Part shown: positions 1 to 64,000 of the stretch, one piece after another
Layout of the letters: each line of letters opens with the position of its first letter
Position numbering within the stretch: position 1 is the stretch's first letter
DNA from: a virus
IMG/VR virus record: IMGVR_UViG_3300031949_000012
Span: 31,290 to 95,289 of that record
Direction: 5' to 3' (one strand)
DNA length: 64,000 nt
Translations under genes and position numbers: made by a program
Notes under the pieces: model-generated
What the model saw: the letters and a program-made list of their open reading frames with translations, nothing else
Told to the model about the DNA's origin: nothing
Databases searched by the model: none

Positions 1-2
1 GC

Positions 3-149
3 TACTGCCCCCGCTGCAGCGCCTATATGTTCACTAATCAGGTTCTTAGATCGGGTGGCAGTAGCGGAACGGTGCTGGTCTGCCGGGCGAAAAATTCTGA
101 TCTCTTTGATGGACAATGCAAAACCAAAACGGCCTTTATATTCGAATGA
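3..149 (+). CDS. Partial (5'-truncated) small zinc-finger protein, Com-like
   Basis: Open frame YCPRCSAYMF...LVCRAKNSDLFDGQCKTKTAFIFE*; CxxC plus two further Cys; stop TGA overlaps next ATG (ATGA); not in ORF track. Confidence 0.5.
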   Translation, partial: YCPRCSAYMFTNQVLRSGGSSGTVLVCRAKNSDLFDGQCKTKTAFIFE

Positions 150-529
150 TGAAACCCAAATTATCAAACAAATCCGTAAATCTGCCGCTTCAAACGGCTG
201 AAACACAGCCGGACTACTGGCGGCTGGTCATTACTTTACTTGTCATGCTGCTCTTGTTTTTAGGAATCCCTCTATTGATGCAAATGCAAACTGGCCTGGC
301 GGCTGAAGATGTATGGCATAGACTGCCAGAGGAGCGACCCGGCAATGGGCGGCTGGTTTACATTCCTTTAGGGGACTGCCTTCATTTAGCTCGTTTTCAG
401 TTTGGCGTTGTTTTTTATGACCAGGAGAGTGACCGGGTTTTCCCAGATGAAACTCGTTGGCTGTACCCGGCCGAGTATAATCTGGCTGCAATGCCAGCCT
501 GTCGTAAGGAGAGCCATGAAACTGGTTAA
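146..529 (+). CDS. Hypothetical membrane protein
   Basis: One hydrophobic segment (LVITLLVMLLLFLGIPLLM); start moved to the ATGA-coupled ATG. Confidence 0.55.
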   Translation: MMKPKLSNKSVNLPLQTAETQPDYWRLVITLLVMLLLFLGIPLLMQMQTGLAAEDVWHRLPEERPGNGRLVYIPLGDCLHLARFQFGVVFYDQESDRVFPDETRWLYPAEYNLAAMPACRKESHETG

Positions 530-1301
530 AAGTCAGCTAATCAATATGCCAGATTTATGGTTCAGGGAAAATACAATGGACCATCTTATATTCGAGCAAG
601 TCTGGCTGCGTGACGAGTATAAAGTGCGCCCAATTTTACCGTTCCTACATGATGACTATAACATTGTAGATATTGGCGCTCACGCCGGTTACTTCACCCG
701 GTTTGTGCTGGAACATAGTCGGGCCAGAGTTATCGCCTTTGAGCCGCATTGGGAGAATTACCAATTGGCTTATCTGAACAATGAGAAGTTCATCAAAGAA
801 GGGCGCTGTTTTCTCTATAACCTGGCTGTGAGCCGTTCAGATGTCTCTACTCCCCAGTGGTTGAGTTATGAGAATAAGCAAATCTGGACTGAGGGGGCTA
901 ATACAGGCGGGTTTACCCTCTTTCCGCTGACTTCAGCATTGAGCGGTGAATATGTTCGGGTACTGGCCGTTGGTCTGGATGCTATCATTAAAACCTTTGG
1001 CTCGATTAACCTGCTCAAGATTGATGCTGAAAGCGGCGAATGGCCAGCCTTGCTGACTTCCAAACATCTTTCGGACATCTCTATGATCGTGGGGGAATAC
1101 CACGAAATGGGTGGCGTTTATGATGAGCACGATCCAGGCGTCTTTTGCTTGAGCTACCCACAGCTGACGGTTAAGATATTGCAAAAGCATCTGAAGCAAT
1201 ATGGTTTCAACTACTTTCTCTTTGACCGGATGATTAAACCTCATCCAAACCTGGGGCATTTCTACGCTCGAAAGGAAGCCGATGCTCTCTATCTATTGTG
1301 A
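516..1301 (+). CDS. FkbM-family SAM-dependent methyltransferase
   Basis: IVDIGAHAGYF, VIAFEP, LLKIDAESGE motifs; AAGGAG RBS before ATG 516. Confidence 0.88.
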   Translation: MKLVKSQLINMPDLWFRENTMDHLIFEQVWLRDEYKVRPILPFLHDDYNIVDIGAHAGYFTRFVLEHSRARVIAFEPHWENYQLAYLNNEKFIKEGRCFLYNLAVSRSDVSTPQWLSYENKQIWTEGANTGGFTLFPLTSALSGEYVRVLAVGLDAIIKTFGSINLLKIDAESGEWPALLTSKHLSDISMIVGEYHEMGGVYDEHDPGVFCLSYPQLTVKILQKHLKQYGFNYFLFDRMIKPHPNLGHFYARKEADALYLL

Positions 1302-2097
1302 AACCGATAACGTTTCGCTTACCATCTACCGTATTATCAGCCAGGTCAAGCAGACTGCGCCATCTAATATTCAATTCGTCAAAGCTATTGAAGACGCGGA
1401 CTATGCTATTCTGACAGCTATTGGCATTGATGGGGTGAAGGAGTTCATAGATCGGCTGCCCTGCATCTTACTACAGCTATGCCACAAAACAGCCGGCCCA
1501 CAGGAGTTTTGGGACTATGCTTGGAGCAAGGCGAAGCTGGTGGGCAGCTATTATGACCTGAAGCCACCCTGTCCTTACGTACGCTTTCCGGTTGGCTTTG
1601 ATGAGAAAGTCTTCTACAATAATTTTAATGGTGCGTGGAAGGAGCGACCTTATCCTTGCGCTGTGACCGGCCGGGTAGACGGACCAGAGGAAATTCGCTC
1701 CGTCTATGACGGTTTTGGCGTTGTGGTTCATCTGGGACGTGACTTTCGCTATGGACCAGGCTATATCCATTTCAACACCTTGACCGATGACGAGATGCGT
1801 GGCGTCTATTCCCGAAGCCAGTATGTGGCTGGACTAAGGCACATCGAAGGGTTTGAGCTGCCGATTATCGAGGGAGCGGCCTGTGGCTGCCAGCCGATTG
1901 CCTTTGATATGCCCTGCTACCGCTATTGGTTCGATGACTTTGCTACATTTATCCAGCCTAATCTACCGGTGACAGCACAGTTAGAACGCATCAGTCGGGA
2001 GAAACCATATCGGGAAATCAAGCCAGAGCACCTGGAGCGGTTTAAGCTCCACAATGCCTGGGCGCCGTTTTGGGACGCTTTTTTGGAGGTGGTTTGA
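1282..2097 (+). CDS. GT-B glycosyltransferase (GT4-like)
   Basis: EGFELPIIEGAACGCQPIAFD matches the E-x7-E signature of GT4. Confidence 0.82.
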   Translation: MLSIYCETDNVSLTIYRIISQVKQTAPSNIQFVKAIEDADYAILTAIGIDGVKEFIDRLPCILLQLCHKTAGPQEFWDYAWSKAKLVGSYYDLKPPCPYVRFPVGFDEKVFYNNFNGAWKERPYPCAVTGRVDGPEEIRSVYDGFGVVVHLGRDFRYGPGYIHFNTLTDDEMRGVYSRSQYVAGLRHIEGFELPIIEGAACGCQPIAFDMPCYRYWFDDFATFIQPNLPVTAQLERISREKPYREIKPEHLERFKLHNAWAPFWDAFLEVV

Positions 2098-2204
2098 CAC
2101 TTGATTTCTGGTTTGGTTTTCTTTGTGCGGGTGCGTTGGCGATTGTTTTCCTGGCCGGGTACACGTTCTATCTGGCCTACTATTTCTATAAAAGTTTGGA
2201 GTGA
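2094..2204 (+). CDS. 36-aa single-pass membrane peptide
   Basis: GGAGGTGG RBS, TTG start overlapping upstream TGA, stop overlapping downstream GTG; MTLDFWFGFLCAGALAIVFLAGYTFYLAYYFYKSLE. Confidence 0.55.
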   Translation: MTLDFWFGFLCAGALAIVFLAGYTFYLAYYFYKSLE

Positions 2205-2863
2205 CTATGGATGTTGTGATTATTGGTACGGGCGGTATGGCTAAAGAAATTTGGGGGTTATGCCAGATAACAGGTTATCGTGTCTTGGGGTTTGTTTCCG
2301 AACAGGCTGATTACCAGGACATGTTTATGGGCTTGCCGGTCTTGAGTTCAGACCACGAATGGCTAAGAGCAAGACGGAAAAACTGTGTCATTGCTAATGG
2401 CTCACCGGCTATCCGGCGCAAAATTGCCCAATTTTATCAGGATTCTGCGCATCATTTTCCGCATATTGTCCCAGTCGAGGCTATTATTTTGACCCACCTG
2501 AAAGAGATCGGCAATGGTACAAGCATTATGCCGGGTGGGGTCATTCAGCCTGAAGTCTCCCTGGGCGCGTTTGTTCATATCAACATGGGCGTTACCATCG
2601 GCCATGATGTAACGATTGGCGATTATTCGGTGGTGAACCATAATGCTGGAATTTCTGGTAATGTTACCATTGGTGAGGGAGTGCTGATAGGGGCCGGGGC
2701 GACGATTATCGAAGGGCATACCATTGGCGACTGGGCGATTGTTGGGGCCGGGGCGGTGGTGACGAGAAGTATTCCGGCCGGCGAAACCTGGGTTGGTGTT
2801 CCGGCCAAGCCGATGGAAAAGGAGCGCATTTCTTTTGCTGAACTTTACAATATCAACGAATGA
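2201..2863 (+). CDS. NeuD/PglD-family sugar acetyltransferase
   Basis: IIGTGGMAKE N-terminus, hexapeptide repeats with IGHDVTIGD, C-terminal VGVPAKP. Confidence 0.9.
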   Translation: MTMDVVIIGTGGMAKEIWGLCQITGYRVLGFVSEQADYQDMFMGLPVLSSDHEWLRARRKNCVIANGSPAIRRKIAQFYQDSAHHFPHIVPVEAIILTHLKEIGNGTSIMPGGVIQPEVSLGAFVHINMGVTIGHDVTIGDYSVVNHNAGISGNVTIGEGVLIGAGATIIEGHTIGDWAIVGAGAVVTRSIPAGETWVGVPAKPMEKERISFAELYNINE

Positions 2864-3467
2864 GCTCTGGCAGCCGGAAAATACCGGCTACGTCCGGTAT
2901 ATCTTATCCCTGCTGGAAGCTGACCCACATACCGCAAACATCCTTGCCATGATGGACCAAAAGGTTGTTTCTATCTGCCCATTGTTGGCTTATTTGGCTA
3001 TGGAAAACAATCTTGCCAGCTATATGGAGCTAGGTGTCCGGCGTGGCTTTTCAATGGCCATGATTGCCGGGCGCAGGCCATTCTGTCACCTGGTTGGTTT
3101 TGATAAATGGGAAGCTGACTATGGTAAAGCTCCAAACCCTGGGCCTGATTTCGTGAGGACAGAACTGGCGAAAGTGGGGTATATCGGCAAATTGGAACTC
3201 ATTACCGGCGATACGGTTGAAACCTTGCCTCAGTACAAGCCAAAGGCTCTATTCTCCCTTATTCTGGTGGATGCGGATCATACCCAGGAAGGTGTCTACA
3301 AAGATATTCTAAATGCTATCCATTTCCTGCATCCAGAAGGGGTGATGATTGTGGATGATCTGCAAGATAAGGATGTGAGAGCCGGTTTCGACCGGGCTGT
3401 TTCACTCATCCGGTTAGCTCATTGGAAACAGGACCGGGTAGGAGCGATATATTTTGAACCAGTCTAA
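2835..3467 (+). CDS. Class I SAM methyltransferase (Methyltransf_24-like)
   Basis: ELGVRRGFS, LILVDADHT, GVMIVDD motifs; probable TTG start after AAGGAG (start uncertain). Confidence 0.8.
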   Translation: MLNFTISTNELWQPENTGYVRYILSLLEADPHTANILAMMDQKVVSICPLLAYLAMENNLASYMELGVRRGFSMAMIAGRRPFCHLVGFDKWEADYGKAPNPGPDFVRTELAKVGYIGKLELITGDTVETLPQYKPKALFSLILVDADHTQEGVYKDILNAIHFLHPEGVMIVDDLQDKDVRAGFDRAVSLIRLAHWKQDRVGAIYFEPV

Positions 3468-4179
3468 AGTAGCGATTTGGTCACTCTTTCGAGATGACGA
3501 AAAAGGGGATTATCTGGATCAGTATCTTTACCGTATTCGTTGTCTCAGTTGGCCCAGGGATAAACTGCGTTTTTATCTGGTTGAAGGGGATAGTAAAGAT
3601 AATACCTTTGAAGTTCTGAAAGAAAAAACGGCTGGGAATAGCCGGATAAAGGTGCTCAAATGTGATAGTGGGATGCCAGATCACGGCTCTAAAGTTCACC
3701 CGGAACGATTTGCAGCCGTTTCCCGACCAGGGAACTACGCTGTGGATGAAATTGTGCACGACGACTGGGCAGATGTAGCAATGCTCATTGAAAGCGATTT
3801 GCTTTATGCGCCAGATTTAATCGAGCGGCTTTCATCCCATCTACCTGATGAAGACGCTGTTATTGCTCCGATGATCTGGATTTCATATCCCGATGGTAAG
3901 CTGCGTTTTTATGATATTTGGGGCTTTCGATTTGAGGAAAATGACCTTTTCCCGCCAGAAACGCCACAGTGGTTCGAGGAACGATTTGGGGGAAATGTTA
4001 CTGAGATATGGAGTGCGGGAAGCGTGGTGATGTTTCCCTTCAGAGCTTTAGCTGAGGGAGCCCGATATTCTGAAGTCTATCCAGAGGCGATTATGGGCTT
4101 TACCCGCCAGGCAGCGGCCTTGGGTTGCCGGATATATTGTGATCCGGCTACACACGTCACTCACCCTCCGCGTCCATAA
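3454..4179 (+). CDS. GT-A fold glycosyltransferase (Anp1/CAP59-like)
   Basis: EGDSKDNT, DxD-like ESD, VIAP, FYDIWGFR; paralog of 4339-5049. Confidence 0.7.
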   Translation: MNQSKVAIWSLFRDDEKGDYLDQYLYRIRCLSWPRDKLRFYLVEGDSKDNTFEVLKEKTAGNSRIKVLKCDSGMPDHGSKVHPERFAAVSRPGNYAVDEIVHDDWADVAMLIESDLLYAPDLIERLSSHLPDEDAVIAPMIWISYPDGKLRFYDIWGFRFEENDLFPPETPQWFEERFGGNVTEIWSAGSVVMFPFRALAEGARYSEVYPEAIMGFTRQAAALGCRIYCDPATHVTHPPRP

Positions 4180-4218
4180 CTGTCCAATTTTGGACAGCTA
4201 TATTCGACGGGCTCAATA

Positions 4219-4254
4219 CAAAAAGTCCCTGGCTGCCGGTCCAGGGACTTTTTG
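4219..4254. terminator. Bidirectional intrinsic terminator
   Basis: CAAAAAGTCCCTGG-ctgccggt-CCAGGGACTTTTTG. Confidence 0.88.
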
Positions 4255-4302
4255 CTTCTCAGGAGGTCCAACAAAACAAAAAGGAGGAAAACAATGTTTA
4301 CG
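4219..4302 (-). ncRNA. Candidate anti-RBS sRNA 1 (~84 nt)
   Basis: Lies between a perfect promoter and the terminator; no ORF; carries ACAUUGUUUUCCUCCUU and UUGGACCUCCUG tracts. Confidence 0.65.
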
Positions 4303-4308
4303 GGCTAA

Positions 4309-4337
4309 ATTATATATGATGGTTACATATCTGTCAA
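4309..4337 (-). promoter_or_regulatory. Sigma70 promoter, perfect consensus
   Basis: TTGACA-17 nt-TATAAT on the minus strand. Confidence 0.88.
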
Positions 4338-4338
4338 G

Positions 4339-5049
4339 CTAGAACGGATATTGCAGCCAGTTGGCGTCGTAGGTCAGAGGACCACCTGGCACGGGATGAT
4401 AGACAATGGTGCCTGGGTCGCACCAGATTGTTAGCCCAAAGGCCATTCGCAATGAATGGCAAAGCCCCTGTACCGCGTCTGCCTCAGTCAGTCTTGCGCC
4501 GTCATAAAGAGGGCCAGCCGGAAAGAGAACAACTGCTCCGGCTGTCAGTATCTCAAATGGTTCTGTCTTCTCCTTTAGCCAACCGGGGTGAGAGGGAAAG
4601 TTGTCGCCGTCCAGTTTGCGAAATCCCCAGATGTCATAGAAAGAAGGGCCGGCCATAATCAGGGGAGCGATGATCTCTTTCTGATGGGCCAGGAGCCGGG
4701 CGAGCAAAGCGGAGGCGTAAAGTAAGTCACTATCCAAATAGAGAACATAATCAGCCCAACCGTCTTTTGCAGCTGCATCGAGAGCGGCGTTATACGATAA
4801 TGCCAGGCACTTGAAGCGCTCTGGGTGAACGACACTGCCATAATGCTTAATGCCGGTATGAACTATTGAGATGGATATATCGGGCAGAGCAGCGGCCAGG
4901 TACTTCTCCGATGGCAGGGAACTATCCCCAACAGTAACATAGGGGCGGACTTCGATACTGCCGTAGTTGAGGGACTTTACCCGGTTGATGTAACGATGGC
5001 AATATTCCTCAGTGTTGTTTCTGAAGATGCTGATAATGGCGACTTTCAT
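4339..5049 (-). CDS. GT-A fold glycosyltransferase (Anp1/CAP59-like), paralog
   Basis: VAIISIFRN, VHPERF, YLDSDLLY (DxD), IIAP, FYDIWGFR. Confidence 0.72.
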   Translation of the reverse strand: MKVAIISIFRNNTEEYCHRYINRVKSLNYGSIEVRPYVTVGDSSLPSEKYLAAALPDISISIVHTGIKHYGSVVHPERFKCLALSYNAALDAAAKDGWADYVLYLDSDLLYASALLARLLAHQKEIIAPLIMAGPSFYDIWGFRKLDGDNFPSHPGWLKEKTEPFEILTAGAVVLFPAGPLYDGARLTEADAVQGLCHSLRMAFGLTIWCDPGTIVYHPVPGGPLTYDANWLQYPF

Positions 5050-5108
5050 TTTAACCTCGCTGAATATTAAAAAATTGCCTCAATTTATTGTAAACCAGCC
5101 AGGCGCAC

Positions 5109-5137
5109 TTGACAAGTTATGCGGCTTATGTTATATT
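5109..5137 (+). promoter_or_regulatory. Sigma70 promoter upstream of virion operon
   Basis: TTGACA-17 nt-TATATT with extended -10 TG. Confidence 0.75.
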
Positions 5138-5205
5138 TGACTGGAATGTCGTCCTATATGTAGGGCGTGGGTTGAAACTAATTATAGAGAACGGGTGATG
5201 TGGCT

Positions 5206-5243
5206 TAGGGCTGCGGTAGTATAACCGCAGCCCTATTTTTTTT
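5206..5243 (+). terminator. Intrinsic terminator in the leader of the virion operon
   Basis: TAGGGCTGCGGT-agtata-ACCGCAGCCCTA followed by T8. Confidence 0.85.
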
Positions 5244-5261
5244 GGCTGACAGGAGAAAGTA

Positions 5262-6587
5262 ATGCCCTGGGATGTCTTCAAAAAGGACAATGAATACTGC
5301 GTACACAAGATAGATGATGATGGCGAGATGATGGGCGAGTCATTAGGCTGTCACAAGAGCCGCAAAGAAGCAATGGCCCAAATGAAAGCCCTCCACGCTA
5401 ATACCGATGAGAAGTTTGAAGATGAGCCGATTGGCTTCGGCTGGACTCTCCTGGCCGTAGCTGCCACCAACCGGCCGGGGACGCAGCAAAAGGGACACGA
5501 ATTATCCCTGGCAACGATAGATGGTAGAACCTACATTCGTACCCCCATAGTCAAGAAATCCGTAATCCGTAATCGAGGCAAAGTTCACCGCATTGACCAG
5601 ACCGTTTTTGACCAGGTTCTTCGGAACCACACCAATGAAGTCTGGGATAGTGCGCCTTATTTGCGCGTTTCTCATGAAGAGGGGGAAACCCGGCCGCCAG
5701 CCTTATGTTGGTTTGATAAGGACTCAGGCGGCTTTTTGCGCCAGGAGAAGAACTGGCTGGTCGGTTACGCATTGCCAGCTGATGCGGAAGTGGAAGATGC
5801 CATTAAGAAGAAGAAATGGCGCTATGCCTCAGCAGACCTTCACCCCGACTATACCTCAAACCAAATTGCGGTTTTAGAGACGGCAACGTTTGAATATCTT
5901 AGTGACAATCAGTTAAAGGAGATCAAGATGGATGAAAAAGAGAAAGAGCGCCTGCTTCAGCTTGAGCAGGAGCGAACCGACCTGCTGACCCGTCTGGAAG
6001 CGTCTGCGAAAGATCAGCTGCGCTTGCAAGAGCAAGTCAAGGAACTTTCAGTTAAGTTGTCCGGGACCTCTCAACCCCAGCTGGATGATGCGCCAGCTTG
6101 GGTAAAGGAGAAATTGGCCCAGCTTGAGAAGGAAAATATGGCCCTGGCCTTCGAGCGCGAGCAGGAGCGCAAACAGGCGCAGCTGGAACGCCGGGTGGCC
6201 AAGGCTGAGGCAATGGTCGCCAGACTTACGGCCAAAAGGGATAATGGCTATATTCTGCCGGCCGTGGTTATCGAAACGGCCAAGTCTTTGGTATTGGCTC
6301 AACCCATTGGTGAGGGGGACCGGGTTATTCAACTTGAAGCAACCCGTCCGCCCACAGTTGAGGAGCTGATGGATTATTACTTTGAAGGTGTCCAGCAGTT
6401 GGTCAACCTTATTCCGCCGATGGTGCGGTTAGAAGGGCAAACCGAGACGACCGATGTCCGCCTGGAAACCCTGACCGGGCCATTTGGTTATAGCCCGGCT
6501 GAGCTGGCCAAGAAATATGCAGAGAAGGCTGAGAAAATCTGGAGCGCATCACTGCCAGCCAAACAGGCCGGAAACAACGCAAATTAA
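5262..6587 (+). CDS. Prohead protease/scaffold protein (Mu I/Z-like organisation)
   Basis: Precedes decoration and capsid genes; WRYASADL segment; coiled-coil C-terminal half with internal RBS and ATG at 5928. Confidence 0.65.
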   Translation: MPWDVFKKDNEYCVHKIDDDGEMMGESLGCHKSRKEAMAQMKALHANTDEKFEDEPIGFGWTLLAVAATNRPGTQQKGHELSLATIDGRTYIRTPIVKKSVIRNRGKVHRIDQTVFDQVLRNHTNEVWDSAPYLRVSHEEGETRPPALCWFDKDSGGFLRQEKNWLVGYALPADAEVEDAIKKKKWRYASADLHPDYTSNQIAVLETATFEYLSDNQLKEIKMDEKEKERLLQLEQERTDLLTRLEASAKDQLRLQEQVKELSVKLSGTSQPQLDDAPAWVKEKLAQLEKENMALAFEREQERKQAQLERRVAKAEAMVARLTAKRDNGYILPAVVIETAKSLVLAQPIGEGDRVIQLEATRPPTVEELMDYYFEGVQQLVNLIPPMVRLEGQTETTDVRLETLTGPFGYSPAELAKKYAEKAEKIWSASLPAKQAGNNAN

Positions 6588-6619
6588 CTCCCCCGTAAGG
6601 GGAAAGGAGAAAGAGTAAC

Positions 6620-7033
6620 ATGGCTAATCCGACTTCCTGGGTCAGCAAAGGCCCGAAATTCATGTCGCCGCTGGCCTCAACCGATAACCTTGCCCGGTTG
6701 CTGCCCCGCATGTTCGACATGGCTTACCCCCAACTTACTTTTGTTGACGCCACTCACGTTCATGGTGAATATGCAACGCCTGGCCTGGTGGTTGCTCTTA
6801 ATAGCGTGACCAACAAGTATGTCCCCTGGGTTACTGACGCCTCACACGGGGCGGGCAGTGACACGGCGGTTGGCATCTTAGTTGAGCTGCTTGAGATTAC
6901 TACCTGGGACCGGGCCTGTACACCGGTTTATCATGGCGAGATGGTGGAGCAATACTGCTACACCGAAGCAGGCGCAATCGGCACAATTCCGGCCGGGGTC
7001 AAGACTGACTTGCCCGACATTCAGTGGAAATAA
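6620..7033 (+). CDS. Head decoration protein (gpD-like)
   Basis: 137 aa between scaffold and capsid; KYVPW...GSDTAVGIL motif; strong RBS. Confidence 0.72.
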   Translation: MANPTSWVSKGPKFMSPLASTDNLARLLPRMFDMAYPQLTFVDATHVHGEYATPGLVVALNSVTNKYVPWVTDASHGAGSDTAVGILVELLEITTWDRACTPVYHGEMVEQYCYTEAGAIGTIPAGVKTDLPDIQWK

Positions 7034-7045
7034 GGAGAATAGAAA

Positions 7046-8236
7046 ATGTCTCAATATGCAAATCTGTGGTTGCATCGGACCTTCCTTGAGGAAGTTCTGA
7101 AGAAACGGCCGGATCGGAGCAAGGTTGGCTACCTGCAAAACTTCATCTGGCGCGAGTTCTTTCAATGGAAAATGTTTGACTCCCGCAATATCCTGATGGA
7201 ACGCGGTCGCGGCCAGAACCAATTGGCCGGTCTCTCCTCACCAGAAGGCCAGGCATTGCCTCGGCCGAAGGTGAGCGGTGACACCTTCCTCTCGACCCTG
7301 ATGGATGTCAAATCTTATGCCCTGGTCAAGCCCGACATTGTTCAGGCTGACCTTCAGTTGGGCGAATTGGCCGTAGCCAGAGCCACCGGCACATCGGTTG
7401 CCCGGCAGATGGAATCTAAAGTTACCGACTACATTACAAACGAGATGGCTGAAAATGAGGATGTGGTAGATAACATGTTGGAATATCTGGCTGTGGGCGC
7501 ACTCAAGAACGCCGTTACCTGGCCGCCAGTGACTAATGCCGGCGCTGCTATTACACCGGCCCCACGCTACTGGGGTTCAGAGATTGCCGGTACCTGGAAT
7601 GTGGGCCTGGCCGCCGAACTCAACCAGGTGATTACTTCTCTGGTGGATAACGCTGGTTCTGCGGCGACAGCCGACCAGCGCAAAGTCTGGTCCGACGCTT
7701 CGGCTGACATCATTGGGGCGCTGGACGTGGTAGACCAGATTTGTCGCCAGAACCACGCTTTCACTATCCGGGGTGGACAGATTATTTGCCGCAGCACGCT
7801 GATGAAACACCTCATCAAAAATACGGCCATCTTGAACCTGCTGCGAGGCGATACACATGAACAACCAGGGGCCAGCGGCTTCATTACTACCAAACAGCTA
7901 GAGGACTGGTTTGCCACCGGTCTGGACTACAAGTTCCGGTTCTATGACACCTTCTGGACATACGAAGCGTTGACCAAAAATGCCGACTATACGCCCTCAG
8001 TTGTCTATTACCTGAACGAAAACGAAATTATCTTTATCCCTCCGCAAGGAATCAGCGGTTGGATGGGCACAGCGCCGCTGGAAACCGAAGATGGCTCCTA
8101 CAATGAAGGCGGCCCGATGCCCTGGCTTTACCGGCGGCCAAAACCGCCTTACGAGCGGGAGATGGGTGTTCACACAGTCGCCTGGCCAGTATTTGCCGAC
8201 AACCTCATGTGGGTTCGGCTTCAGGTCTTAACCTAA
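7046..8236 (+). CDS. Major capsid protein (lambda gpE-like)
   Basis: 396 aa, strong RBS, synteny; EYLAVGALK, WSDASADIIG and C-terminal AWPV segments typical of gpE-like capsids. Confidence 0.8.
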   Translation: MSQYANLWLHRTFLEEVLKKRPDRSKVGYLQNFIWREFFQWKMFDSRNILMERGRGQNQLAGLSSPEGQALPRPKVSGDTFLSTLMDVKSYALVKPDIVQADLQLGELAVARATGTSVARQMESKVTDYITNEMAENEDVVDNMLEYLAVGALKNAVTWPPVTNAGAAITPAPRYWGSEIAGTWNVGLAAELNQVITSLVDNAGSAATADQRKVWSDASADIIGALDVVDQICRQNHAFTIRGGQIICRSTLMKHLIKNTAILNLLRGDTHEQPGASGFITTKQLEDWFATGLDYKFRFYDTFWTYEALTKNADYTPSVVYYLNENEIIFIPPQGISGWMGTAPLETEDGSYNEGGPMPWLYRRPKPPYEREMGVHTVAWPVFADNLMWVRLQVLT

Positions 8237-8247
8237 AGGTTTATTTT

Positions 8248-8889
8248 ATGGCAGCGCCGGCCGCGCCTTTTTGTACCACAGCTGATGTAGCCAGTCTGCA
8301 TCCTCAGCTGTTGAACCAGGGGACAGACTTTACCGATGGACCAAAGGCGACTTCACCGGCCAAGTCGGTAATTACAGCCTACATCACGCTCATCTCGAAC
8401 CAGGCCTTGATGAAGTTTCGCCGGGCCGGTTACAAGATACCTTTTGTGGAATTGGCCGGCGAAACCTGGCCTACAGACCAGACAGTTTACATGCAACTCC
8501 TGACCATGTTGGGAGTATCTGGTCTGATGGCCGGCCCATCCATCTCCAATCCGGGAGTACGTGGGCGGCAGAACAATGTCTTCAAGGAAGAGTTCCTGCA
8601 AGCCCTGAACGAGATTTACGACCCGGCAACGGATGTGGCGATGCCCTGGCGGGCGCAATATTACTCGCGTACCGCCGCCGAGCGAGCTATTGGGACACCG
8701 GCGCTGCCAATGACCGACTATTTGAACGAAACTTATGACCCGTATCTTCATTATAGTTTCTACGATCTAACCACCAAGATACACTCCGTTCATCGTATCT
8801 TCAAGGATGTCCTTGACCTTGACTGGGATTACAGTTGGGGGCTGAACGACCTTAACAAAGGTATAGGGCGAGAGATACGTGAGTTATGA
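8248..8889 (+). CDS. Putative head-tail adaptor
   Basis: Follows capsid; N-terminal FCTTADV and GYKIP motifs typical of adaptors. Confidence 0.6.
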   Translation: MAAPAAPFCTTADVASLHPQLLNQGTDFTDGPKATSPAKSVITAYITLISNQALMKFRRAGYKIPFVELAGETWPTDQTVYMQLLTMLGVSGLMAGPSISNPGVRGRQNNVFKEEFLQALNEIYDPATDVAMPWRAQYYSRTAAERAIGTPALPMTDYLNETYDPYLHYSFYDLTTKIHSVHRIFKDVLDLDWDYSWGLNDLNKGIGREIREL

Positions 8890-9437
8890 TCAAAGACCTG
8901 ATTAACCAGGCCGTAACTGCCATTGTGCCGGCGCCCACCGATGCAGTCCCGGTTAATATCCTGATTGTAGACGATGACTATAGCCAGGTGCAGGCCATTC
9001 ATCGTCTGATTAGCCAACGGGGAATCAAGGTAGAGCCGGCCGGAGGAGCCAGGGAAGCTCTGGAAAAGCTGGATTGGGCGGACATTGTTCTTCTGGATTG
9101 GCGATTGCAGGACAAGGATGCTCAAGTAGTCATAGACCGCTGGGTAGACCGGAAGCAAGATGGGCCGCTGGCTATTATCTCCGGTTACATTACCCCGGAG
9201 CTCAGACAAAAGTTGCTCAAAGAAGGGGCTCACATTGTTTTGGAGAAGCCGGTAGACCTTGAGCTGATGGTGCGAATTTCTGTGCGCTGGATAGAATATA
9301 TTCGGCGCGAGAAAGAGCTGACCCAACTCAAGAAGGATATATACCGGCTCAAAACAACTGGTCTTTTAATCCTAATCCTGGCCTTGGCTTCAATGCTTGC
9401 TTCTCAGGCTGGCCTATCACTGGCAGATTTATGGTGA
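8886..9437 (+). CDS. Orphan response-regulator receiver domain with C-terminal transmembrane helix
   Basis: ILIVDDD, IVLLDW (phosphoacceptor), IISG, LEKP motifs; then coiled coil and hydrophobic tail. Confidence 0.82.
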   Translation: MIKDLINQAVTAIVPAPTDAVPVNILIVDDDYSQVQAIHRLISQRGIKVEPAGGAREALEKLDWADIVLLDWRLQDKDAQVVIDRWVDRKQDGPLAIISGYITPELRQKLLKEGAHIVLEKPVDLELMVRISVRWIEYIRREKELTQLKKDIYRLKTTGLLILILALASMLASQAGLSLADLW

Positions 9438-9739
9438 CAATTATTTATTTGAGCCTGGTTTTCTTATACGCTTGCTTTACTATTTACTATATAACTCTTT
9501 TTACAATCATCATAGTCTCACTAATGGAGAGGCCAAAGAACAAAGATGGCTGGTCTATTGCCCTGATTTATCTGATAGACTGTGTGATTACCGGAATTAT
9601 TGGTTGGTTATTATTTGTAAGATGGTATAACGGTACTCCACTTATTCTATCTGGTCATTTCGCCATGTTAATAGCAAACATTATCAAAATTCCTATTGCA
9701 ACCTGGTTCTTTTATCGCTTCTTTATCTTGAAGAGGTAA
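9431..9739 (+). CDS. Small multi-pass membrane protein (possibly holin-like)
   Basis: Three hydrophobic segments in 102 aa, basic C-terminus, AT-rich. Confidence 0.55.
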   Translation: MVTIIYLSLVFLYACFTIYYITLFTIIIVSLMERPKNKDGWSIALIYLIDCVITGIIGWLLFVRWYNGTPLILSGHFAMLIANIIKIPIATWFFYRFFILKR

Positions 9740-9813
9740 GACATGCAATATCTGATTGAAACCTTACTTATGTTTAACTTGCGACGAATATTTAGCTTGC
9801 GACGAAAACGGTT

Positions 9814-10302
9814 ATGACCAGAAAACTGGTGGGCACAAAAAAGTTAAGTTTAAGCGACGATTTTCTCATCAGGTTGTCCGAACGGATGCGGGGGACGCTA
9901 ATTCAAACTGCTTCAGCTCAGGACACGCTTGAACCTAGCGCTAAGGTAGTGGCAAAAAGCACCGGTGACATTGCCTCGATTGCTTCCGGCCTTGAGAAAT
10001 TGGCTGAGATTGCCAGGGGGACAGAACGTGATTTATCGGCCGTTTCCGGTCATCTGGCCGAGCTGGATATGCAAAGCCTGGTTGATAGAATGGCCGTTGA
10101 TTTGACCAGGATGCTCAACTTTAAGGAGATTGCCCGTTATGATGCCGGGTTGATAAAGGATTTACTAGTTGCCGCCGACCGGCCCATCCTATTTGACGCT
10201 TTACGCCAGGGGGAGCCGGATTTGGTTGAGAAGCTAAAGGGCATCATTGTAGCAGTAGAGCAAAATCGTATCGAGAGGAGCCGGCTAAAGAATGGCCTTT
10301 GA
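9814..10302 (+). CDS. Hypothetical helical protein
   Basis: 162-aa ORF overlapping the next virion gene. Confidence 0.6.
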   Translation: MTRKLVGTKKLSLSDDFLIRLSERMRGTLIQTASAQDTLEPSAKVVAKSTGDIASIASGLEKLAEIARGTERDLSAVSGHLAELDMQSLVDRMAVDLTRMLNFKEIARYDAGLIKDLLVAADRPILFDALRQGEPDLVEKLKGIIVAVEQNRIERSRLKNGL

Positions 10303-10930
10303 GGAAATCAACCGCTTTCCTGAACTGAAGAGGGACTTGAGCGCCGTATTTGACCAGAAGCGAGCTTCCGATATTGCTGGAAAGTATCTGCAAAGCCCGG
10401 CAGACCGCTTTATATCAGCCGTTTTAGCCTGGGCCCCGGAAGGGATAAATGCTCCAGTTGGCAACCAGCCATCGCAGCGAATTTGGGGCAAAACCTTTGC
10501 GGCGTCTTGGGCACATCCGGTAATGGTTGGTAATTCAGATCGCGCTTCCGGTAACACCGTACAAATTCCCCTGGACCACCCTTCGGTTAATGCCGGTTGG
10601 ACAAGCGACATTTTAGACTGGCTTATTTATGGTACTTATCCTCACGTTATCAGGGGCAAACCCAAAGTTCATTTTTGGTGGGGAGCGCCCTTGCAATGGC
10701 CGGCGAAGGATGGTAAGCCGGCTGGGGAAAGGGTCTACTTCAGTGTTGGCTCTCAATTCGTTATCAACCGGGGCTATTGGGCCTCACCTGGCTTTGACTT
10801 TGTGACAGCAGCTATCCAGGCTACTGAGGAAGATTTCAACCAGGCCAGGGATGAAGCAGCCGATGAATTGCTCAATGCGCCGCTGAAAACAAGCGACCTG
10901 TTGAAATTTATCCGAACTGAGGAAGCATGA
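10292..10930 (+). CDS. Putative tail completion/neck protein (HK97 gp10-like)
   Basis: WAP...IYGTYPHVI...PG pattern; position. Confidence 0.55.
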   Translation: MAFEEINRFPELKRDLSAVFDQKRASDIAGKYLQSPADRFISAVLAWAPEGINAPVGNQPSQRIWGKTFAASWAHPVMVGNSDRASGNTVQIPLDHPSVNAGWTSDILDWLIYGTYPHVIRGKPKVHFWWGAPLQWPAKDGKPAGERVYFSVGSQFVINRGYWASPGFDFVTAAIQATEEDFNQARDEAADELLNAPLKTSDLLKFIRTEEA

Positions 10931-11463
10931 ACGATGCTCAATGCCGGCTAGCTGTAAAACAGCTGCTTATGGCCAACAATGAACACCTGACAGCCGGTTT
11001 AACTATTCAGGGGCAGCAGGTCTGGCTCAGGAGTGTGGCAGTTAGCGGCAACACGCCACCCGCAGTTTTCCCATTTGTTTCGGTGACAACACCCTCAGCC
11101 CTGGAAAACGACGTAGGGGGAAACACCCTTTGGGCACAATCGAGAGCTGAGTACGAAATATTGGTTACGGTGCTGAATATGGCCGTAGCCCAACCAGAAG
11201 ATACCACCGTTTATGAGGAAAGCGACCTGGTGCATACCCGGCTTTGTGATAGGATTATTGCTTTGTTCAAAGACCGGAATAATCGCTGGCTGACTGAAGA
11301 TGAAAGTGAACTCAAATTCGAGCTTAAACGAGGTGCAGCTATAAACCGGGTCAATTTTCACTCTGGCCTGGTTTGGGAGCAGGATACCGGTTATCACAGC
11401 CGGTTAGCGACAGAAATCAGACTTACTCTTGAGCAGAGGTGTACCAGTGACACGACGCTTTGA
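10927..11463 (+). CDS. Putative tail terminator
   Basis: FPFVSV motif, size, position before tail tube. Confidence 0.5.
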   Translation: MNDAQCRLAVKQLLMANNEHLTAGLTIQGQQVWLRSVAVSGNTPPAVFPFVSVTTPSALENDVGGNTLWAQSRAEYEILVTVLNMAVAQPEDTTVYEESDLVHTRLCDRIIALFKDRNNRWLTEDESELKFELKRGAAINRVNFHSGLVWEQDTGYHSRLATEIRLTLEQRCTSDTTL

Positions 11464-11806
11464 TAAATTGCAAACGCCGGTTGAAATTGAACCCATCGAA
11501 ATCACCGTAACCGAAGAAACCGGCTTTCTAACTCATGAAGATGAAGTAATCCCTGAAAGCAACGGCTCACTTCCCCGGCCAACGGTTTCAATGGCCTGCA
11601 TTTCTCGGCTGGGAAGTTATAGCTGCACCGGGCTTGTTACTGGCAGGTCTTATCATATTGAACATACCGGCACATCAGGTATAGACCTGGAAGATGCCGA
11701 AATTATTTCTACTACGTCCATCACCATCCGGTGTAGGCGCACCGGAGGTTGGATCGATGTAATTCCGGCCGGAATTACATCGGATATTGAGTTTGTCGAA
11801 ATATGA
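11429..11806 (+). CDS. Hypothetical protein
   Basis: ORF fills the gap in the operon; start uncertain. Confidence 0.5.
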   Translation: MSRGVPVTRRFDKLQTPVEIEPIEITVTEETGFLTHEDEVIPESNGSLPRPTVSMACISRLGSYSCTGLVTGRSYHIEHTGTSGIDLEDAEIISTTSITIRCRRTGGWIDVIPAGITSDIEFVEI

Positions 11807-11834
11807 TTAGTTAAATAGTTAAAGGAGAAAGATC

Positions 11835-12494
11835 ATGGCTGAGTTTTTTACCCACGCAGGACCGACCGCAACCTTACCCTACACCGCGGAATGGGAAAGC
11901 AGAGTTCGTATTGGCACAGGCCAGGGCTATGCAGCCCTCTCTGTTACCGGAGACTTATACGTCGCCGGATATGATTATGCCTCGATTGGATTGCAGGCCA
12001 GCAAAGCAACCGACCTGGGCATTTTGGGGGCGGCGCCATCCATTGAACCCATTGCTACCTTTGAGGAAATTGAGGGTGGTAATGTCAAGAGTTCAGGCGA
12101 ATTTAGCCTGACTGAGGAAGGGTTGACGATTGGCCTCTCCCTCCGGGAGTGGAACCCCACCGTGATTGAAGCGGTTGTGGCTAACGGTTCCATGTATACG
12201 GTTGGGGCTGGCGGCACGCAGCGGCTGATTGAGGCTGGTGGTTCTTGTACCATTCGTAACCGGCCGCTTGAAATTTCAGCGTTCAATATCGGTTGTAACG
12301 CGCCGGCAGCACAAGCTATTGCTGCCGGTATCCAGGGCTGGGTGATGACCGTTTATGGCGGGTACTTCTCGTCAGGTTTTAACATTGGCGAGCTTTCCCC
12401 GCGTGAAACCAGCATTTTGGAGCTGGAATATACGGCTATTCCGCTGTTGACCAAGGCCCTGGGCAACCGACTTTATAACATCTACATGTATTAG
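11835..12494 (+). CDS. Major tail tube protein
   Basis: Strong RBS, 219 aa beta-rich, directly upstream of chaperone and tape measure. Confidence 0.7.
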   Translation: MAEFFTHAGPTATLPYTAEWESRVRIGTGQGYAALSVTGDLYVAGYDYASIGLQASKATDLGILGAAPSIEPIATFEEIEGGNVKSSGEFSLTEEGLTIGLSLREWNPTVIEAVVANGSMYTVGAGGTQRLIEAGGSCTIRNRPLEISAFNIGCNAPAAQAIAAGIQGWVMTVYGGYFSSGFNIGELSPRETSILELEYTAIPLLTKALGNRLYNIYMY

Positions 12495-12502
12495 GAGCTT
12501 TT

Positions 12503-12994
12503 ATGGCAGGTAAAAATCGTTTCAGAACCTCAAACAAGCCCAAGAAATATTCCGGGACGGTCACTATCCGGTCACTGGCCCTCAGTGAAACCTTCGAGAT
12601 TGATGTGCCTATGCCGGTTGGCCGGATGTGGTCTACTCTGGCCCTGGAAATGCTGGACGCAGTAAGCGCCTTCCAGAAGAACCAAGAAGTTGCCGTGAAT
12701 GGCAACGGCCAGTTATCCGATATGGAACGCCAGGATGCCATGATGCGGGCAATCAAGGCTATCTTCAAAGAAGATGAATGGTGGGCGCGATTGATGCCGG
12801 CTGCCTTTGGGGTTCTGGACGAACCAGATGATACCGCCTTTTTACAAGAAAACTTTACCATGATGGAACTTATCACAGCCTGGTTTGAGGCGGCTGGTAC
12901 TATTGCCTCGGTCGCCCTGGGAGGGGCTGCGGTGCAAGAAGCCCTGGGAAAATCTCAGGACGCCGAGGTAATAGCCGGAGTTCTGGCGGAGTAA
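12503..12994 (+). CDS. Tail assembly chaperone (gpG-like)
   Basis: Position; slippery G GGA AAA at 12946-12952. Confidence 0.78.
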   Translation: MAGKNRFRTSNKPKKYSGTVTIRSLALSETFEIDVPMPVGRMWSTLALEMLDAVSAFQKNQEVAVNGNGQLSDMERQDAMMRAIKAIFKEDEWWARLMPAAFGVLDEPDDTAFLQENFTMMELITAWFEAAGTIASVALGGAAVQEALGKSQDAEVIAGVLAE

Positions 12995-13434
12995 AGACCC
13001 ATCTGGGTGTCTATGATATAGATGCCCTGCTCTGGAAGCACTTCGGCGTCAGCTGGAAATTCATCGAGTACCAACTTCCGGTCAGCGATTATTACTGCAT
13101 GCTGGCCAAATCCCTGGACTACGATGAGCTTGAGAACTATCAGCGCTGGTGTGAGCTTGGGAATAAGCCGGGCAAATTTAAGTGGCAAAGTCTGGATCAT
13201 GCTGGCACCAGGCCGCTGCAAACCCAGTTACCGCCAGGTGGCTCAACCATAGATAGTCGTGGTGGCCCCAAGCCGCCTGTCTTTCAGGTTGGGGTTGGTA
13301 TTCAGGCGATTGAGGCACTGGCCAACGCACAAGGACGAGTTGTCTGCTACATCTACTCGGATGGCCGGACGATAGACCGGGATGGCCAGCCATTAAGTAA
13401 AACGGCTGAAATGATACCTTACTACATCAAATAG
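12946..13434 (+). CDS. -1 frameshift extension of tail chaperone (gpGT-like)
   Basis: -1 frame is open from the slippery heptamer through ORF 13099-13434. Confidence 0.75.
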   Translation, partial: GKISGRRGNSRSSGGVKTHLGVYDIDALLWKHFGVSWKFIEYQLPVSDYYCMLAKSLDYDELENYQRWCELGNKPGKFKWQSLDHAGTRPLQTQLPPGGSTIDSRGGPKPPVFQVGVGIQAIEALANAQGRVVCYIYSDGRTIDRDGQPLSKTAEMIPYYIK

Positions 13435-13441
13435 TGAGCCC

Positions 13442-16400
13442 ATGGCAATACGGTCCGTTTACGAAGCCCAGATTAAGTTCGAGCTGGACGAAGAACAACT
13501 GGATAAGTCACTGGCGCGAGCGGCAGAAGCTGCACGAAACGCCGCCAAGAAAATTAGCGATACCCTTGGCGGCGTTTCTGTCAGTGGCTTTGGTATTGCC
13601 CGTGGCAAAGCTGGCGAATTTGGCGGGTTACAAGACCTTTCTCTCAAAGAGGCCAAACTTTTTATTGGCGAGGCCAGAGGTATTTTTAGAGAGCTTGAGA
13701 ATGTCAGTAAAGAAGGGCTCCTAAAAGCCTTCGAGGAGATCGAGACCCAGACCGGCGTATCAACCAAGGCGATTATCGCCACTTTCGCCCGTATGAACCC
13801 GGAAATACGCCAGCTGTGGGTGGCGTTCAAAGAAGGCGGTATTGAGGAAGTGCAGCGCCTCTTTGATGCTGTGGTAGGGCACTCGATTATTCCAGACTTA
13901 ATTGATAAGATTGTTCTTGAGTTTGTCAAATTACCTGATTTGACAAAACCCCGCATTACCGAACTGCTGGATCAATTCCAGCGGTTAGACCGGGAAAGCA
14001 CCGGCCTTGTTTCTGGTGCTGTATCCAAAGAAGCTCGTCAAGTTGAAAGAGAGCTAGAAGGGTTACTGCGCCGTGTCAAGGCAGAAAGCTCTTTAGCTTC
14101 GTTCAAGGTCTCTATCCCAGAAATCAAAATCCCAGATGTTAAGCAGCTATTTTCTCCTCTGGTTAATCAGGCTGCAAATGCCGGGCGACAGGTTGGAGAT
14201 ACCCTAAAAACTTCTATAGCTAATAGCTTTGGTGAAATTAGCAAGCAAGCTGGCAAGGTATCCGGTTTCTTTGAGTTCTTAGACCCAAGACTGCTTAAGC
14301 CAGTGCTGGTTGATTTAGGCCAGGCTTTATCAGAGTTACCCAAGGCTTTCGGTCAGGTTGGGAAACAGGCTGGCCAGGCTTTGGCTGAACCGCTGCTTGA
14401 ATTAAGCCGGCCGGTGGCCGATGCAGCCCGAAAATTGGGAGCTGACATCGGCTTGTCTCTTTCCCAGGGGATGGAAGTTTTAAGAACCGGACCAAGTGAT
14501 GTCTTGAGGGAAGTAACCAGCGCGGTTACTTCCTTTGGCGACGCAACCAGGGAAGTCTTTGGCCAGGTAATAGCTCGGACGGTTGTGCCGGCGTCCGAAC
14601 TGATGGTCGAAGTCATTGCCGAAGTTGATTCTAAAACGGCCGGTTTACAGCAAGCCCTTCGCATTTTGGGTGAAGGGATGAAAAGCAGCCTGCAAGGTGG
14701 CGGTCAGATTGCCACTTCTGCTTTGAATACGGCTGGTCAGGCCATTAGCAATTTTGGACAGCAGGTCAACTCCTTAACTACCAAGATTGGCGTCCAGGCA
14801 CAAAATACGTTTGGCGCTTTTGCCTTGGGAATGAAGCAAAATATCACCCAAGGCTTTTCTCTGGCTGCATCGAGTATTGCCCAGGGCGCAACCAATATTG
14901 GTTCTTCTCTAAATAATGTCCTTCAGCAATCCACCCAATTTGCCACTATTTTTAGTCGGAATATTAAGCAGGCACAGATAGCCGTAGCTACGGCGGCTGT
15001 TCCGGCGCAAACGTTTCAACTACCAGACCTTAGACAACAAATTGCTCACTTAGAACAGCAGATGTCCCGCTTCACTTCCAAGTCAGGTGAGGGCTTCAAG
15101 GAGCTTAACCGCCGTTTCACTGAGACTAGAGGCGAAGTTATCAAGCTGCAACACGAAGTCGATCAGGGGATCATCAATCCGGCCGTACTTACGACTGCTG
15201 AAAAAGGCTTACAAGCGATTGGCGTCGAGATTGAAAAACTCAGGCGAGTCGAGATTGGCCGCATCACCGGCGAGTTCAACCAGGTTGGTAAAACCGCTGA
15301 CCTGTCAGCTAAGGCGATAGGGGGATTTGGCACCGCGATGACCCTGGCCTCAGAGACTGGGGGAAATAAGCTCTTTGCCTTACGGTTGGCTCTGTTTGGT
15401 GTCCGAGATGTCGCCGGGCCGCTAGGCGGCATCTTCAATCGCTTTGGCCGGGACTTGGATAAAGTGGGCATTGCCGAAGACAAGCTGGCTCAGGCTTCGG
15501 TGAAGGTTAGCCAGACCTTGGCTAAACAAACCACAGCTATGAAGGGGCAGGTGGATGACCTGAAACGACTAGGTCAACTGGAGGGGGTTCGGGTTGAGGT
15601 TTTTTCGGACTTAGATGCTCAGGTCAGCCGGGTTGAAAAATCCTATAAGGATATGATTACAACCATTGAGTCCGGCGGTAAACCAACTGCTCAACAGCTA
15701 TCACGAATCAGAACCGAAGCCAAACAGCTTGAGATCGAGTTTCAACAAATTCGGAAGTCCGGCCCACTTCCAGCGAATGTACTGAATGGTCTCAAGCAGC
15801 TTGAGCAAAGAATAAAGTCCAATGTGCCGGCTACCCGGTTCTTGGCCGCTACGATGGACCACCTCTCCGGCGCGGTGGATAAAGCTAGGGCCAAGCAAAG
15901 CGGTCTAAGCAAAGAGACTGAGACAATCGGGCGGCGATTTAGCCTGCTACGGAGAGACACAAAACAAGCTGAGACCGGTTTGAATGAAGTCCGGCAAAGT
16001 GCCGAGAAGACTTCTGGGGCAATGCGAACCATTGGCGGCGCATTGAACACTTTCAAGGCAACGTTCCTGGGCGTTTTTGGGGGGAATATCCTCTCAGGCC
16101 TGGTTTTTCGTCTACGCGATTCGATTGAGCAGCTGCCCTTCACTTTAATCAAATTAGGTAGCGATGCTGAAGAAAGTATGAGCAAGTTTGCCACCGTTTT
16201 TGAGGGTGGTGGTGTAGCTGGCGAACAGTTTGGTGTTCAGTTCACCGAGTTAGCTGAGAATACGTTCAGCCGGATTAGTGAGTTTGCCAAAAAGGTGGGC
16301 CGCAGCAAATTCGACCTGGCCGGTTTTGCGGCCACCTTACAAGATACATTTGTGCCACTGGGCTTTGCCTCTGAGCAGGCAGCCGAAATGAGTGGGGCGC

Positions 16401-19400
16401 TGACCAAGCTGACTGTAGATATGTCTAGCTTTAACAATATTTCTGAGCCGGAAACGCTTCGTGCCATACAATCGGCTATTGTGGGAAACCACGAAACCAT
16501 GCGACCGTATGGCGTGATAATCACCGAAACAACTCTCAAACTCGAAGGATTGCGACTTGGGCTTATCGCTGGCAAACAAGAGATGAGTGAGCAGCAAAAA
16601 GTGATGGCTCGCTTGAGCTTGATTATTGCCGGCAATGCGGCTGCTATTGGTGATGCTGAGCGAACTGCCGGTTCTTGGGCTAATCAACAAAGACAATTTA
16701 CTTCGGTATTAAAGGATACCGGCACAACGTTGGGCCTGACCATACAACAAACATTGGCGCCATTCTTGAAAATTTTGGTTCAGATTACCCAACAGGTCGG
16801 CCCGAAAGTTCTGGCTTTTTTTGAGGGCTTAGACGCCAAAGTGCGTCCCTTTATGGCTACCCTGGCCGATGCTTTTGGCTCCGGCAACTGGTCACAGGTG
16901 ATGGACCTTTTCGCTGGAGCGTTAGAAACCGGCGTTAATAACGCTCTGACTTTCCTGGAAGGTTTTATTCCTCAAGCCTTTGAATGGGGTTTTAATTTCG
17001 CCGTCGAGATTGCGAATGGCCTGATTGATGCTGCCTCATCGGTTATCATGGATGCGGTAAATTATATTGGCGAGCTCATCTCATCTTTCCTTGAGGGAAG
17101 CTCGCCACCAGAACAAGGGCCGCTCTCTACGATTGACCAATGGGCCAAGGGCCTGGTTGACACCTTCTCCTCCGGCTTCGATGATGCTGATTTCAGTTTT
17201 ATGACCGATGTCTTAGGCTCGATTTCCGATGCGCTAACCAAGGCCAACTTTGACTCAGTTAAACAAGGGCTGGTTGGCCTGGTAGATGAGATTAACCGTA
17301 CCGGCAACTTTAGCACCGAGTCATTCAATGCTCTGACCGCCCAACTTGGCGAGGGAAATGAAGAACTCAAGAAGACATTGGAATTAAACCTCGAACTCGA
17401 AAAGGCCCGTAAGAATGTCTTAGACGTTGAGAGTGAAGTGGCAGCGGCTGAGAAGGCTGGTTTTGTGCCTTCTGCTTTGCGAAGCAAGCTGGATGCAGCC
17501 AAAAAGGAGCAAAGCCAGGCCGAAAAGAATATCAAGACCCAAGAAGCATTTCTGAAGTTTCAAAAGTTAGGTTTGGACGACATTCAGAAGTCCAGCGCCT
17601 CGGCTGGTAAGGCCGCGGCCAATGCGGCCAAGGCTGGTACGAAGGCGGTTAAAGAGGCAGTTGACAAACAACTTGAGTTTATTCAAAGTGGTTTTGCCAG
17701 AGAGAAAGCCTTGCTTGATGAAAAGTTAGCCCGTGGCGCAATCTCTTACGAAGAATATCTGGGCGAGCTTATTAAACTTGAGGAAAAGTATGTTGACGCT
17801 TCGCTTGAAGAAGGGCTAACCGGCAATCTTGAAGAACATATCGCTAACCTGAATAAGCTCAGGGCCGAACTGGAAACGCTCAAGAAAACAGCTAAAGAAG
17901 CCGGAAAAGGTACCGGCCTTATTCCCGAAGACCTATTGGGCAAAATCCTTGAGCCTATCGCCTTGCCTAAGCTGGATGAGGTTTCTACCAAGATTACGGC
18001 TGCCTTCAAGGACATAGGCAGCACAATTGGCGCTAACTTCTCCGACGCCTTTGAGGTTTCGGTCAAACAAAAACTGCCTGAAGCGATGGGGCGTATTGGC
18101 AGTTCTATCCTAGAAGGCTTGAAAAGAATATTTGGCCGTTTGACTTCAGGCGAACTAACCGCTAAGGAGGGCATTATCGGCACGTTACTCTTGGGAGGTG
18201 GGGCCGCCGCCGCCTTGAAAGCCCTGGCGCCAATTGGGGTGTCGCTGCTAAAAATCTTGAGCATTGCCAAACGGTTTACCCCGGTTGGATTAGCTCTTTT
18301 TTTGGTCTTCAGGAATTGGGATAAGATTAGCGCGGCATTAACGGCAACCTGGGAATTTCTGACAGACATCTGGACCAAGTTTACCGGAAAACTTGGGGGA
18401 ACTGAAGCCACAATCAGGACTATCACCGGTATTCTCCAGAACTTAGCCGATGTCGCCAGAACTATTGGGGGTAATATCCAGGAACTTATCTCAAACATCC
18501 TGAAGGGCGAGCCAGTATCCTTTCAGGATTTCTCGAATGTTTTTGATTTTAGTGGATTAAATCTTGAGCCTATCAAAGTAGTCGGCCGGGCAATGTTTGA
18601 CGCTCTGAAGGAAGCGATTAGTGAAAGGTTTAACACCGAGGGGTTAATCCCCAAGATGGACCCGGCCATTGCTGCCAACATTACCGGTATTCTGGACAAA
18701 ATCAAGCAGGCTTTTGCCGACTTTATGAAAGAGGGGGAGCTGGGGGCAGAGTTGGCCCGATTGTTCAAGATTATCTCAGATAACGTGCCAGCTGCTCTGG
18801 CTTTGCTTGGCGCTATGGTTCCGGCTTTGTTGGCTATTACCAATACCACCGGCGCAGTAACGCCGGTTATTGGTTCACTCACCATTGGCATCAGCAAGTT
18901 TATTCCTATTGTAGCTGCAGCCATGGTAGTCATCCGGCATTTTGGCGAAATCTGGCCTTTTGTCAGTGATGCTTTAGCCGGTGTGGTCAGGGTTATCAGT
19001 GGCGCAGTCTTGGTTATTGGTGGCTTCTTCAAACTCTTTAGCGATGAAACCAGGACTGAGGGTATCAAACAAATCTGGCAAGGAACAGCTGATATTTTCA
19101 CCGGTTCAGTGGATGTGATGCTAAACGCCGGTTCAGCCCTGGCTGTTTTCTTTGTTAATATGGTAGGTGATATTTCAGGTACTATTGCTAATCTATTGAC
19201 AGCAATGGGATTTGGGCCTGAAGTAACTCAGCCATTCCTGAATGTGCAAGAAGCAATGACCCATATCAGTACCGCCTTTATCAACACGGTAGCCCAGGTT
19301 AGAGTGACCCTGCAGCAACTTAATTTTTTGATTTCTTACTTCCTTGGCCAGGTCAACGACTTTATCATAGGCTGGGCGCAAAAGATTTACGATTATCTGG

Positions 19401-21739
19401 TAGGCAACTCAATTATCCCCGACCTGATCAATGGCATTGTGGCTTTATTTGCCAGCTTGCCCGGTCAGTTAATAGCATCCTTAGCCGGTCTAGGTACAAG
19501 CATTGGCAAAATCTTCATTGATGCGGTGAGTATTCTGCCTGGTCTTTTAGCGCCAATTTTGGAAGGGAAACTGGGTATAGTAGTTCGCGGCGCGGCAGCA
19601 GTCTTTGGTAATCTCAAAACAATTCTTTCTACTATTTTTATGGGCAATATACCAACCGCTATTAACTCATTTGTGAGTAGTTTGGGCGGCGTCTTAACTG
19701 TGGTGCAGAAGTTAGGACCTGCCTTAAATGTGATCACAACGGTCATTGTCAACTGGGCTGATTTTATCCCCAGTTTAGAAAATATTAAGCAGGGGCTTTT
19801 AGCCATCTTTACCGGCCTATCAAGTATCAGCCAGGGACTTTTGAATTTGCTAACTCCGGGCAAGATTTCGGAGGGCTTAACCAATGTCTTGACCGGTATT
19901 ATCTCGATTACAACTGGCGTGACCGATATTATCATTGGCGCAGGTACCGCCGTTGCTACCTTCTTTTTAGACCAGGCGCAAGGATTGGCTGGTTCAGCTG
20001 CCGGATTGCTTGAGTCTATGGGGTTGGAAAGGCTGGCCGAACCGTTCAGGAATGTAGAAACCTTCTTTGGTTTTATGGTGGAGGGTCTAAGCCAAAAAAG
20101 AGATGAATCTATTGTTATCCTGAACGGGCTTTCAACCCAATTCCAAACCATTTTGGGTTTGATGGTTTCCTTTGGAACATCCTGGGGCAATGACCTGGTG
20201 GCCGGGTTTGCCCTAGGCCTGGACAATCTCAGGACACTTTTTGGCGGCGAGAAGCTGGTTGAAATCAAAGACGCCTTTATCTCCGGCCTTTTTCAGATGA
20301 AGGATGAAGCCTTGCAAATTGTGGCCGAGATGGTTACGAAATTCGTGGCCGAGATTGTCAGTATCCCCCAAAAGGTCAAGGAAACTGCCCTGGGTGCAAC
20401 TGAGGGAGCACGTGAGCTGGGATCATCAGTCAGCCGGGGGGTACAAGATGGACTTGGAAATATTGGTTCATTTATCTCTCAGCAGACTGACAGCATTACT
20501 GCCCCGGTTGAAACGGCAACCACTGGAATTATTGGTTTCTTTACCAACATGAAGAATCAATTGGTCGGTAACTCTGTTGTGCCGGACACGGTGACGGCTA
20601 TCGTCACCACCTTTCAAACAATGACGCCACTAGTTTTGGCGGCAGTTGCACCACTGGCTACTAGTCTTGAGACAACTTTCAATCGCATTGGCCTTATCTG
20701 GCGTACTAATGCCCAGGGAATGGTCACAAGTTGGGGAACAGCCATTGGTTCTATCCAGATACTCTCAACCGGGGCTGAGAGGGCCGGGCAAGCATTGGCA
20801 GTAGGGCTCTTGACCGGCAGCGAGAAGGGATTAAAACCGCTTATCAAACTCTTTGAGGACCAGGCCGAAGTCATCCTTGAACCAATGACCTTCATCATAA
20901 CCAGCATTGAAAATCTATGGAAAACGATGGCAACCAATGTTAGTACAGTCATTATCCCAGAGATGGTTCTGTTGGTCTTGACCGGGTTCACCGAGATGAG
21001 TTTCCAACTCACAACCATTATAGCTACAATGGCAACCGGCGTTGAAAATGAAATGACCAACCTGACAAAAGTCTGGATTGAAAAGCTCAACCAGATGAAC
21101 ACCGCCTTGACTGCCTTTGCAAACCTGGCGAAAAGTACATTGGCCACGGTTACAGCTGCAGTGAATAGCCTCAAGAGCGCCCTGAACGCAGCCGAAAACG
21201 CAGCCGAACAATTGGTAGACGTGCTTGAGGAACTACGCGATTTCGAGATGGATAGGCTCGTGGATGCAGTGAACGAGCTGGCCGGGGCGATTGCCACGGC
21301 TAGAGATTATACCGAAACGCTCAAGAATTACATGATCGAAGCCAAAGAAGCAGCCGAAGCCTATCGGGATGCGCTTCAAGCGGCTAATGTGCCGCCGCCT
21401 TCCGGCACGGCCCCACCACCATTCCAGACCGGCGCCTGGAAGATACCACAGGTTATGACTGCCCTGCTGCACCCCGGCGAGATGGTTTTGCCACCCGATG
21501 TAGCCGAGAGCGCCCGGCAGATGTTTGAACTGGCCAGTCGCAGTGGCATTGGCAGCCGGGATTTTAGCATCTCTCAAACGAGGCCGGTAATGGCAAACAA
21601 CACCGTCAACAGCGGCAGTACTGTTGTTATCAATGCCAACTTCCCCGGCGTCACTAACGCCAGGGAGATGCAAGGCATAGATCAATATCTTAATGAATTG
21701 GTAGCGCGAGGCCGCGCTTTTGCGGCGATAGGACAATAG
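13442..21739 (+). CDS. Tape measure protein (2765 aa)
   Basis: Very long Ala/Gly/Leu-rich helical ORF after the chaperone; DMSSFNN/AERTAGSWANQ core; hydrophobic periodic segments. Confidence 0.92.
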   Translation: MAIRSVYEAQIKFELDEEQLDKSLARAAEAARNAAKKISDTLGGVSVSGFGIARGKAGEFGGLQDLSLKEAKLFIGEARGIFRELENVSKEGLLKAFEEIETQTGVSTKAIIATFARMNPEIRQLWVAFKEGGIEEVQRLFDAVVGHSIIPDLIDKIVLEFVKLPDLTKPRITELLDQFQRLDRESTGLVSGAVSKEARQVERELEGLLRRVKAESSLASFKVSIPEIKIPDVKQLFSPLVNQAANAGRQVGDTLKTSIANSFGEISKQAGKVSGFFEFLDPRLLKPVLVDLGQALSELPKAFGQVGKQAGQALAEPLLELSRPVADAARKLGADIGLSLSQGMEVLRTGPSDVLREVTSAVTSFGDATREVFGQVIARTVVPASELMVEVIAEVDSKTAGLQQALRILGEGMKSSLQGGGQIATSALNTAGQAISNFGQQVNSLTTKIGVQAQNTFGAFALGMKQNITQGFSLAASSIAQGATNIGSSLNNVLQQSTQFATIFSRNIKQAQIAVATAAVPAQTFQLPDLRQQIAHLEQQMSRFTSKSGEGFKELNRRFTETRGEVIKLQHEVDQGIINPAVLTTAEKGLQAIGVEIEKLRRVEIGRITGEFNQVGKTADLSAKAIGGFGTAMTLASETGGNKLFALRLALFGVRDVAGPLGGIFNRFGRDLDKVGIAEDKLAQASVKVSQTLAKQTTAMKGQVDDLKRLGQLEGVRVEVFSDLDAQVSRVEKSYKDMITTIESGGKPTAQQLSRIRTEAKQLEIEFQQIRKSGPLPANVLNGLKQLEQRIKSNVPATRFLAATMDHLSGAVDKARAKQSGLSKETETIGRRFSLLRRDTKQAETGLNEVRQSAEKTSGAMRTIGGALNTFKATFLGVFGGNILSGLVFRLRDSIEQLPFTLIKLGSDAEESMSKFATVFEGGGVAGEQFGVQFTELAENTFSRISEFAKKVGRSKFDLAGFAATLQDTFVPLGFASEQAAEMSGALTKLTVDMSSFNNISEPETLRAIQSAIVGNHETMRPYGVIITETTLKLEGLRLGLIAGKQEMSEQQKVMARLSLIIAGNAAAIGDAERTAGSWANQQRQFTSVLKDTGTTLGLTIQQTLAPFLKILVQITQQVGPKVLAFFEGLDAKVRPFMATLADAFGSGNWSQVMDLFAGALETGVNNALTFLEGFIPQAFEWGFNFAVEIANGLIDAASSVIMDAVNYIGELISSFLEGSSPPEQGPLSTIDQWAKGLVDTFSSGFDDADFSFMTDVLGSISDALTKANFDSVKQGLVGLVDEINRTGNFSTESFNALTAQLGEGNEELKKTLELNLELEKARKNVLDVESEVAAAEKAGFVPSALRSKLDAAKKEQSQAEKNIKTQEAFLKFQKLGLDDIQKSSASAGKAAANAAKAGTKAVKEAVDKQLEFIQSGFAREKALLDEKLARGAISYEEYLGELIKLEEKYVDASLEEGLTGNLEEHIANLNKLRAELETLKKTAKEAGKGTGLIPEDLLGKILEPIALPKLDEVSTKITAAFKDIGSTIGANFSDAFEVSVKQKLPEAMGRIGSSILEGLKRIFGRLTSGELTAKEGIIGTLLLGGGAAAALKALAPIGVSLLKILSIAKRFTPVGLALFLVFRNWDKISAALTATWEFLTDIWTKFTGKLGGTEATIRTITGILQNLADVARTIGGNIQELISNILKGEPVSFQDFSNVFDFSGLNLEPIKVVGRAMFDALKEAISERFNTEGLIPKMDPAIAANITGILDKIKQAFADFMKEGELGAELARLFKIISDNVPAALALLGAMVPALLAITNTTGAVTPVIGSLTIGISKFIPIVAAAMVVIRHFGEIWPFVSDALAGVVRVISGAVLVIGGFFKLFSDETRTEGIKQIWQGTADIFTGSVDVMLNAGSALAVFFVNMVGDISGTIANLLTAMGFGPEVTQPFLNVQEAMTHISTAFINTVAQVRVTLQQLNFLISYFLGQVNDFIIGWAQKIYDYLVGNSIIPDLINGIVALFASLPGQLIASLAGLGTSIGKIFIDAVSILPGLLAPILEGKLGIVVRGAAAVFGNLKTILSTIFMGNIPTAINSFVSSLGGVLTVVQKLGPALNVITTVIVNWADFIPSLENIKQGLLAIFTGLSSISQGLLNLLTPGKISEGLTNVLTGIISITTGVTDIIIGAGTAVATFFLDQAQGLAGSAAGLLESMGLERLAEPFRNVETFFGFMVEGLSQKRDESIVILNGLSTQFQTILGLMVSFGTSWGNDLVAGFALGLDNLRTLFGGEKLVEIKDAFISGLFQMKDEALQIVAEMVTKFVAEIVSIPQKVKETALGATEGARELGSSVSRGVQDGLGNIGSFISQQTDSITAPVETATTGIIGFFTNMKNQLVGNSVVPDTVTAIVTTFQTMTPLVLAAVAPLATSLETTFNRIGLIWRTNAQGMVTSWGTAIGSIQILSTGAERAGQALAVGLLTGSEKGLKPLIKLFEDQAEVILEPMTFIITSIENLWKTMATNVSTVIIPEMVLLVLTGFTEMSFQLTTIIATMATGVENEMTNLTKVWIEKLNQMNTALTAFANLAKSTLATVTAAVNSLKSALNAAENAAEQLVDVLEELRDFEMDRLVDAVNELAGAIATARDYTETLKNYMIEAKEAAEAYRDALQAANVPPPSGTAPPPFQTGAWKIPQVMTALLHPGEMVLPPDVAESARQMFELASRSGIGSRDFSISQTRPVMANNTVNSGSTVVINANFPGVTNAREMQGIDQYLNELVARGRAFAAIGQ

Positions 21740-21754
21740 TGAGCTTGTCGAACT

Positions 21755-23158
21755 ATGGCAACTGGAATTTTCAAGATACATCCCAAGAACGGGCCAACGA
21801 TTACGATAGACTATCCCGGCCAGGGCGCTGGGCCTTACTTCTTTATCTTGGCTGACTTCAATGAGGGTAAGCGACAGGAAGTCATCTATTCTTCCGGTAA
21901 AGTGGGTGGCGTGGTGCAAGGGGTCAATTCAGGCCTGGTCGAGATAGAGGTAGTTATTCAGGTAGCCGGAAATTCTGAGGCAGAATGTTCGTCCTTAGTT
22001 CGGCCACTCATGTACGCCCTGGGCGACAAGGATGGCGGCACGATTGAATACAAGCCGGTGGAGTATGCCGATAACGTCTTGCATACCTACTACACCTACT
22101 TACAAGCCCCACCGCCAACAATCTACGCTGCTAAAACTACGGTTTCGGACAGCGACTATAAGCTGGGCGTAGCCTATCAATTCAAGATTAAGACGAAAGC
22201 CTGGGCGACAAGCGATCCGGCAAACCCGGTTGCAATTACCTCTGGATCAATAAGCGATGCTAATTCAAATTCGGTTACTGTTCTTTCAAGTGCATTAAAG
22301 GGAGACATTACCTTTCCGAATTTTACGATTACGCCTACTTTGGATTTGCCAAGTGGACAACACGCTAAAGCCGTTTTGTTTTATACACGTGAAAGTGATG
22401 GCGCAGCAAACCGAGAGGTTATGGATGGTACAGATTTTACCGGGCCAAATTCGTCAGACGGAAGCAACTATAAACTTATTACTGATGATACAATTCTAAC
22501 AGCGCCAATTACATCAGGGTTGAATAAGTTATATTTTGGTTGGGTTACACCTATACTTGATATATCAAGAAATAGTGCTGGATCACCTGGGCAAACCGTT
22601 GAGGTACGAGTTGGTATTCAAAGCGATAGCATGACCGATGTTATTGAATGGTCCTCTCCTATAAAAATTGTAATACCTGGGGATGCTGATAAAAAAGTAT
22701 ATTTTATCCCAGAGATACCATTTCCTCCCATATATCTTGGCTCCGACTTATACATCTCTGGTATTCTTGATGCCTTGAATATTAAAGTTCAATTTACTCT
22801 GGGAAACTCCGACCCAATTCGGTGGTATTTCATGGGATTACTAAAAGCCGACGAGTATATAACCATGATCAAGGATCATCCATCTGGCCCTGGTCTTATT
22901 AGTCCAAATCATATCAAAGTCAGTTCGCACGACGAAAGCGTTAATTGTTTTAACACCGATGACGCTATTATTTCTCCCTGGCATATAAGCGGGACACCTT
23001 TATCTGAATTTATTATTTCGTCTAATAGATCGACCTCATTGAAGTTTTATCGGTTGAGAATTACGAATGAAGAATATCTTCTAATGGGAAGTGGAAGTAT
23101 TTTTGGGGTCGTCGTTACAGGTGTTTTCGGAACAATCTATCCTTTTGATGAAGCGTAA
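21755..23158 (+). CDS. Putative distal tail protein (Dit-like)
   Basis: Immediately follows tape measure; beta-rich. Confidence 0.55.
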   Translation: MATGIFKIHPKNGPTITIDYPGQGAGPYFFILADFNEGKRQEVIYSSGKVGGVVQGVNSGLVEIEVVIQVAGNSEAECSSLVRPLMYALGDKDGGTIEYKPVEYADNVLHTYYTYLQAPPPTIYAAKTTVSDSDYKLGVAYQFKIKTKAWATSDPANPVAITSGSISDANSNSVTVLSSALKGDITFPNFTITPTLDLPSGQHAKAVLFYTRESDGAANREVMDGTDFTGPNSSDGSNYKLITDDTILTAPITSGLNKLYFGWVTPILDISRNSAGSPGQTVEVRVGIQSDSMTDVIEWSSPIKIVIPGDADKKVYFIPEIPFPPIYLGSDLYISGILDALNIKVQFTLGNSDPIRWYFMGLLKADEYITMIKDHPSGPGLISPNHIKVSSHDESVNCFNTDDAIISPWHISGTPLSEFIISSNRSTSLKFYRLRITNEEYLLMGSGSIFGVVVTGVFGTIYPFDEA

Positions 23159-25416
23159 TGATAAACATTGAAATCGAAACAATTGATGGTACACCCTATA
23201 ATCTCAAACTAGAGGAGCTAACTGCTCTCTCCTGGTCATCGCACTATGGCGCCGAGGGCGGCGGCTTCGGCTACTGCCGCCTGACCCTGGCTCGTCAAAT
23301 TGGGCGCAACTACCCCGACATCGGCTACAACTATCGCCTCAAAATCAGGAAGTACCTGGCGACTATTCTCTTTGATGGGCAGATGCGTCAGATCGAAGAA
23401 GTTTCATCGGCTCAGGGAGATACCATCACCATCACTGCATTGGGATGGGTAAATGTAGCCGAGGACGAGGAGATTTTCAAGATATATTGTGACGGGCGTT
23501 TGAGCAAATGGCATCCTCATTCTGAAACGCCTACTGTCTTATTCAGGCCAGATTTATTTGCTACCGGAATCAATAAAGTTGGTTTTTATATTAACCCAGG
23601 CACCAGTGAAATTCTGACCAATGGATATACGGATGTAGTTTATACCTTTGAACCTGACGAAGAAATTGCTAGACGTTTCAAGGGAAAAATTTCTTCATCA
23701 TTGGGATTTGGGGTTTTAAGCGATGGCGATATAGCTGCAATTGTCAATGGCACAACCATTGATGCAGCTATGGATGTCACTCTGGCTTTTACATTCACCA
23801 ATAGAATTTTATGGAATTTAACCAAGAACGAAAGCCGGATTATTCTAAGTGTTTCCGCTCCGGGCGTCGGTTCACATCGTTTTGGATTAGATGCTGATAT
23901 TTCCTCTTGGCTTATTGGGGATGATTTAGGTGTATTTGGTCCATTTTGGCAAGCTCAAATACAAAATATCGTTAATGATATTATTACCTTTTTTAATGTT
24001 GTTGGTTCGATTGCTTCGCCGGGTAATTATCCAATATATAACCTGACAAAAAAATCAGTTGCAACTGTTTTGGTAAATAATGGCAGCTCGGTCCAAATGA
24101 GCGATGTAGCCGACATTTCGGATTGGCAAATAGATGATTTTATTTATATCGGCTCCCATTTATTTTATGCCTTTGTTGTAAGCGCAAATTCTGGCACCGG
24201 AGAATGTGTTTTTGCCAGTGGCGTCGGAGAAAGAATTGTTTCATCCTCAATAGATTGGGTCGTTTATAATCAAGACAAAAATCTGGTCGCAACAATTGCG
24301 AGTTGGGATATACCTAACAGCAAATTCTTCGTTACTGTCCCAGCCGATTTAACTGGTTGGGCTAACCTTGATTTTATTGTTATTACTTCCCCTTATGCCA
24401 TAAGGGTACTGGACAGCAATGATATTCCCTTATGGCCTACAGATTGGCGATTTGGAACTGTTCGACAATACAAAACAGATTTATCCCTATTAACTAGTGG
24501 GACGCCTAATGGCTTAAAAATTACCTACACCTCCTATATAGCCGGTACTGGCAATGATAGTTTTTTTGTTATATTTGAAAATCTTTCCGCTTGCTCGACA
24601 ATCGAAAACCCAACCCCTGACTTTCTTGGCCGAGAAGTAGTAACAACTCTTTCGTTACCGGGTCACAATCTTAACAGTAACACTTCGGCAATTGAGGATT
24701 TGTCGGCTCGCGTTTATGAGCCTATGGTTTTTGAGTTCAAAACCCTAAAAGACGCCTTAACTGAAGTCTGCGAATCGGGCGACGAAAATCTGGACCCAAT
24801 AGCCTGGGGTGTTAAGTTGGACGATACCAAAACCTTCTATATGGAACGCCAAGACAGAACGACCGTCTCATACATCATCAGAAGAACTGGCGGGGCATCT
24901 ATCAGTTCGGCCGGCGACTTTCAAGAAACGGTGCAAAAAGTTAGGGGCGTATGGACTGACATATTAGGAAATCAGAAATTTACTACCTGGTACACATATA
25001 TTCCTACCTTTACGGTAGACCCTGACCAACCATATCGGGCCAGATATGTCAAATTAGATAATATCTTAACGATGACCGACGCCAATAATTGGGTGCAGGT
25101 ATATCTTGAGGACAACCAAAAACCGGCACCAAAAACGGGTTATCAACTTCAGGGCGGGGCAATTTTTACGCCTTATGGCGTCCCTATTCCATTTGACCAG
25201 GTTAAAGCCACCGGTCGGATGTTGGAAATAGAGGACTGGCGCAACATCGAATCGTCCAGTCTTGGTCAGGCTCTATCAAATTCTTGGGCCAAAGAACAAA
25301 TCATAGCCGTCGAGGTGGATTACTTTAGTCAGTCTATCACCCTTACCCCAGGCGGAGCCAAGAAAACATTCGATAAGTATATGGCCGAATTAGCGCGATT
25401 GGCGAGTGTATCATAA
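23158..25416 (+). CDS. Putative tail tip/hub protein (Tal-like)
   Basis: GGFGYCRL, ILFDGQM, ITALGW segments; position. Confidence 0.55.
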   Translation: MINIEIETIDGTPYNLKLEELTALSWSSHYGAEGGGFGYCRLTLARQIGRNYPDIGYNYRLKIRKYLATILFDGQMRQIEEVSSAQGDTITITALGWVNVAEDEEIFKIYCDGRLSKWHPHSETPTVLFRPDLFATGINKVGFYINPGTSEILTNGYTDVVYTFEPDEEIARRFKGKISSSLGFGVLSDGDIAAIVNGTTIDAAMDVTLAFTFTNRILWNLTKNESRIILSVSAPGVGSHRFGLDADISSWLIGDDLGVFGPFWQAQIQNIVNDIITFFNVVGSIASPGNYPIYNLTKKSVATVLVNNGSSVQMSDVADISDWQIDDFIYIGSHLFYAFVVSANSGTGECVFASGVGERIVSSSIDWVVYNQDKNLVATIASWDIPNSKFFVTVPADLTGWANLDFIVITSPYAIRVLDSNDIPLWPTDWRFGTVRQYKTDLSLLTSGTPNGLKITYTSYIAGTGNDSFFVIFENLSACSTIENPTPDFLGREVVTTLSLPGHNLNSNTSAIEDLSARVYEPMVFEFKTLKDALTEVCESGDENLDPIAWGVKLDDTKTFYMERQDRTTVSYIIRRTGGASISSAGDFQETVQKVRGVWTDILGNQKFTTWYTYIPTFTVDPDQPYRARYVKLDNILTMTDANNWVQVYLEDNQKPAPKTGYQLQGGAIFTPYGVPIPFDQVKATGRMLEIEDWRNIESSSLGQALSNSWAKEQIIAVEVDYFSQSITLTPGGAKKTFDKYMAELARLASVS

Positions 25417-28400
25417 TGACCATCAACACAATTGCAGAAGCGGATCGAGAGATGAAACGCCTGGGCCTTAAACTGGGCGATTTATTCACTGAGACACGTT
25501 TGCTACGTGAGCGAACAAATTACATTGTTGGCGGCGCAGCAGCCGGTGCATTGCAATACGGTGGCAGTATTTTGACATCTCACAATATTATTGGCAATAA
25601 ACACTTTGGCACCGGCGCAAACTTCGACCTGGTTGGCTTTACCGCATCCAATATCTTAGGTATTATCACCCCTTCGGCGGATCCGCTCACTACCTCAAAG
25701 GTACTCAAAACCGATGCCACTGGCCTCCTGATCCTTGACGAGCTCAAGATTACTGATGTTCTCTATGGCCCACAGAATAAAGTCTACTCCTTTATGGACT
25801 TTGACCAGGGTGGGGCGATAGCAATTTCCAGTATCGCCAATATTCTGCTTACCCTGAACGCCGATGCAACCGGTATTGGCACGCTGTTCAAGATTGATCA
25901 TATCACCGGCGGCGGCCCGGTGGATTTGCTGACTATTTCCAGCACCGTCAATATCTTGCACGTCGAGTCGCGTCTTTACAATGCCAGCGATTTAATCCTT
26001 TACTCCGACGTTGGCATAACTGAGAGAGGCCGTTGGGATGGCGCAACCGGAAACATCACTATCAATGACCTGACGATGACCGCTTCTAAGTCGGCCAATT
26101 TGTTCCTGGGCAGCCCTTCCGGGGGGGCGGGGGTACCGGCTTTTCGGGCTATTGCTACCGGCGATTTGCCGGCTCACGTTTTGGCTACTACTGCCGGTTT
26201 AGGCGCGCAGCATACGACCTCTGGGCTTGCCGCCGGTCAGGTACTACGGGCGACCGGAGCCACAACCGCCGCTTTCCAGGCTTTACAAGCCACGGACTTG
26301 GCCGTTCACGCTCTGGTTGGCGCACAGCACAGCGCTGCGGGGTTGACTATCGGTCACGTCGTTAGAGCGACTGGCGCGACGACTTTTGCCTGGCAGCAGC
26401 TTCAACATACCGACGTGGGGGGCGTGGGGGGCGACCAGCATCACGCCCAGGTACACGTGTTGGCGACCACAGCCGGCCTTGGCGCAGACCATACGACCTC
26501 CGGGCTCACGGTTGGCCAGGTGCTTAGAGCAAGCGGCGCAACTACGGCTGCTTTCGCTCAGTTACAGCATAGCGACCTGGGAGGAGTAACGGCGGATCAA
26601 CATCACGCCCGTTCTCATACTATGTCAAGCTCGGCCGACCATACGGCAACGGCCTGGCGACTGTTCTATAGTAGCGACACCGGCGTTGTAACCGAATTTG
26701 CGCTGGGTGCATCAGGTTTATTTCTTAAAACCAATGGCGCAGCCGCAGCACCAACTTGGGATACGCCTACAATCGCTACACACGTTTTGGCCACTACTGC
26801 CGGTTTGGGGGCGCAACATACTACATCCGGTCTGACTGCCGGGCAAGTTCTTCGGGCCACCAGTGCGACCACAGCCGCTTTTGCCTCCTTGGTTGCCGGC
26901 GACTTACCAGCTCACGCTCTGGTGGGGGCGCAGCACAACGCCTCTGGCCTGACCATTGGAAATGTTGTCCGGGCTACTGGGGCGACAACTTTTGCCTGGG
27001 CGCAATTGCAGCATACGGATTTGGGCGGAGTTGGGGCGGATCAACATCATGCTCAGAGCCATATATTGGCAAACACTTCTGGTCTTGGCGTAGACCATAC
27101 AACTTCAGGACTTACTGTCGGTCAAGTATTGAGAGCGACTGGGGCGACTACTGCCGCGTTCCAAGCGTTACAAGCGACTGACCTGGCCGTACATAGCATC
27201 ACCGGCGCACAACATACGGGTACCGGCGCAGCTTTTGACGTGATAGGCTTTACCGCAGTAAATGTCTTAGGCATTCTGACGCCTTCCAGTGCTCCAGCTG
27301 CAACCGAAGCACTATTGAAAACTAATACCAGTGGGGGTTTAACCCTGGTCAACCTGGCTGCAACAGGCAAAGTTTTTGGCCCCAATTCATCCACGAATAC
27401 CTACGTGGACTTTGATGACGACACAGTTTTGGCTGATTCTGTTACACTCGCCTCCCAGGCCAGCCTTTTCTTTATTATTGACTCGAACTCAAGTGGGATA
27501 GACGCTAAATTTTCTGTCCGCAACAACGGCGTTACGCCGGTGCTGGGCACAGAACTTTTTGCCATAGATGAAAGCGGCATCATTACTATGACCGCCCTGG
27601 CAACCATAGATAGTATGGACCCCAGCGTTCACATTGCCGATGCTAACGCTCATCATACTCGCTCCCATGCGGTAGCTTCAGCCAGTGACCATACCGCTAC
27701 CGCCTGGCGACTATTCTATGCTGCTGCCGCTGGGGCAGTTACAGAACTGGCCCTGGGCTCATCCGGTCTGGCTTTGCTTTCAGGAGGTGCTTCATCGGCC
27801 CCAACCTGGGGAGCGCCTACGCCAGCCGCGCACTCGATTATCGGCGCACAGCATACCGGGGTTGGTGCAGCATTAGACGTAGTTGGTTTCACGGCTACTA
27901 ATGTTCTTGGTGTACTCACCCCCTCATTCAATCCTGGCGCAGCTTCGGCTTTACTCAAAAGCAGCACTTCCGGGCAATTGATTTTAACCGCACTTGGTAT
28001 TGGCGGCGCACCGGAGGCAAATTCTCACATCCATGTGCAATCAACCGGGGCGGTTAAGTTAATCCTTGACGCAGATACCGACAATGTAACCGAAACGGAT
28101 CATCCCTCACTTGAGTTCCGGCAAGACGGGGGAGCCGTGGTGGGACAACTTGGTTATTTCAGTGGTGGTAATGACCTGACGGTTAAATCGAATTATACCA
28201 CCGGAGATTTGGATTTAATCAGCAACCGGGATGTATATGTGCTGATTGATGCCAACAATGATGGCACAACCGGCAAATTTGCGATTGGAAAAGACGCCTC
28301 CTCGCCGGGTGCGGCTACAGAACTTTTCGCTTTAGCTGAAAATGGAAAAACAACCTTTTTGGCTCCTGAAGTAGCGCATGGCATGACCGATCATGCGGCT

Positions 28401-29039
28401 ACTAATGTTTATGCTCTATTGGAGAAAGATCAGGGAGGTGCGGTCGGCGGATTTAGCATTGTAGGGTTTACCGAATCTACGATTGGCCTGTCCCTATCTG
28501 GGTTTGCAATAGTCGAAGATATAACTGAAACAACATCCTCCACAGGCGCAATCACCGCAATCGGTCGGCTGAAATCCGGGGCGGGGGCCGGGGCGATGAC
28601 CGCCGGAGCCAATGTATTTGCAATAAAAAACTATAACACTGCTCTACTTTTACTTAAGGGAAATGGAAATTTAATTGTTGGGCCAGGCGGCGGCAATATC
28701 GGTGTAAACATCGATCCGCTAGCTCGTCTGCATACTTACAATGCTATTGGCGGCACGCTTCATAACTGGGTATATGATGGCCTTAGCGGAACAACCCAAA
28801 CCATTATTCCAGATGGCACTGGCGATGTGCTCTATGGCTGTCGTATCAATGTCGTTTTGCGAGATTCGGCCGGCAATTTCACGAGCGGCGTTCTAAGTAT
28901 TGCCAATGGTGCAACTGTAAATATCACCGTTGGCGCAAATACCGTCGCCTTTGGCGTTTTGGCAAATGGGTCTTTAATCGTAGACCGCTCCATCGGTACA
29001 GATACAATAAAAATAAATCTTGAGGCTATCTGGTTATAG
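25416..29039 (+). CDS. Tail fibre with His-containing repeats
   Basis: Repeated HVLATTAGLGAQHTTSGLxxGQVLRATGATTAAF and QHxDLGGVxADQHH units. Confidence 0.75.
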   Translation: MTINTIAEADREMKRLGLKLGDLFTETRLLRERTNYIVGGAAAGALQYGGSILTSHNIIGNKHFGTGANFDLVGFTASNILGIITPSADPLTTSKVLKTDATGLLILDELKITDVLYGPQNKVYSFMDFDQGGAIAISSIANILLTLNADATGIGTLFKIDHITGGGPVDLLTISSTVNILHVESRLYNASDLILYSDVGITERGRWDGATGNITINDLTMTASKSANLFLGSPSGGAGVPAFRAIATGDLPAHVLATTAGLGAQHTTSGLAAGQVLRATGATTAAFQALQATDLAVHALVGAQHSAAGLTIGHVVRATGATTFAWQQLQHTDVGGVGGDQHHAQVHVLATTAGLGADHTTSGLTVGQVLRASGATTAAFAQLQHSDLGGVTADQHHARSHTMSSSADHTATAWRLFYSSDTGVVTEFALGASGLFLKTNGAAAAPTWDTPTIATHVLATTAGLGAQHTTSGLTAGQVLRATSATTAAFASLVAGDLPAHALVGAQHNASGLTIGNVVRATGATTFAWAQLQHTDLGGVGADQHHAQSHILANTSGLGVDHTTSGLTVGQVLRATGATTAAFQALQATDLAVHSITGAQHTGTGAAFDVIGFTAVNVLGILTPSSAPAATEALLKTNTSGGLTLVNLAATGKVFGPNSSTNTYVDFDDDTVLADSVTLASQASLFFIIDSNSSGIDAKFSVRNNGVTPVLGTELFAIDESGIITMTALATIDSMDPSVHIADANAHHTRSHAVASASDHTATAWRLFYAAAAGAVTELALGSSGLALLSGGASSAPTWGAPTPAAHSIIGAQHTGVGAALDVVGFTATNVLGVLTPSFNPGAASALLKSSTSGQLILTALGIGGAPEANSHIHVQSTGAVKLILDADTDNVTETDHPSLEFRQDGGAVVGQLGYFSGGNDLTVKSNYTTGDLDLISNRDVYVLIDANNDGTTGKFAIGKDASSPGAATELFALAENGKTTFLAPEVAHGMTDHAATNVYALLEKDQGGAVGGFSIVGFTESTIGLSLSGFAIVEDITETTSSTGAITAIGRLKSGAGAGAMTAGANVFAIKNYNTALLLLKGNGNLIVGPGGGNIGVNIDPLARLHTYNAIGGTLHNWVYDGLSGTTQTIIPDGTGDVLYGCRINVVLRDSAGNFTSGVLSIANGATVNITVGANTVAFGVLANGSLIVDRSIGTDTIKINLEAIWL

Positions 29040-29051
29040 AAAGGAAACTTT

Positions 29052-29300
29052 ATGCTTACTCACGAAGAAATCGAGGAAACCGTTACCGAACTGAAAACGG
29101 CTAAAGAACAATTGATGGCGCAGCTAAACTTTGTCGAAGGACAGCTTAGGGCTTACCAGTTGGTTCTTAGCGGTAAGCCGAAACCGGTTGAGGCTTCGAC
29201 CCTTCCACAAGGTCAGGGCTCAGCCGATCCGGTCGAAGCCAACGGGCAAACGCCGGCCAAGAAATCCAAAGAGGCGGTTCCGGCCGACCAAATTAGATAA
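29052..29300 (+). CDS. Small coiled-coil protein
   Basis: RBS AAGGA; follows tail fibre. Confidence 0.6.
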   Translation: MLTHEEIEETVTELKTAKEQLMAQLNFVEGQLRAYQLVLSGKPKPVEASTLPQGQGSADPVEANGQTPAKKSKEAVPADQIR

Positions 29301-29312
29301 GGAGAATAGATT

Positions 29313-29918
29313 ATGGCAACAATTACTTTTGAAGGTTATATGGGCACTACGCCCGATTGGGCCGATTTGGCCGCTAACACGCTGGTCCTTAGTGGCTCGC
29401 TGACCGACCCGACAGCAGCGATTAACACCGCTGCCTGGCAAGACGGCACCCACGCAGGTAGTGGAGACCCAGGGACGGATCAGTGTGGTACGAACCACAT
29501 GCGTAACGTTAAGTACCTGACCGGCTCTACGATGTCGGTCAATGGTGGTGGTTCGGAGGCTATTAACGACACCAATCTGCTTACAACCGAATGTACACTG
29601 CGGGTTCATTTCAACCATACCAGTGCAGTGGCGGTCACTAATGCCCGCTTTTACTGCTACGACCAATCTGTGGGCGTCACTACAGAGTCGCCAGAGGTGG
29701 ACTGTTTCGCCTTTGAACGTGGCGTTGCAGCCACCGCCTGGACCGAGATCAACAACGATAGTGGAAGTATCGGCGGCGACAACTCCGGCGAGCGGCTGGC
29801 GCTGGCGAACAGCGCTTCGGCCACCGACCATTACTGGTATCTGGCCCTGTCTATCTCGCCAGAAACGGTGGGTGGTAAACCGAATTTGGCCTTTGGCGTC
29901 AACTTAACCTATAGTTAA
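29313..29918 (+). CDS. Putative virion structural protein
   Basis: Strong RBS AAGGAGAATAG identical to capsid RBS; Thr/Gly-rich. Confidence 0.6.
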   Translation: MATITFEGYMGTTPDWADLAANTLVLSGSLTDPTAAINTAAWQDGTHAGSGDPGTDQCGTNHMRNVKYLTGSTMSVNGGGSEAINDTNLLTTECTLRVHFNHTSAVAVTNARFYCYDQSVGVTTESPEVDCFAFERGVAATAWTEINNDSGSIGGDNSGERLALANSASATDHYWYLALSISPETVGGKPNLAFGVNLTYS

Positions 29919-29945
29919 TTAGCGCAAACGAAAGGACCTAGCGTT

Positions 29946-30347
29946 ATGGCTACTGGTCAAGAGGGCCCGGTGCATAGGGGGTGGATTGCCTCACTTAGTA
30001 CCGGCGAAACAGTTCTGGAAACGCCTGATGTGCCGGGCGAGAAATCGGCCTGGCAAAAACTATGCGCCTGGTGTTACGAAAATAAGGTTCATCTAACCCA
30101 ACTGAGATTACAGTTGGGAACGGTGAACCTTATTGGCCTGTCCCAAAAACAAGCTCAGGGCTATTGCCAGCTCTGGTCTGTACAAAGAAACCTGATAACC
30201 GGTCAACAGTTGTTATCCAGAGGACTGGGTTCGGTGGTGGGCGACCAGGTTTACATTATTTGGGTGGCTCAAGATGGCCAAACCTCACTTGAGATTGTGC
30301 CCCTTCCTGATATGCGTATGCACTGCATACTGAGAGGGGGCGAGTAA
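29946..30347 (+). CDS. Hypothetical protein
   Basis: RBS, operon continuity. Confidence 0.6.
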   Translation: MATGQEGPVHRGWIASLSTGETVLETPDVPGEKSAWQKLCAWCYENKVHLTQLRLQLGTVNLIGLSQKQAQGYCQLWSVQRNLITGQQLLSRGLGSVVGDQVYIIWVAQDGQTSLEIVPLPDMRMHCILRGGE

Positions 30348-30952
30348 TGGCTGTTCGCTTCTACCTTATGCCCACTATTGACGATGGCTTTGGCCGGTTA
30401 AGCCCAAAGTACATTAGCACCCTCTATAATCCAGCCGGCGGCGATGTATTGAAAGTTCGGGCCGGTCTAATGCGCTATGGTTTCAACGAGGAAGTCTATC
30501 TGGCTGCTGCTGATGTAACTACACCGCAGCACAACGCTCTTGTCGCGCACGCTGATGTGACAACCGTTCCGGCGAACATTGATGGCAACATCAGCGCCGG
30601 CGCACTTCAAGCGGTCAAAGATGCGCTTGAAGTATTACGTATACCTGGGAACTGGGTAACAACCGGCCATACTTACCGCCAGGTACTTAGAACCGTGGCC
30701 GGACTGTTTCAATTCTCCAAGCGCCATTTTGCTCTACATAACAAAATCCTCATTCCCACAGCCAATAATATGGATCATGTTTGGTCTGATTTGCCACTCG
30801 CGGTGCGCCAAGAATTGCAGGCCACAGCCGATGCGTTGGGTTATGATTACTCCGGCGTGACCGGTAGCACCCCCTTGCGAACCATTCTTAAAAGTCTTGC
30901 CGACCAATGGGGAAGCCAGCCATTTGATATGGGAGGAGTGACAACCCTCTAA
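30347..30952 (+). CDS. Hypothetical (tail-associated) protein
   Basis: TAATG-coupled on both sides. Confidence 0.6.
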   Translation: MAVRFYLMPTIDDGFGRLSPKYISTLYNPAGGDVLKVRAGLMRYGFNEEVYLAAADVTTPQHNALVAHADVTTVPANIDGNISAGALQAVKDALEVLRIPGNWVTTGHTYRQVLRTVAGLFQFSKRHFALHNKILIPTANNMDHVWSDLPLAVRQELQATADALGYDYSGVTGSTPLRTILKSLADQWGSQPFDMGGVTTL

Positions 30953-33900
30953 TGGCCTTACCTGCGAGTGAGAGTTTTGCCAATACCAATGGCGTCCAAT
31001 TAGAGACGCACAGCGCCAACTGGACGCGGCATAATGCCAGTTCTTTGATTGGCGATTTTGACATCCAGACAAATTCCCTGGCGCCTGATACAGTCAACAC
31101 AACCGGCGCAGCTTGGTGGAACGCCGATTCCTTTGGTGCTAACCACTATGCCGAAGCAACAATTGTTGCTATTGCCAGCGGCATCTACATTGGCTTGTCA
31201 GTGCGAAATGCAGCCGGGACAAATAGTTATGTCTACAGTGTAGATAGCGCCGACGGCGGGTATTTCGACGAGTGGGTAAATGGCACTTACAGTGCCCTGG
31301 CTTCCGGTGGCTCGGTTGTAGCCGTTGGTAATGTTATTCGGATGGAAGCTGAAGGAACAACCATCCGGCTAAAAATCAATGGTACACAGAATATGTCGGT
31401 CACTGACACAAGTCTGGCGACCGGCGCGCCGGGGGTTGGGGGCTATCATGATGGGACTACCAGTCGTATTGACGATTGGATAGGCGACAATATGGGTACG
31501 GCTGTCATCGACAGCCAGCCGGCGTACCTTAAAGGGCAAGCAGAGATCACCGATACGCAGCCAGGGTACGCCCAGGGTCAAGCTGCTACCACTGATAGCC
31601 AATCTGGATATTTGGTCGGCCAGGCGGTAGCAACGGATGCTCAACCTGGATATTTGGTCGGCCAGGCGACTATCACCGGTAGCCAACAAGCCTATCTCAA
31701 TGGCTCAAGCGGCGATACACCGGCTTCAGCCAGCCTACCGGGTTACCTGGTGGGACAGGCGGAGATTACCGATAGCCAACCGGGGTATACCCAAGGTCAG
31801 GCCGAGGCGACCGGGAGCCAATCGGGATACTTGCTGGGTGGCATCCCATCCACCGGAAACTTCCCGGCTTATATGGTGGGACAGGCAACAGCGACCGATA
31901 GCCAACCGGGGTACTTGACCGGCCAGGTTATAATTCTCGATAGCCAACCTGGGTATTTGGTAGGACAAACTGTTCTCACCGCCTCGCAGCCGGCATATAC
32001 CAGAGGTGGATTAGCGACCACACCAAAACTCTTGAGCGTCAACCCGGCTAACGGTCGCTATTTCATTGATAGCGATGGCGCCACTATCTTGATGGCCGGC
32101 TCTCATTTCTGGAATAACCATCAAGACAACTCACCCGGTACATTCCCGCCAGACGTTTTTGACTACACCGCCTGGTTACAGTTTCTCTATGACTACAGCC
32201 ATAACTTCCAGCGCTATTGGGTCTGGGAGCAGGCGCGCTGGTCGGTTTTTAATACCGAAACCGACTGGTGGTTTTATCCCGAAGGGCCTTTTGCGCGTAC
32301 TGGACCCGGTAATGCCCTGGATGGACATTTGAAATTTGACCTGGATACCTGGGACCAGGACTGGTTTGACCGCATGCGGGTCAGGGTCATCCAGGCGGCC
32401 GATTATGGCGTCTACTGCGCCGTAATGATGTTTGAGGGGTGGTCGCCCTATTTTCCCAAGGGTGGCATCAGCGCCCAGAACTCTTGGGAAGGTTGTCCGT
32501 TTCATCCAAGTAACAACATCAACTCCATTGATGGCGATACGGATAACGATAATAGCGGCGAGGAGACGCATACTCTTTCCATCTCAGCCGTTACCGCCTA
32601 TCAGGAAGCCTACGTTGAAAAGGTCATTGATACACTCAATGACTTGAACAACGTGCTCTGGGAAATCTCCAATGAGAGTGATGGCAATGCCGCTACCACT
32701 GCCTGGCAAGAGCACTTCATTGATTACATCCACACCTACGAGGCAGGTAAAGCCAAACAGCACCCGGTTGGTTTTACCGTGGGCTGGCCCAGTGGAGATA
32801 ACGCCGATCTGGATGGTTCAAACGCCGAGTGGGTTTCCTATAATGGAAATCTGGCTAACCCTCCGGCCAAGACAGATAACGCCAAAGTTTCGATTTGGGA
32901 TACCGACCATCTCTGTGGGATGTGCGGTGACAGAGAATTTATTTGGATGGGCTTTACTAGAGGACATAACCCCATCTGGATGGATGGTTATGATGGTTCG
33001 GGTCAGGATGGTACCACCTGGTCCTTGACCGACCCAACGCATAACAACACCCGCTCGAACATGGGCTGGTGTTTGGATTATGCCAACACCAAAATTCGTA
33101 ACCTGGCCGCAATGACGCCACAAGACAGTTTAGCCTCTACCGGTTTTTGTCTGGCTAAGACCGGCACAACCGATGCTGAGTTTTTGGTTTACCAGGATGG
33201 CACCGGGGCTTTTACGGTCAATCTGTCCGGCTCAAGTGGCGTCACTTTTACAGTGGAATGGCTTAGACCGTCCAATGGCGCCATAAGTGATGGCGGAACG
33301 CAAGCTGGCGGTTCGGCTGCACAGAGTTTTACGCCGCCCTTCTCCGGCGATGCGGTTCTGTTTCTACAAAGTACAATTGTCACCGGCTCGCAGCCAGCCT
33401 ATCTGTTAGCTCAGGGTGGCGCAACAGACATCCAGCCGGCATACACTAAGGGACAGGCGGCCGCAACCGCTTCACAAGCGGCCTTTGCTTATGGACAAGT
33501 AGAGATTGTAGATAGCCAGCCCGGATACCTGGTCGGGCAAGATGAAGCTACAGGCAGCCAAAGCGCATTTGCCCAGGGGCAGGCGACTGCTACTGGGTCA
33601 CAGTCTGGCTTCGCTCAAGGTCAAGCTGGGGCCACCGGATCACAGCCAGCATTTGCCCAGGGCCAGACCGAGGCGATTGACGCACAGCCGGCCTTCCTGC
33701 AAGGTCAGGATACACTCACCGACTTCCAGGACGCCTTCGCCCAGGGTCAGGCGGTTGCTACCGGTAGCCAATCAGCATACACCAGTGGGCCGGGCACAAC
33801 CATCACCCTGGGATTGTCCGGTTATGCGGTTGGCGCGAGTCCGGCCGCCGGCTCACAATCGGGCTATCTCTTGGGTGGTATTATTTTGACCGCCGGTCAG

Positions 33901-34368
33901 CCAGCATTTGCCCAGGGCCAGGCAGCAGAGACTGGCTTCCAGAACGCTTTCGCTCAAGGACAAGACGAGGCGGTTGATACCCAACCCGGCTATACTAAGG
34001 GGCAGGCAACAACAACAGACTTCCAGGAAAGTTTCGTCCAGGGCCAGGCGGGGGCGGTTGATGTCCAACAAGCCTATCTCAAGGGCCAGGCCGAGGCTTT
34101 AGCAACCCTGGCGGCTTATACCCGTGGTCAGGCTGAGGCTATTTTTGCCAGCTTGCCCGGCTATTTGGTTGGTCAGTATGGGGCTGTAGCTTCTCAAAGC
34201 GCGTTCTTGAGGGGGAACGCTATCATTTTAGATAGCCAACCGGGGTACTTGCTGGGCGGTATTATCCTGGCCGCAACCCTATCCGGCTACCTGGCCGGGC
34301 AAACCAGCCTTGGAGTTTTGGTGGGCGTAGTGTATGGTCCAAATGATACTGGCGTAGTGAGAGGATAA
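30952..34368 (+). CDS. Tail spike/fibre-like protein with ~14-aa repeats and internal glycoside-hydrolase-like domain
   Basis: SQP(G/A)YLxGQ repeats flank a TIM-barrel-like region (NGRYF, WFDRMRVRV, NVLWEISNE). Confidence 0.68.
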   Translation: MALPASESFANTNGVQLETHSANWTRHNASSLIGDFDIQTNSLAPDTVNTTGAAWWNADSFGANHYAEATIVAIASGIYIGLSVRNAAGTNSYVYSVDSADGGYFDEWVNGTYSALASGGSVVAVGNVIRMEAEGTTIRLKINGTQNMSVTDTSLATGAPGVGGYHDGTTSRIDDWIGDNMGTAVIDSQPAYLKGQAEITDTQPGYAQGQAATTDSQSGYLVGQAVATDAQPGYLVGQATITGSQQAYLNGSSGDTPASASLPGYLVGQAEITDSQPGYTQGQAEATGSQSGYLLGGIPSTGNFPAYMVGQATATDSQPGYLTGQVIILDSQPGYLVGQTVLTASQPAYTRGGLATTPKLLSVNPANGRYFIDSDGATILMAGSHFWNNHQDNSPGTFPPDVFDYTAWLQFLYDYSHNFQRYWVWEQARWSVFNTETDWWFYPEGPFARTGPGNALDGHLKFDLDTWDQDWFDRMRVRVIQAADYGVYCAVMMFEGWSPYFPKGGISAQNSWEGCPFHPSNNINSIDGDTDNDNSGEETHTLSISAVTAYQEAYVEKVIDTLNDLNNVLWEISNESDGNAATTAWQEHFIDYIHTYEAGKAKQHPVGFTVGWPSGDNADLDGSNAEWVSYNGNLANPPAKTDNAKVSIWDTDHLCGMCGDREFIWMGFTRGHNPIWMDGYDGSGQDGTTWSLTDPTHNNTRSNMGWCLDYANTKIRNLAAMTPQDSLASTGFCLAKTGTTDAEFLVYQDGTGAFTVNLSGSSGVTFTVEWLRPSNGAISDGGTQAGGSAAQSFTPPFSGDAVLFLQSTIVTGSQPAYLLAQGGATDIQPAYTKGQAAATASQAAFAYGQVEIVDSQPGYLVGQDEATGSQSAFAQGQATATGSQSGFAQGQAGATGSQPAFAQGQTEAIDAQPAFLQGQDTLTDFQDAFAQGQAVATGSQSAYTSGPGTTITLGLSGYAVGASPAAGSQSGYLLGGIILTAGQPAFAQGQAAETGFQNAFAQGQDEAVDTQPGYTKGQATTTDFQESFVQGQAGAVDVQQAYLKGQAEALATLAAYTRGQAEAIFASLPGYLVGQYGAVASQSAFLRGNAIILDSQPGYLLGGIILAATLSGYLAGQTSLGVLVGVVYGPNDTGVVRG

Positions 34369-34370
34369 TT

Positions 34371-34688
34371 ATGGCATTACCAGATATTGTCAAAGGAGAA
34401 GTGGGCCGGGTTATTGCGATTACCTGGCTCAAGAGAGGAACAAATGAGCCCCAGCCCATTACCGGCGCTACCTTGACCGGAACGATCCGAAATGGGCCGG
34501 GGCCTACCTATACTACCCGCGCTGTTGCCGGCGCTTTGGCAGTGAGCGATGGTCCAAACGGGACCTTGAACTGGACCTTACACGCTACCGATAGCGCAGC
34601 GGCCGGGTTTTACGAAGTGCAGATTATTGCTACCATTGGTAGCAATGTCTTAAAGACCTTCTACATGCCGTGGTCTGTTCTTGATTAG
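34371..34688 (+). CDS. Small Ig-like tail protein (BppU N-terminal-like)
   Basis: ITGATLT...GTLNWTL...AGFYEVQI pattern. Confidence 0.5.
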   Translation: MALPDIVKGEVGRVIAITWLKRGTNEPQPITGATLTGTIRNGPGPTYTTRAVAGALAVSDGPNGTLNWTLHATDSAAAGFYEVQIIATIGSNVLKTFYMPWSVLD

Positions 34689-34723
34689 GGCTCACAGCGC
34701 TTTTTGCTGAAGCGCTGTGAGCC
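34689..34723. terminator. Hairpin between the convergent genome arms
   Basis: GGCTCACAGCGCTT-7 nt-AAGCGCTGTGAGCC. Confidence 0.8.
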
Positions 34724-34729
34724 GGTTAC

Positions 34730-35140
34730 TTAAAGGGGCGTCTCTGTTTTCCGATGGAAGTAGACCCAGGTCCCACCCTCGCTCTTTTCAGTAGCCGTTG
34801 AAAACTTATGCCCCTGTCTGCGGGCATAGTTGGCAACGGCGTCGCGAGCTCTTTTCCACTCTTCTTCCCCAAGCAAAACCCGAATTGTTTCGCCAGGCTT
34901 TAATTCATCTACTGCCCGGCGCAGCTGAATCCATCTGCTGTCTCTGAAAGAACGGCCGTCGGGAAAGCCATCCACCTTTTCGATGACCAGGGGTGGCCTT
35001 TGGATAGATGTACGACCGGAAAAGCCCGGCGCCTTTACCTTTAATATCTTGTCTGCATTTTCACGTATCCCGCCGGCGAAATCGGCCATTCCCCAGGCGT
35101 CTTGGGGATTGACAATGTAAACTTCTTTTTCTTCCGTCAT
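34730..35140 (-). CDS. Hypothetical protein
   Basis: RBS AAGGAG, coupled to upstream gene. Confidence 0.6.
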   Translation of the reverse strand: MTEEKEVYIVNPQDAWGMADFAGGIRENADKILKVKAPGFSGRTSIQRPPLVIEKVDGFPDGRSFRDSRWIQLRRAVDELKPGETIRVLLGEEEWKRARDAVANYARRQGHKFSTATEKSEGGTWVYFHRKTETPL

Positions 35141-35847
35141 TATTGCTCCTTACTCAAGTAAATTTGCCGCCGCCGTAGTTCGTCTAATACCAACTGTGGC
35201 GGCAGTCCGTCTTCGATAAAACCGACTTGCGGGTTGACTAGCCCGTTTTCAATCACAAACCTGACCTTTAGTCCGTCGTTCTCTCCTTCCGTCAAATATA
35301 GTTTGACCTCGATCAGCTTCCCTTCTGGATGCACTAATTGTTTCATCAATAGCAAACGCTCCCGCGGAGGAAGCGATACATCAACCTGCCCTATGATGTT
35401 CTGGGTGAAGGCTACCGGGTCCTCTATATCGATGCGCCCCTTGATGCCGATGATTTCGCCGGTGAAGGGGTCGCAATCCACAATCTCATTCTTGAGGGTG
35501 CGGAAATAGGATACCCCATTAGCCTCAATATATTGCTCTGGCGTATCAACCAGCCCATTGGCTATAGCTAACCGGGCTGTAGATTTATAGTCAAAGAGGG
35601 TAGAACGGGCTACCCCTACCCGGTCAGCCAGCTGGTTCAAGTATCTCTCGAAAGAGGTGAAATAGCGGCTGTCATCGTCTCTAGCATAACGCCACAGAGC
35701 GTCTGTCTGAATGGCCAGGAGTGCCAGGGCAATGCTGTTGGCCTCACGCTTGATGACTTCAGCCGCTTCGATGATGATGTGTTCTAAGTTTTGTAACCGC
35801 TGGGAACCGTTTAAGCCGGTATCGCTGCCTGGGCTGAGAGCATCCAT
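35140..35847 (-). CDS. Putative DNA-binding protein (HTH-like)
   Basis: YFTSFERYLNQLADRVGVARSTLFDY helix-turn-helix-like segment. Confidence 0.5.
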   Translation of the reverse strand: MDALSPGSDTGLNGSQRLQNLEHIIIEAAEVIKREANSIALALLAIQTDALWRYARDDDSRYFTSFERYLNQLADRVGVARSTLFDYKSTARLAIANGLVDTPEQYIEANGVSYFRTLKNEIVDCDPFTGEIIGIKGRIDIEDPVAFTQNIIGQVDVSLPPRERLLLMKQLVHPEGKLIEVKLYLTEGENDGLKVRFVIENGLVNPQVGFIEDGLPPQLVLDELRRRQIYLSKEQ

Positions 35848-37256
35848 CTTTCGCGCCTTTCAGTGGCCTTCAGACAATTCGTCTTGGCCTCCTCTTTCAA
35901 TATATTTTTGCTTTCGGGTTCGGAATAGGGTAAGTGCTGCACCCTATAGAAATACAGAAGCATATTGTGTAACTGTAAGCCGCTGAGCGTCTGCCAGGTC
36001 GTCCCATTACCAAAAACTTGATGGGGGGTAACGTCGTAAAGAGCTTGCCCGCTGGACAGCCGTCTATTTTCCAGGCCAATAGTTGTCATGTAGTCCTTGG
36101 CTTGCTCGATGAGCTCGGCTGGCAAGGGCGCATCACCGTCAGGAACTTCCGGGAAACCTTCAGGCAAGAAGGCCGGCTGAAGCCCAATGGACGGGTCAAT
36201 GATAACCCCCTCACGAAGGGGCTGCTCGTATGCACTCTCCGCATCCCGACTGACAATCGGGATGTTAGAGATATTGCCCAATTGGTCCATTACTTGCAGC
36301 AGCATCCCGGCGGCAAAGACCTGGCGCAGCTTCTTGGTTCGGGCTCGTTTTTCAGCCATCCAGGTGGCGCTGGTGGTGCGCGGTACATTTTCGCCTTTGC
36401 GCCAGACGCCCAGGCCCATCGGCGGGTTGGCCCGGTAGCTTTCCTCCCGGCCCATTAGTTTGGCGATTTCAAAATCAGCTGTGTAGAAAAATGGAACATG
36501 TAGGGCAATGATGTTGTCTGGATTGAAGAACCCTTTACCCTCACACTCATAGCACTTGGCGTCCCATTTTTTGGTCTCAGGGTTGTACCTCGTGCCTTTG
36601 CCGGTGCAGTTTGGGCACTGATGAATATATTCAGCGACGATTTGTTCGCTGGTTAGACGAATAATCTCGCTGCCGTTTCCGAAATAGAAACGGTGCTGGC
36701 CAGTATTCCAGGCCAGGCGAGTGGCTATGTTCTCATAGCCGGTGTAACCGACGATGAAAACGTAGTTGGGAGTTTTCTTGGGGCCGAAGTTGGCAATCAT
36801 TATCTGCCGGTCAAACGCGAATAGACCGGTTTGGAACTGAGCCTGGGCCAGAGCTTGAGCGGCAGCCCATTTCGTTTCTTCAGGGAAGTCGGGGGGGAGC
36901 AAGATACCTCCCATAATATTCTCGGCCTCTCGCCTGATAATGCCATCCCTGAATCGCATGTAATCCTCGACACTGATGAGCCCTTTGTTGAGGGTGGTGA
37001 TCATACTCTCTGCCATAATTCCTCCTATTACTTGATTGGTTTGATAGTCTTGATATACCTGGGGGTCTGCCAGCATCTTCCCCCGTTGTAAAAAATGGGT
37101 CTTATTTCCACAGCGGATGCACTCCCGCTTCCAGGCCGGTATCGCCATCCCCCGGTCGTAACACTTCATACAGATGAGGTCACGCTCAGTTTCAAACTGG
37201 ACAGAAATCTCCTGGTAGCCGAAGCGTCTCCGCCGTTGTGCCATTTTGATTTCCAC
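35811..37256 (-). CDS. RecT/Red-beta-like single-strand annealing protein with zinc fingers
   Basis: GLFAFDRQI, VGYTGY, MAEKRARTKKLRQVF motifs; CPNCTGKG/CYECEGKG insertion; second strong start at 37016. Confidence 0.65.
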   Translation of the reverse strand: MEIKMAQRRRRFGYQEISVQFETERDLICMKCYDRGMAIPAWKRECIRCGNKTHFLQRGKMLADPQVYQDYQTNQVIGGIMAESMITTLNKGLISVEDYMRFRDGIIRREAENIMGGILLPPDFPEETKWAAAQALAQAQFQTGLFAFDRQIMIANFGPKKTPNYVFIVGYTGYENIATRLAWNTGQHRFYFGNGSEIIRLTSEQIVAEYIHQCPNCTGKGTRYNPETKKWDAKCYECEGKGFFNPDNIIALHVPFFYTADFEIAKLMGREESYRANPPMGLGVWRKGENVPRTTSATWMAEKRARTKKLRQVFAAGMLLQVMDQLGNISNIPIVSRDAESAYEQPLREGVIIDPSIGLQPAFLPEGFPEVPDGDAPLPAELIEQAKDYMTTIGLENRRLSSGQALYDVTPHQVFGNGTTWQTLSGLQLHNMLLYFYRVQHLPYSEPESKNILKEEAKTNCLKATERRERWMLSAQAAIPA

Positions 37257-37437
37257 GGGCGTACTCCAATAGGATGTTGATAATGTAGGGATTTATGTTT
37301 CCTTTACGGTAATGGGCCTTGGCCAGCCTTAGCCCGATGACGATGGGACAGTATTCCACCCCCCACCAGGTTAGAAGATGGTGGTCTGTCCGCTTGCAGA
37401 TACAAGATTTGGTGGTTCGGGTAATCATTCCTTCCAC
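37192..37437 (-). CDS. Hypothetical protein
   Basis: ORF track; same strand as neighbours. Confidence 0.35.
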   Translation of the reverse strand: MEGMITRTTKSCICKRTDHHLLTWWGVEYCPIVIGLRLAKAHYRKGNINPYIINILLEYARGNQNGTTAETLRLPGDFCPV

Positions 37438-37564
37438 CGCCAGCCGAAGAACAGGCGCATCATGAGTAAATGAAACCAGGCAGGTTTATGATTAACTTCT
37501 ATCATAAACCCTTCAGCCAGGATTAAAAATCCGCCCGACTTACGTGATGTAAACTGCAAAGATT

Positions 37565-38683
37565 TCATAATCTTGTTCTCACAATCTCCTCCCATTCCAT
37601 AGTCCGGCCAAACATGGCCCCACTGATGGGGCAGGTCATAATTCCGATAGGGGGAAAGTGCCCCCGGCGTCCCTTTAGAATTTCAAACCTGGTCCAGAAA
37701 GGACGCAGGTCGCGGTCATAGTCTACGCGTAAATCAGTTTGCGAGGCAAAGTGCAACTTGTTCCCCCCCATGCTGCCGACAACTTTGCCGCCGCTTCTGG
37801 CCGCCCGGATGTTGGTCACGCTCTCTTGGCTTATCGCCCAAAGAGTTGAGCCGGTTAGCTTTACCCATCGTTCCAGGTAGGGGATAACCCGCATTTGCTT
37901 CTCGTAATCACTGCCATCTAAGAAGTAGGCGGTGATGTGGTCAATAACCAGTTGACGTATCCCTTTTTCGGCCAGGGCCAGCCAGCGCTCGAAAGCGTTT
38001 TCGATGATTGAGGTGTCGGTAAACCGCTTTTCTCGTTCTATCTCATCATAGTGCTCTGAAACGCCATAGACAATGATGGGGAAGGTGGCAATGGCAGCGC
38101 CAGCTTTCTCCCAGGCGTCTACTTGACGCTCGGAGAAATTAAAACCGGGTTGGGCGGCATAACAAGCCTCAACGTAATCAGGAAATAGCACACAGTCTTT
38201 CATCATCTTACCATGCTTCGGACTGGTAATCCCCTCTAGCAATAGTTCAGGCGGGTCGTTGGGCAGCGGCCGGTTAAACATCTCATAGAGACAATGTGCC
38301 CCTTGGGGGCCGGTGTAAAATTCATAGACCATAATTTTGGTGGCCAGCATACATCTCATGACCATAAAGTATCGCTCTATGGTCATCCCAGTCTCTAAAC
38401 TGTCCACCGCCATTCGATATTGAGCCGGCAGCATCCCAGATAGAAATTGATTTAAGATGATATTGAGCAGCAGCGTAGTTTTTCTGGCCCCGCCCTCGCC
38501 CTGAATGGCGATAAGCTGGGACATCAAAGGCTTGATGCCTCGCGGAAACGCCTGATCTATATGATAGAAGCCCCAAGGCACGGCCTTGTCCAGGCCGGTT
38601 TCCTTTGGCGGCGTGTACGCCTGTGGCTCGGTCTCCATTGCAATCCGGGCCGTTAATCCAGTTGTAAGGTTGACGGCGCTCAT
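37565..38683 (-). CDS. DnaB/RecA-fold ATPase (probable replicative helicase)
   Basis: Walker A GEGGARKT, Walker B LVIDHI, AISQ, C-terminal KGRRG. Confidence 0.75.
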   Translation of the reverse strand: MSAVNLTTGLTARIAMETEPQAYTPPKETGLDKAVPWGFYHIDQAFPRGIKPLMSQLIAIQGEGGARKTTLLLNIILNQFLSGMLPAQYRMAVDSLETGMTIERYFMVMRCMLATKIMVYEFYTGPQGAHCLYEMFNRPLPNDPPELLLEGITSPKHGKMMKDCVLFPDYVEACYAAQPGFNFSERQVDAWEKAGAAIATFPIIVYGVSEHYDEIEREKRFTDTSIIENAFERWLALAEKGIRQLVIDHITAYFLDGSDYEKQMRVIPYLERWVKLTGSTLWAISQESVTNIRAARSGGKVVGSMGGNKLHFASQTDLRVDYDRDLRPFWTRFEILKGRRGHFPPIGIMTCPISGAMFGRTMEWEEIVRTRL

Positions 38684-39216
38684 TCATTTGACGCTCCGGC
38701 GTAAATGGCGGCAAAGTCGGTGAAGGTCTGTCGGGCGGAAACTGTGGCCATGATAGTCCGCCTCTTTATCCGGTAAAGCTCATTGGCCTTGTAGGTCAGA
38801 GCTGCGCCTTTGCCATTAAGCTGGCGAAGGCTTCCTATGTTCTCAGCCCACCACAGGTCTTTCAAAATAAAATCAAAAAGTTCCAGGGCAAAGTTGCTTG
38901 AGGTTAAGCCCGGCAGCGGTTTTTTTTGCGCCTGTAGAAAGGCTCTGGATCGTACCACGATCCAGTAGGCGCAACGTAACTGCTCACGCTTATCTATCGC
39001 GTCAAACAAAAAAGAGGTCCCGTCACGTTTGGAGATAAACTTTTCCAGAAGTTCAATTAACTTCTGGGCCGCTGCCCTCTCCTCATTTAGTAACGTCAAC
39101 CCCTTCTTTCCGATGTCTGTCTGTGCGCCGGGCAGATATAACTCAACGCCACAAGACGGACAACATCCATGCTTTCTAGCCATGAAAGCAACATTACACT
39201 TGGCACATGTACGCAT
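38680..39216 (-). CDS. Zinc-ribbon protein, possible replication initiator/loader
   Basis: CAKC...CPSC; coupled to helicase; strong RBS. Confidence 0.5.
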   Translation of the reverse strand: MRTCAKCNVAFMARKHGCCPSCGVELYLPGAQTDIGKKGLTLLNEERAAAQKLIELLEKFISKRDGTSFLFDAIDKREQLRCAYWIVVRSRAFLQAQKKPLPGLTSSNFALELFDFILKDLWWAENIGSLRQLNGKGAALTYKANELYRIKRRTIMATVSARQTFTDFAAIYAGASNE

Positions 39217-39249
39217 GTATTCCTCCTATATGTTTTGTTTGGACCAGAC

Positions 39250-39406
39250 AAAAAAGCCGTTTCAGGTTCAATTCTGCTGCCAACCTTCTCCGTCTCACCT
39301 CTACGGGAGAGACCTGCCGGGGTCTTGTTCTGAGAAGAACTGCCGGTTTGCAGCAGAGCCAAAACCAAAACGGCTATGCCCTACTTGTGCGATATAGTCC
39401 CCCGGC
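39250..39406 (-). ncRNA. Long-hairpin RNA/leader upstream of replication genes
   Basis: Stem 39255-39375 with G-U pairs on the minus strand, ends in U6; promoter at 39413-39441. Confidence 0.5.
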
Positions 39407-39412
39407 CCAATC

Positions 39413-39441
39413 ATTATAGCACGAAAATTGATTTTCGGCAA
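39413..39441 (-). promoter_or_regulatory. Sigma70 promoter with palindromic operator in spacer
   Basis: TTGCCG-17-TATAAT; CGAAAATTGATTTTCG at 39422-39437. Confidence 0.75.
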
Positions 39442-39453
39442 GGGGAAAACATT

Positions 39454-39549
39454 AAAAAGAGTAGGGGCTCCCTACAACTAGGGAGCCCCAAAAGGAGGAG
39501 AGAAAATAAGGAGGTGAACAACAGAAGCATTAGGAGGATTCGTTTGTCA
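39454..39549 (-). ncRNA. Candidate anti-RBS sRNA 2 (~95 nt)
   Basis: Promoter 39556-39584, three CCUCC tracts, hairpin 39464-39489 then U-rich tail. Confidence 0.62.
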
Positions 39550-39555
39550 ACCTCT

Positions 39556-39584
39556 ATTATACCCTATTCCTCAAATTTCGGCAA
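39556..39584 (-). promoter_or_regulatory. Sigma70 promoter
   Basis: TTGCCG-17-TATAAT overlapping the SbcC stop codon. Confidence 0.72.
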
Positions 39585-40989
39585 GCTCAACTTCGCTCAA
39601 ATTCTCCTTATTCTTTCGCACCCTGATCACATGGTCAGCCAGGTCAGCCAGGCTGTCATCGTGGGAAATGACGATGAGCTGGTCGTAGTGACCCTTGAGC
39701 CCCGACAGAACCTCCACTAGCTGGCCAATCTGGGGGGCGTCTAAATTTACGGTTGGCTCGTCCAGAATGAACAGCGGCGCTTCCTGCACTGCGCTCAAGG
39801 CCAACCAAACTGAGATGGCAGCCAATCCTTGCTCGCCCCCAGAGAGGTTGGGCTTGAAGCTGATGTGAGGGCTACCATCTATCGAGGCCTCCAGTCCGTA
39901 GTCCGGCAAAATGTAGAGCTCGGCCAGTTCATGGTGAACGCTCATCAGGCGTGAGAAGGTTCTGGTCGCTATCCCCTGGATACGGGCTAGTTTGTATTCG
40001 GTAATCAGGGGCACCGCTTTCTCGATGACCCCGATGACCGCAGCCAGTTTCTTTCTTTCCTCGTAGATGTTGGCAGCTTGGATTTGTAGCTGGCTAACCT
40101 CGGCTTCATTCACGCGGGCCAGGGCCCCTAGACGCTTTTCAAGCGAAGTCAGCTGACGCCGGTTCTCATCAACGAAACCGGTAAGAGCCTTCTCCTGCCG
40201 CTCAATCTCCTGCTGCCGGTGAACTTCCCAGGCTTTCCGGGCGCTCAGTTTTGAGCCACAGACCGGACAAACTGGGTTAATGCTGTCTCTGGCTGGCAGA
40301 GACAGGAACGCATCAGGAGATGTCCGAAATTGGACAAGTGATAGTTCGTGCAGAGCGATGCTATCTCCTAGCTGACTTATCTCTTTAGCTAAGGTTTCCC
40401 TTTGCGCTCCGGTGCTTCGGGATAGCACTTCAGCTTTTGCTTCGAGGGCCTTCTGGTTTGCCTCTAAACCATTGTTTTGAGAGCGTAGGAGGGATAAAGC
40501 CTGCTGATAGGCACTTATCCCGGTTAGCTCGTTGAAAACGTCCCTACGGCGATGTGGGGGCATCAGGAAAGATGATGTGAGTTCCCCTTGGGCGATATAG
40601 CAGGCTGTTTCCGCATAGTAGGGCAAGTTGGTCCCAACCGGCAGGCCCAGATGCAAGCGAATAGCTTGCTCTATCTTGGCCAGGCCATTGACACATTCGC
40701 CATTCCAGTTGAAGTCGGTGATGGAGTTGTGCAAAGCACGGGTGACAACAGCCCGTCCCCCCTGGGTTGATGTAAAGGCAACCTCGACCTGGCCGGTTTT
40801 TGTGCCAGGGCGCAGAAAGTGCCCCTTATTCCGGCTGGGGAGATAGCCGAATAGTCCGAACAGCAATGCCTCAATGATGGTGGTTTTACCTGAGCCGCTG
40901 GCCCCGGCGATGACGTTCAAGCCGGGGGCGAAGTTGACCTTAGCCTGCTGGTACAGGTTGAAGTTCCTCATCTTGACTGAGGTAATCAT
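39571..40989 (-). CDS. sbcC: SbcC/Rad50-like ATPase
   Basis: GASGSGKT, YIAQG Q-loop, CPVC zinc hook, LSGGE signature, ILDEP, ISH. Confidence 0.9.
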   Translation of the reverse strand: MITSVKMRNFNLYQQAKVNFAPGLNVIAGASGSGKTTIIEALLFGLFGYLPSRNKGHFLRPGTKTGQVEVAFTSTQGGRAVVTRALHNSITDFNWNGECVNGLAKIEQAIRLHLGLPVGTNLPYYAETACYIAQGELTSSFLMPPHRRRDVFNELTGISAYQQALSLLRSQNNGLEANQKALEAKAEVLSRSTGAQRETLAKEISQLGDSIALHELSLVQFRTSPDAFLSLPARDSINPVCPVCGSKLSARKAWEVHRQQEIERQEKALTGFVDENRRQLTSLEKRLGALARVNEAEVSQLQIQAANIYEERKKLAAVIGVIEKAVPLITEYKLARIQGIATRTFSRLMSVHHELAELYILPDYGLEASIDGSPHISFKPNLSGGEQGLAAISVWLALSAVQEAPLFILDEPTVNLDAPQIGQLVEVLSGLKGHYDQLIVISHDDSLADLADHVIRVRKNKENLSEVELAEI

Positions 40990-41149
40990 AGCTCCCCTGT
41001 TGGAAATGATAGTGCTCGGAATTTTCGGCTTGCACCGCACTTAAAACGCAATTACACGCGCCGGTTCTAGTTTCCCCTGGGTGCGAGTGCCCATTTTTCT
41101 CAGCATGGTCTTTTGCGAGATGACCACAGCGACAAATAATATCAGTCAT
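40940..41149 (-). CDS. Small Cys/His-rich protein
   Basis: RBS AAGGAG; CRCGH...CNC. Confidence 0.55.
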   Translation of the reverse strand: MTDIICRCGHLAKDHAEKNGHSHPGETRTGACNCVLSAVQAENSEHYHFQQGSYDYLSQDEELQPVPAG

Positions 41150-41426
41150 GGTTCTCTCCTTTCCCAATTTGTCGGAATAGCAGATAGGTTGTCAAAGCGC
41201 CAACAGAACCGGCCAACAATGCTGCCAATAAACCCTTCTCAGCATATAAGAGAAAGTTGAGAATGAATGTAGCTGAAGAATATACGATTATCCATCCACT
41301 AAATTCACCAGCTGAACGAAGGATACCAACATCAGTCAAAATGATGATGACTGTTATAGATATTAACGGTGCTATCATAGCCTTAAATCCAATGAACAAC
41401 ATTTCAAAAAGAGCCTCCCAGTTCAT
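41142..41426 (-). CDS. Small membrane protein
   Basis: Three hydrophobic segments; RBS AAGGAG. Confidence 0.6.
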   Translation of the reverse strand: MNWEALFEMLFIGFKAMIAPLISITVIIILTDVGILRSAGEFSGWIIVYSSATFILNFLLYAEKGLLAALLAGSVGALTTYLLFRQIGKGENHD

Positions 41427-41428
41427 GA

Positions 41429-42544
41429 CTACTCCTTTCCGGCCAGGACGTTTTCTTTCCGGCGCAATGCTTCGCGGGCCAGGGTCTTATCACCCCCGGC
41501 CGCCTGGATGAAGAACGAAAGTTCATCCTGAAGGTGAGGCATAGCTGCAGCTTCGCCGGTTTCGGGTTCGGCTTCAATCTGATGCAGCCGTACAATCAAT
41601 GCTCCGGCCTCTTTCAAGGCCCGGCTAATTTTGAGTAGGTTTCCAGTATCAGGAGAAACCGTTAGATGCACAACTGCATCTTCTATACCTTGCTCGGTGG
41701 TTTCCCGAATAATGTCTTCTTCGGTGTCTAGCAAACTCTCCCGAATGATGAACTTGCGCCGGTCAAGGTAAGGATGGCGCTGATACGACATCAGGCCGTC
41801 GCTGTCTACAAAGACTTGTACCAACCCGCGCCTGGTCCAGGCGTACTCATTTACCGCGCACGTCTCAAGACTGCCCGGACTGATAGCGTACTCAACCTCA
41901 TAAGGCTTGTGGATATGCCCCATTGCCAGGCAATCTACAATCCCCCGGCCGCCTGCAAAGAGAGCCTTGGGGATGACGCCGGACGTACCGGGCAGCACCC
42001 CTTCCAATCCGGCGTGAGCCAGACCGATGGTGAAGCAGCCCTTTTGCTTGTAGGCAGCCAGGTCCCGGATGAGCTTGCCAAAGGCATTAGGCGTTTGAGC
42101 GCCAGCCCAGGAGAAACCCCCAATGGCAATTGAAATGTTGGTCTGGTTATAGTCTAGCTTGATGACGCGAACCTTTATGTCTGCTTGTCGCAGCCCATCT
42201 CGACGTTCAAGCCAGTCGACCCAACCGTCCGGATCGACGTAGCTGGCAAGCTCGTGGTTTCCGGTAACAGCGTAGAGGCCATAGGGGAGCTTGCTATTGA
42301 TGCGCCGGCAGCCAAGCTCCGCGCTATCCAGGATAGCGCCGTTCATACCGCGCTCATGGGTGAGGGAGCGGTCAAACACATCCCCGCCAAACAAGGCAAA
42401 TAGAGGCGTTGGTTCTAGTTTTTCGGTGATAGTTTCCACCGCCCAATTCCAGGCGCGAGAGAAGTCTTCCTCTCTGGCGTCTGAGTTATATTGTCGCTTG
42501 CCCAGGTGGGCGTCAGCAAACACAACAAACGAAAATGGGGTCAT
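41429..42544 (-). CDS. sbcD: SbcD/Mre11-like metallophosphoesterase nuclease
   Basis: DAHLG, GDVFD, GNHE, AH, GHIH, PGS motifs. Confidence 0.9.
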   Translation of the reverse strand: MTPFSFVVFADAHLGKRQYNSDAREEDFSRAWNWAVETITEKLEPTPLFALFGGDVFDRSLTHERGMNGAILDSAELGCRRINSKLPYGLYAVTGNHELASYVDPDGWVDWLERRDGLRQADIKVRVIKLDYNQTNISIAIGGFSWAGAQTPNAFGKLIRDLAAYKQKGCFTIGLAHAGLEGVLPGTSGVIPKALFAGGRGIVDCLAMGHIHKPYEVEYAISPGSLETCAVNEYAWTRRGLVQVFVDSDGLMSYQRHPYLDRRKFIIRESLLDTEEDIIRETTEQGIEDAVVHLTVSPDTGNLLKISRALKEAGALIVRLHQIEAEPETGEAAAMPHLQDELSFFIQAAGGDKTLAREALRRKENVLAGKE

Positions 42545-42552
42545 CGTGCCTC

Positions 42553-43398
42553 CTAATAAGGATAAGGAAATTCTCTTACTCTCATAATTTCCGGCCAACC
42601 GGCCGGGTCTTCTCCTTTGCGGTCTATTGGGGCAAAGAAATGCTTTTCGCCGTTGATGTTTTCTCCGGCATATGGGTTAGCCCCAATTTGCTTCATGAAC
42701 ACCGGTGTACTGGCCCTCTGGCATTGCTTGATAATGCTAATGGCCCAACGTAAGTCGAAGGGCCTGGCCTTGGGGCCACTTTCACCGCCAACGATGACCC
42801 AGTTGACATCCGGCACGTAGGCTTTTAACCTTCCCAATTCATCAATAGGCGGGGTTATCCATCGGGACAAGTCCAGACCTTCCATTAGTGGTTCGCAGCT
42901 CAGGAATTTAATCATGGCCGGTATCTGGCAAAGCTCAAGCATCCGTTCATCAAGATACCTCTGGTTCTCAGCCGATGCGCCTACCCAGATGTGCTCCGGC
43001 CAGCTTTTGAGCCAATGCGCCGGAACCATCCGTAAAACATTTTCTGGCCGCTTAGTCAACATCTGCACATCCAAATTCTTGAGGCTTTCTAAAATCTGAC
43101 AAGCCTCTGACCGCCAGGGCTCAAGCTGAGGATGGTCTTCAAAAAAGTCGCTCATACTCTGGCAAAAGACGAGCTGCCGGATACCGGATTTACCAGCCTT
43201 TCTATCCCACAGAAGGATGTCTGTCCAGGAGGACTTGATGCGCCATCGTTCCGTAGTTTGGGCTGGCCCCCAGATGTCTCTACCGATACGTTTGCTCAAG
43301 GTTTCGGCGTAACAGTGTTGGCAGCCCGGCGATACCTTCATACATCCCCACCAAAAGTTCAGCGTGTGGTGGGTCCAGCCGATTTTAGTGTTCTCCAT
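42553..43398 (-). CDS. Phage Gp37/Gp68 (DUF5131) family protein
   Basis: GCMKVSPGCQHCYAE, SMSDFF, LTKRPEN, SCEPL, WVIVGGESG, FMKQIG. Confidence 0.9.
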   Translation of the reverse strand: MENTKIGWTHHTLNFWWGCMKVSPGCQHCYAETLSKRIGRDIWGPAQTTERWRIKSSWTDILLWDRKAGKSGIRQLVFCQSMSDFFEDHPQLEPWRSEACQILESLKNLDVQMLTKRPENVLRMVPAHWLKSWPEHIWVGASAENQRYLDERMLELCQIPAMIKFLSCEPLMEGLDLSRWITPPIDELGRLKAYVPDVNWVIVGGESGPKARPFDLRWAISIIKQCQRASTPVFMKQIGANPYAGENINGEKHFFAPIDRKGEDPAGWPEIMRVREFPYPY

Positions 43399-43597
43399 GT
43401 AACACTGCCCACAGCTTTTTGCTTAATTCCTGCCTCACTCTTGCTTCAGCAATTTCGTCTGTCAGGTTCTCTACTACATTTGGAATGACATTCAAAACGC
43501 CGCGCAATTGTTTAATGGCGCTTACCAGAACTTCCGCATCGTCACTTCTAATGTCATGATCTAAAACCACGGTCAAGGCATTATATCTGTCAGTCAT
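43385..43597 (-). CDS. Hypothetical protein
   Basis: RBS GGAGGT before ATG 43597. Confidence 0.55.
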   Translation of the reverse strand: MTDRYNALTVVLDHDIRSDDAEVLVSAIKQLRGVLNVIPNVVENLTDEIAEARVRQELSKKLWAVLHGEH

Positions 43598-43865
43598 GTT
43601 TGACCTCCGTCTTATTATATGGTTTCCATATTCCCAAGAGAGGGTCACAACAGGAAATCATTTTGTAGTCAATTAGCTTCTCTATATTCTGTGCTGTCTC
43701 GTGTGGTGGATAGCTTTGCTCTTTGATATAAGCAAGTACATATCCCCCTTCTGGCAGTTCAAACACGGCGGCTGGATTGAACAGGTCGTACCTGTAGAAC
43801 TCTTGGGCGTTCTCTATCGTTTCCTGTTTGCCACTAAACCAATTGATAAAATGATTGATACTCAT
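43590..43865 (-). CDS. Hypothetical protein
   Basis: RBS GGGAGG. Confidence 0.55.
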   Translation of the reverse strand: MSINHFINWFSGKQETIENAQEFYRYDLFNPAAVFELPEGGYVLAYIKEQSYPPHETAQNIEKLIDYKMISCCDPLLGIWKPYNKTEVKHD

Positions 43866-43876
43866 AAGCCTCCCAT

Positions 43877-43954
43877 AAACAAAAGTGGGGCATCTGGCTG
43901 GGATGCCCCGTAAAGGAGAATAGGAGAAAGAGTCATTTGGCTAGAATGTCTCAT
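43877..43954 (-). ncRNA. Candidate anti-RBS sRNA 3 (~75 nt) complementary to structural-gene RBSs
   Basis: Promoter 43960-43988; body AUGAGACAUUCUAGCCAAAUGACUCUUUCUCCUAUUCUCCUUUA; terminator hairpin 43887-43909. Confidence 0.7.
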
Positions 43955-43959
43955 AAACT

Positions 43960-43988
43960 ATTATAAGCCGAAAATTGATTTTCGTCAA
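43960..43988 (-). promoter_or_regulatory. Sigma70 promoter with palindromic operator in spacer
   Basis: TTGACG-17-TATAAT; CGAAAATTGATTTTCG at 43969-43984. Confidence 0.82.
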
Positions 43989-43989
43989 G

Positions 43990-44562
43990 TCATAAGGCTA
44001 TGATTTCCTCCGGGCCAAAGGAGTATTCTGCCTTGCGCCCGTCATTCATATAGTGCTCGATGGAGAGCAACGCGGTGTGAACGGCCATCCGAATGAGAGG
44101 CAAGCCCAAGGTATAGGTGTAGAAGTAATATCCTTCCCAATCCGTATCTTGTATTTGCCAGTTCTCATCCCAGATAACGGTTCCAGTCTGTGTTTCATTG
44201 ACGCTAATGTGCAGGGTAGGGACGCCCAAGTTGTGCAAGAGGTTCCTTGCCCTGGGATTATCCAGAGCGTCTATGATAAGCACCGGCTTTTCCCTGGCTA
44301 GTATCTTGAGAACTAAGTCTTGGGTTAAAGTCTCTTTCCAAGGTTCGGCCTGGGCCTGGCCACGCACATGGATCATGTGCCCCAGCCCAAATGCTTTATT
44401 GCAAGAGATAAGGTCATCCGGGTAGATGGATGCCGCCAGTTTCTCTGGCTCAATCCGGCCGTCATCGAATAGAGTAAAGTATTTGAAGGTCATACACAAT
44501 TCATACCCGATGCGGCTGCCGATTGCGCCACAACCGCAAATCCAAATCCTATTTTGTTTCAT
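43990..44562 (-). CDS. ThiF/E1-like adenylation-family protein
   Basis: ICGCGAIGS, LFDDGRIE, NKA, IIDALDNPRAR. Confidence 0.75.
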   Translation of the reverse strand: MKQNRIWICGCGAIGSRIGYELCMTFKYFTLFDDGRIEPEKLAASIYPDDLISCNKAFGLGHMIHVRGQAQAEPWKETLTQDLVLKILAREKPVLIIDALDNPRARNLLHNLGVPTLHISVNETQTGTVIWDENWQIQDTDWEGYYFYTYTLGLPLIRMAVHTALLSIEHYMNDGRKAEYSFGPEEIIAL

Positions 44563-44737
44563 CGGTTCCTCCTAAGCGATTGACTATATCCTGTAACTTT
44601 AGCAGGTACGCGGTGACAACATCTATATCCCTGGGGTCATGTGCCCTTGGTACGCCAAGACCCAGGCGAAATAGAGCGTGGGCTACATCCGATGGTAGTC
44701 CTTTATTTTGCAGTAATAGATAAATTTCAGCTTTCAT
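44549..44737 (-). CDS. Small hypothetical protein
   Basis: RBS AGGAGG; overlaps ThiF start. Confidence 0.55.
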   Translation of the reverse strand: MKAEIYLLLQNKGLPSDVAHALFRLGLGVPRAHDPRDIDVVTAYLLKLQDIVNRLGGTDETK

Positions 44738-44751
44738 TTTCCTCCTGAAAT

Positions 44752-45015
44752 GGCGAAGACCCCACCAACAGTCAGTGGGGTCTCGCCGCTCAATATATTA
44801 CACCGTTTTTACGGTTATGTTATCTGGCGGTTTACCGTTGCAGTTCTAGCTGCGAGCCCTAGCCGGTAAACCGCGTATCTAATAGGAGGCCGTATATGGC
44901 ACGCGACCTTGGGTCCTGTCCTCTTGTTAGCCGGCTCGTACTAACTGACAGTAGCCCATTCACTGGGGGAGCCGTGGCAACCCGTGTCCGATGCAAGTCC
45001 CTTGTAGCGCCATTG
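44752..45015 (-). ncRNA. Candidate structured RNA (~265 nt)
   Basis: TTGACA at 45044-45049 with TAATCT/GATAAT -10; stems 44827-44874 and 44752-44787; anti-SD tract 44880-44890. Confidence 0.5.
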
Positions 45016-45050
45016 ATAATAGATTATCACACTTTTGGGCTTTTGTCAAG

Positions 45051-45425
45051 CTAAAATGGGACTTCAAACTCATCTTCCTCATTGGCCGGCTGATTTTCAA
45101 GCTGGGGTGAGTAGAAGTATGAAGCTGGCCGAATATCCAGCCGCCTGGCGGCTTCGGCAGCAACCTCCTCCGTCGTTGGGGAGAAGGCGTAGATGGCGCT
45201 ACCTCCGAAAAACTTCGTAAAAGCCGGTTGATCATTTACTGCTGGCACATCCACCCGCATAAAGCCCAGGCCGAAATAGGCTTCTTCTGAAATTAGGCCG
45301 GCAATCGCGCCATGGCCCATAAGTTCCACGACTGCCCACTGCTTAAACGTTTCTTGTGGTTCTTGTTTCGTTTTTTTAAATTCCCACATGCCTTCTCCTA
45401 TCACTGGGTCAAAGTGAATAACCAT
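45051..45425 (-). CDS. Conserved-looking phage protein of unknown function
   Basis: WAVVELMGH...RVDVP...SAIY pattern; RBS GAGG. Confidence 0.6.
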   Translation of the reverse strand: MVIHFDPVIGEGMWEFKKTKQEPQETFKQWAVVELMGHGAIAGLISEEAYFGLGFMRVDVPAVNDQPAFTKFFGGSAIYAFSPTTEEVAAEAARRLDIRPASYFYSPQLENQPANEEDEFEVPF

Positions 45426-45448
45426 GTTTTTCCTCTCTTTGCTTATAG

Positions 45449-46154
45449 TTAAGCTACACGTAAGCTAATAGCCGTTTGCAGGTTGACTATTTGTGAATAC
45501 CTTACTTGCTTTCGTAGGATTGCGTCAGCTTTATCCTGGGCGTCCAGGGCGTCAAAAGCCTCAAGTTCCATTGTTCTTTGCTGCGGGACCAGTTGCCCGT
45601 TTTGGTAAATGTCAAAAGTCATAATGACATCAAAGGTCAACTTCACACTCACTAGCCGCCCCCCCATCTGATTGAGAATGTCCAGGCCCACCAGGATAAA
45701 TGAATGGCACTGATCAGTTTCCCGTCTCCTGGCTCCCAGATGTCCCAGGTTTGCCAGTGTTTGGTGCTGACAAAGCGCAGCGACGGCAGCAGCCAACGGG
45801 TCAGATGTGGGCTATCCGATTGGCTTTGGAAGGTGAATGTCCACCGGCCCACATCCTTCTCCCAAAAGACCGGCCAGTTCAGCCGGTAGGCTATTTTCCA
45901 CATACTTCCTCCTGCTCATAATATTCTTCAAGGAGGTAATAACAGATGACTTCCGGGTTTGTGTTAAGCGCCTGTTCCGTCACTACAGATAGATTATCTT
46001 CTTGATCATTTTGGGCAATGATTGTCCCAATGCTTATCCCATAGCAATCTTTCTCATACTCTTCACTTTCAAAATACCACCCATCTTTCTCAGGAAGTAT
46101 AGCCCGCAGGCCCTCACCATTGCGGGCGGAAACATCTATAATCAATCTAGTCAT
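45449..46154 (-). CDS. Three small hypothetical ORFs (45449-45652, 45652-45903, 45891-46154)
   Basis: Tightly coupled ORFs with RBSs. Confidence 0.5.
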
Positions 46155-46164
46155 ATATTCCTCC

Positions 46165-46995
46165 TCACTGGGTTAAAGCGACCAACCTGGCCGCTTCTGC
46201 TCTAAGTTTCCGTAAGTCCGGCGTCCGGGCATCCTCAAGCCAGAACCCAATCGGGGCCAACCTGAGCCGGGCCAGGCTCTCTCCCAAGAAAGCCTGCTGC
46301 CGGCCAGTTTCAAGCAGCCTTCGTATGCGCTCCGGCTCAACCTCATCCAAATGATGGTAGATGCTGGCTACATCATTGTAGTCCCCCAACAATCTCTTGG
46401 CCCAAACATGGCCTATGCCGGCCGGGTGCGGCAGGTTGTCGCTATCCCCGGCCAGGCCCTTCAGGGAAGGGATTTGCCTGGATTTCACGCCTACCGTCGC
46501 CTCGACCTCAGCCAGTGTGTTGAACCTGTCGCGTAAGGTGCGATGTGTATGCGGCTCGAACCTCAAGAGCTCTACCGTCACCTGGTCATCCCGGACCACC
46601 TGCAACAAGTCCCGGTCTGAAGTCAGGACTAACACTTGTTCCTCGAAGGCAAGGAGCGAGCTCAAGGTGTAGATTACATCATCAGCTTCGTATCCTGACG
46701 CTTCGGCCTGGGCCAGTTGGGTACCCTTCACTACGTCGCGCAAGGCGGTTAGCTGCTTGATAAACCCCTCCGGCTTTGGCTTGCGGTCTGCCTTATATGC
46801 CGGATATTCCTCCCGGCGTTTCAAGATCGGGCTATCCCAGGTTACAACCAAATGAGTGGGTTGGTAGTCCCGGCAGACATTCTCGATGTACGCCAGCACA
46901 CCATCTATGGCGTAGAAAGGGCTGTTCTCTATCTCCGATAGGAAGGCAAAGAAGATACGGGCAAAGATATTGTTGCCGTCAATGATGAGCAACAT
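46165..46995 (-). CDS. 5'-3' exonuclease (PolA N-terminal/FEN family)
   Basis: LIIDGNN, YKADR, EADD, SDRDLLQ, LAGDSDN motifs; start reassigned to ATG 46995. Confidence 0.9.
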   Translation of the reverse strand: MLLIIDGNNIFARIFFAFLSEIENSPFYAIDGVLAYIENVCRDYQPTHLVVTWDSPILKRREEYPAYKADRKPKPEGFIKQLTALRDVVKGTQLAQAEASGYEADDVIYTLSSLLAFEEQVLVLTSDRDLLQVVRDDQVTVELLRFEPHTHRTLRDRFNTLAEVEATVGVKSRQIPSLKGLAGDSDNLPHPAGIGHVWAKRLLGDYNDVASIYHHLDEVEPERIRRLLETGRQQAFLGESLARLRLAPIGFWLEDARTPDLRKLRAEAARLVALTQ

Positions 46996-47311
46996 CTTTC
47001 GTCTCCTTAAATGTTGAAAGGACAATGGCTCCCTCCGCTTCCAAGCCAGCGGCCAGCGGCCCTGGAATGGAGGTGTTGTTTTCCTTAGCCAGGTCATACG
47101 CTTCTCCTGCCATATCTCCATTTGCTTCACGAATCCACTCTGTTTCGCCTTTATACGGGAAATAGTAACCTTTGCCAACTCTCTCCCAATTGATGCCATC
47201 CGGGAATGTGATGGCATACATTTTTGGTTTATTTGGGCCTTCCCAGGTTTTCCTTTTGCCAAAAATTATGCTCCACCACCTGTTGGCGGGCTCATCAGTA
47301 AACTTTTGCAT
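46979..47311 (-). CDS. Hypothetical protein
   Basis: RBS AAGGAGG before ATG 47311. Confidence 0.55.
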   Translation of the reverse strand: MQKFTDEPANRWWSIIFGKRKTWEGPNKPKMYAITFPDGINWERVGKGYYFPYKGETEWIREANGDMAGEAYDLAKENNTSIPGPLAAGLEAEGAIVLSTFKETKDVAHH

Positions 47312-48024
47312 TATTCCTCCTTTAAGAATTGAAAGGGCGGCTTGACCCTTTGCCGGTTGGTTGGCTTTTGGACGCATATCCAGTAGGCGTAGGCGTTCCT
47401 CAGATGGTGCTGAGCCACCCAGGTTGAAGACTGGGGCAAGTGGCTTGTCTTCTTTATGGCCAGGTCTCTAACGGTGAAACCAGCTTTCCAGGCAGTGTAC
47501 ATAAACTCGGTATGCTGCCAGAGATAGGTGCTACTGTGGATCATGTCAATGATCTTGCATAGCACTATTCCCCTGGGACAGAGCACCCGATAGGCTTCTT
47601 TCAGGAATGGGGGGAAGAACTCTGTCACTCCCCCATCAGCGGCGTTCCCAGTTACACCCACCTTTACCCCGTAGTTCCTTTGGTAGTTGATGGTCCCCGT
47701 GGCACCGTGATCACTAAGGTGGGGCGGGTCGAAAATGATGACCGCGACCTGCTTGGCCTCAACCAAATCCATCTGGGTGAAGTCCATCATCTTGATACCT
47801 GGCGCCTTTGGTTCAAGGTCTGTTTTCAGGTCTGGCTGAAAGAGCCGATTGTCAGCCCACATGTGCCCCAGACCATAGGTGCAATCGAGAATAAATGAAT
47901 TGTCCCCCGGCGCGTGAAGCAGGATGAGGGCGTTAATCGCTTCCTCATCGGAGCTGAAGACATTCAGAAAGCCGGGGTAATCTGATGGGTCCATGTGCTG
48001 CCAGAGAGTGGAGGTCAGCTTCAC
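47311..48024 (-). CDS. Putative DNA amino-methyltransferase
   Basis: ILDCTYGLGHMW (SAM motif), IIFDPPH (catalytic), EAYRVLCPRG. Confidence 0.75.
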   Translation of the reverse strand: MKLTSTLWQHMDPSDYPGFLNVFSSDEEAINALILLHAPGDNSFILDCTYGLGHMWADNRLFQPDLKTDLEPKAPGIKMMDFTQMDLVEAKQVAVIIFDPPHLSDHGATGTINYQRNYGVKVGVTGNAADGGVTEFFPPFLKEAYRVLCPRGIVLCKIIDMIHSSTYLWQHTEFMYTAWKAGFTVRDLAIKKTSHLPQSSTWVAQHHLRNAYAYWICVQKPTNRQRVKPPFQFLKEE

Positions 48025-51000
48025 TTTGTAATTTCCATTCTGAGATAATTTTCCAATGTGCTTGCGTGTTCGGTGGTAAGAGCCGTCACGTCCCAACCCT
48101 TCAGATGGAAGGATGATAACCGCTGCACCACCCAGGCAAATTTCTCCTCTCCAACCCGGCCCATCAGTTCGTTGATAGTTTTTAGCTGTTCGTCTGACAC
48201 CGGGTTTCTAAGTGCGGCTCTCTTGTCCGCAGAGATGATGAGCCCAATAGCTGGAGATTTCTCATTGCTGGTCACGTTTTGCCTCCTTCTCTTTTTCTTG
48301 TAGAACTATGGCTTGGACAAATGCGCTTTCTGCATCGAAGCGGGCCTGGCTGCGTGTCCAAAGCCAATGAACGTTACGTTTGATAATAATAATTTTTTCC
48401 TGGTCAGTAACCAAGAGAGCCTCATCGGGCCGGTTCCAGCGAAAGCCGCTCTCGAAAACGGTCTTGTAAATGTCAGGCCAGATTATCTGGTCATCTTCAA
48501 GTTCCGGCAGCGGGTCAGACTTTGCCTGGGTGGCAAACACAACGCCTATCCACTTCTCATAAGGCCGGATGACCTGCCAGCGAAAAACCCCGGCATCATT
48601 AAGAAAACTTTGCCACATGTCTAAGAAGACATAAAGATATTCCTCAAGGCCCAAGCCCTCGCCCCGTTTTACAACGGGCAGATCGGTGATGAAGCCCTGC
48701 CGGGCTACTGGATACCTCTCTACCGGCTCAAGAGATTGGTCTGGGCTATTTTCAATCAGGTCTAAAACTATATCCCGCTCGCTGGGGCTAAAATCATATA
48801 GGTCGACATATAGGTCGAACATATAGTTCAACATCTTCCAGAGCCGGGACAAATCAGGCGTTTCCATGTTTGACCTCCATGGCCTTTTCTAAGGCCGCTG
48901 TTATCTTTTCAATCTGCCGGGCCCGCTCCTCTCTTAGCTGGTTCAGAGCTTCGGTTATGGTTTTAGCCTGAGTGTAATCCCCAGCCTTGACGCACAAATC
49001 AACTAACTGGTGGGCCAGGCTCTCCGGTGACGAGCCATGATAGCCAATCACCTTGGCGGTCTTTGCCGTTAGACGGACAACGACCAGGTTAGGATGGTCT
49101 ATCTGGTTCTCTAGCCCGATTTCGTAACGGCGGCCGGCTAAGGAGAAGGCGCAAATCAGGTGATATTGCTTGGTTCTATCTTTGCTTTTTTCATTCACTA
49201 TTCACCACTTTCTCCCAGGGTCAGGATGAAAAGGGTAGTCAGGCTGCGGGTAAACACATCTTGCAGCTCGACCAGCCTTTCAAAAATAACCTCTTGTGCC
49301 GGAGTAAGTTCCAGGCTATGCTTAACCAGATACATAGCCAGGTCATCAGCGTTTCCAACTACCAGTTCTTCTCCACCATCGGCAAAGCGAAGGGGAGCCC
49401 CGCAACAGATGGTCCGGTAAGAGAAATCCATTCCATTTTCGGCTGCAAGAGGGGCAGTATATTCATGGCTCCCCTCCATTCCAAATATCAGTTCTGTGGT
49501 GGTCACATCAATGGTTTCTTTCTCCACCCTAGTTACTTTACTACACTGCGGGCACTTCACCAAAACAGGTTTCATTCCTCCACCTCTTTCCAGATACTAT
49601 AGCCTTCACGCTGTTCAATCAATATGTCAGCGCCAGTCGACGTTGGACAGTCGTCAGACCTCAGATAAAAGCCGCTGTCTAAAATGGCTTTATAAACCTC
49701 CTCTGGCAGCTCGATTTTTATCGAGCACAAACCGCGACATTCGCAAAAGTATTTCATCACTCCTCCTGTAAATATGTTTTCGGATCATACGACATTTCAC
49801 TTGCCTCGCCTCCCTCGCCTCCCGGCTCTCTGGCCTCCTCCCATAGCCTGGCCAGGTCTTGTTTGTCTTTCACATCTCTAGGCAGAATAAAGCCTCGTGT
49901 CAGTTTCGGGCTCTTGAGCGTAATCGTCACCAGCCCCTTATCATCAATCAGAACACACTCAACCTCGTGTCGCATAAAGCGAAACGAAAGATAGTGGTTG
50001 ATGACTGACCAGGCCCCGGCTTCAGACTCCGGGTCTGCCTGTAAGAAACCCTCCTCAACGCCAGACAGTTTGCCCGGCGCTCGAAGCAAGACCGGCTGGT
50101 GTTCCAAGCCAGCAAAAACAGTACTCATTAAATCGCTCATGTGTTTTCCTCCTAGTTCGGTGAACTCACTAGTTCGTCTCCGCTGCCTGCTCTCGAAGCA
50201 GGCGCGCATGATAAAGTTTTATTTCCTCAAGTGAAACGGCCGCCCGCCGGTGTTTGCGGCTGGCGTGTTCCTGGTGAACATACAAATATTCACCTACTTC
50301 TTTTTCGTCTGGGACAGCAATAACTTGTCCCCTTTCGAGACAAACCTCTATTGCCCCCAAGATAGCCGCCAGGCGTTCAGCCTCAGGCACGTCGGAAAAG
50401 GCGTTTTGAAAATCGTCAGCCAGTGACATCTTTCACTCCTTTCAAGCCCAATGAAGAATGATACCCCCCAAGGCTTTTACCCGGCTAAAGATTCTGGTGA
50501 TGCGCCGGTAATCGTCCATAGCGGTGGTATATGGAATATTCTTACGTTCCTTAATCAACCTCTCCAACTCCACATCGTAGACCGGCAAGATAAAATCACA
50601 CGAAAAATTGAGAAGGTCCTCATCTGGACTGTAAGGGTGAAGATCGCCTGTTTCCTCCATCGTATAAAGGTTGACTTTGCCCAACCAGGCAACATCGTTT
50701 CTAGCCTGGACGAAATCCTCAATCGCTAGATTTGTTTCACCGTTCACTGCTCCCATCTTATCTTCTGATATATCGTCACAATAGTCTCTCATGCGCGTTT
50801 CTCCTGTAATAGTTCGTAGACCTGAAACTCGGCCGGGTCAAGCCACTTCTCATAGCGGGCCCGTGTCCAAATTTGGACAACAGCATCTTCTAATAACTGC
50901 CGGCTTCTGTCACTCACAAAACGCACCCCGGCATTGTGGATGCTGCCGGCAATGATTTTGTAAGGGTCGCCCTTGTCATCCTTGAGCTTCACGTAGAACA

Positions 51001-51879
51001 GGCGGCCCCGGTTCATTTGGGATTTCCGGCGCTCATTCGCCATCTTGTTCATACTCCTCTTGTCTGGCTTCTTCTTTCAGTATCATCTCCCAGACCTGGG
51101 CCGCTTCAGCATGATAGTTTGCATCTTCCAGGGCCCAATGGAAAATTCTTAGCAGGGGCAGGCCATCCCAGTCGCAAAAGCGGGCCAGGGCAATACCCAG
51201 GCCGTTCTCCTGGCGTTCCTGAACGTTGTCAGGCCGGATATGGTCCGGCGGCAAAGACTCCTCTGCTTCGTAAATGGCGATCCTACTCAGCAGTTCGCTA
51301 GAGTTTAATTTGGTAGACATTGTTTTCCTCCTTGAATTGTAGTTCTAAAGTGTAGCCGGGGGGATATTCCCCATTGCTGACTAAAACTATCTTTCCGGCC
51401 GAAAGAGTGATAGTGATTTCCTGAGCACGTGATACCTCTACGCTTTCTACTTCTCCATCTAAAATGGTTTGAATTTTAGCCTGCAACAAGTCGGCCTCGT
51501 TATCTGCATCTTCATCTCCCCAACCTTCAATCTCCTCAGCTTGATAAAGGCCAGCCGGCGAAATGCTGTCTTCAGCATCGGGCGTTCTGGCTTCAATGAT
51601 CTCGAACGGAACGGATCGGACCGTGAGCTTGTAGCTATGAGGAAATTCAAGGCGATACACTCCCTTGATGATAAGGTGGGGGTAAATCATCAAGCGGTTA
51701 GGTTTGCCATAAATCCAGGTGTCGTTCCAGTAATAGCCCTTCCTGTAACAAAAGTCTACAATGTAATTCTTGTCGTCATCTGGAAAAACGACTGGCAGGC
51801 GTTTCGCACTTTCTATGACAATCTTGTTTTCAGGCGGGTCCAGGGGACCCTGGTAAGTCAGCTTGATTTTGCGTTTCAC
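48021..51879 (-). CDS. Run of small hypothetical ORFs (48021-48275, 48262-48867, 48854-49198, 49198-49575, 49572-49760, 49757-50140, 50169-50429, 50442-50792, 50789-51052, 51033-51320, 51298-51879)
   Basis: Overlapping or coupled ORFs, most with clear GGAG(G) RBS; no recognisable family. Confidence 0.6.
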
Positions 51880-52930
51880 CGTTTTCCTCCTTAAAACCAA
51901 ATTTGAATATAAGCGGCTTGAGTGGTCTGTTATCCCACATGGCGAATAAGTAAGCCGCTAAGGATGGGTGATACTCATTCGCCCATAGCGCAAATTCCTT
52001 GCGCGATGCTTTTGGGGCCTGGTAGAATACAAGTCCAATCAGATATTCTGCCCTGGCTATAACTTCTAAAATTTGTTTTTCCCATCCCCGAACTTCAGCC
52101 AGGTACTCGTCTGGGATAATGCTCATGGCCTCAGCCAGTGTTCCGGCTTCTACGTGCGCCAGGATACTTTTGAAGCTCAAGCCGCTGATGAGTTTGTGTA
52201 ACTTTCGATATTCGTCACCTTTGAACTTGAATCGTTCACCGTCGGCGAACTCGGCTACCCAACCCTCTGCAGTAGGCGGCAAAACTTTGGCCGCTTCAAC
52301 GATTTTGTCCGGCGTCTCGAAACGAAACGCAAAAGGGACAGAGAACTTGTAGATTTCCGCTATATGCCTCAACTCTTCAGGCGAAAGGAAGCCGCCAGTA
52401 AATCTCGACCGGGCAGCTAACAAAACCAGGTCCTCTTTTTGGTAGTCGATTACGATGCGATTGGCCGGATAAACAATCTCGAACAGTAAGGTTAGAGCTG
52501 GGGGTAAATCATCAAGATTATAGTTCCTGTTCAGGAACTCGGTTGCCCAAACCGCCTGATCGCTATCGAAACTACCACGGGTGGCGACTCGAAAACCGCC
52601 ATTTTCACGGTAAAGGATGCCCAGGGAACCATCTATCTTCTCGGTGACTTTCTTGATAGGTGCATCTGAATACCGGCCTCCTTCGCCCCAGTTGAAGAAC
52701 TTATCAAATGGCCGGGCTACCACTTCGCCCGTCTCGGCGTTCAAAATCAAGCCCCGGCTAATGCGCTCGATGAAATTCCAGCGCCCTTCAAACTGGGCTT
52801 TCGCCGTATAGTTAAAGAGCCGCAGCGGGCCACGTTCAGCAACGTAAATTTCGCCCAGGCTTTTCCAGTCCGAGAAGCCGGTTTGGGCCAGGTTTTGAAG
52901 GTCGGTTATGGTTTCAACCGAAGTCCTCAC
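51830..52930 (-). CDS. RNA ligase (T4 Rnl1-like)
   Basis: RGLI, PFDKFFN, EKIDGS (motif I), LLFEI, EGWV, KFK. Confidence 0.88.
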   Translation of the reverse strand: MRTSVETITDLQNLAQTGFSDWKSLGEIYVAERGPLRLFNYTAKAQFEGRWNFIERISRGLILNAETGEVVARPFDKFFNWGEGGRYSDAPIKKVTEKIDGSLGILYRENGGFRVATRGSFDSDQAVWATEFLNRNYNLDDLPPALTLLFEIVYPANRIVIDYQKEDLVLLAARSRFTGGFLSPEELRHIAEIYKFSVPFAFRFETPDKIVEAAKVLPPTAEGWVAEFADGERFKFKGDEYRKLHKLISGLSFKSILAHVEAGTLAEAMSIIPDEYLAEVRGWEKQILEVIARAEYLIGLVFYQAPKASRKEFALWANEYHPSLAAYLFAMWDNRPLKPLIFKFGFKEENGETQNQADLPGSPGPA

Positions 52931-53151
52931 TATTCACCTCCGGCCGGCGGCGGGTTGAGCTTTACGCTCGTTCCGGTCTCGGCGTCGAAACAGTAGTAAA
53001 CATCATCACCGGCATCAATCATCTGCTCATAGCCGGCGTTCTGACATAAACCTTCAGCTGTCCAATCTTCTGTGCTTATTGACGCTAAAAATGCTATGAG
53101 AATAAGCGCACCAAACAACATGCCTATAAGAAAACTGGTTCCTTCGTTCAT
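52930..53151 (-). CDS. Small membrane-anchored protein
   Basis: N-terminal hydrophobic helix; RBS AGGAGG. Confidence 0.6.
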   Translation of the reverse strand: MNEGTSFLIGMLFGALILIAFLASISTEDWTAEGLCQNAGYEQMIDAGDDVYYCFDAETGTSVKLNPPPAGGE

Positions 53152-53184
53152 ACTTCCTCCTATTTAATTCGACAAGCTCATTAG

Positions 53185-53218
53185 GAGGGGACTGGGATGT
53201 GATGGGCCCAGTCCCCTC
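53185..53218. terminator. GC-rich intergenic hairpin
   Basis: GAGGGGACTGGG-10 nt-CCCAGTCCCCTC; T-run only on the + side. Confidence 0.55.
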
Positions 53219-53224
53219 TTTGTC

Positions 53225-54343
53225 TTAGCGAATTTTCACCACGTTGTCTAATTCCACAATTTCGTTGACCCCATCCGCCATCATGGCGGGGTCATAGTCT
53301 GACAGCCGGGAGATTACATCCCCCACAGTCATCACATACTGGTCCTCACCCAGGTCAATGATCTGGTTGGCCAGGGGAAGCGCCAGGGCTTCGACCGCTT
53401 CCATCTTCAGCCAGTTGGCCGGGCGGCGGCCAATGCCCTCAGCAAAGGCTTGGGTGCCGTAGGTGATAGCCTGGACAATATCGAAAGCTGTAGCTTGCTC
53501 GGTCTGTTTGGCCCAGTACTCTTTGGCGCGGTCTTTGACGTATGCCGGCAGGCCAAAGTCCTTCATCGCCTTCTCGAAGACAGCGAGCGGGTTGATGAAG
53601 GGGTGGCCTTTCAGATCGTGCAGTTGGTCGCGCATCCGTCCGGCAAAGTCACCTACCCCACCGGCCGCTCCAATGAGCGCCGCCGTAAAATCTCCCAATC
53701 CGGCGAAGTGATGCTCGGTCTTAATGGCTGCCTCAGCCAGGGTGTAATTGAAACAGCTTACCCTGGCCAGTAATGCCCTGGCCTGGAAAGAACGCTTCCC
53801 CTGCTCATCATTTGAGATGGAGAGCCCGCCATAAGCGGGGTCCTTCTTGCCGTCGCCCAGGAAAAAGCTCCAACTTTCGGCTACCAGGCGCAGCCACATC
53901 TCCCGGCCATTTTGGGACAGGTGGAACTTGGCTACCTGCGCATCTTCCGGCAGTTCGCCCCGCAACACCATTTGCTCAAGAGTGAGCAGCACGGCGTTGT
54001 TCTTGAGAAGCAGGTAGTCCCGGCCTAAGACGCCGGTTATCTGCGTGCCCTGGGTGCGAACCAGCACCTTCCGGTCGCCGTTTTTCTCGGTCAGGTGGCG
54101 CATTACTTCAATTTGCAACTCCGGCGCATCATCCAGGGCCAACATTGCTGGCGCCGGAAAGCCCAGCCGGTCTTGAACTAACTCCTTGAAGCCCTGGGGG
54201 GTAATAACATAAGAACCGCCCTGGCCCGGTTGCACCATCCGACCCCCAGTGAAGGCGTTTCCCAATTCGCCCAGGGTAGTTTCCCAATCTGCGTTCCCTT
54301 GGGTCTTCTCTCCAAGGACTGCTAATACTTTCTCTGTAAACAT
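53225..54343 (-). CDS. DUF932-like protein
   Basis: LVRT...GVLGRDY...NN, GLSISNDEQG, RVSCFN pattern; RBS AGGAGG. Confidence 0.6.
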   Translation of the reverse strand: MFTEKVLAVLGEKTQGNADWETTLGELGNAFTGGRMVQPGQGGSYVITPQGFKELVQDRLGFPAPAMLALDDAPELQIEVMRHLTEKNGDRKVLVRTQGTQITGVLGRDYLLLKNNAVLLTLEQMVLRGELPEDAQVAKFHLSQNGREMWLRLVAESWSFFLGDGKKDPAYGGLSISNDEQGKRSFQARALLARVSCFNYTLAEAAIKTEHHFAGLGDFTAALIGAAGGVGDFAGRMRDQLHDLKGHPFINPLAVFEKAMKDFGLPAYVKDRAKEYWAKQTEQATAFDIVQAITYGTQAFAEGIGRRPANWLKMEAVEALALPLANQIIDLGEDQYVMTVGDVISRLSDYDPAMMADGVNEIVELDNVVKIR

Positions 54344-54381
54344 GATAATCCTCCTAAAATTATATATCAGGCAGCAGCCTA

Positions 54382-57300
54382 TCAAACGGCTGCATCTGAT
54401 TTCACTAACTCTTCCAGGCTATAGTCCCAGGCCAGCACCAGCTCCACCCCCGGCGCTTCGAGGTGGGTAAAGGTCATCTCGAAAAACTCAATCCCATCCG
54501 CCGTTTCCCAGGGGATTGGCTTTTCTAAGACAAATTTACCGTCCAAATGCTTGGCATATTCTTCAGCCTCGGCCTTGCTATCAAACTGCCGGGGCATAAT
54601 CGTACCGTCCATAAACACAGTATACTCCCTGGTTTCTGGAAGACCCAAGATAACATCTACCAGGCCCATTGAAATTTCTCTCAGGTCCTTACAAACTCGA
54701 TTGTAAATGTAAGGAACAATCTTCATAACCTCTATTTTTTCACCAACCCCGATACCCACGACATGAGTATATTCAGCCAGGTTCATTAGACGCCTCCCTT
54801 TCCATCCGATCCAACCCCTTCTCTAGCTGCTGAGCGTATTCCAACACTGTATAAAAATCATAGTACGGCGCTACCTCTAAAATATAGGCCCATTGTGCAG
54901 TACCGACCCGCCGAACAAGATCGCCATATTCCTGAAGTGCAGACACAAACGACAAATTTGCGGCGTGGATAATAATTATCCTATCTTCAGCGTTGTAGCT
55001 CTCAACTCTCATATTAAACAACTTCTTTGGCTTTTCCATCAGTTTCCTCCTGTTTTTTCTCTACTGTAATCACCGTCTCAGCCGGTTCAAGGCTCGCAAA
55101 ACGGTTTCGTACCAGAACCAGGATGCAATAACTCTCTCGAAGGCCGGCGCGCCAAACTCACCGGCGACATAGTAACGCGCTCCACCTTCAATTTCGACCG
55201 GCTCAATTTCAGTCCACACTTTCTGGACCAGATGCCCGGCCCGTTTGCTAGCCAAATATGTCTCCTGGTCTATCTCGTAAGCGACCAGGACCGACTGGTA
55301 ATACTTTGAGGTGTCCACCGTAGGGTGCTCCCACGCCTCGGACAGATTGGCCAATTCCTCATTTGTTATTCGTCGCGGTTTCATCTTTTACTCCCAGTGC
55401 GTTTTGATGTCGCTCGCGCAAAAGTTCTTTTAGCCGCTCGACCGCCTCTGGCGTCAAAACGGCGTTCTCCTCAATGTACTTCTCGGTGACATCAGAGCCA
55501 TTAAAGACAATATCAAACACAAAGTTAATTGCCCGATTTCGTTGCCGTAACTGGGCAATTCTATCTTCACGCGACCAATGGCTCACGTCACCGAACCCCG
55601 ACCCGTCAGAACATTCAACCAAAAAATCCACAAACGGAGGCGATTCCTCGCCTGGCTTGACCCAAAATTCGATCTCCTGAATGTCTCCCCGTACAATCGC
55701 GGCTTCGATCATCTGAATTGCATCCCGAAATTCTTGCATCTTCAAACTTAATTCACTCATCTTGAGCCTCCTGTTTAATACCAGACCGTCGTCTAAAGTA
55801 CCAGACCGTTTCACTTCCCCGTCGATCCTCAACTAACTCAACCTCGGCCGGGGGGATGTCGGTGGTAGCCAGATAAGCGCCACACAACATCTCGATATAC
55901 CCCTGTTGGATTTCAACTTGCCGGCCAACGGCGTAGTCCATCAGTTCCCGTACGCGTTCTTCGGGTATCATCTCAACACTCCTTTAATTCTGCCAACTTT
56001 TCGCGCGCTTCTCTCTCCCTCTCGTATCTCCGATGATTCAACCACTGCAAGACAACCTTAATAGCCGCCTTGACTTCTGGCGGGGCGATCCCCTCATAAA
56101 TATGCAGCAACCCAATAAGCTCTAAAGACATCTATCAGCCTCCTGAAAAATCTCAAAAAAGTATTTATGCGCTATCTCGGCCGTATACATTACGACCTCT
56201 ACTTCTCTCTGTGGAGGTAACATAACACCCCTGCTAGCCGTGATAGCCACTCGAAACCCGCTGTTGGCCGCTTTTTGGCTGTCAGTGGCCGGGCCACCGG
56301 TTAGCAGTCCAACTCGCCCATCATCCAGCCGAATGATGCTGAAGATGGGTACGTCCTTAATCGCAAATTTAGACATCACCACTCCTTTCAGGCAAGGAAA
56401 TAAAGAGCGCCGCGGTCAGAATGATACCAACTGTAAAAATTATCTGGGCGACCGGCGGTAGCGGGCCCAGGGACATATTGTGATGCTGCGAGATAAGAAG
56501 ATACACAAAAGCGGTCAGCATCGCCTTCTCAAACTTTGTCATCAAAGCCTCCTATTCAAACATCTCGGCCAATAGCTCCAACAGCTCAGCCTCACTCAAA
56601 TTTTGATAGTCTTGCTTATGGAACTCACCCCACCGGGTATTGCCGGCAAAACTTCTCCGCCGAACACAAGCGCGGGGAATACTGGTCCGAAAAGCTATCC
56701 CTGACCGGAACAACCAGGCCGGCATTTCAGGCATAATGGGGATAGTTTCCATCTCGTCAAACCCGCTAAGCCAGAGGGTTATCTGGCCGTTTTCCATATC
56801 AAAACCGTCTACTGCGCCGCTGATTTCCCAGGTCGGTTTATCATCTGACATGATTAGCCTCCTTCCTGACAATCAAACTTCCATACTCTACAGTTATCTG
56901 CCATATATAATCGTCACCATCTAGCACGAACTGGTCAGTAGATGAACTGTACGCGGTGTAATATTCGTCCTTCCCATTTGCAAATACAGCCGCATTTCGA
57001 AAGTCCTTCACCACATCACCGCTCTCGAAGCGGTAATCGTCGCCGGCCTCTGATATGGCAACCACAGCCCGGTAGGTGCTGGCGTCCCCTTCGTCGTAGT
57101 CAATCTCGATGATCATGACTACCCTCCTCCAACCACGGCGCGCCATCTGTTTGCCAGTGGTGATCATAGGCCACGTGGTAGGTTTCAATTGCCAGGCCCT
57201 CCGGCGAGACGAAAACGAGTTCGGCGCCATCGGCTGCATCTTCCTCATCGTATGGCCGTATATAGACAAGTATGGCTCTGTCTGAGGTCCTTCGCCAATC

Positions 57301-58836
57301 GCAATAAAACATCTCGCCGGATTCAGGCGATAACAGTGAACCTTCAAACTCCCACCTTTGTCCATGCCGATGAAGCATGATACCATACCCATCTTTGCCA
57401 GCCCGCTCAAGCCCAATACTAACCGCTTTCTGGCAATCGCCAATATGTTCAGTCGCCGACCATGTAAGGCGGTGAAGGGCCGGGGTATCATACTCCCAGC
57501 TCACCCACCCGCAGACTGGGCAAGTAGCCTGGTAATACACAACTGTCTTTGCTACTGAGATATATTCCGGTAAGCTCATTTAGCCTCCAATCCCAAAAGA
57601 GCCAACTTGGGTAATTTGCTATCTTCTACCGCCTTCTGGTAGCCCAGCTCGTAAGCATGTTCTAACGCCTCCACTGTCAGAAAACAGTTGGTACAAAATC
57701 TGTCGGGGGGATGAACATTCGGGCAGATAAAATGTGCGTCTTTGAACCACTGCGACCGCTGATAGTCAATCACTTTTTGTTTTTTGTCGCTAATCTGCAT
57801 CAAAGCCTCCTTAACTACAAATCGTACTCGGCCATAATAGCGCGAATTTTTCGCAAAAAACACTCTTTGGGAAGATAGGTGCTACCAAGCATAGCCTTGA
57901 TTTGCGGGTAGTCGGCCCATCGCTGGTAAATACGCTCCTCAAGTGTATTCGCCCGTTTAATGCCGGCCATCTCCTCCAGGGCAAAAACGACCAGCGACTC
58001 GAACTTGCCTGGCCTCATGATAGCCTCTTCGACCCAACTGCGTAAATCTTGGTCAATAAAGGCTACTTCAGGCCAGGCCAGCGCCCCTTCAATATCACCG
58101 GCATTAACCAGATCCGCTACCTTTTTGAAGTATATCCAAGGGGGTACGTAATCCATCAAAGCCTCCTGTTGTTCGATACATCACAAATCCAGAAAAGTCT
58201 TTTTTTTTCCAACCCGTCCAGATATTTTTTCAACTCCTGCCGGCTGGCCCTGGTTTCAGCATCTACTTTTGCGGCTGGTCCGGCCATTTCATCTACCATA
58301 AAACCCGCCGCCTGACCAGCTCGGAAAGCAATCTCTTGTTTAAGCGACGTGATGACCCAACCGGCCTTATTCTGTGATAAGGGCTCTTTCCCAAAACCAA
58401 GCTCGCGGGCCATCGTTTGATAGCGCGCCTCAGCGATAGGGTTGCGTCTGAGCCCCTTGATGTAGTTCTTTTGCTTATCCGTGGCCAGGTTTGCGGCGAG
58501 CGGTTCGACTGAGCTCGCCGAAGTCTCAGCCGATCGGTTTGTCCCCGAACTGGATGAAGGCGTCTCGCTTCGAGTAGACTTCTTCCGCCTCTTTTTCTTT
58601 TTCGCCGGCTTTGCCAGAGTGTCCAGGGCATCGTCTTTTGGCGCGTCCCAATACTTCCAGTGAGCTAACCCACCAACCTCGGAAAGCATCTTCTGGTGCA
58701 GGTCGCATAGCCCAACCCAACCCAGACTTTCTGGTTTGACTTTTGAGGCCCCCGGAAACCGCCCTGGGTATCTATCTAGCATCAGCCGGATAGTCTTACA
58801 TAAATGAGTCGTAAATCGCTTTTCTTGATCATCCAT
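54382..58836 (-). CDS. Run of small hypothetical early ORFs (e.g. 54382-54786, 54773-55039, 55070-55384, 55359-55760, 55753-55971, 56122-56382, 56552-56872, 57100-57579, 57576-57863, 57815-58159, 58156-58836)
   Basis: Dense, coupled ORFs with RBSs; no recognisable family; some starts uncertain. Confidence 0.55.
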
Positions 58837-58856
58837 GGTTTACATCTCCCGGCTGT

Positions 58857-58997
58857 AGGTTGTTTTAGCTAAAACAACCTCAGTAGATACCCGCCTTTAT
58901 AGGGTAGTTTAAATTCTGAGCAGAAGTCGATCTCAAATTAAAAAAATTGTCAGCATCTGGTACGGATGAAGATCGACTTCTCTTGAATCTTTCAAGA
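58857..58997. repeat. Cluster of palindromes/inverted repeats
   Basis: Perfect 24-bp AGGTTGTTTTAGCTAAAACAACCT; AGAAGTCGATCT...AGATCGACTTCT; TCTTGAA-tct-TTCAAGA. Confidence 0.8.
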
Positions 58998-59002
58998 TAA
59001 GA

Positions 59003-59148
59003 CCGGCGTCGGGCGAAGATTTCAGGAGAGGCTTTCGCTCAGTCGTCGTCTCTTTCAACCGCTGCCCGACGCCGGACACTTGTCGCCGAGCTTTGTAGGA
59101 GAGACTTTCGCTCAGTCGTCGTCTCTTTCAACCGCTGCGACAGGTGTC
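59003..59148. repeat. Two tandem hairpin units sharing a 42-nt core
   Basis: Direct repeats 59024-59065 and 59097-59138 (1 difference), each closed by a different 12-bp stem. Confidence 0.85.
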
Positions 59149-59429
59149 GTGTTTCTTTTAACTTTCACCTTTTAATCACCTTTGACTTTACTTGTGTCTC
59201 TACTACAAACCCTATCCCCCCACCCGCCCCGCCCCCAACGAATTTGCGCCTTTAGAACACGGCACTGGCACCACTATCACTCTGGGGCACGGCGGATTGC
59301 ATTTTTTGTTGAGCCGGACTTGAACAGTAATCCCACTAGTACAATCTATGTCCGGCCGGAGCCTCTGACCCCGATTATGAAGTTTGAGTTTACCGAAAAC
59401 GTCACTCTAAAAACAAAAACCGCCCCGGC

Positions 59430-59618
59430 CTATTGGCTTTGTAGCGGTTCATCTTTATCGAATTTTCTTGGAATATTCAAGCTCTCGGCTTTTTCCCGGA
59501 GCAGCATTTCCATAACCGAAGTCTGGCTGAGGCCAAGCCTCCGGGCTATCTGGCGCAAAAGATAACGCGCCTCTTGTGTAAATCGGTATGACATTGGAAC
59601 TCTAGCCATAGTATTCAT
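59430..59618 (-). CDS. Ribbon-helix-helix (CopG/Arc-like) regulator
   Basis: MSYRFTQEARYLLRQIARRLGLSQTSVMEMLLRE pattern. Confidence 0.75.
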   Translation of the reverse strand: MNTMARVPMSYRFTQEARYLLRQIARRLGLSQTSVMEMLLREKAESLNIPRKFDKDEPLQSQ

Positions 59619-59625
59619 AACCTGT

Positions 59626-59654
59626 ATTGTATCACGAATTACTTACTTTGTCAA
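59626..59654 (-). promoter_or_regulatory. Sigma70 promoter for probable leaderless RHH mRNA
   Basis: TTGACA-17-TACAAT; ATG follows -10 after 7 nt. Confidence 0.8.
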
Positions 59655-59739
59655 GTTTCGCCCGGAAAGCCTGATTGCGGCTCAGTATACCTTTGGCGAT
59701 GTCACGATGTAAGATAGCCATAAATTCTTCTTGAACAAA

Positions 59740-60207
59740 TTATTTTTTATAACCTTTGGATATGCTTCTAATACCCCTTTTATGGCAAGGCCCACAAAGT
59801 TCATTATGGGTCAAGCCTCGCCAATAAAAGGCGCATATTTTACATTTATGTAAAATTGTTCTTCTGCTGGCTTTTGGTGCCTTATTTTCCGGTTGCTCTA
59901 AATTGTTTTTCTCTGCTTCCGCTCTCCTGGCCGCTTTGACTGCCTTTACAACTTTATTGGCTAAAACAAAGAAAATTCCGCCTGGAAAGCGTGGCCGGCT
60001 TCCATCCGGTAGCATCATAACCCCGCCCGAATTGACGAACTTTAACGTTTCGAGATAAACCAGGCGGGTTTGCTTTGCGCCGATAGAACGCAAAATTTTT
60101 CGTAGACGACCGCAATCCCCCTCGAACCTTTCTGGGTCCTTGAAAAAGGCGGCCACAATTTTATTATAAACCTCAAGTTGTTCTGGGTTCAAATCCGAGA
60201 TTGGCAT
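59740..60207 (-). CDS. PHAX-type RNA-binding domain protein
   Basis: IG...ET...GG...DGSRPRFPGGIFFVL closely resembles the PHAX RNA-binding motif (DGSRRRTPGGVF); C-terminal CxxC...CxxC. Confidence 0.72.
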   Translation of the reverse strand: MPISDLNPEQLEVYNKIVAAFFKDPERFEGDCGRLRKILRSIGAKQTRLVYLETLKFVNSGGVMMLPDGSRPRFPGGIFFVLANKVVKAVKAARRAEAEKNNLEQPENKAPKASRRTILHKCKICAFYWRGLTHNELCGPCHKRGIRSISKGYKK

Positions 60208-60229
60208 TATCAAAACCCTTTACGGAAAC

Positions 60230-60458
60230 AAAAAAGGCGCCAAGCTATCACGCCCGCGCCGCAAAATGAAAAGTCCGTCGCTCTAATCTGCAACCCCCAA
60301 AGCGAGTACAGGAATTTTGGGGTTAGCGGCCCCTCCGAAAAGGAGTTGCATATTAGAAGAACGGACTTATTTAAGATAACAAAAAAGTTTTTCATGTACC
60401 TGTACTCGCTTTTCTTTCCCCTCCGTTTGCCAGGCGGATGATTGGCTATTTAATCCTG
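60230..60458 (-). ncRNA. Structured leader/ncRNA upstream of PHAX-like gene
   Basis: Crossing stems 60271-60297/60342-60368 and 60299-60312/60399-60412; terminal hairpin plus U6. Confidence 0.58.
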
Positions 60459-60464
60459 TTTAGA

Positions 60465-60493
60465 ATGATAACCGATTTTAGCATTTTTGTCAA
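60465..60493 (-). promoter_or_regulatory. Sigma70 promoter
   Basis: TTGACA-17-TATCAT. Confidence 0.78.
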
Positions 60494-61378
60494 ATCTCGC
60501 TCTCGCTATTTAATATAGCTTTTTTCTTTGGTACGCAGCCAAGAGGCTTGCCCTCAGCGATACGCCAATGTCTGTTGCAGACCCAGATCGTTTGTCCCTG
60601 CCAGATAACTTCCTTGATACCAATGCGGGGGCAGTGTTTAGGCCATTGGCAATAATGAAAACCGCCTGGCCGATTAAACTCGTTGTCCATCGTTAAAATT
60701 CATCATAATCCTGTTCGTTGACCCATTTCCAAACATCCGGGCCATAGATTGCTTCCATAGCCGCCTCGTAGATATAGTGTTCCAGGTTTTCATCTACTTC
60801 GCCCGTCTTGACTTCCTCAATCCAAGAAGCGGTCAGCTTACGCAAGGCCGTAAAATCTTGCTGGTCAATCGCCAGCGGCGTTGGTTCATTCATCGGTTTC
60901 TCCTGTTTCTTTGAAAAAGACGCCCATTTGAAAGTCTCTGGCCAATTCCTTGATCTTTTGCCTGGCCCAGCTCATACACCATGCTTTCCCGGCTTCAAGG
61001 TGGGTTTGCTCGCCCTTGCCCTGGACGGTGAAACTGGCCGAGCTGTCACCAAACCAGACGACGCACAGCGCGTCATCATCATCGGGAAAGATAAAGAATT
61101 TGAACGGGTTCCGGTAGAACCGGGCCTCCTTACCCTTGTCGTACTCACTCCATTCCATCTTGAACCTCCTGCCTGTTTATCATCGTTATCACCGCCTTCA
61201 ATGCAGCCTCAAACTCATCTAAGATGTCCATGTATTGCTGGCTGCACAGATCGCCCCGTAAGTCGCACATGCAGCCGGTATCGGAACAGCGCTCGTCTAT
61301 TAAATCAACGAGCTTTTTCAGAGCCCGGCGGACTTTTTGCATGGTGTCCTCAGATGATGGTAGATAATCTATAGTCAT
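60490..61378 (-). CDS. Four small hypothetical ORFs (60490-60690, 60693-60893, 60886-61158, 61145-61378)
   Basis: Coupled ORFs, most with RBSs. Confidence 0.55.
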
Positions 61379-61397
61379 CGTTATAACTCCAAGAATT

Positions 61398-61533
61398 AAA
61401 AATCCCCACTTCGGGGGGATAGTGTCTCTGTCGTCTTACCATGCCGACCGACCGCAGGTAAGAACCCACTATCCCTGAAAGAGGGGATTACTCGGTCTGT
61501 TACAAGCCCTGGAGAGACAGGGCTAAATTCCTA
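61398..61533 (-). ncRNA. Structured leader/ncRNA (~135 nt)
   Basis: Long interrupted stem 61401-61489 ending in U5; 5' hairpin 61505-61524. Confidence 0.5.
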
Positions 61534-61539
61534 CTTCCC

Positions 61540-61568
61540 ATGATAAGCCAAAAATCAACTTTTGTCAA
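61540..61568 (-). promoter_or_regulatory. Sigma70 promoter
   Basis: TTGACA-17-TATCAT. Confidence 0.78.
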
Positions 61569-61634
61569 TCCAAAATTGAAAATTTGGACACCTTCTAAAG
61601 CAATTTTTTCTCCGAAGCCTTGGGATGTAGCCGG

Positions 61635-63792
61635 TCACAATGGGTTATCCTCCCCTCTGGCTACTATCCACCAGCCATATCCGTTGTTATAGGCTGTAAC
61701 TAGTAACGGATCGGATACCCCATCTGGATTAAAAGAAACCAGAATATCTTTCGCGCCATAATTTGCCAGGAGTTCTTCCTGCGAAACCTCTCTCGGATCG
61801 GTTCTCAGTCGAGATGGAGCGGAAATGAAACTTTTGTTCGGCTTGACCATTGAAATTTTTCGGAGTTTCACCAGTCACCTCCATGTCTTGATGTCCATTC
61901 TCTAAGTGCCTCTTTATACTCACCAATTGTGTTTACCCATTTGCCATCCACGACAGTCGTGTAGGGGGTTTCATCGTAACTGGGTGTATGGGTAACGATA
62001 ATACCTCTAGCGTTGAGCCGAAGTGCTTTTCAAGCACCCGCTGCGTGTGTTCGCCTTGCGGCGAGGCCAGAAAATGCTTGATAGCGGCGTAAACGTTTCT
62101 AAACATCAGTTGCTCCTTTAGTAGAACTTATCTGCGTTGAGGTCATACCAACCCAACGTTTGCTGGGCCTCTCTGTCACCCAGGAGTTCGGCCTGAACTT
62201 CTGTTTCGGAAAGCTGGCGCAGTTGATTGCCGCCCCGCGTACCAAACGATGGGTAGACATCGCGGGTATCCTGAAAGTTGTTACAGTGTGGACAACGCCA
62301 GACATCGCAATCGAGATAGCGGGTATGGGTTTTGGGGTCGAAGGGTTTCAGGCCCTTCAGCTTTTTGTTTTCGTGCCAGCCGTAATACTTGCGGCACTTC
62401 AGACATTGGTAAATGGTCATTCCTCCCTCCCTCCCGTAGTAAGGGCAGCCCGCAGTTGGTCAATGCCCAATGGGTGCTGGTCAAGCCAGCTGTCAAGTCC
62501 GGCCTCAGACATCTCTTGGACGGCCTCCATAAACTCATCGTCAGAAATGGTCTTACCACGCTCTAAATCAAGCCGCCAGGAGAAAAGCCAACTTTCCCAG
62601 TCTCTCAGGACTCTCCTAGCGGCCTTGGTCGCTTCTTCCCATTCCTTGAGAGCTTCTACTTGAATTTTATTCATTGCAAACCACCTTATAGATGGGCTTT
62701 GGTTCGGTCATCTTGACCAGTTTCAGGCGACAAACTGCGTTTTCGCCAATGGAAACACGGATGCCCAAGGTCAGCAAGATTCGCGGGAAGCTGATATGTT
62801 TGTACTCGAAATATACCGTTTTGTCAGTTAGGTGGCCCTGGTTCGGTTTGTCTACGAGCTCCCAGGCCGGGCCCAATTCGGCCCGCTTTTCGCGCAAAAA
62901 GTCTGGCAGGGCTTGATCGGCCGGCAAGTAAAAGTCAGCCCTGAGCTCGCCAAGCTGGGTGACGGTAAACAACTCCTTGTCCCAGTTGATGGGAATGTCT
63001 CCAAGGGCATACCGGGTTAATGCCGGTAAATCAGCCATTTCCAAAAGGCGTTTGATTAAGATTTCTCGGTTATTCATAGTTCGATCCCTCACTATTTCCT
63101 TAAAATCGTATGGGCGGTTCAATGCCCTGTAGTTGGATAGCTTCCTGTATGGCTATCTCGCGGTGGGCCAGCCAGGTCTTTTGCGCCAGCCAATTATAAT
63201 CCTCAAGTACCTGAAGCAGCATTTGTACCATGGCCCGCAACGCCTCAATTTCCTGCTGGTCTTTTTCCGTGGTCAAATGAATTTCACTCATCGTCGGTTT
63301 CCTTGTTTTCAATTGGCCAAATGGAGGCCCTCTGTAAACGTACTGGGTCTCCCTCGATTTTTTCCTTACAGGCGTTGCAGGCGGGCGTATCCTTGTCGCC
63401 TGACCAGCCCAGGTTGACAATCCAATACGCTTGTCTGTCTGGATGCCACCAACATAATGAGCCTTGAGCTGGTCGAGAGGTCGAATTAGTCATCATCAGC
63501 CTCCTTAATCAAAAATAAGCCGGTCTAATTGGTCTTGGGCTGTTTGGGCTTTCTGAGCGTAAAGACGCGCCTGGGTTAAAAGGGGCTCGGCCTCAGTATC
63601 AAGAGTGGAAACCTGAGCCTGAAGATCAGGTAGAGCCGGGTTGTCCGGGTCCTGAATTTCCAACTCGAACATCTGGCGCACAAGGGGCATTATCTTTTCA
63701 TCGTCGAATGAAAAATATTGCCGGTAAAATTTAGCCGCCTGTTGGCGATTATCATAAATCTCCTGGCGTAACTGAGCCTGGTCAGTCATCAT
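61635..63792 (-). CDS. Run of small hypothetical ORFs (61635-61871, 62118-62420, 62417-62674, 62667-63122, 63100-63420, 63284-63496, 63505-63792)
   Basis: Coupled ORFs; some with CxxC motifs; starts partly uncertain. Confidence 0.5.
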
Positions 63793-64000
63793 AAGTTCTC
63801 CTTTAGGCTTTGGAAGTTAGCCTTGTTTTCAGCGTTTTGATCGCTTTCCAGACGTAAACGCCCGGACAAGATAGCATCACGGGCCGGATAGCCAGGGCTT
63901 GCGGTAGAAAAGACCGGCGCCCCGGAATCAGCGATAAAGGATTGATTTATCCTTGTTTTCTCGCGTCCGTTTGGCCCCTGGTTGGCTGCCGCTTCCCATT

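Follow-up and report, generated by a model that had tools for sequence, protein, structure and literature searches.

Within the 64,000-nt window analysed here, part of the 95-kb genome of an uncultured phage, the minus strand carries short cassettes with CU-rich tracts complementary to SD sequences. Are these genes for small RNAs directed at the ribosome-binding sites (RBSs) of the phage's own messages, or are they parts of attenuated leaders, general copies of the 16S rRNA tail or scars of duplication?

Promoters, bodies and terminators

A sequence-only reading of the window had placed three such cassettes on the minus strand, and our promoter scans (12/12, 10/12 and 11/12 consensus matches for C1, C2 and C3) and terminator scans agree with this. 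All three have a predicted sigma70-type promoter at the stop codon of the upstream gene, a CU-rich body and an intrinsic terminator (Table 1). The bodies are 44-60 nt long and the terminator hairpins lie 42-57 nt past the predicted start. C1-C3 are therefore predicted to have what is generally looked for in a trans-acting sRNA gene, its own promoter and an intrinsic terminator around a short ORF-less body. Additionally, the folding ensemble shows accessible seeds, with P(unpaired) of ~0.9 or more over the CU tracts of C2 and C3 and over the first tract of C1.

Table 1. Positions in the window of the cassettes, their parts, their putative targets and two related leaders
Feature	Position	Strand	Basis or remark
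C1 cassette	4218-4337	-	promoter, body and terminator
C1 promoter, TTGACA-17-TATAAT (12/12)	4309-4337	-	begins 1 base past the TAG stop of gene 4339-5049
C1 body, unpaired, CU-rich, two CCUCC tracts	4256-4303	-	folding, complementarity
C1 terminator hairpin and U tract	4218-4255	-	bidirectional; also ends the convergent plus-strand gene 3454-4179
C1 putative target 1: SD, spacer, ATG and first codons of gene 51033-51320 (95 aa)	51313-51333	-	complementarity
C1 putative target 2: start region of gene 38680-39216 (178 aa)	39216-39245	-	complementarity
C2 cassette	39454-39584	-	promoter, body and terminator
C2 promoter, TTGCCG-17-TATAAT (10/12)	39556-39584	-	overlaps the end of the SbcC-like gene
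C2 body, unpaired anti-SD tracts (three or four)	39490-39549	-	folding
C2 terminator, 11-bp GC-rich hairpin and U tract	39454-39489	-	folding
C3 cassette	43877-43988	-	promoter, body and terminator
C3 promoter, TTGACG-17-TATAAT (11/12)	43960-43988	-	spacer with palindrome CGAAAATCAATTTTCG (43969-43984)
C3 body, unpaired mosaic mirroring the head-decoration and major-capsid start regions	43910-43953	-	folding, complementarity
C3 terminator hairpin and U tract	43877-43909	-	immediately followed by the SD and ATG of gene 43590-43865
C3 putative target 1: start region of head-decoration gene 6620-7033 (lambda gpD-like)	6591-6626	+	complementarity
C3 putative target 2: SD (11 nt) and start codon (9 nt) of major capsid gene 7046-8236	7032-7053	+	complementarity
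Unit 4: promoter and 277-nt structured 5' leader of gene 44549-44737	44738-45049	-	folding
Promoter P2 (39413-39441) and 190-nt leader carrying a C1 target	39217-39441	-	operator palindrome at 39422-39437

Promoters were scored against the sigma70-type -35/-10 consensus, and gene starts were taken from our own rough caller. Nine matches of at least 11/12 occur genome-wide, in comparison with about one expected from base frequencies by our estimate. The promoter of C1 is the sole perfect one in the genome (chance expectation ~0.01 per genome, again our estimate), and a consensus promoter of this kind is expected to be in use by the host RNA polymerase at all times. The palindrome in the spacer of the C3 promoter is shared with promoter P2.

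We ruled out plus-strand mini-ORFs inside the cassettes: C1 has a 3-codon stub alone, and C2 and C3 have nothing consistent. An Rfam search gave no family at the gathering score, and its only two matches at E <= 1 are both elsewhere and irrelevant.

C1 and C3 match the start regions of distant genes

In C1, positions 4281-4297 are perfectly antisense, over 17 nt (20/21), to gene 51033-51320 at its SD and start, and a second segment, 4265-4293, is complementary to the start region of gene 38680-39216 (26/30). C1 is chimeric in that one half matches 39216 and the other half matches 51320. No family was found for either of the two target proteins, for which an atlas search returned weak leads only. 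Promoter P2 and its leader are followed first by gene 38680-39216, and the operator-controlled early operon that this gene opens has a weak DnaB-like helicase match.

C3 is complementary at 32 of 38 nt, with two 1-nt gaps, to positions 6591-6626, and this includes a stretch outside the SD, CCCCGUAA. It also matches the SD and the start codon of the major capsid gene, over 11 and 9 nt, respectively.

The sequence-only reading had proposed SD-preserving shuffles as a check, and we compared each RNA with three null models, two of them SD-preserving shuffles (one of the RNA, one of the targets) and the third a background of start regions set against each other. C1 and C3 exceed all three. In the RNA shuffles, the longest start-region match of C1 was 17 nt against 11.0 +/- 1.2 nt (0/120) and the mean energy of its five best targets was better than in 120/120 shuffles; C3 matched eight start regions over at least 10 nt against 1.2 +/- 1.4 (0/120), and its best energy likewise exceeded 120/120. 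With shuffled targets, the best score had p = 0.035 for C1 and p = 0.005 for C3, and the three top scores were not reached in any of 200 shuffles for either RNA (for C1, as their sum). Chance similarity is raised between start regions because they share A-rich spacers; the local alignment scores of C1 were 18 and 17 against a maximum of 15 over 10,153 start-region pairs. C2 was no better than shuffles: its best matches, of 13 and 11 nt, had p values of 0.07-0.46 in the SD-preserving RNA shuffles and 0.19-0.39 with shuffled targets, and it failed every specificity test, including that against the start-region background.

The energy gain on co-folding was -30.5 kcal/mol for C1 with 39216 (shuffles, -12.4 +/- 3.3), -25.9 for C1 with 51320 (-14.3 +/- 3.8) and -25.9 for C3 with 6620 (-12.9 +/- 3.0), each beating 200/200 shuffles, for pairs that, unlike the RNA-shuffle and target-shuffle tests, were picked post hoc. 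A genome-wide comparison with all 143 start regions gave significant antisense matches at noncoding loci only for C1, which had two, and C3. The complementarity starts a few bases from the predicted start of transcription. The earlier claim that complementarity extends beyond the SD into spacers and start codons is thus upheld for C1 and C3 but not for C2 or unit 4.

Taken together, the within-genome statistics support the view that C1 and C3 look like trans-acting antisense RNAs against specific phage translation-initiation regions 35-47 kb away. We put the probability at about 0.55 that they are genes for ~80-nt RNAs of this kind, which would occlude the RBSs of distant phage genes.

Attenuation

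Alternatively, the cassettes could be promoter-proximal attenuators that are read through by antitermination, with the short RNAs as by-products and the CU tracts as parts of leaders. A promoter, short leader and terminator ahead of a gene is a general design of this phage: with an SD and ATG following, it is seen at C3 (gene 43865), at 5109+ ahead of the late operon 5262, at 61568- and 60493-, at P2 (39441-) and at unit 4. Unit 4 had been counted as a longer member of the set, which we do not uphold. It is a structured leader running into gene 44737, and folding pairs its only CCUCCU tract, at about 44882-44891, in cis with the SD of that gene (44738-44747) at P 0.92-0.98. On the folding model, unit 4 is a separate cis-acting leader outside the sRNA set, and an anti-SD tract that clearly acts in cis favours attenuation.

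A terminator lies between the promoter and the gene that it would control in C3 and unit 4, but not in C1 or C2. C1 sits between convergent genes and has no downstream gene, so that read-through would run antisense into 3454-4179; the next element after C2 is a second promoter, not a gene. On comparing the leaders, we found no antiterminator-like motif common to them. Attenuation also leaves unexplained the 17-38 nt of complementarity to distant start regions, and no antisense complementarity was found in the other leader RNAs (5144+, 61395-61540, 60235-60465, 58837-59430 and unit 4). This suggests that attenuation is an unlikely account of the cassettes as a group. C3 may nevertheless be mainly an attenuated leader of gene 43865, because this layout is so general here, and for C3 the two readings are compatible because attenuated leaders can act in trans too.

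C2, the RBS classes and neutral origins

The body of C2 includes UCACCUCCUUA, an 11-nt copy of the 3' end of 16S rRNA in its E. coli form, from which the 16S rRNA of this phage's host may differ. From its sequence, C2 appears to be a generic anti-SD RNA of the same build as C1 and C3.

RBSs in the plus (late) arm are of the AGGAGA type in seven cases and AGGAGG in one; the right minus arm has 24 AGGAGG and four AGGAGA, and the left minus arm 11 and eight. The bias of late RBSs to AGGAGA and early ones to AGGAGG is real but modest, and these counts confirm the class split described in the sequence-only reading. Its assignment of the RNAs to the classes also stands, since on average each binds its own SD class better (C1 and C2 the AGGAGG type, C3 the AGGAGA type of the late genes).

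The RNAs might act globally as copies of the 16S tail, competing for strong SDs of the phage, its host or rival phages, or soaking up a pyrimidine-binding protein. The better average binding to a class is in keeping with this, as are the three or four unpaired anti-SD tracts of C2, UCACCUCCUUA among them, and its lack of a specific target above shuffles. However, the gene-specific matches of C1 and C3 reach far past the SD core, a stoichiometric decoy would require a very high copy number, and the 16S tail of the host may differ from the E. coli form used in the comparison. We consider global action of all three RNAs very unlikely.

It is just as improbable that the inverted start-region copies are neutral recombination or duplication scars at gene boundaries with no regulatory role: C3 does resemble a diverged copy of the 6620 start region (32/38, two 1-nt gaps) and the plus strand of C1 reads as a start site with a 3-codon stub (ATG TTT ACG GGC TAA), but a chimera of the 39216 and 51320 halves is more readily explained by selection for pairing than by one duplication event, all copies fall exactly in the putatively transcribed, unpaired stretch between promoter and terminator and none elsewhere in the genome, and a 12/12 promoter would rarely arise by chance.

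Proposed mode of action

If C1 and C3 are trans-acting antisense RNAs, host RNA polymerase of the sigma70 type would transcribe them from their own promoters at the ends of the upstream genes and stop at the intrinsic terminators. From the predicted start to the terminator, each RNA would remain single-stranded and CU-rich, with a sequence that is the counterpart of the translation start (SD, spacer and start codon) of selected messages. For C1, the predicted partners are gene 51033-51320 and the opening gene of the operator-controlled operon at 39216. For C3, they are the lambda-gpD-like head-decoration gene and, as weaker partners, the neighbouring major capsid gene and further late genes with AGGAGA-type sites. 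A duplex over the RBS would keep the 30S subunit from binding, so that translation, and probably also message stability, would fall. The sequence analysis itself shows the architecture, the accessible seeds and a complementarity above three null models; that C1 and C3 are transcribed, pair with these messages in the cell, repress them and follow some timing logic is inferred. By pure conjecture, the RNAs might serve reciprocal early/late timing or dormancy. No integrase was present among the proteins scanned, and lysogeny genes were likewise not found.

The phage also encodes a PHAX-domain RNA-binding protein. A tentative extension, which we think doubtful as a whole, is that the three RNAs jointly form an RNA-only cross-regulatory layer. 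In it, constitutive C1, from the structural arm, would restrain the first gene of the operator-controlled early operon and a second early gene, and operator-controlled C3, from the early arm, would restrain the decoration and capsid genes. C2, as a mimic of the 16S tail, would tune translation from strong SDs overall, and the PHAX-domain protein might assist all three.

Search for relatives

Searches of phage records, viral contigs, metagenome loci and bacterial genomes yielded no relative suited to a covariation test. Megablast and blastn against phage records gave no match, and tblastn gave at most 30% identity for the large terminase and no match for the capsid protein. No related loci were found with the SbcC-like and ThiF-like proteins, and viral contigs do not contain the exact C1 or C3 pattern. 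Metagenome loci with a DUF5131 homologue had no protein in common with the phage gene set, which has a 49-aa DUF5131 fragment only. By alignment of the capsid protein, the only relatives in viral contigs were of 26-29% identity, and bacterial genomes had none. Capsid relatives of 39-75% identity do exist among Logan and ENA assemblies; they include one on a 66-kb and one on an 86-kb contig, and the relatives at 75% and 70% are on short contigs that probably reach across the decoration-gene start.

Comparison with known systems

Known phage antisense RNAs mostly act beside their own gene or guard lysogeny. In phages P1 and P7, the antisense repressor RNA c4, reportedly the work of Citron and Schuster in 1990, functions in lysogenic immunity and is processed from the operon transcript that also carries its target, a short way downstream. 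As proposed for C1 and C3, it is a phage-encoded small RNA that acts against the RBS region of the phage's own message. In contrast, C1 and C3 are each bounded by a promoter and terminator of their own, at a distance of 35-47 kb from the putative targets; there is more than one RNA, and head genes are among the targets. The c4 RNA blocks the phage's own RBS via short complementary blocks (PMC12197685); the Rfam C4 covariance model had no match in C1-C3. In the Vibrio cholerae PLE satellite, the SviR sRNA lowers translation of a phage structural protein by base-pairing (bioRxiv 10.1101/2022.04.08.487710). It too is a trans-acting sRNA against the translation of a structural protein, but it comes from a parasite of the very phage that it acts on, whereas C1 and C3 would target genes of their own phage. 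Given c4 and SviR, the statement in the sequence-only reading that no such set is known was too strong.

The RsaE/RoxS-type sRNAs of the Firmicutes have unpaired C-rich motifs and a terminator and pair with the SDs of several messages (PMC6158497, PMC8216469). C2 is most like these, by analogy only, as the tracts here are CUCC/CCUCC, and the family model had no Rfam match in the cassettes. RsaE and RoxS are chromosomal bacterial regulators with conserved C-rich motifs; the complementarity of C1 and C3 is much longer and gene-specific.

At lambda PR'-tR', a strong promoter followed by a close terminator gives the short 6S RNA unless Q antitermination reads through, and 6S RNA is not known to have an antisense target. 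The present phage repeats this layout, as at 5109+ upstream of its late operon, but we identified no Q-like protein or common leader motif.

By analogy, the cassettes appear to extend known types, the P1/P7 c4-type antisense RNA and the bacterial anti-SD sRNAs. If this is true, a lytic-looking phage would use several free-standing small RNAs to silence distant capsid, decoration and early-operon genes of its own, and a translational layer would be added to the control of phage gene timing.

Cassette architecture and complementarity to start regions

C1 and C3 combine a compact promoter-to-terminator architecture and unpaired seeds with above-chance complementarity to start regions of the phage's own genes. 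Promoter and terminator scans, together with inspection of the loci, show that the three short minus-strand cassettes described in the sequence-only reading (C1, C2 and C3) are present as candidate sRNA genes. There are nine promoters matching the consensus at 11 or more of 12 positions in the whole genome, against about one expected on a rough estimate from base frequencies. Ensemble folding leaves the CU tracts of the cassettes unpaired and the terminator hairpins closed. The C1 hairpin also terminates the convergent gene 3454-4179.

Positions and features of the cassettes and associated loci (window coordinates unless marked genome)
Feature	Position	Strand	Promoter	Body, terminator or other content
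C1	4218-4337	-	TTGACA-17-TATAAT (12/12), one base past TAG stop of gene 4339-5049	48 nt, two CCUCC tracts; 10-bp hairpin and U tract
C2	39454-39584	-	TTGCCG-17-TATAAT, overlapping end of SbcC-like gene	60 nt, three anti-SD tracts; 11-bp GC hairpin
C3	43877-43988	-	TTGACG-17-TATAAT, one base past TGA stop of ThiF-like gene	44 nt, two UCUCCU tracts; 8-bp hairpin, then SD and ATG of gene 43865
Unit 4	44738-45049	-		277-nt 5' leader
5109+ unit	5109-5261	+	TTGACA-17-TATATT (11/12, extended TG)	about 60 nt on, 12-bp terminator with U8 tail; then SD and ATG of gene 5262
Palindrome in P2 spacer	39422-39437			16 bp, perfect
Palindrome in C3 promoter spacer	43969-43984			16 bp, perfect
Palindrome copy	genome 23785-23800			one mismatch
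Looser palindrome copies	61549; genome 11275
Foldable element	6588-6609	+		CUCCCCCGUAAGGGGAAAGGAG
Tandem 42-nt units	59024-59138			two, 41/42 identical, noncoding
PHAX-domain gene	59740-60213	-		157 aa
RNA beside PHAX-domain gene	60240-60465			about 230 nt, promoter to terminator
Stretch without called genes	genome 11115-12566			1.45 kb

Matches were found by exact-match and gapped searches of positions -30 to +12 of 143 called starts. Genes were called by a self-trained ORF scorer and the calls are rough; the DUF5131 gene, for example, is truncated. C1 has a 17 nt perfect complement (20/21 when extended) in gene 51033-51320, 47 kb away, which spans the SD, spacer, ATG and first codons, and 26/30 nt are complementary to the start region of gene 38680-39216. 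C3 is complementary at 32/38 nt to the decoration gene's start region (6620). Against the capsid gene it has two matches in correct antiparallel order, one of 11 nt in the SD and spacer and one of 9 nt across the start codon. There are further C3 matches of 10-12 nt in three other AGGAGA-type late genes (11835, 29313 and a gene of 900 aa lying 4.7 kb upstream of the window) and a 9-nt match in gene 5262.

These matches were compared with three null models. When the RNA body was shuffled with each CUCC core fixed in place, the longest C1 match (17, against 11.0 +/- 1.2) and the mean energy of its five best targets were reached in 0/120 shuffles. The same was true of C3 for its best energy and for the eight start regions matched over at least 10 nt (against 1.2 +/- 1.4). 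Scoring start regions against each other, which absorbs their common A-rich look, gave a maximum of 15 among 10,153 pairs; C1 scored 18 and 17, C3 15 and C2 13. Finally, every start region was shuffled while retaining the SD core, start codon and local composition. The best score then had p = 0.035 for C1 and p = 0.005 for C3, and the top three scores were reached in 0/200 shuffles for both. When the full-length RNAs were co-folded with target segments of 65 nt, the energy gain was -26 to -30 kcal/mol, compared with -12 to -14 in shuffled sequences; these pairs were chosen after the fact, whereas the RNA-shuffle and target-shuffle tests involved no such choice. Additionally, when the 143 start regions were searched against the whole genome, only C1 (twice) and C3 reached significance among noncoding matches read in the antisense direction, and the other promoter-terminator leaders gave no comparable complementarity.

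The proposal that complementarity extends past the generic SD into gene-specific spacers and starts is therefore upheld for C1 and C3 but not for C2, which was no better than RNA shuffles on any measure (p 0.07-0.46) or target shuffles (p = 0.19 for the best score, 0.39 for the top three) and had no target better than chance in the start-region tests. The middle anti-SD tract of C2 is UCACCUCCUUA, which we take to equal the 3' end of 16S rRNA. We read C2, which is built like the other two cassettes, as a generic anti-SD RNA.

A dispersed motif, TGAGCTTGTCGAA, occurs with variants in several start regions (e.g. window 21755, 53165-53184 and genome 13701); this motif and its variants are the main non-SD source of similarity among start regions. 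Separately, the foldable element right after the stop of gene 5262-6587 has an upstream CUCC that can pair with the SD of the decoration gene. By its predicted fold this would be a cis anti-SD hairpin within the C3-targeted region.

Ribosome-binding site classes

The plus arm has AGGAGA and AGGAGG sites in a ratio of 7:1, the right minus arm 4:24 and the left minus arm 8:11, so the suggested split between structural and early genes holds as a trend. Mean binding by site class shows that C1 and C2 prefer AGGAGG and C3 AGGAGA, as had been proposed (Mann-Whitney p = 0.002, 0.02 and 0.04, respectively), a fit that applies on average and is largely due to the core hexamer.

Leaders and a shared palindrome

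The longer fourth unit had been grouped with the cassettes. It has a stable fold (z = -3.3) in which the SD of the gene it leads into, 44549-44737, is paired to the only CCUCCU tract with a probability of 0.92-0.98, and no trans match was found among the start regions. Unit 4 matches no Rfam family, and the phage records contain no DNA similar to it. On the folding model, unit 4 is a cis-acting leader to be split from the sRNA set, and it looks like a riboswitch or thermosensor.

The order promoter, short leader, terminator, gene is the house style of this phage, being found at 5109+, 61568-, 60493-, P2 (39441-), unit 4 and C3. This recurrence points to control by attenuation or antitermination. 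The 5109+ unit stands directly ahead of gene 5262, the first gene of the late operon that holds both C3 targets. Its layout resembles lambda PR'-tR', which suggests by analogy that the late genes are controlled by antitermination. The P2 leader carries a C1 target. C3 may therefore combine the roles of attenuated leader and trans-acting RNA. Neither C1 nor C2 can be a leader, as neither has a gene behind it.

There is a perfect palindrome, CGAAAATCAATTTTCG, common to the spacers of P2 and the C3 promoter. The single-mismatch copy is found 7.5 kb before the window, within the divergent promoter region that separates the left arm from the structural arm. The palindrome is likely to be a shared repressor operator, so that one repressor probably governs both C3 and the P2 operon, whose first gene C1 targets.

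The tandem 42-nt units are part of a long noncoding stretch reaching from a small gene's terminator (gene start about 59615) to gene 58836, and each puts a minus-strand CUCUCCU beside a short hairpin.

The phage genome

The window is bases 31290-95289 of one 95,289-bp contig, which is a tailed-phage genome. The plus-strand structural arm encodes a large terminase, a lambda-gpD-like decoration protein, a gpE-like major capsid protein and a 2,765-aa tape measure. Two minus-strand arms carry SbcCD-like, 5'-3' exonuclease, RNA ligase and ribonucleotide reductase genes. The proteins scanned included no integrase. There was no DNA-level match in 50,697 phage records, and a search of 5.8 billion proteins gave no relative of the SbcC-like protein with more than about 50% local identity; judged by these searches, the phage is without close relatives.

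The PHAX-domain gene, whose product matches the PHAX RNA-binding domain (PF10258, E = 1.9e-9, above the curated cut-off), sits just behind the promoter-to-terminator RNA and may supply the phage with an RNA-binding protein or chaperone. The stretch without called genes, 19-20 kb before the window, holds three CCCCGCCTCCC copies and several GATAATCAATTAT repeats and may be a regulatory or origin region.

Proposed mechanism and known counterparts

We propose that the C1 and C3 RNAs are made and would pair over the SD and start codon of their targets, blocking 30S binding. C3 would reduce production of the decoration protein and the capsid protein, and C1 that of two early proteins of unknown function (the products of 51320 and 39216). 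The timing and reciprocity of this control, and any host targets, are speculation.

Blocking of 30S binding by antisense pairing is established for c4 of P1/P7 (PMC12197685) and for many bacterial sRNAs. The action proposed for C1 and C3 is the same as that of c4 but gene layout and role differ, and C1 to C3 have no match in Rfam, c4 included. In the PLE satellite, the sRNA SviR represses a structural protein of the phage (bioRxiv 10.1101/2022.04.08.487710), but SviR is encoded by a parasite of the phage whereas the cassettes here are encoded by the phage itself. Anti-SD sRNAs of the RsaE/RoxS type (PMC6158497, PMC8216469) are also among the closest known examples.

Follow-up and report, generated by a model that had tools for sequence, protein, structure and literature searches.

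Few phage small RNAs are, to our knowledge, known to control genes of their own phage in trans, c4 of P1 and P7 being the textbook case, and we know of almost none from phages with strong-SD, Gram-positive-style signals. c4 is a 77-nt phage RNA that acts in trans and blocks the ribosome-binding region of its phage's ant mRNA, and with it the translation of an early function (PMC12197685). The locus described here is a candidate gene for an RNA of ~85 nt, found in a 64,000-nt stretch of a phage genome (hereafter the window); like c4 (RF01695), it would yield a phage RNA of similar size that pairs in trans around the RBS of the phage's own mRNA, the pairing being predicted from sequence, and c4 appears to be its closest phage precedent in function. 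While c4 is processed from its target's own operon and presents its seeds in loops, the RNA predicted here would be transcribed from a promoter, and ended by a terminator, of its own, and its seed would be linear and unpaired, at the 5' end; its predicted targets lie at distances of 35 and 47 kb, and nothing links it to immunity.

In design, the closest relatives would be the streptococcal csRNAs. These are ~90-100 nt long, are made from very strong promoters and carry anti-SD and anti-AUG motifs in an unpaired region between two stem-loops, and they are thought to block translation initiation regions (PMC3091779). The csRNAs (RF02379) and the present RNA share an anti-SD and an anti-AUG CAU in an unpaired region, here called tract A. 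However, csRNAs are mainly chromosomal and have CiaR-dependent promoters, whereas this element is preceded by a plain -35/-10 and its terminator hairpin alone is predicted. A third comparison is P22 sar, a 68/69-nt RNA that pairs with the ant mRNA and blocks its translation initiation (PMC12197685). sar acts on the gene that it overlaps, whereas the overlapped "gene" is just 4 codons long here, so that any real targets must lie elsewhere, in trans. The sar promoter faces into the ant ribosome-binding region; a promoter at 4337-4309 has a like geometry relative to a plus-strand SD and ATG.

Two further groups resemble the locus in part. RsaE/RoxS, C-rich sRNAs of Bacillota, have pyrimidine-rich unpaired SD-pairing motifs and promoter-to-terminator genes of ~100 nt, but the motif is CCUCC and not CCCC here, there is no conserved fold and the element is phage-borne. 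DapZ/MicL-type 3'-UTR sRNAs are Hfq-dependent, enterobacterial and expressed from promoters inside coding sequence; they also have the upstream mRNA's terminator in common and a promoter at or near the end of the coding region, which in the present case starts 1 nt after the stop codon. No Rfam family matches the element at gathering scores, and a relaxed search of region 4150-4400 (E up to 10) matched neither c4 nor csRNA. Against the RsaE/RoxS model (RF01820), the element scores 20.6 bits (E 0.23, gathering score 79) and is not a member; a second unit of the phage (39584-39452, see below) scores 22 bits against the csRNA model, for which the cut-off is 57, and is not a member either.

The phage and the candidate sRNA locus

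The phage record is 95,289 bp long, with 127-bp direct terminal repeats and 50% G+C; the window corresponds to its bases 31290-95289 (IMG/VR). Late genes occupy the plus strand, from the terminase and portal genes just left of the window through an island of glycan enzymes to the head and tail genes, and the minus strand carries a long run of early and middle genes. The glycan island (window 516-5049), between packaging and head genes, encodes an FkbM methyltransferase, a PglD-like acetyltransferase, a second methyltransferase and two GT-A-like enzymes and may have a role in virion glycosylation; of its genes, the last glycosyltransferase (GT) gene alone lies on the minus strand, with a promoter-like site to itself. 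As a phage it is deeply novel: none of 50,697 cultured-phage records (INPHARED, which contained nothing similar by DNA either) matches its capsid protein, and its terminase is ~25% identical to T4-type terminases and no better, the terminase search giving no clue to the host. Its strong AGGAGG ribosome-binding sites, together with its TTGACA/TATAAT promoters, suggest that the expression signals of the host are Bacillota-like.

No relative carrying the candidate sRNA unit was obtained from the collections searched. In IMG/VR, no relative was obtained by GT protein, exact sRNA core or capsid protein search, the capsid alignment giving relatives at 26-29% identity only; JGI/ENA metagenomes searched with the capsid protein and GTDB genomes returned nothing. 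Capsid homologues at 75, 70, 60 and 51-39% identity are found on Logan, ENA and JGI contigs. On eight viral contigs with GT homologues (27-36% identity), coding genes follow the GT stop and there is no sRNA unit. A degenerate two-tract DNA pattern produced 17 matches, all by chance and in coding DNA.

The locus occupies a convergent gap of 159 nt, bounded by a GT2-like gene (3454-4179, plus) and a GT-like gene (4339-5049, minus). A -35 hexamer TTGACA (4332-4337, minus), starting 1 nt after the stop codon of the GT-like gene (4339-4341), is followed after a 17-nt spacer by a -10 hexamer TATAAT (4309-4314, minus). An earlier reading of the sequence alone (the sequence-only reading) had described a perfect promoter that points into a nearby terminator, and this is indeed what the locus contains: the site at 4337-4309 matches the consensus at 12/12 positions and a hairpin (4220-4253) follows ~48 nt past the inferred start. 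It is the sole 12/12 site in the 95,289-bp genome, where shuffled sequences average 0.06 per genome on both strands. Sites of at least 11/12 number 9 genome-wide versus 1.08 in shuffles (~8-fold enriched) and are placed sensibly, at operon heads and in divergent control regions; this enrichment and placement indicate that the phage does use such promoters. A chance origin of a perfect promoter so near a terminator, with no gene behind it, is very unlikely.

The intrinsic terminator (4220-4253, arms 4220-4232 and 4241-4253) has a 13-15-bp stem, an 8-nt loop and A5/T5 flanks and can act in both directions, being common to the plus-strand glycan operon, the minus-strand GT gene and the sRNA; an automated terminator scan passed over it because the T-run was counted into the stem. 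The predicted transcript of ~85 nt (4216-4302, minus) would start at C4302/G4301, as judged from the -10 spacing, and end in the U-tract 4224-4215. Its fold has an energy of -27.7 kcal/mol (z -3.3), with no pairing in the centroid for the 47 nt that precede the hairpin. A coding role was considered and rejected: on the minus strand, no ORF of at least 40 aa starts inside the unit, no gene lies downstream and the sole frame in the predicted RNA is an 11-codon TTG frame without SD; on the plus strand, an SD (4283-4287) is followed at a 6-nt spacing by an ATG and a 4-codon ORF (MFTG, then stop; 4294-4308), which could either be the seed's footprint in antisense or remain from a gene start. The locus can be described, from its sequence features, as a putative orphan promoter-to-terminator cassette of ~85 nt. 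Transcription of the GT gene, for which there is a separate promoter-like site (5115-5087, 10/12), has no other terminator at which to stop, and the GT mRNA must thus include the entire sRNA element in its 3' UTR.

Seed tracts, predicted targets and the start-region background

The 5' end of the predicted RNA is formed by tract A (4281-4301, minus), in which an anti-AUG CAU (4296-4294) is followed after 7 nt by an anti-SD CCUCCUU, all of it unpaired in the centroid. The sequence-only reading had pointed to a 17-nt match with the start of a gene 47 kb away, and this match is exact: 4281-4297 is the reverse complement of 51317-51333 (17/17), and the complementarity extends at 20/21 to 4301, the predicted 5' end. 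The first predicted target is the SD, AUG and first codons of gene 51033-51320 (51313-51333, minus), which encodes a small helical protein of 95 aa with no family match. A second predicted target, newly found here and beyond the earlier list, is the leader of gene 38680-39216: the stretch 4265-4293 (minus) is complementary at 26/29 positions, with one bulge or gap, to the leader and SD at 39245-39216 (minus). When this leader is folded, the SD/AUG part of the site is unpaired and the 5' GGUCC lies inside a long-range stem. The product (178 aa) is zinc-ribbon-like at its N-terminus and the gene precedes a weakly DnaB-like gene, which as a lead only makes it a putative replication-module gene; no function could be named for the target proteins from searches.

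Shorter matches are also present. The 12-nt matches reported at 51881-51892 and 50142-50153 (both minus) exist as described, at the RBSs of genes 51298-51879 and 49757-50140, and make these possible secondary targets; the two sites have a private RBS signature in common but consist mostly of SD. This signature, the 11-mer AGGAGGAAAAC, occurs 4 times in the window versus 0.04 expected: at the starts of genes 51298-51879, 51033-51320 and 49757-50140, which form a block at 49.7-51.9 kb, and in the sRNA element. An RNA ligase gene of the T4 Rnl1 type (E 1.2e-13; window 51830-52930, minus) lies directly upstream of this block. Further along the RNA, tract B (GGACCUCCUG, 4260-4271, minus) is a second anti-SD that forms 12 bp, one of them G-U, with 61171-61160, the RBS of gene 60886-61158.

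The element reads as a mosaic of its two main partners, its A-rich upstream part following the 38680-39216 leader and its SD-to-AUG part following 51033-51320; by reading, at 4 positions in the SD-to-start stretch that all share, a departure from one source is an agreement with the other.

Ribosome-binding sites resemble one another, and the phage's own start regions were for this reason taken as the null. Among 157 called start regions, just one pair shares at least 17 nt. This pair, the sole real one in the genome, belongs to the genes at genome 15026-15229 and 15825-16199 (minus, left of the window), whose start regions are identical over 18 nt (AGGAGGAAACCAATGAAT), probably through a local duplication. 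Match statistics restricted in this way to start regions, which the sequence-only reading had put forward as a check, set the element apart: on the plus strand, it reaches local-alignment scores of 38 (38680-39216) and 37 against two different start regions, while no best-partner score exceeds 36, and no second-best score 29, across 162 real start regions. The element has 4 partners that share at least 12 nt with it, as many as are found for just 1 of the 162.

Binding energies give a different picture. Full-length duplex folding with opening energies yielded unrealistic duplexes through the terminator, and the pairing of the full RNA with start regions of 90 nt was instead evaluated by dimer partition functions. 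The strongest values are -28.8 kcal/mol for 38680-39216, -28.6 for 60886-61158 and -26.4 for 51033-51320, against a mean of -11.2 (SD 5.2) over 161 start regions, and no seed shuffle in 24 reaches -28.8 kcal/mol. A stricter control fuses the antisense of 27 real strong-SD start regions to the sRNA's own terminator: here the best energy averages -23.5 +/- 5.8 kcal/mol, 6/27 beat -28.8 and 2/27 beat the element's third-best value. Against a start-region-like null, the binding energy of the element is not exceptional, and energy alone defines no regulon. The pairing of tract B with the RBS of 60886-61158, claimed earlier, stands as a duplex but fails as evidence of specificity, that start region being the best partner of 5 of the 27 control antisense RNAs. 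It is the long exact or near-exact matches that single out two predicted targets, 51033-51320 and the 38680-39216 leader. The promoter, the terminator, a seed that is unpaired in the predicted fold and a complementarity above the start-region background in match length and alignment score, though not in binding energy, are evident as features of the sequence.

Proposed action of the RNA and competing explanations

Our leading, though tentative, reading is that the element is a free-standing gene for a non-coding RNA of ~85 nt that represses translation of the phage's own genes in trans. Transcription by the host RNA polymerase and its primary sigma factor would begin at the 4337-4309 promoter and stop at the 4253-4220 terminator, releasing an RNA with ~47 single-stranded nt at its front; in order from the 5' end, these match in antisense a start codon, AGGAGGAAAAC, an A-rich leader and a second SD. 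The seed would pair in trans at two main sites, over the SD and AUG of 51033-51320 with 17 perfect bp (20/21) and over the 38680-39216 leader with its SD (26/29); its pairing with the neighbouring genes that start at 51879 and 50140 would be weaker. Pairing would keep 30S subunits off the target start sites, and the duplex would probably be exposed to a double-strand RNase and cleaved; as the RNA accumulates, translation of these early or middle genes would fall. We infer transcription, the RNA ends, pairing in vivo and repression from the features described above. The sequence-only reading had likewise proposed a trans-acting repressor; of its proposal, the architecture is supported, with an independent short minus-strand unit and an accessible antisense of an SD and AUG, and the "block of early genes" that it named as targets contracts, in that only 51033-51320, together with the 38680-39216 leader, stands above the RBS background.

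Several points count against the repressor. Thermodynamics alone picks no targets, given that 6/27 controls beat its best energy; its plus strand is a complete start region with a 4-codon ORF, as expected of a gene-start relic; the RNA is also contained in the GT mRNA 3' UTR; and GT homologues on 8 other viral contigs are without the unit.

The second of these points leads to an alternative that is unlikely, though the most probable of the rivals: the element could have been left behind as a copy of an early-gene start, the body of that gene having disappeared on arrival of the inverted GT gene. In that case, the minus promoter would be the remnant of a sar-like pair or would serve in transcriptional interference or antisense read-through into the late glycan operon, and trans pairing would be incidental, with no regulatory value. 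A decayed gene start had already been raised as a possible refutation, and the plus strand does look like one, with a textbook SD, a 6-nt spacing, an ATG and a stop after 4 codons; the element is like the 38680-39216 leader even in following a terminator U-run directly, recombination between gene starts would yield such a mosaic of two start regions, and distant GT homologues lack the unit. What weakens such a scenario is the promoter: a 12/12 antisense site inside ~45 nt is very improbable without selection (0.06 per 95 kb in shuffles, both strands), and a disused promoter should have decayed. Moreover, a second unit of this phage (43988-43877) repeats the arrangement, with an inverted start-region copy between its own promoter and terminator. 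Two independent copies of this kind are hard to explain as relics, which makes a class of anti-start-site RNAs more credible. Finally, an accessible complementarity of 17-26 bp should lead to pairing, provided that the RNA is made.

Rather unlikely in our view is a generic anti-SD RNA, which together with unit 39584-39452 would imitate the 16S rRNA 3' tail without a specific regulon, binding the strong SDs of many phage or host mRNAs or titrating a factor that recognises the anti-SD. Both tracts do contain CCUCC, the mean binding over all start regions is already -11 kcal/mol so that the ranking is a continuum, comparable binding to other start regions is predicted for the antisense of any strong one, and the 60886-61158 start region is a promiscuous partner; the weak RsaE and csRNA scores (20.6 bits for the element, 22 bits for the second unit) would also reflect a general design. 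The matches nevertheless reach well past the SD core (17 nt with the AUG included; 26/29 over an A-rich leader) and are closer than those of real start regions to one another, and AGGAGGAAAAC is confined to one gene block and the sRNA element.

That there is no functional RNA, the promoter being silent in the real host or the RNA unstable, is improbable considering the ~8-fold enrichment of consensus promoters at sensible operon heads and the strength of the terminator. The least probable reading takes the element as a mere 3' UTR and terminator of GT gene 4339-5049, acting in cis (on stability or through 3'UTR-5'UTR pairing, of which icaR is a case) with its promoter unused: the GT mRNA does run from a promoter-like site (5115-5087, 10/12) through the element for want of another terminator, but by reading the anti-SD tracts form at most ~6 bp with the gene's own weak RBS (GAGGU), a candidate pairing that we rejected, and a perfect -35/-10 starting 1 nt after the stop codon would be left unexplained.

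Sister units and other RNA-like elements

Two more minus-strand units of the phage combine a TATAAT and a good -35 with a single-stranded CU-rich tract and a strong hairpin. In the unit at 39584-39452 (predicted RNA 39549-39452), the promoter is TTGCCG-17-TATAAT and the single-stranded tract ends in an 11-bp GC hairpin; there are three CCUCC tracts, one of which is UCACCUCCUUA, like the 16S rRNA 3' tail, and start regions are matched over 13 and 11 nt at best. The genome has few orphan intergenic SD/anti-SD pentamers, 5 of which lie in the sRNA element and this unit (4 read directly, the fifth being scored by the script as having an ORF behind it). The unit at 43988-43877 (predicted RNA 43953-43877) has TTGACG-17-TATAAT, a CU-rich tract and a hairpin, and the RBS of gene 43590-43865 follows ~20 nt on; it could be an sRNA or an attenuator leader. 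Its tract is antisense to two late-gene start motifs, AGGAGAAAG of genes 5262, 6620 and 11835 and AAGGAGAATAG of capsid gene 7046 and gene 29313 (GGAGAATAG at the portal gene); it also matches the start region of the decoration gene at 26/30 positions, across the start codon. Judged by these features, the two sister units support a putative class of anti-start-site RNAs in this phage.

A broader and quite unlikely extension is that the temporal programme of the phage is partly translational, with a set of sRNAs each antisense to the start-region signature of one gene class: the sRNA at 4216-4302 would address the AGGAGGAAAAC block and 38680-39216, RNA 43953-43877 the late head, portal and tail genes, and RNA 39549-39452 would add three further tracts. 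In such a scheme, RBS "address labels" and matching sRNAs would make up a combinatorial switch, with seeds that originated when target start regions were duplicated in inverted form. At present, the element is a sequence-based prediction of a regulator of an ordinary kind. If real, it would offer a compact example, easy to test, of how a deeply novel phage controls its genes at the level of translation, and with its two sister units it suggests that private RBS signatures can serve as address labels for gene sets.

Other control regions of the phage have features of interest. The minus-strand promoters at 43960-43982 and 39413-39435 have a near-identical 17-nt spacer (AAAATCAATTTTCGGCT) and are identical at 20/23 positions including the -10, where chance would give 0 such cases; a similar spacer is found in the promoter at 61568-61540, and there may be an operator within the spacer. 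Between the 39441-39413 promoter and gene 38680-39216 lies a leader of ~160 nt (39245-39406, minus) with a long multibranch fold and a closing stem followed by U6 (-68 kcal/mol, z -2.3); it has no Rfam match and could be an attenuator, a riboswitch-like leader or a separate RNA. At 60215-60465 and 61400-61540 (minus), two more 11/12 promoters are each followed by an ORF-free stretch of 120-250 nt and a terminator-like hairpin just before a gene. One of the genes behind such hairpins, 59740-60213, encodes a protein with a match to the PHAX RNA-binding domain (E 1.9e-9), and the recurring promoter-leader-terminator-gene layout suggests antitermination control.

Follow-up and report, generated by a model that had tools for sequence, protein, structure and literature searches.

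Small RNAs that carry anti-Shine-Dalgarno (anti-SD) sequences are well known in Gram-positive bacteria. Short RNAs are also known from bacteriophages, where the c4 RNA of P1/P7, the CI RNA of P4, sar of P22 and OOP of lambda regulate genes of the same phage through base pairing with ribosome-binding sites (RBS) or close to them; the c4 RNA, for example, pairs with short sequences that include an RBS. The csRNAs of streptococci are about 90 nt long, occur in several related copies per genome and carry their anti-SD sequence in an unpaired region between two stem-loops, from where they have been proposed to block translation initiation (PMC3091779). An anti-start-codon CAU lies beside the anti-SD in 53 of the 61 csRNAs, and csRNA promoters are CiaR-dependent, with a TTTAAG direct repeat in place of the -35 element (PMC3091779). 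Similarly, LhrC of Listeria monocytogenes, a G-poor RNA of a multicopy family, possesses three redundant CU-rich SD-binding sites, which have been established experimentally and of which one is located in a hairpin loop, one in a single-stranded stretch and one more elsewhere in the RNA (PMC4132741).

Here we describe a locus that compares with these RNAs in a phage record of 95,289 bp, which has direct terminal repeats and is rated complete. By the window we mean the whole stretch of 64,000 nucleotides that was analysed, i.e. bases 31290-95289 of this record; positions refer to the window unless they are marked as genome positions. The locus, which we will call cassette B (39454-39584, minus strand), has directly 5' of it an SbcC-like gene (39571-41040) with Pfam SMC/AAA domains. 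A preliminary description had reported a promoter, three anti-SD tracts and a GC-rich hairpin, and all of these are present on the minus strand where they had been placed. The features of the locus, including a second promoter behind it, are:

39556-39584, minus strand: promoter P1, with TTGCCG (39584-39579), a 17-nt spacer and TATAAT (39561-39556), matching 10 of 12 consensus positions
39454-39548, minus strand: transcript B, predicted to be about 95 nt long, with predicted start and 3' end
39517-39548, minus strand: weak 5' hairpin with tract 1 in its apical loop, in both the MFE and the centroid fold
39530-39540, minus strand: anti-SD tract 1, AAUCCUCCUAA (CCUCC at 39537-39533), in the hairpin loop
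39507-39518, minus strand: anti-SD tract 2, UUCACCUCCUUA (CCUCC at 39514-39510), predicted to be mostly single-stranded
39490-39501, minus strand: anti-SD tract 3, UCUCCUCCUUUU (CCUCC at 39498-39494), predicted to be single-stranded
39454-39489, minus strand: terminator, with an 11-bp stem (8 G-C pairs) and a 4-nt loop (39489-39464), followed by UACUCUUUUU
39413-39441, minus strand: promoter P2, TTGCCG-17-TATAAT with a TG extension, 13 nt past cassette B

The -35 element of P1 lies within the last SbcC codons and the SbcC stop codon, TGA (39573-39571), inside the P1 spacer. Transcription would start at G39548, 7-8 nt past the -10, and would end in the U-run. The first 59 nt of the predicted RNA are poor in G (A10 C19 G5 U25), and tract 2 shows an 11-nt identity to the canonical 3' end of 16S rRNA. 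Five nucleotides separate the terminator stem from the start of the U-run, and because of this distance termination may be partial, so that P1 could also feed downstream genes. The fold of the RNA, which none of the shuffles matches, has a z-score of -4.4 to -5.4. The sole minus-strand ORF at this place, encoding a hydrophobic peptide of 38 aa (39530-39414), was rejected, as it has no SD and passes through both the terminator and P2. Cassette B possesses the generic attributes of a small-RNA gene, namely a promoter of its own, an intrinsic terminator (both as consensus matches) and no ORF.

Read on the plus strand, the three tracts form AGGAGG-type motifs, which could act as SDs or as GGA motifs and belong to a small ORF or a CsrA-sponge-like RNA; a TTG 6 nt past the third motif opens a frame of 59 codons. 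However, this frame is antisense to the 3' end of SbcC, no start codon is suitably spaced from either of the first two motifs, and neither a promoter nor a terminator was found on that strand; moreover, every gene between 34.7 and 64 kb, and hence every local one, shares the minus-strand orientation of cassette B. The plus-strand ORFs and SDs were rejected on these grounds, and we regard a plus-strand feature as extremely improbable.

Like the csRNAs, cassette B has two stem-loops flanking an unpaired anti-SD region. The Rfam csRNA model (RF02379) aligns with it end to end in the same layout, with CCUCCUAA in the first loop, but its score of 22.2 bits (E = 3) is far below the gathering score of 57 bits. 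Unlike the csRNAs, cassette B has TTGCCG as its -35, with no TTTAAG or CiaR direct repeat, lacks the conserved nonamer, is encoded by a phage and has tracts that are full CCUCC repeats. Unlike most csRNAs it also contains no CAU between 39548 and 39490; a CAC that adjoins tract 2 and a CAA at the 5' end are all there is. With LhrC it shares the G-poor composition, three CU-rich sites of which one lies in a hairpin loop, a single-stranded stretch and the presence of siblings. The motif of LhrC, however, is UCCC and its third site is found in the terminator loop, whereas the three CCUCC of cassette B all lie upstream of the terminator. No other Rfam family, including LhrC (RF00616) and rRNA, matched cassette B at E <= 10, and there was no Rfam match at gathering thresholds in the whole window. 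By analogy, cassette B would work like the csRNAs and LhrC, but it is not a member of those families. The preliminary description had further proposed that the RNA mimics the 16S tail. This proposal is not independent of the anti-SD one, since any sequence complementary to an extended SD will be identical to UCACCUCCUUA, and no small-subunit rRNA model matched at E <= 10.

The explanation that we favour, with slightly less than even confidence, is that cassette B encodes a csRNA/LhrC-like anti-SD regulatory RNA, which would be transcribed from P1, form the 3' UTR of SbcC, or both. The host-type sigma-70 promoter overlapping the SbcC end would start an RNA of about 95 nt that ends at the GC-rich hairpin, and, upon read-through from the SbcD-SbcC operon (SbcD at 41429-42598), the operon mRNA would also carry this sequence as its 3' tail. 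The exposed CCUCC tracts would then pair with SDs of the GGAGG type and compete with the 16S tail, and translation initiation would be lowered, as is established for CU-rich, G-poor small RNAs in Gram-positive bacteria. The case for this explanation is an anatomical and statistical one.

The statistical part begins with the rarity of the locus. The triple-CCTCC pattern occurs twice in the 64-kb window against 0.17 expected, and one of 100 shuffles reached two occurrences. In the minus-strand arm of about 29 kb, sense-strand CCUCC is found 14 times, three of them in cassette B, and about 0.002 such clusters are expected. The strict sigma-70 promoter pattern occurs six times genome-wide against about 0.6 expected, a tenfold enrichment; all six matches are on the minus strand and intergenic, four lie within cassette loci, and three of them open cassette B and the two sibling cassettes, A and C, described below. 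Alternatively, the tracts could be a pyrimidine spacer before the SbcC terminator that arose by chance or from base composition, next to a fortuitous promoter match. Such an origin fits with the absence of a specific target of cassette B (see below), but it has to contend with the rarity of the tract cluster, with a tenfold enriched promoter pattern that is largely confined to cassette loci, and with the occurrence of the same design three times in one genome, and we consider it very improbable.

The only other triple CCTCC cluster of the window (49809-49841) reads as GGAGG x4 on the mRNA. It is the Glu/Gly-rich C-terminal tail of the gene at 49757-50140, with its GGAGG x4, that yields the best predicted genome-wide duplex of RNA B (-40.5 kcal/mol), which is probably driven by composition and makes a weak lead.

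Two further cassettes of the same design are found in the window:

4219-4337, minus strand: cassette A, with TTGACA-17-TATAAT at the upstream stop codon, two CCUCC tracts and a bidirectional terminator
43877-43988, minus strand: cassette C, with TTGACG-17-TATAAT containing a 16-bp palindrome, two CUCCU tracts and a terminator

In all three cassettes the -35 is located at, or a few bases from, the upstream stop codon. Behind the promoter lies a pyrimidine body that is unstructured, measures about 45-60 nt and contains two or three C(C)UCC(U) tracts, and an intrinsic terminator closes the cassette. Tandem CUCCU within 25 nt is found on the minus strand of the window only in cassettes A, B and C; in the rest of the genome it occurs inside genes or opposite real ribosome sites. 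Likewise, a scan of the 95-kb genome for intergenic minus-strand terminators with perfect stems recovered only those of A, B and C. Cassette A closes a minus-strand gene island, and since no credible gene lies downstream of it, its promoter appears to make a short RNA only. The terminator of cassette C lies immediately before the SD of the next gene. A strong plus-strand terminator-like hairpin with a 12-bp stem and T8 (5206-5235) is situated inside the minus-strand gene island near cassette A, where it overlaps an ORF (5126-5308) that has no SD and may be spurious.

Behind cassette B, promoter P2 is predicted from the sequence to drive a leader of about 155-190 nt to a gene for a 178-aa protein (ATG at 39216). 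This leader (39205-39406, minus strand) contains a long-range closing stem, AGCCGUUU...AAACGGCU, followed by U6 about 35 nt before the gene; as a special structure it was rejected, because its fold (z = -1.2) is not distinctive. Among the predicted targets of cassette A, the translation start region (TIR) of the 178-aa gene ranks first. The P2 spacer (39422-39437) and the promoter spacer of cassette C (43969-43984) share one and the same 16-bp palindrome, CGAAAATCAATTTTCG. Allowing up to 3 mismatches, it has six matches against 0.7 expected, and it looks like a putative operator for a repressor.

This arrangement suggests the main alternative function, namely that of an operon-boundary or attenuation cassette, in which P1 and the hairpin would form a promoter-proximal terminator that gates the replication genes via an antiterminator. 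The short RNA would then be a by-product, and the pyrimidine tract would have no role in trans, possibly being a loading site for a protein or Rho. Sites of the latter kind (rut sites) are C-rich and G-poor, and the body of RNA B, with C19 and G5 in 59 nt, resembles them. Behind the hairpin of cassette B there are indeed a further promoter, a leader that again resembles a terminator, and the genes for the 178-aa and a DnaB-like protein, and the position of the cassette C terminator directly before an SD, the 5-nt displacement of the U-run in cassette B and the lack of a specific target of B all agree with attenuation. It leaves unexplained, however, the extended antisense matches of A and C to distant TIRs, the lack of a credible gene that A could gate, and the use of precisely CCUCC in the repeats; besides, the downstream genes are served by P2 and do not need P1. 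We regard attenuation as unlikely, though by no means far-fetched. A short RNA is also constitutively made at lambda pR'-tR' (6S) and other promoter-proximal terminators, where a strong promoter is followed by a terminator within about 100-200 nt. RNAs of this type are not known to function in trans or, unlike cassettes A and C, to be antisense to distant TIRs, and no Q-like factor or binding site was identified at cassette B.

The ribosome sites of the phage differ between its two gene classes. An SD with GGAGG precedes 44 of 114 minus-strand genes (39%), i.e. the early, replication and accessory genes, against three of 64 structural genes on the plus strand (5%; p = 1.5e-7); among ORFs of at least 80 aa the numbers are 30 of 78 and one of 44, respectively. 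GGAG that lacks the final G shows the same frequency on either strand. Given this split, RNAs with CCUCC, i.e. A and B, would address the early/replication class. The correlation fits with a class-specific control of translation, but it would be equally expected if early genes simply had stronger sites.

Complementarity of the three RNAs was evaluated against 178 TIRs, which derive from a crude ORF/SD gene call with approximate gene starts, and was compared with a null of RNA bodies shuffled everywhere but in their anti-SD cores. Cassettes A and C match distant TIRs, 35-47 kb away, across both SD and start codon and far above these core-preserving shuffles. In cassette A, 26 of 30 aligned columns match the TIR of the 178-aa gene (38680-39216), and the TIR of a 95-aa gene (51033-51320) is matched over 17 nt exactly across SD and ATG (20 of 21); these alignments score 38 and 37, which none of 400 shuffles equals, and the best duplex has -39.0 kcal/mol (equalled by 0 of 45). 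Cassette C matches the TIR of a head-decoration gene (6620-7033) with a score of 42 (0 of 400 shuffles as good), and its best duplex of -51.9 kcal/mol compares with a null minimum of -40.3 (0 of 45). Matches of at least 10 nt link C to five TIRs on the plus strand (structural genes) against one on the minus strand (p = 0.02).

By contrast, no specific phage target of cassette B emerges beyond what its cores explain, and its complementarity is generic. Its best duplex with a TIR has -33.7 kcal/mol, and 22 of 90 shuffles are as good; its best alignment score is 30, which 29 of 400 shuffles equal (p about 0.07). At least 8 contiguous complementary nt are found in 35 of the 178 TIRs, 30 of 114 on the minus strand against five of 64 on the plus strand (p = 0.003), a bias that follows the GGAGG split. 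These values agree with the broad-spectrum RBS blocker that had been proposed from the sequence. An 11-nt match to the RBS of a DUF932-like gene (54347-54357), put forward there as the best in the window, is real, but it is what the cores alone yield; the same applies to the 9-nt RBS matches at SbcD and the 41149 gene, while no RNA ligase gene, which had been named with them, was identified among these matches. The suggestion to search the remaining genome for longer matches did yield one of 13 nt outside the window. It lies in the TIR of a gene for a 168-aa protein of unknown family (genome 9828-10334), where the 13 nt are exact over the SD and spacer and the match extends over 25 of 31 columns through the GUG start and the first codons. 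This is the top match of B and its best non-self match genome-wide on either strand. The idea that the main target lies outside the window is thereby weakly borne out (p about 0.07), and the 168-aa gene is a candidate target and a lead, not a result.

The tracts might also act in cis, as in the icaR mRNA of Staphylococcus aureus, in which an anti-SD in the 3' UTR folds back on the SD of the same transcript. Located between the SbcC stop codon and the operon terminator, they would be carried by any transcript of the SbcD-SbcC operon as its tail and could fold back on the SDs of that transcript, and the TIRs of SbcD and the 41149 gene do contain 9-nt complements. Nevertheless, complements of at least 9 nt occur in two of the about seven operon TIRs against 14 of 114 genome-wide (p about 0.2, a hand estimate), which is no enrichment, and a strong dedicated promoter such as P1 would be superfluous for a 3' UTR. 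We therefore think a purely cis-acting role improbable.

Returning to the anti-SD regulatory RNA that we favour, cassette B differs from the phage antisense immunity RNAs, which have one defined target in the same region, whereas no target stands out for B, which has generic anti-SD seeds, and any action of its siblings A and C would be on genes 35-47 kb away. Since there is no single strong target and GGAGG is nearly confined to minus-strand genes, B would most likely be a class-wide damper of messages with strong SDs, be they phage early genes, host genes or both. A point against this role is that an RNA blocking GGAGG would also hit the phage's own early genes, and hence would need a suitable timing or dosage.

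A few other regions of the genome deserve mention. A protein of 155 aa (59740-60207, minus strand) has a PHAX RNA-binding domain above the Pfam threshold (E = 1.8e-9) and is possibly a small-RNA-binding protein, in a phage that would itself make several small RNAs. Nearby, TTGACA-17-TACAAT (59626-59654, minus strand) is followed about 7 nt later by the ATG of a short ORF, which, read by eye, may encode a leaderless regulator of the ribbon-helix-helix type. Genome positions 11100-12150 (L012:100-1150) comprise about 1 kb of non-coding DNA in which TAATTGATTATC(C/A) occurs three to four times and, on the plus strand, GGGAGGCGGGG three times, once immediately before TATAAATGG; this could be an origin or a regulatory region.

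As judged from sequence comparisons, the 95-kb soil phage is an uncultured orphan. A search of sequencing runs located its DNA in a soil metagenome, its probable source, and in a second soil run only, with no RNA run listed; the second run holds two identical 151-nt pieces of SbcC, which carry no variants. No nucleotide relative was found among deposited phages (blastn). The next-best SbcC homologue among 5.8 billion proteins is 27% identical, and relatives of the capsid protein at 75-39% identity occur only on Logan/ENA contigs. IMG/VR was scanned with protein patterns from SbcC, the capsid and the 178-aa protein without a match, a degenerate DNA pattern of the three tracts of B had no match in IMG/VR, and the operator-promoter pattern had none in GTDB genomes and IMG/VR. 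Capsid-profile scans of IMG/VR and JGI metagenomes led to distant loci (L002-L010) with 26-57% capsid identity, in which no such cassette is present, although these loci are so partial and remote that its absence is uninformative. The same profile detected no relative in the contigs of GTDB genomes, and hence no prophage-based clue to the host, and no tRNAs were found in the window. The presence of strong AGGAGG sites, of GUG/UUG starts and of a TG-extended -10 points to a host that is Gram-positive-like, which is an inference only.

A full-text literature search for phage-encoded anti-SD small RNAs returned an unrelated paper only and no published phage with several anti-SD RNAs against its own TIRs. 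Generic translation silencers as short as the RNA predicted here would be of interest as portable tools. Provided that all three cassettes are expressed, the virus would partition its genes by SD flavour, each class having a matching decoy of the 16S tail, and B would be the least specific and hence the most 'ribosome-like' of the three. A wider scheme, which we hold to be rather unlikely as a whole, would join the three RNAs into a network. Here A and B, with CCUCC, would silence the early/replication genes with GGAGG, B acting class-wide and possibly in host shut-off, and C, with CUCCU, would hold down the TIRs of the head-decoration and capsid genes, while the scarcity of GGAGG in late genes (1 of 44) would serve to evade A and B. 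If this network is real, the timing of the lytic cycle would partly be controlled at ribosome binding, by RNAs that imitate the 16S tail.

Follow-up and report, generated by a model that had tools for sequence, protein, structure and literature searches.

An intergenic unit (u1) on the minus strand of a soil phage genome was found to combine a near-consensus promoter, a CU-rich stretch and an intrinsic terminator, and is predicted to yield an RNA of about 75 nt whose unpaired body is antisense to the translation start regions of late genes. The start region of the head-decoration gene is its one statistically solid predicted target, and the bias of u1 toward late genes as a class is real. We tentatively propose, at a likelihood we place somewhat short of even, that the RNA acts in trans and would occlude the ribosome-binding sites of the decoration gene and of other late-type starts.

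The IMG/VR record is 95,289 bp long, carries 127-bp direct terminal repeats and is rated complete. The window analysed here, 64,000 nucleotides, comprises bases 31290-95289 of the record, and window coordinates are used throughout. The source is a soil metagenome. Contigs from two soil DNA runs comprised the source assembly and, from a second soil study, two identical 151-nt fragments, with no variants; no RNA run was listed as containing the u1 locus. Virion genes occupy the plus strand from about −7.4 kb to 34.7 kb, a block that includes a weak terminase match, a Mu-like portal, a gpD-like head-decoration gene (6620-7033, +; PHROG 49, Pfam HDPD) and the major capsid protein gene (7046-8236, +). 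The minus strand from 34.7 to 64 kb, together with most of the first 23 kb of the genome, holds replication, recombination and ORFan genes; the products of this early arm include ThiF-like, DUF5131, SbcD-like and SbcC-like proteins, a 5'-3' exonuclease and an RNA ligase, and for most early proteins a Pfam family is absent. No integrase or resolvase of the tyrosine or serine recombinase type was found in the genome, and the phage is apparently virulent; a role in a carrier state (or in lysogeny), raised in an earlier sequence-only reading of this DNA, thus has no basis.

Several further features of the genome were recorded. A TusA-like match on the same arm as the ThiF-like gene (34730-35140, −) falls below threshold (24.0 bits against a cut-off of 28.6), and together with the ThiF/E1-like protein (43990-44562, −) it hints at a sulfur-relay or adenylation modification system. 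A 155-aa protein (59740-60207, −) carries a PHAX RNA-binding domain (Pfam E 1.8e-9, above the cut-off); the surroundings of its gene hold several promoter-to-terminator units, and it is possibly an RNA chaperone. A non-coding 42-nt direct repeat, 97.6% identical, lies at 59024-59065 and 59097-59138, with 73 nt between the copies, and a perfect 28-nt palindrome (11755-11782) is located near the end of the gene preceding the one that starts at 11835, a putative tail tube gene.

Searches for relatives returned little. Blastn against 50,697 phage records retrieved only a DUF5131 fragment of Sinorhizobium phage PBC5, and IMG/VR, queried with four proteins (ThiF-like, 91-aa, SbcC-like and capsid) as well as two DNA patterns, yielded at most a weak match of 38 residues. 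The ThiF-like protein retrieved only itself from a set of 5.8 billion proteins, and the capsid protein had no match in GTDB genomes. The only 21-mer match in the JGI metagenomes (L005, 394-414) was rejected as chance, since it falls within the coding sequence for a signal peptide on an unrelated, AT-rich contig that shows no further similarity; in a database of this size, identical CU-rich 21-mers can evidently arise by chance. Scanning of the 64 kb with Rfam gave no match at gathering thresholds: the best sub-threshold matches scored 13-16 bits against cut-offs of 41-57, with E values of 3-10 (chance level), csRNA (RF02379) reached 15 bits against a cut-off of 57, and RsaE (RF01820) likewise stayed below its threshold.

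A survey of gene starts across the whole genome revealed two Shine-Dalgarno (SD) dialects, one early and one late. The great majority of early minus-strand genes use AGGAGG. Most late genes have a weak SD or none, with six strong exceptions that carry GGAGAA(A/T)AG; among the strong late starts, GGAGAAUAG occurs in capsid, portal and the gene starting at 29313, and GGAGAAAGA in decoration and the gene starting at 11835. The late promoters are sigma-70-like in appearance (TTGACA-17-TATTAT at about −7434 and TTGACA-17-TATATT at 5109).

The u1 locus is the 124-bp gap between the ThiF-like gene (stop 43990) and a 91-aa ORF (start 43865), both on the minus strand. The −35 hexamer TTGACG (43983..43988) begins 1 nt past the TGA stop of the ThiF-like gene (43992-43990), and the −10 hexamer TATAAT (43960..43965) matches the consensus. 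Judged by consensus match, the promoter TTGACG-17-TATAAT (43988..43960) scores 11/12, near the E. coli consensus, and is the best of the promoters in the 8 kb scanned. The terminator is an 8-bp hairpin with six GC pairs, GGGGCAUC-CCAGCCA-GAUGCCCC (43887..43909), followed by the U-rich tail ACUUUUGUUU (43877..43886); the hairpin with ACTTTTGTTT is the best terminator in the 8 kb scanned. Both elements are as the sequence-only reading had described them. A separate terminator scan was too noisy for use, and missed the second unit described below. The U-run begins 2 nt past the stem, so termination may be partial, an efficiency judged from this spacing. By these consensus matches, u1 has its own promoter and intrinsic terminator around a short stretch without a convincing ORF; the sole ORF in the unit has 30 codons and lacks an SD. 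The AUG of the 91-aa ORF (43865..43590, −) lies 11 nt past the U-run, preceded by its SD AUGGGAGGCUU (SD and AUG together at 43865..43876), with GGGAGG before the AUG.

The promoter spacer contains a 16-bp, operator-like near-palindrome, CGAAAATCAATTTTCG (43969..43984). An identical copy occurs at 39422-39437, in the spacer of another promoter (39441-39413), and a variant with three mismatches at 61549-61564, in the spacer of a third (61568-61540); allowing up to three mismatches, six matches were found against 0.71 expected. From this recurrence, CGAAAATCAATTTTCG is likely an operator for a DNA-binding regulator, and the identical palindrome in a second promoter spacer argues that the u1 promoter is functional and regulated. 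Pfam analysis of 20 early proteins gave no helix-turn-helix candidate for the operator-binding protein.

The predicted RNA is 75-78 nt long (43877..43954, −), its 5' end placed from the −10 hexamer and its 3' end from the U-run. Folding of the 78-nt form gave a minimum free energy (MFE) of −18.6 kcal/mol (z −2.5) with the terminator hairpin as the dominant structure, and RNA nt 26-45 (CUUUCUCCUAUUCUCCUUUA) are single-stranded in both the MFE and centroid folds. The CU-rich body of about 45 nt, AUGAGACAUUCUAGCCAAAUGACUCUUUCUCCUAUUCUCCUUUAC, contains two tandem anti-SD boxes. Box A, ACUCUUUCUCCU (43922..43933, −), is the exact complement of AGGAGAAAGAGU in the decoration start region and includes the complement of the late 9-mer GGAGAAAGA. 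Box B, UCCUAUUCUCCUU (43913..43925, −), is perfectly complementary to AAGGAGAAUAG at capsid and 29313 and to AGGAGAAUAGGA at portal. At the 5' end of the RNA, UGAGACAUU (43945..43953, −) is the complement of AAUGUCUCA over the capsid start codon (7045-7053).

The matches on which the idea of a regulatory RNA was first based were confirmed by a string check, in which all quoted strings and coordinates proved correct. Decoration 6605-6626 aligns colinearly with 43922-43943 at 19 of 22 positions. The capsid string AAGGAGAATAG occurs at 7032 and 43913, and also at 29299 ahead of the gene at 29313, while AATGTCTCA occurs at 7045 and 43945; the two 10-mers of the 11835 gene were located at 11820 and 11823, and AGGAGAAAG, from the gene starting at 5262, at 5251. 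A match to an early-arm ribosome-binding site (63796-63805) is present on the other strand. The names "tail tube" (11835) and "scaffold" (5262) had been given by position only, and neither gene has a family match.

The best predicted target is the decoration start region from −27 to +8 (6593..6627, +), which would pair with RNA nt 11-46 (43944..43909). The duplex consists of a perfect 12-bp block (ACUCUUUCUCCU/AGGAGAAAGAGU), a 6-bp block at the start codon region and a further block, with G·U pairing, to CGUAAGGGG, in total about 27 base pairs over 35 nt, and the underlying alignment spans about 36-38 nt (43906-43943 against 6591-6626). BLAST with a 141-nt query against the genome gave an E value of 2.6e-4 for this match, which becomes about 0.2 when scaled arithmetically to a whole-genome self-comparison; in a blastn-short self-comparison the match was not highly ranked, and self-matches of similar score were present. 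For raw duplex energies of the 46-nt body against all start regions (−35 to +20), decoration reached −41.6 kcal/mol and the next five −29.7 to −27.1. None of 331 dinucleotide-shuffled bodies reached this value (best energy mean −30.4, sd 2.7, minimum −40.3). Raw duplex energies alone are nevertheless weak evidence, because reverse-complemented start regions of this genome, paired with other starts, give energies from −31 (median) to −43.7. The Smith-Waterman score of the decoration match, 35, falls near the 98th percentile of a start-region null, in which every start was compared with every other (best-score median 22, 95th percentile 33, maximum 36). The pairing of an accessible seed with the SD and AUG of a distant mRNA is thus beyond chance on raw energy, but the margin is lost after accessibility correction.

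Corrected energies were ranked over the start regions of 154 genes called by a codon-usage and SD model, of which 39 belong to the late block. The top six are all late-block genes, namely decoration (−21.0), 11835 (−19.6), capsid, portal, 5262 and 29313; this six-of-six enrichment has a hypergeometric P of 1.9e-4, for a hypothesis derived from the very sequence used for testing it. The prediction that structural genes would head a hybridisation ranking was therefore not refuted, the six best of 154 predicted targets being late-block genes. The real value of −21.0 falls within the range of shuffled bodies, whose best corrected energies had a mean of −18 and a minimum of −27.8, and shuffled bodies placed only 0-3 late genes in their top six. 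It is specificity, not strength, that distinguishes u1 from the shuffles. The proposal of a silencing RNA keeps its stand-alone unit with an unpaired body antisense to late starts, but finds no backing in corrected energies, which are no better than those of shuffles.

The late specificity of u1 follows from its body, which complements both strong-late 9-mers, GGAGAATAG and GGAGAAAGA, in tandem, while early genes use AGGAGG. These 9-mers occur 6 and 7 times in 190 kb (both strands), and the chance of finding both in any single 46-nt genomic window was estimated from background counts at about 1e-3. In a scan of all 46-nt windows on both strands, u1 ranked second by the number of start regions with a common match of at least 10 nt (8, of which 5 are late and 3 early), and the third-ranked window was another unit of the same kind (u3, below); the other top windows lie upstream of genes on the coding strand and are apparently true starts; u1 itself is not a start region. 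At 13 nt, its longest perfect match involves an early gene, encoding 78 aa, that lies beyond the window.

Predicted pairing stronger than an anti-SD box alone would give was obtained for decoration only. The capsid start region (7032..7053, +) has bipartite complementarity of 11 nt and 9 nt and a corrected rank of 3 of 154. Smith-Waterman scores are 26 for portal, 24 for 11835 and 22 for capsid, and the capsid, 11835, 5262 and 29313 matches range from 22 to 26 against a null median of 22. These four, claimed earlier as targets in their own right, thus reach only the level of an anti-SD box, and the non-decoration matches reflect the common Shine-Dalgarno motif and not gene-specific design.

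Two further units of the same build were found, and no intergenic cluster of anti-SD motifs other than u1, u2 and u3 lies on the minus strand. Their common order is a promoter at the stop of the upstream gene, a CU-rich body, a GC hairpin and a U-run. The second unit (u2; 39452..39585, −) has the promoter TTGCCG-17-TATAAT, which overlaps the SbcC-like stop codon, three anti-SD boxes in its body (UCCUCCUA, CACCUCCUUA and CUCCUCC) and a 9-bp GC hairpin followed by UACUCUUUUU; CACCUCCUUA is the exact decamer of the 16S 3' end, and the operator-bearing promoter 39441-39413 lies directly downstream. The third (u3; 4215..4337, −) has the sole 12/12 consensus promoter in the genome (TTGACA-17-TATAAT) and two CCUCCU boxes, with a bidirectional terminator where two genes converge; no gene on the same strand lies downstream of it, and it is therefore not a leader. 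Among the top ten predicted targets of u2 and of u3 there are no late genes, and early genes are preferred. Over 17 nt, u3 perfectly complements the start region of the gene at 51033-51320, and its match of about 32 nt to the start region of the gene at 38680-39216 scores 38, above the null maximum.

The main alternative, possible though less likely than the trans-acting reading, is that u1 is a cis leader or attenuator of the downstream operon (the 91-aa and 70-aa ORFs, DUF5131 and SbcD-like genes), in which the hairpin is a read-through or antiterminated terminator, the CU-rich box hides the SD of the 91-aa ORF and the short RNA is a by-product. The terminator is promoter-proximal as in such leaders, with the same-strand gene 11 nt past the U-run and no promoter between, and the offset U-run suggests leaky termination. 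In a 115-nt read-through RNA, UCUCCUAU, which spans the junction from the 3' end of box A into box B, forms an 8-bp helix with the SD of the downstream gene, AUGGGAGG, in both the MFE and centroid folds; any anti-SD box pairs with any SD, however, so this helix carries little weight.

A similar layout without anti-SD boxes lies at 5109-5262 (+), immediately upstream of the 441-aa, decoration and capsid genes, with the promoter TTGACA-17-TATATT (5109-5137), a leader of about 95 nt, and a 12-bp hairpin and U8 ending at about 5243. Promoter-proximal termination is a habit of this genome. Lambda pR'-tR' combines a strong sigma-70 promoter, a short terminated 6S RNA and then same-strand genes in an antiterminated operon. 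By analogy, the 5109-5262 layout suggests that the head genes need antitermination. The layout of u1 is also like that of pR'-tR'; the lambda 6S RNA has no known trans target, and the u1 body, unlike 6S RNA, mirrors start regions elsewhere in the genome. No Q-like antiterminator was identified in this phage, most of whose early proteins lack a Pfam family. A leader leaves the 36-nt decoration match, the presence of both late 9-mers and the late-gene bias unexplained, and fits the sister units poorly, as no same-strand gene follows u3, and another promoter lies directly after u2. The cis leader and trans-acting roles are compatible with each other.

It is improbable that the locus has no dedicated function, its promoter-like site, the terminator of the upstream gene and a purine-rich tract having come together by chance, perhaps as a duplicated relic of a late start with a plus-strand mini-ORF of 6-9 codons. 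The plus strand does resemble a start region with TTG/ATG mini-ORFs, and the borderline standing of the decoration match in the self-comparisons (E about 0.2, with similar-scoring blastn-short self-matches) counts in favour of this reading. The promoter-body-terminator order common to three units, the operator held in common with another promoter and the agreement of the shuffle and genome-wide window tests all point the other way.

We consider it more improbable still that u1 produces a real RNA serving as a decoy for a protein or ribosome factor, or as a general anti-SD sponge, with the PHAX-domain protein as a possible partner. All three units have two or three generic anti-SD boxes each, u2 with the exact 16S decamer CACCUCCUUA, most u1 matches are at the SD level only, and the phage does encode a PHAX RNA-binding-domain protein (59740-60207). 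No partner was identified, however, and the extended decoration match and the 17-nt match of u3 to the gene at 51033-51320 point to specific mRNAs. Least probable is a leaderless mRNA for a 30-aa peptide (43954..43862, −), whose AUG would be the first triplet of the RNA and whose coupled translation would melt the terminator: the ORF spans the whole leader and ends in an AUGA overlap with the 91-aa gene, but 30 open codons are expected by chance in about 24% of cases by arithmetic, and more readily in G/A-poor sequence, the frame has no SD, the peptide has no family, and neither u2 nor u3 has an equivalent ORF.

For the preferred reading of u1 as a trans-acting RNA, the architecture, fold, complementarity statistics and two sister units were computed, and from these we infer transcription, RNA ends, trans action, timing and a repressor as follows. 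Transcription by the host sigma-70 polymerase would begin near 43954-43952 and end at the hairpin with its U-run (43909-43877), giving an RNA of about 75 nt. Its two tandem anti-SD boxes in nt 26-45 would be tuned to the late start flavours GGAGAAAGA and GGAGAAUAG. The RNA would pair in trans over the SD and AUG of the decoration mRNA, and less strongly at the starts of capsid, portal, 11835, 5262 and 29313, keeping 30S subunits off the target mRNAs. Since the late promoters appear sigma-70-like too, the RNA could mute leaky translation of virion genes early in infection. Later, a DNA-binding protein at the 16-bp promoter palindrome may turn the RNA off.

The closest functional parallels are the Gram-positive C/U-rich sRNAs that target SDs (LhrC1-5, RsaE/RoxS, RNAIII, SprD, FsrA; PMC4132741, PMC2790875), of which LhrC has three C/U-rich sites and may bind several mRNAs (PMC4132741). 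Like the LhrC/RsaE group, u1 is predicted to be a short RNA with its own promoter, a Rho-independent terminator and redundant, unpaired, pyrimidine-rich motifs that pair with SDs and block initiation. Members of that group are cellular and present UCCC in loops, whereas u1 is phage-encoded and carries UCUCCU boxes in a linear stretch; its boxes, unlike theirs, extend to 11-12 nt matching the phage's own late starts, and u1 has no homology to them in sequence or structure.

Most phage regulatory RNAs described so far act as antisense in cis or are directed at host genes. C4 of P1/P7, sar of P22 and DicF of prophage Qin are phage RNAs of about 50-80 nt that pair around ribosome-binding sites and block translation (PMC12197685). 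C4 is processed out of a transcript shared with its target ant, and its a' and b' sites lie ahead of the gene it regulates; sar is antisense in cis, and DicF is directed at host ftsZ; u1 does not share the c4 layout, having its own promoter and a best target 37 kb away on the opposite strand. A review of phage sRNAs lists none that acts in trans on the phage's own capsid or virion genes (PMC12197685), and its current catalogue has no entry for a phage RNA directed in trans at ribosome docking on the phage's own capsid-module mRNAs.

A conceptual parallel is found in T4 RegB, in that one temporal class of mRNA is inactivated through the SD. The strong-site consensus of RegB is GGAGRAYARAA (PMC3014915), and the capsid start region GGAGAAUAGAA / GGAGAATAGAA fits this RegB/S1 strong-site consensus exactly. 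RegB is a protein nuclease that acts on early mRNAs, whereas u1 is proposed to be an RNA effector acting on the late class, and no RegB homologue was found in this genome.

A bolder extension, which we regard as doubtful, is that the phage translatome is split by SD flavour, with the constitutive, 16S-mimicking u2 and u3 acting on early AGGAGG starts and the operator-controlled u1 on virion GGAGAA(A/U)AG starts, so that, in a phage with sigma-70-like early and late promoters alike, the temporal programme would be set largely at ribosome docking by three related anti-start-site sRNAs. If true, RNAs matched to early and late SD flavours would constitute a new layer of temporal control, and would offer a natural template for the programmable silencing of phage genes.

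Follow-up and report, generated by a model that had tools for sequence, protein, structure and literature searches.

A divergent PHAX RNA-binding-domain protein encoded behind a structured leader RNA in an uncultured soil phage

The stretch of DNA analysed here (the window, 64,000 nucleotides) covers bases 31290–95289 of a 95,289-bp IMG/VR record, which has direct terminal repeats and is rated complete. The record represents an uncultured soil phage of about 95 kb. In a search of sequencing runs, the stretch was found only in the probable source soil metagenome, as a single identical contig without variants, and no RNA run was listed with it. The plus strand carries long ORFs over about 0–34.7 kb of the window, including one of 2765 aa. 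The minus strand between 34.7 and 63.4 kb encodes SMC/SbcC-like, SbcD-like and ThiF-like proteins, a 5'-3' exonuclease, a DUF5131 protein and an Rnl1-type RNA ligase, and the 10 kb at the right end is filled with small genes that have no Pfam or PHROG match. Three near-consensus sigma-70 promoters locate in this right-end block on the minus strand (61568–61540, 60493–60465 and 59654–59626). The gene of interest lies here, 3.8 kb from the right genome end, and its position and the type of its promoter suggest that it is an early gene. No tRNA gene was found in the window. When 50,697 GenBank phages were searched by tblastn, neither the putative capsid protein nor the protein described below was matched; for the latter, PHROGs also gave nothing significant and NCBIfam held no model.

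The minus-strand frame 59740–60213 is open, and its translation contains SIGAKQTRLVYLETLKFVNSGGVMMLPDGSRPRFPGGIFFVL exactly as quoted in the initial annotation. The TTG listed as its start (60213) is probably not the start codon. The ATG at 60207 is preferred because it is preceded by AAAGGG, is conserved in a close metagenomic relative (L002, see below) and is the start of the 155-aa database copy. The Shine-Dalgarno-like AAAGGG (60216–60221, minus strand) is located 8 nt before this ATG, and L002 has AAGGAGG at the same position in the alignment. The coding sequence would then run over 59740–60207 on the minus strand, with the stop codon at 59740–59742, and encode a protein of 155 aa. With a pI of 10.06 and 31 lysines and arginines versus 14 aspartates and glutamates, the protein is strongly basic.

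The protein had been described as PHAX-like from its sequence, and the profile search agrees. PF10258 (PHAX_RNA-bd), whose curated gathering cut-off is 25 bits, matched residues 35–85 (59953–60105, minus strand) on profile positions 17–66 with 37.8 bits (E 1.9e-9), and reached 38.6 bits in a six-frame search of the genome. Only human PHAX (2xc7, 8pnt) and Cryptosporidium parvum 2w4s were found when the PDB sequences were searched with phmmer (E 6e-4 to 2e-3). Structure prediction, which the initial annotation had proposed as a check, gave an AF2 model with pLDDT >90 over residues 1–103 (59899–60207, minus strand). This part forms a PHAX-type helical domain with four helices (residues 8–21, 29–42, 44–59 and 75–103), which matches the solved PHAX-type domains 2w4s and 2xc7. 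Foldseek against the PDB returned 2w4s_A (TMt 0.72, probability 1.0) and 2xc7 (probability 1.0), with the rest at noise. Consistently, 2w4s_A was the top match of an exhaustive VIA-align comparison with 48,161 representative chains (Z 9.6, rmsd 2.5 Å over 78 residues), and the next rows were generic helical bundles with Z of 6.8 or less. The alignment used for AF2 consisted of 42 relatives that are themselves members of PF10258, which makes the structural match partly dependent on the sequence match. The PHAX fold accounts fully for the confident part of the model.

The family has a signature loop, tested as GG-x5-DGSRRRTPGG-[VI]-[FY]-F. In the phage protein the residues G61, G62, D68, G69, S70, R71, R73, P75, G76, G77 and F80 are kept, so that the invariant Gly-Gly turn, Arg71 and Arg73 of the basic loop and the PGG-(I/V)-F-F segment are all present. 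It departs from the signature in having P for R72, F for T74 and one inserted residue after GG. The GG...DGSRPRFPGGIFF loop lies within the helical domain, and in the model it is carried on a short hairpin-like turn. These results indicate that the phage protein is a true but divergent member of the PHAX RNA-binding-domain family. Its domain is very probably a PHAX-type fold that binds nucleic acid. The changed RRR motif and the very long branch of the phage sequence in the domain tree mean that the ligand or the function may have shifted.

To our knowledge, work on the PHAX RNA-binding domain has been confined to the eukaryotic snRNA/snoRNA export adaptor, and a literature search found no paper linking PHAX to phages, Chloroflexi or bacteria. 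The eukaryotic domain (human 2xc7 and C. parvum 2w4s) has the same helical fold as the phage protein and shares the loop GG...DGSR.R.PGG-hydrophobic-F, with about 25% identity over about 80 residues. In contrast to the eukaryotic domain, the phage protein has Pro for the middle Arg of RRR, Phe for Thr and the inserted residue. Human PHAX is eukaryotic, whereas the phage protein belongs to a prokaryotic-virus setting. Human PHAX is also much more than this domain: it is a mostly disordered export adaptor of 394 residues, with an ARM, an NES, CBC-binding and phosphorylation regions and an N-terminal ARS2-recognition motif (PMC12350170). The ARS2-recognition motif, the ARM, the NES, the CBC-binding helix and the phosphorylation clusters are all missing from the 155-aa phage protein. 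Its PHAX domain begins at residue 1–7, and it matches full-length human PHAX (8pnt_C) only over residues 246–327 of the latter. Because the other parts of eukaryotic PHAX are missing, the phage protein belongs to the domain family without being a PHAX orthologue.

The domain is followed by a basic, lineage-specific tail (residues 104–155; 59743–59898, minus strand). It was modelled at pLDDT of about 50–57 without secondary structure. Cysteines at residues 122, 125, 138 and 141 form a CxxC-x12-CxxC motif (residues 122–141; 59785–59844, minus strand), and the spacing makes a zinc site plausible. The initial annotation had proposed a four-Cys zinc site. The motif is present as claimed, but it is not conserved: a search with the Cys4 tail alone found no homologue, and the tail is missing from close relatives of 101–105 aa that are 82% identical. 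A weak structural match (TM 0.51) to a 69-aa Chloroflexota cluster was returned from the ESM Atlas. The nucleotide homology to L002 ends at about codon 100, which places the Cys4 tail beyond a recombination breakpoint. The tail may be a recent add-on that provides a second contact.

The close relatives are eleven metagenomic proteins of 101–105 aa (ten of them P0046–P0055), which are about 82% identical to the phage protein and end right after the PHAX domain. One of them is encoded on L002, a contig of 1266 bp. The homology between the window and L002 starts in the leader that precedes the gene, runs through codon 100 and then drops to about 33%, the random level. Nucleotide identity is 86% in the coding part and 77–83% in the 3' two-thirds of the leader. 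Neither the upstream nor the downstream gene of one is related to that of the other, and the downstream gene of L002 has no counterpart in this phage and no Pfam match. The leader and codons 1–100 were therefore inherited as one block, and the leader and the domain are probably functionally coupled. When IMG/VR was scanned with patterns derived from this protein and from its close relatives, no relative was found, and a scan with the leader pattern also gave none.

A structured RNA leader directly upstream had been part of the original proposal, and it is supported by the features found there and by compensatory changes versus L002. The leader is about 230 nt long, with about 250 nt from promoter to start codon, and contains in order a promoter, a long hairpin, a loop-to-5' pairing and a terminator. 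The sigma-70-type promoter TTGACA-17-TATCAT (60465–60493, minus strand; 11/12 matches) starts the leader and overlaps the stop of the upstream ORF 60490–60690. L002 has TTGGCA-17-TATAAT at the same place. The long interrupted hairpin (inverted repeat I2; 60271–60368, minus strand) has its arms at 60271–60297 and 60342–60368. In this hairpin RNAalifold found 2 compensatory double changes, 2 wobble-preserving changes and 0 broken pairs, a covariation that rests on the two sequences of the window phage and L002. The loop-to-5' pairing (inverted repeat I5; 60299–60412, minus strand) joins 60399–60412 to the perfectly complementary 60299–60312 (14 nt). As the latter segment is inside the apical loop of the hairpin, the pairing would form a pseudoknot or an alternative helix. 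L002 keeps this helix as a perfect one of 12 bp, with both arms shorter by 2 nt in a coordinated way, and only 5 of 2000 shuffles of the leader contained a perfect inverted repeat of at least 12 nt.

The leader closes with an intrinsic-terminator-like element (60226–60260, minus strand), in which a GC-rich hairpin (GGCGCGGGCG...GGCGCC, 60236–60260) is followed by U6. It was identified by the terminator scan and the consensus fold, and its pairs are kept in both the window and L002. The terminator ends about 20–30 nt before the start codon and a few nt before the ribosome-binding site. The G-U pairs of the leader are possible only in the minus-strand transcript, and the leader is a single copy in the phage genome. 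No Rfam family reached its gathering threshold anywhere in the window, and the leader gave only chance-level matches. A 61-aa ORF within the leader (60210–60395) was rejected as a gene, since in L002 its frame is interrupted by indels of 5, 1 and 2 nt; with the nucleotides conserved while the frame is broken, the element is non-coding. The region from the terminator to the gene shows no promoter, so transcription of the gene should need read-through. The leader could also be a separate sRNA gene.

This architecture raises the possibility that the protein is a regulator of termination in cis or in trans, which would bind its own pseudoknotted leader for autoregulation or for antitermination of early units. 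The inheritance of leader and PHAX domain as one block between differing flanks fits such a role, as does the terminator placed between the sole visible promoter and the ribosome-binding site. In addition, a second promoter-leader-terminator unit (61568–61398, minus strand) was identified by the promoter scan 1 kb upstream, before the gene 61145–61378. Its promoter hexamers are identical to those of the PHAX leader, and its leader (61398–61568) could be another target of the protein. However, the basis of this explanation is purely architectural, no motif common to the two leaders is evident, and the leader could answer to a metabolite or another factor. We consider it unlikely as the function of the protein.

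Other short promoter-to-terminator units are present on the same strand (43988–43887 and 39584–39464), together with a perfect consensus promoter (4337–4309, minus strand). These units may be sRNAs or leaders. The initial annotation had suggested a possible sRNA chaperone. If the units are sRNAs, the protein might act as a matchmaker like Hfq or ProQ, helping the phage's own sRNAs (the promoter-to-terminator units with their CUCC tracts) to pair with ribosome-binding sites. Its RNA-binding-type domain would suit this task, and like the Hfq and ProQ/FinO chaperones it is a small, basic, proposed RNA binder. In contrast to this likeness, it has no sequence or fold relation to them: Pfam showed neither an Sm nor a FinO or ProQ signature with E allowed up to 10, and no Sm or FinO fold was among the fold matches listed by Foldseek and VIA-align. 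The characterised PHAX domain is a monomeric binder of ssRNA and not an annealer, which also argues against a matchmaking role, and the short units are possibly leaders and not sRNAs. A chaperone of this kind is therefore very unlikely.

To place the domain, relatives were collected from bacteria. HMMER over 1.84 billion cluster representatives gave 41 matches at E <= 1e-3, all of which carry PF10258 and all of which are distant apart from the close-relative cluster P0002. A scan of GTDB with one genome per species found 122 relatives, of which 80 (L003–L082) were covered by the analyses below. All of these 80 loci carry PF10258, and they are overwhelmingly from Chloroflexota and Myxococcota. 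The Chloroflexota carriers include Anaerolineae, Chloroflexaceae, Oscillochloris, Kouleothrix, Ktedonobacteria, Caldilineaceae and Aggregatilineales, and the Myxococcota carriers are Sorangium and other Polyangiaceae. PF10258 was present in 8 of 201 genomes sampled evenly across the phylum of Thermosporothrix hazakensis (Chloroflexota), compared with 0 of 14 control genomes. This distribution of the domain suggests that the host of the phage may belong to Chloroflexota.

The bacterial ORFs are mostly 230–450 aa. PHAX lies close to the N-terminus and is followed by a low-complexity linker and then by a conserved C-terminal domain for which Pfam has no model. The model of one such protein (pLDDT 91) shows that the C-terminal domain is an OB fold, and its Foldseek matches were SSB, PriB, trypanosome editosome OB proteins and the anticodon-binding domain of LysRS (E about 1e-4, probability 1.0). 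Fusions were also observed among the 80 relatives, with an N-terminal RRM_1 in 7 and a CSD in 5, and the ESM Atlas contains a 60-member PHAX+RRM cluster from Chloroflexota. The neighbourhoods of the 80 genes showed no recurrent partner (UbiA 4, BPL_LplA_LipB 4 and Tex 3 of 111 ORFs).

The bacterial PHAX-OB proteins and the phage domain are 25–33% identical when aligned (up to 48% in the best tblastn segment) and have the invariant residues E26, G62, R71, R73, G76, G77 and F80 in common. The OB domain, tested by its motifs VKxTLIGRPG, LPKGxP, KQW and PEDxLIxEG, is missing from the phage protein, whose chain ends 52 residues after the PHAX domain. The bacterial proteins have OB and sometimes RRM or CSD parts, whereas the phage protein has none of these and carries the unrelated Cys4 tail instead. 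The bacterial genes also differ in having neither conserved neighbours nor a leader like that of the phage. The bacterial PHAX-OB family is the most probable source of the phage gene.

Viral relatives are very few. Scans of 2.9 million IMG/VR contigs with the family motifs found only two further carriers. One (L086) is on a 141.6-kb contig (UViG_3300026067_000001) and encodes 175 aa, with PHAX and a Cys/His tail ending in CRFCSWWH. The other (L087) is on an 8.6-kb contig (UViG_3300015241_000309) and encodes 148 aa, with PHAX and a Lys-rich basic tail. Both resemble the protein of this phage in being a short PHAX domain plus a variable tail without OB domain, and the three viral tails are mutually unrelated. 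Unlike the phage protein, both carry the canonical RRRTPGG. Their genes also have no comparable structured leader, whereas the gene of this phage has one, which counts against the chaperone and against the termination regulator discussed above.

In the domain tree, which was a quick tree search, L087 nests in a Ktedonobacteria clade (aLRT 98). Its place within Ktedonobacteria sequences points to an independent capture. The phage sequence and L002 group together on a very long branch, which is weakly attached (aLRT 81) to an RRM-PHAX protein of Anaerolineae. As judged from these sequences, it appears that phages captured the bare PHAX domain repeatedly and that it diverged rapidly in this lineage.

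The bare domain of the phage versions could also be a decoy, that is, a truncated copy of the host PHAX-OB protein which would compete with the latter for RNA or for partners and so shut down a host RNA pathway at an early stage of infection. Phage versions do consist of PHAX without the OB domain found in most of the bacterial relatives examined, and the gene has an early location. On the other hand, the phage clade lies very far from all bacterial sequences, and PF10258 was present in only 8 of the 201 sampled Chloroflexota genomes. A decoy function is thus highly improbable.

The fusions to RRM, CSD and OB modules are the best indirect evidence on the ligand, and they support a prokaryotic PHAX domain that works on single-stranded nucleic acid. 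The RRM partner points to RNA, while the OB and CSD partners allow ssDNA too. If ssDNA were bound instead of RNA, the protein would be an SSB- or PriB-like accessory of replication or recombination. The OB fold of the bacterial proteins is nearest to SSB and PriB, the L087 gene comes directly after a DnaB helicase gene, and the next gene of L002 resembles by eye a winged-helix replication organiser. However, the only characterised members of the domain family bind RNA according to their PDB titles, and RRM fusions are typical of RNA binders. The phage gene stands among small orphan early genes, away from the nuclease, SbcCD and ligase genes, and the bacterial neighbourhoods have no replication linkage. 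Such an accessory is decidedly unlikely, and on balance the ligand is probably RNA rather than ssDNA.

The explanation that we favour, and think probable, is therefore that the phage encodes, as an early gene, a small basic protein whose ligand is single-stranded nucleic acid and most likely RNA. Candidate targets are its own leader, other phage transcripts and host RNAs. One point on the other side is that OB (SSB/PriB-like) and cold-shock partners bind ssDNA too. The human PHAX domain reportedly binds ssRNA with little sequence preference, and by analogy the phage domain would grip ssRNA in the same manner. The phage would have taken the PHAX module from the bacterial family, mainly of Chloroflexota and Myxococcota, and kept this module only and not the OB, RRM or CSD parts. 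Recombination at about codon 100 may then have joined it to the basic CxxC-x12-CxxC tail, which possibly binds zinc and would add a second contact to nucleic acid or protein. The promoter at 60465–60493 would be the only one to transcribe the gene, through the leader of about 230 nt that ends in the terminator, and synthesis of the protein could be gated by read-through of this terminator.

As a genuine member of a domain family that is already known, the phage protein is not categorically new. What is new is the viral setting, the minimal domain with a variable tail, the bacterial wiring to OB, RRM and CSD parts, and the leader RNA inherited together with the gene. The prokaryotic branch of PHAX is sizeable and taxonomically narrow, with its centre in Chloroflexota and Myxococcota, and in it the domain is linked to OB, RRM and cold-shock modules. 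Should the phage protein prove to bind RNA, a new fold would join the few RNA-binding regulators encoded by phages, and the protein's domain of about 100 residues would be an expressible handle on the role of the bacterial family.

The co-inherited leader may be a new cis-regulatory RNA, for which the protein would be the natural partner. The PHAX-like protein and its pseudoknotted terminator leader might even be a new protein-RNA pair that sets the read-through of early transcription units, in phages that probably infect Chloroflexota, although we regard this as quite improbable. If true, it would be an (anti)termination system built from a domain known only in eukaryotic snRNA export. Binding by the protein would possibly extend to the leader at 61398–61568 and to other promoter-proximal terminator units.

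The PHAX-type domain has relatives in both bacteria and viruses. In Chloroflexota and Myxococcota, it belongs to an uncharacterised protein family (80 fetched loci, L003-L082; for example L004:4138-4899, L006:4602-5663 and L008:1984-2982), in which a linker connects the domain to a conserved OB fold that is SSB/PriB-like by Foldseek. An N-terminal RRM is present in 7 of the 80 members and a cold-shock domain in 5, and some MAGs carry two copies of the family per genome. No NCBIfam model was found for this family, and no conserved gene neighbours were found across these loci.

Short PHAX-domain proteins are also encoded by two further IMG/VR viral contigs, with tails that are unrelated to each other. 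The protein of UViG_3300026067_000001 (L086:5926-6453) has a Cys/His motif ending in CRFCSWWH, while the tail of that in UViG_3300015241_000309 (L087:7998-8444) is Lys-rich and basic. The latter gene lies directly behind a DnaB helicase gene (L087:6272-7618). In L002, the contig encoding a close relative of the phage protein, the next ORF (L002:770-1264) after the PHAX gene encodes a product that ends in GGNFPPLNPST repeats. This ORF has no match in Pfam, and no counterpart was found in this phage; by eye, its product resembles a winged-helix replication organiser or a protein of the HTH_36 type.

Upstream of the PHAX gene, at window positions 61398-61568 on the minus strand, a promoter and a structured leader are again combined with a terminator-like hairpin (61402-61420, then U5); this second unit lies immediately 5' of a 77-aa gene (61145-61378). 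Its layout is identical to that of the PHAX leader, and the hexamers of its promoter (TTGACA-17-TATCAT) are identical to those at 60465-60493. The initial annotation had also proposed candidate sRNAs at 43887-43988 and 39464-39584 (minus, the early strand). Both are short, ORF-free promoter-to-terminator units; the scanner bore out their promoters and hairpins, and the sRNA role is putative. A perfect consensus promoter (12/12) is located at 4337-4309 (minus).

Several small elements surround the PHAX gene. The ORF just upstream of its leader (60490-60690, minus) encodes a 66-aa orphan rich in Cys and His (C14, C20, C38, C52 and several His), possibly one more small early protein that binds metal. 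On the other side, the interval 59430-59654 (minus, promoter included) codes for a protein of 62 aa that resembles ribbon-helix-helix proteins and has weak matches to RelB/DinJ and HTH_50. Its mRNA may be leaderless, because its promoter, a TG-extended consensus, has its -10 box 8 nt before the ATG at 59618. A terminator (59417-59431) immediately follows the stop codon. The 580-nt gap from this terminator to the next gene contains a 42-nt tandem direct repeat (59024-59065 and 59097-59138; 98% identity, spaced 73 nt), and each copy is enclosed by its own inverted repeat (59003-59029 with 59049-59075).

The phage also encodes SbcCD-like proteins, a 5'-3' exonuclease and, on the minus strand, a ThiF-like protein (43990-44562), a DUF5131 protein (42553-43398) and an Rnl1-type RNA ligase (51830-52930). 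The ligase may indicate that RNA or tRNA is repaired in the course of infection.
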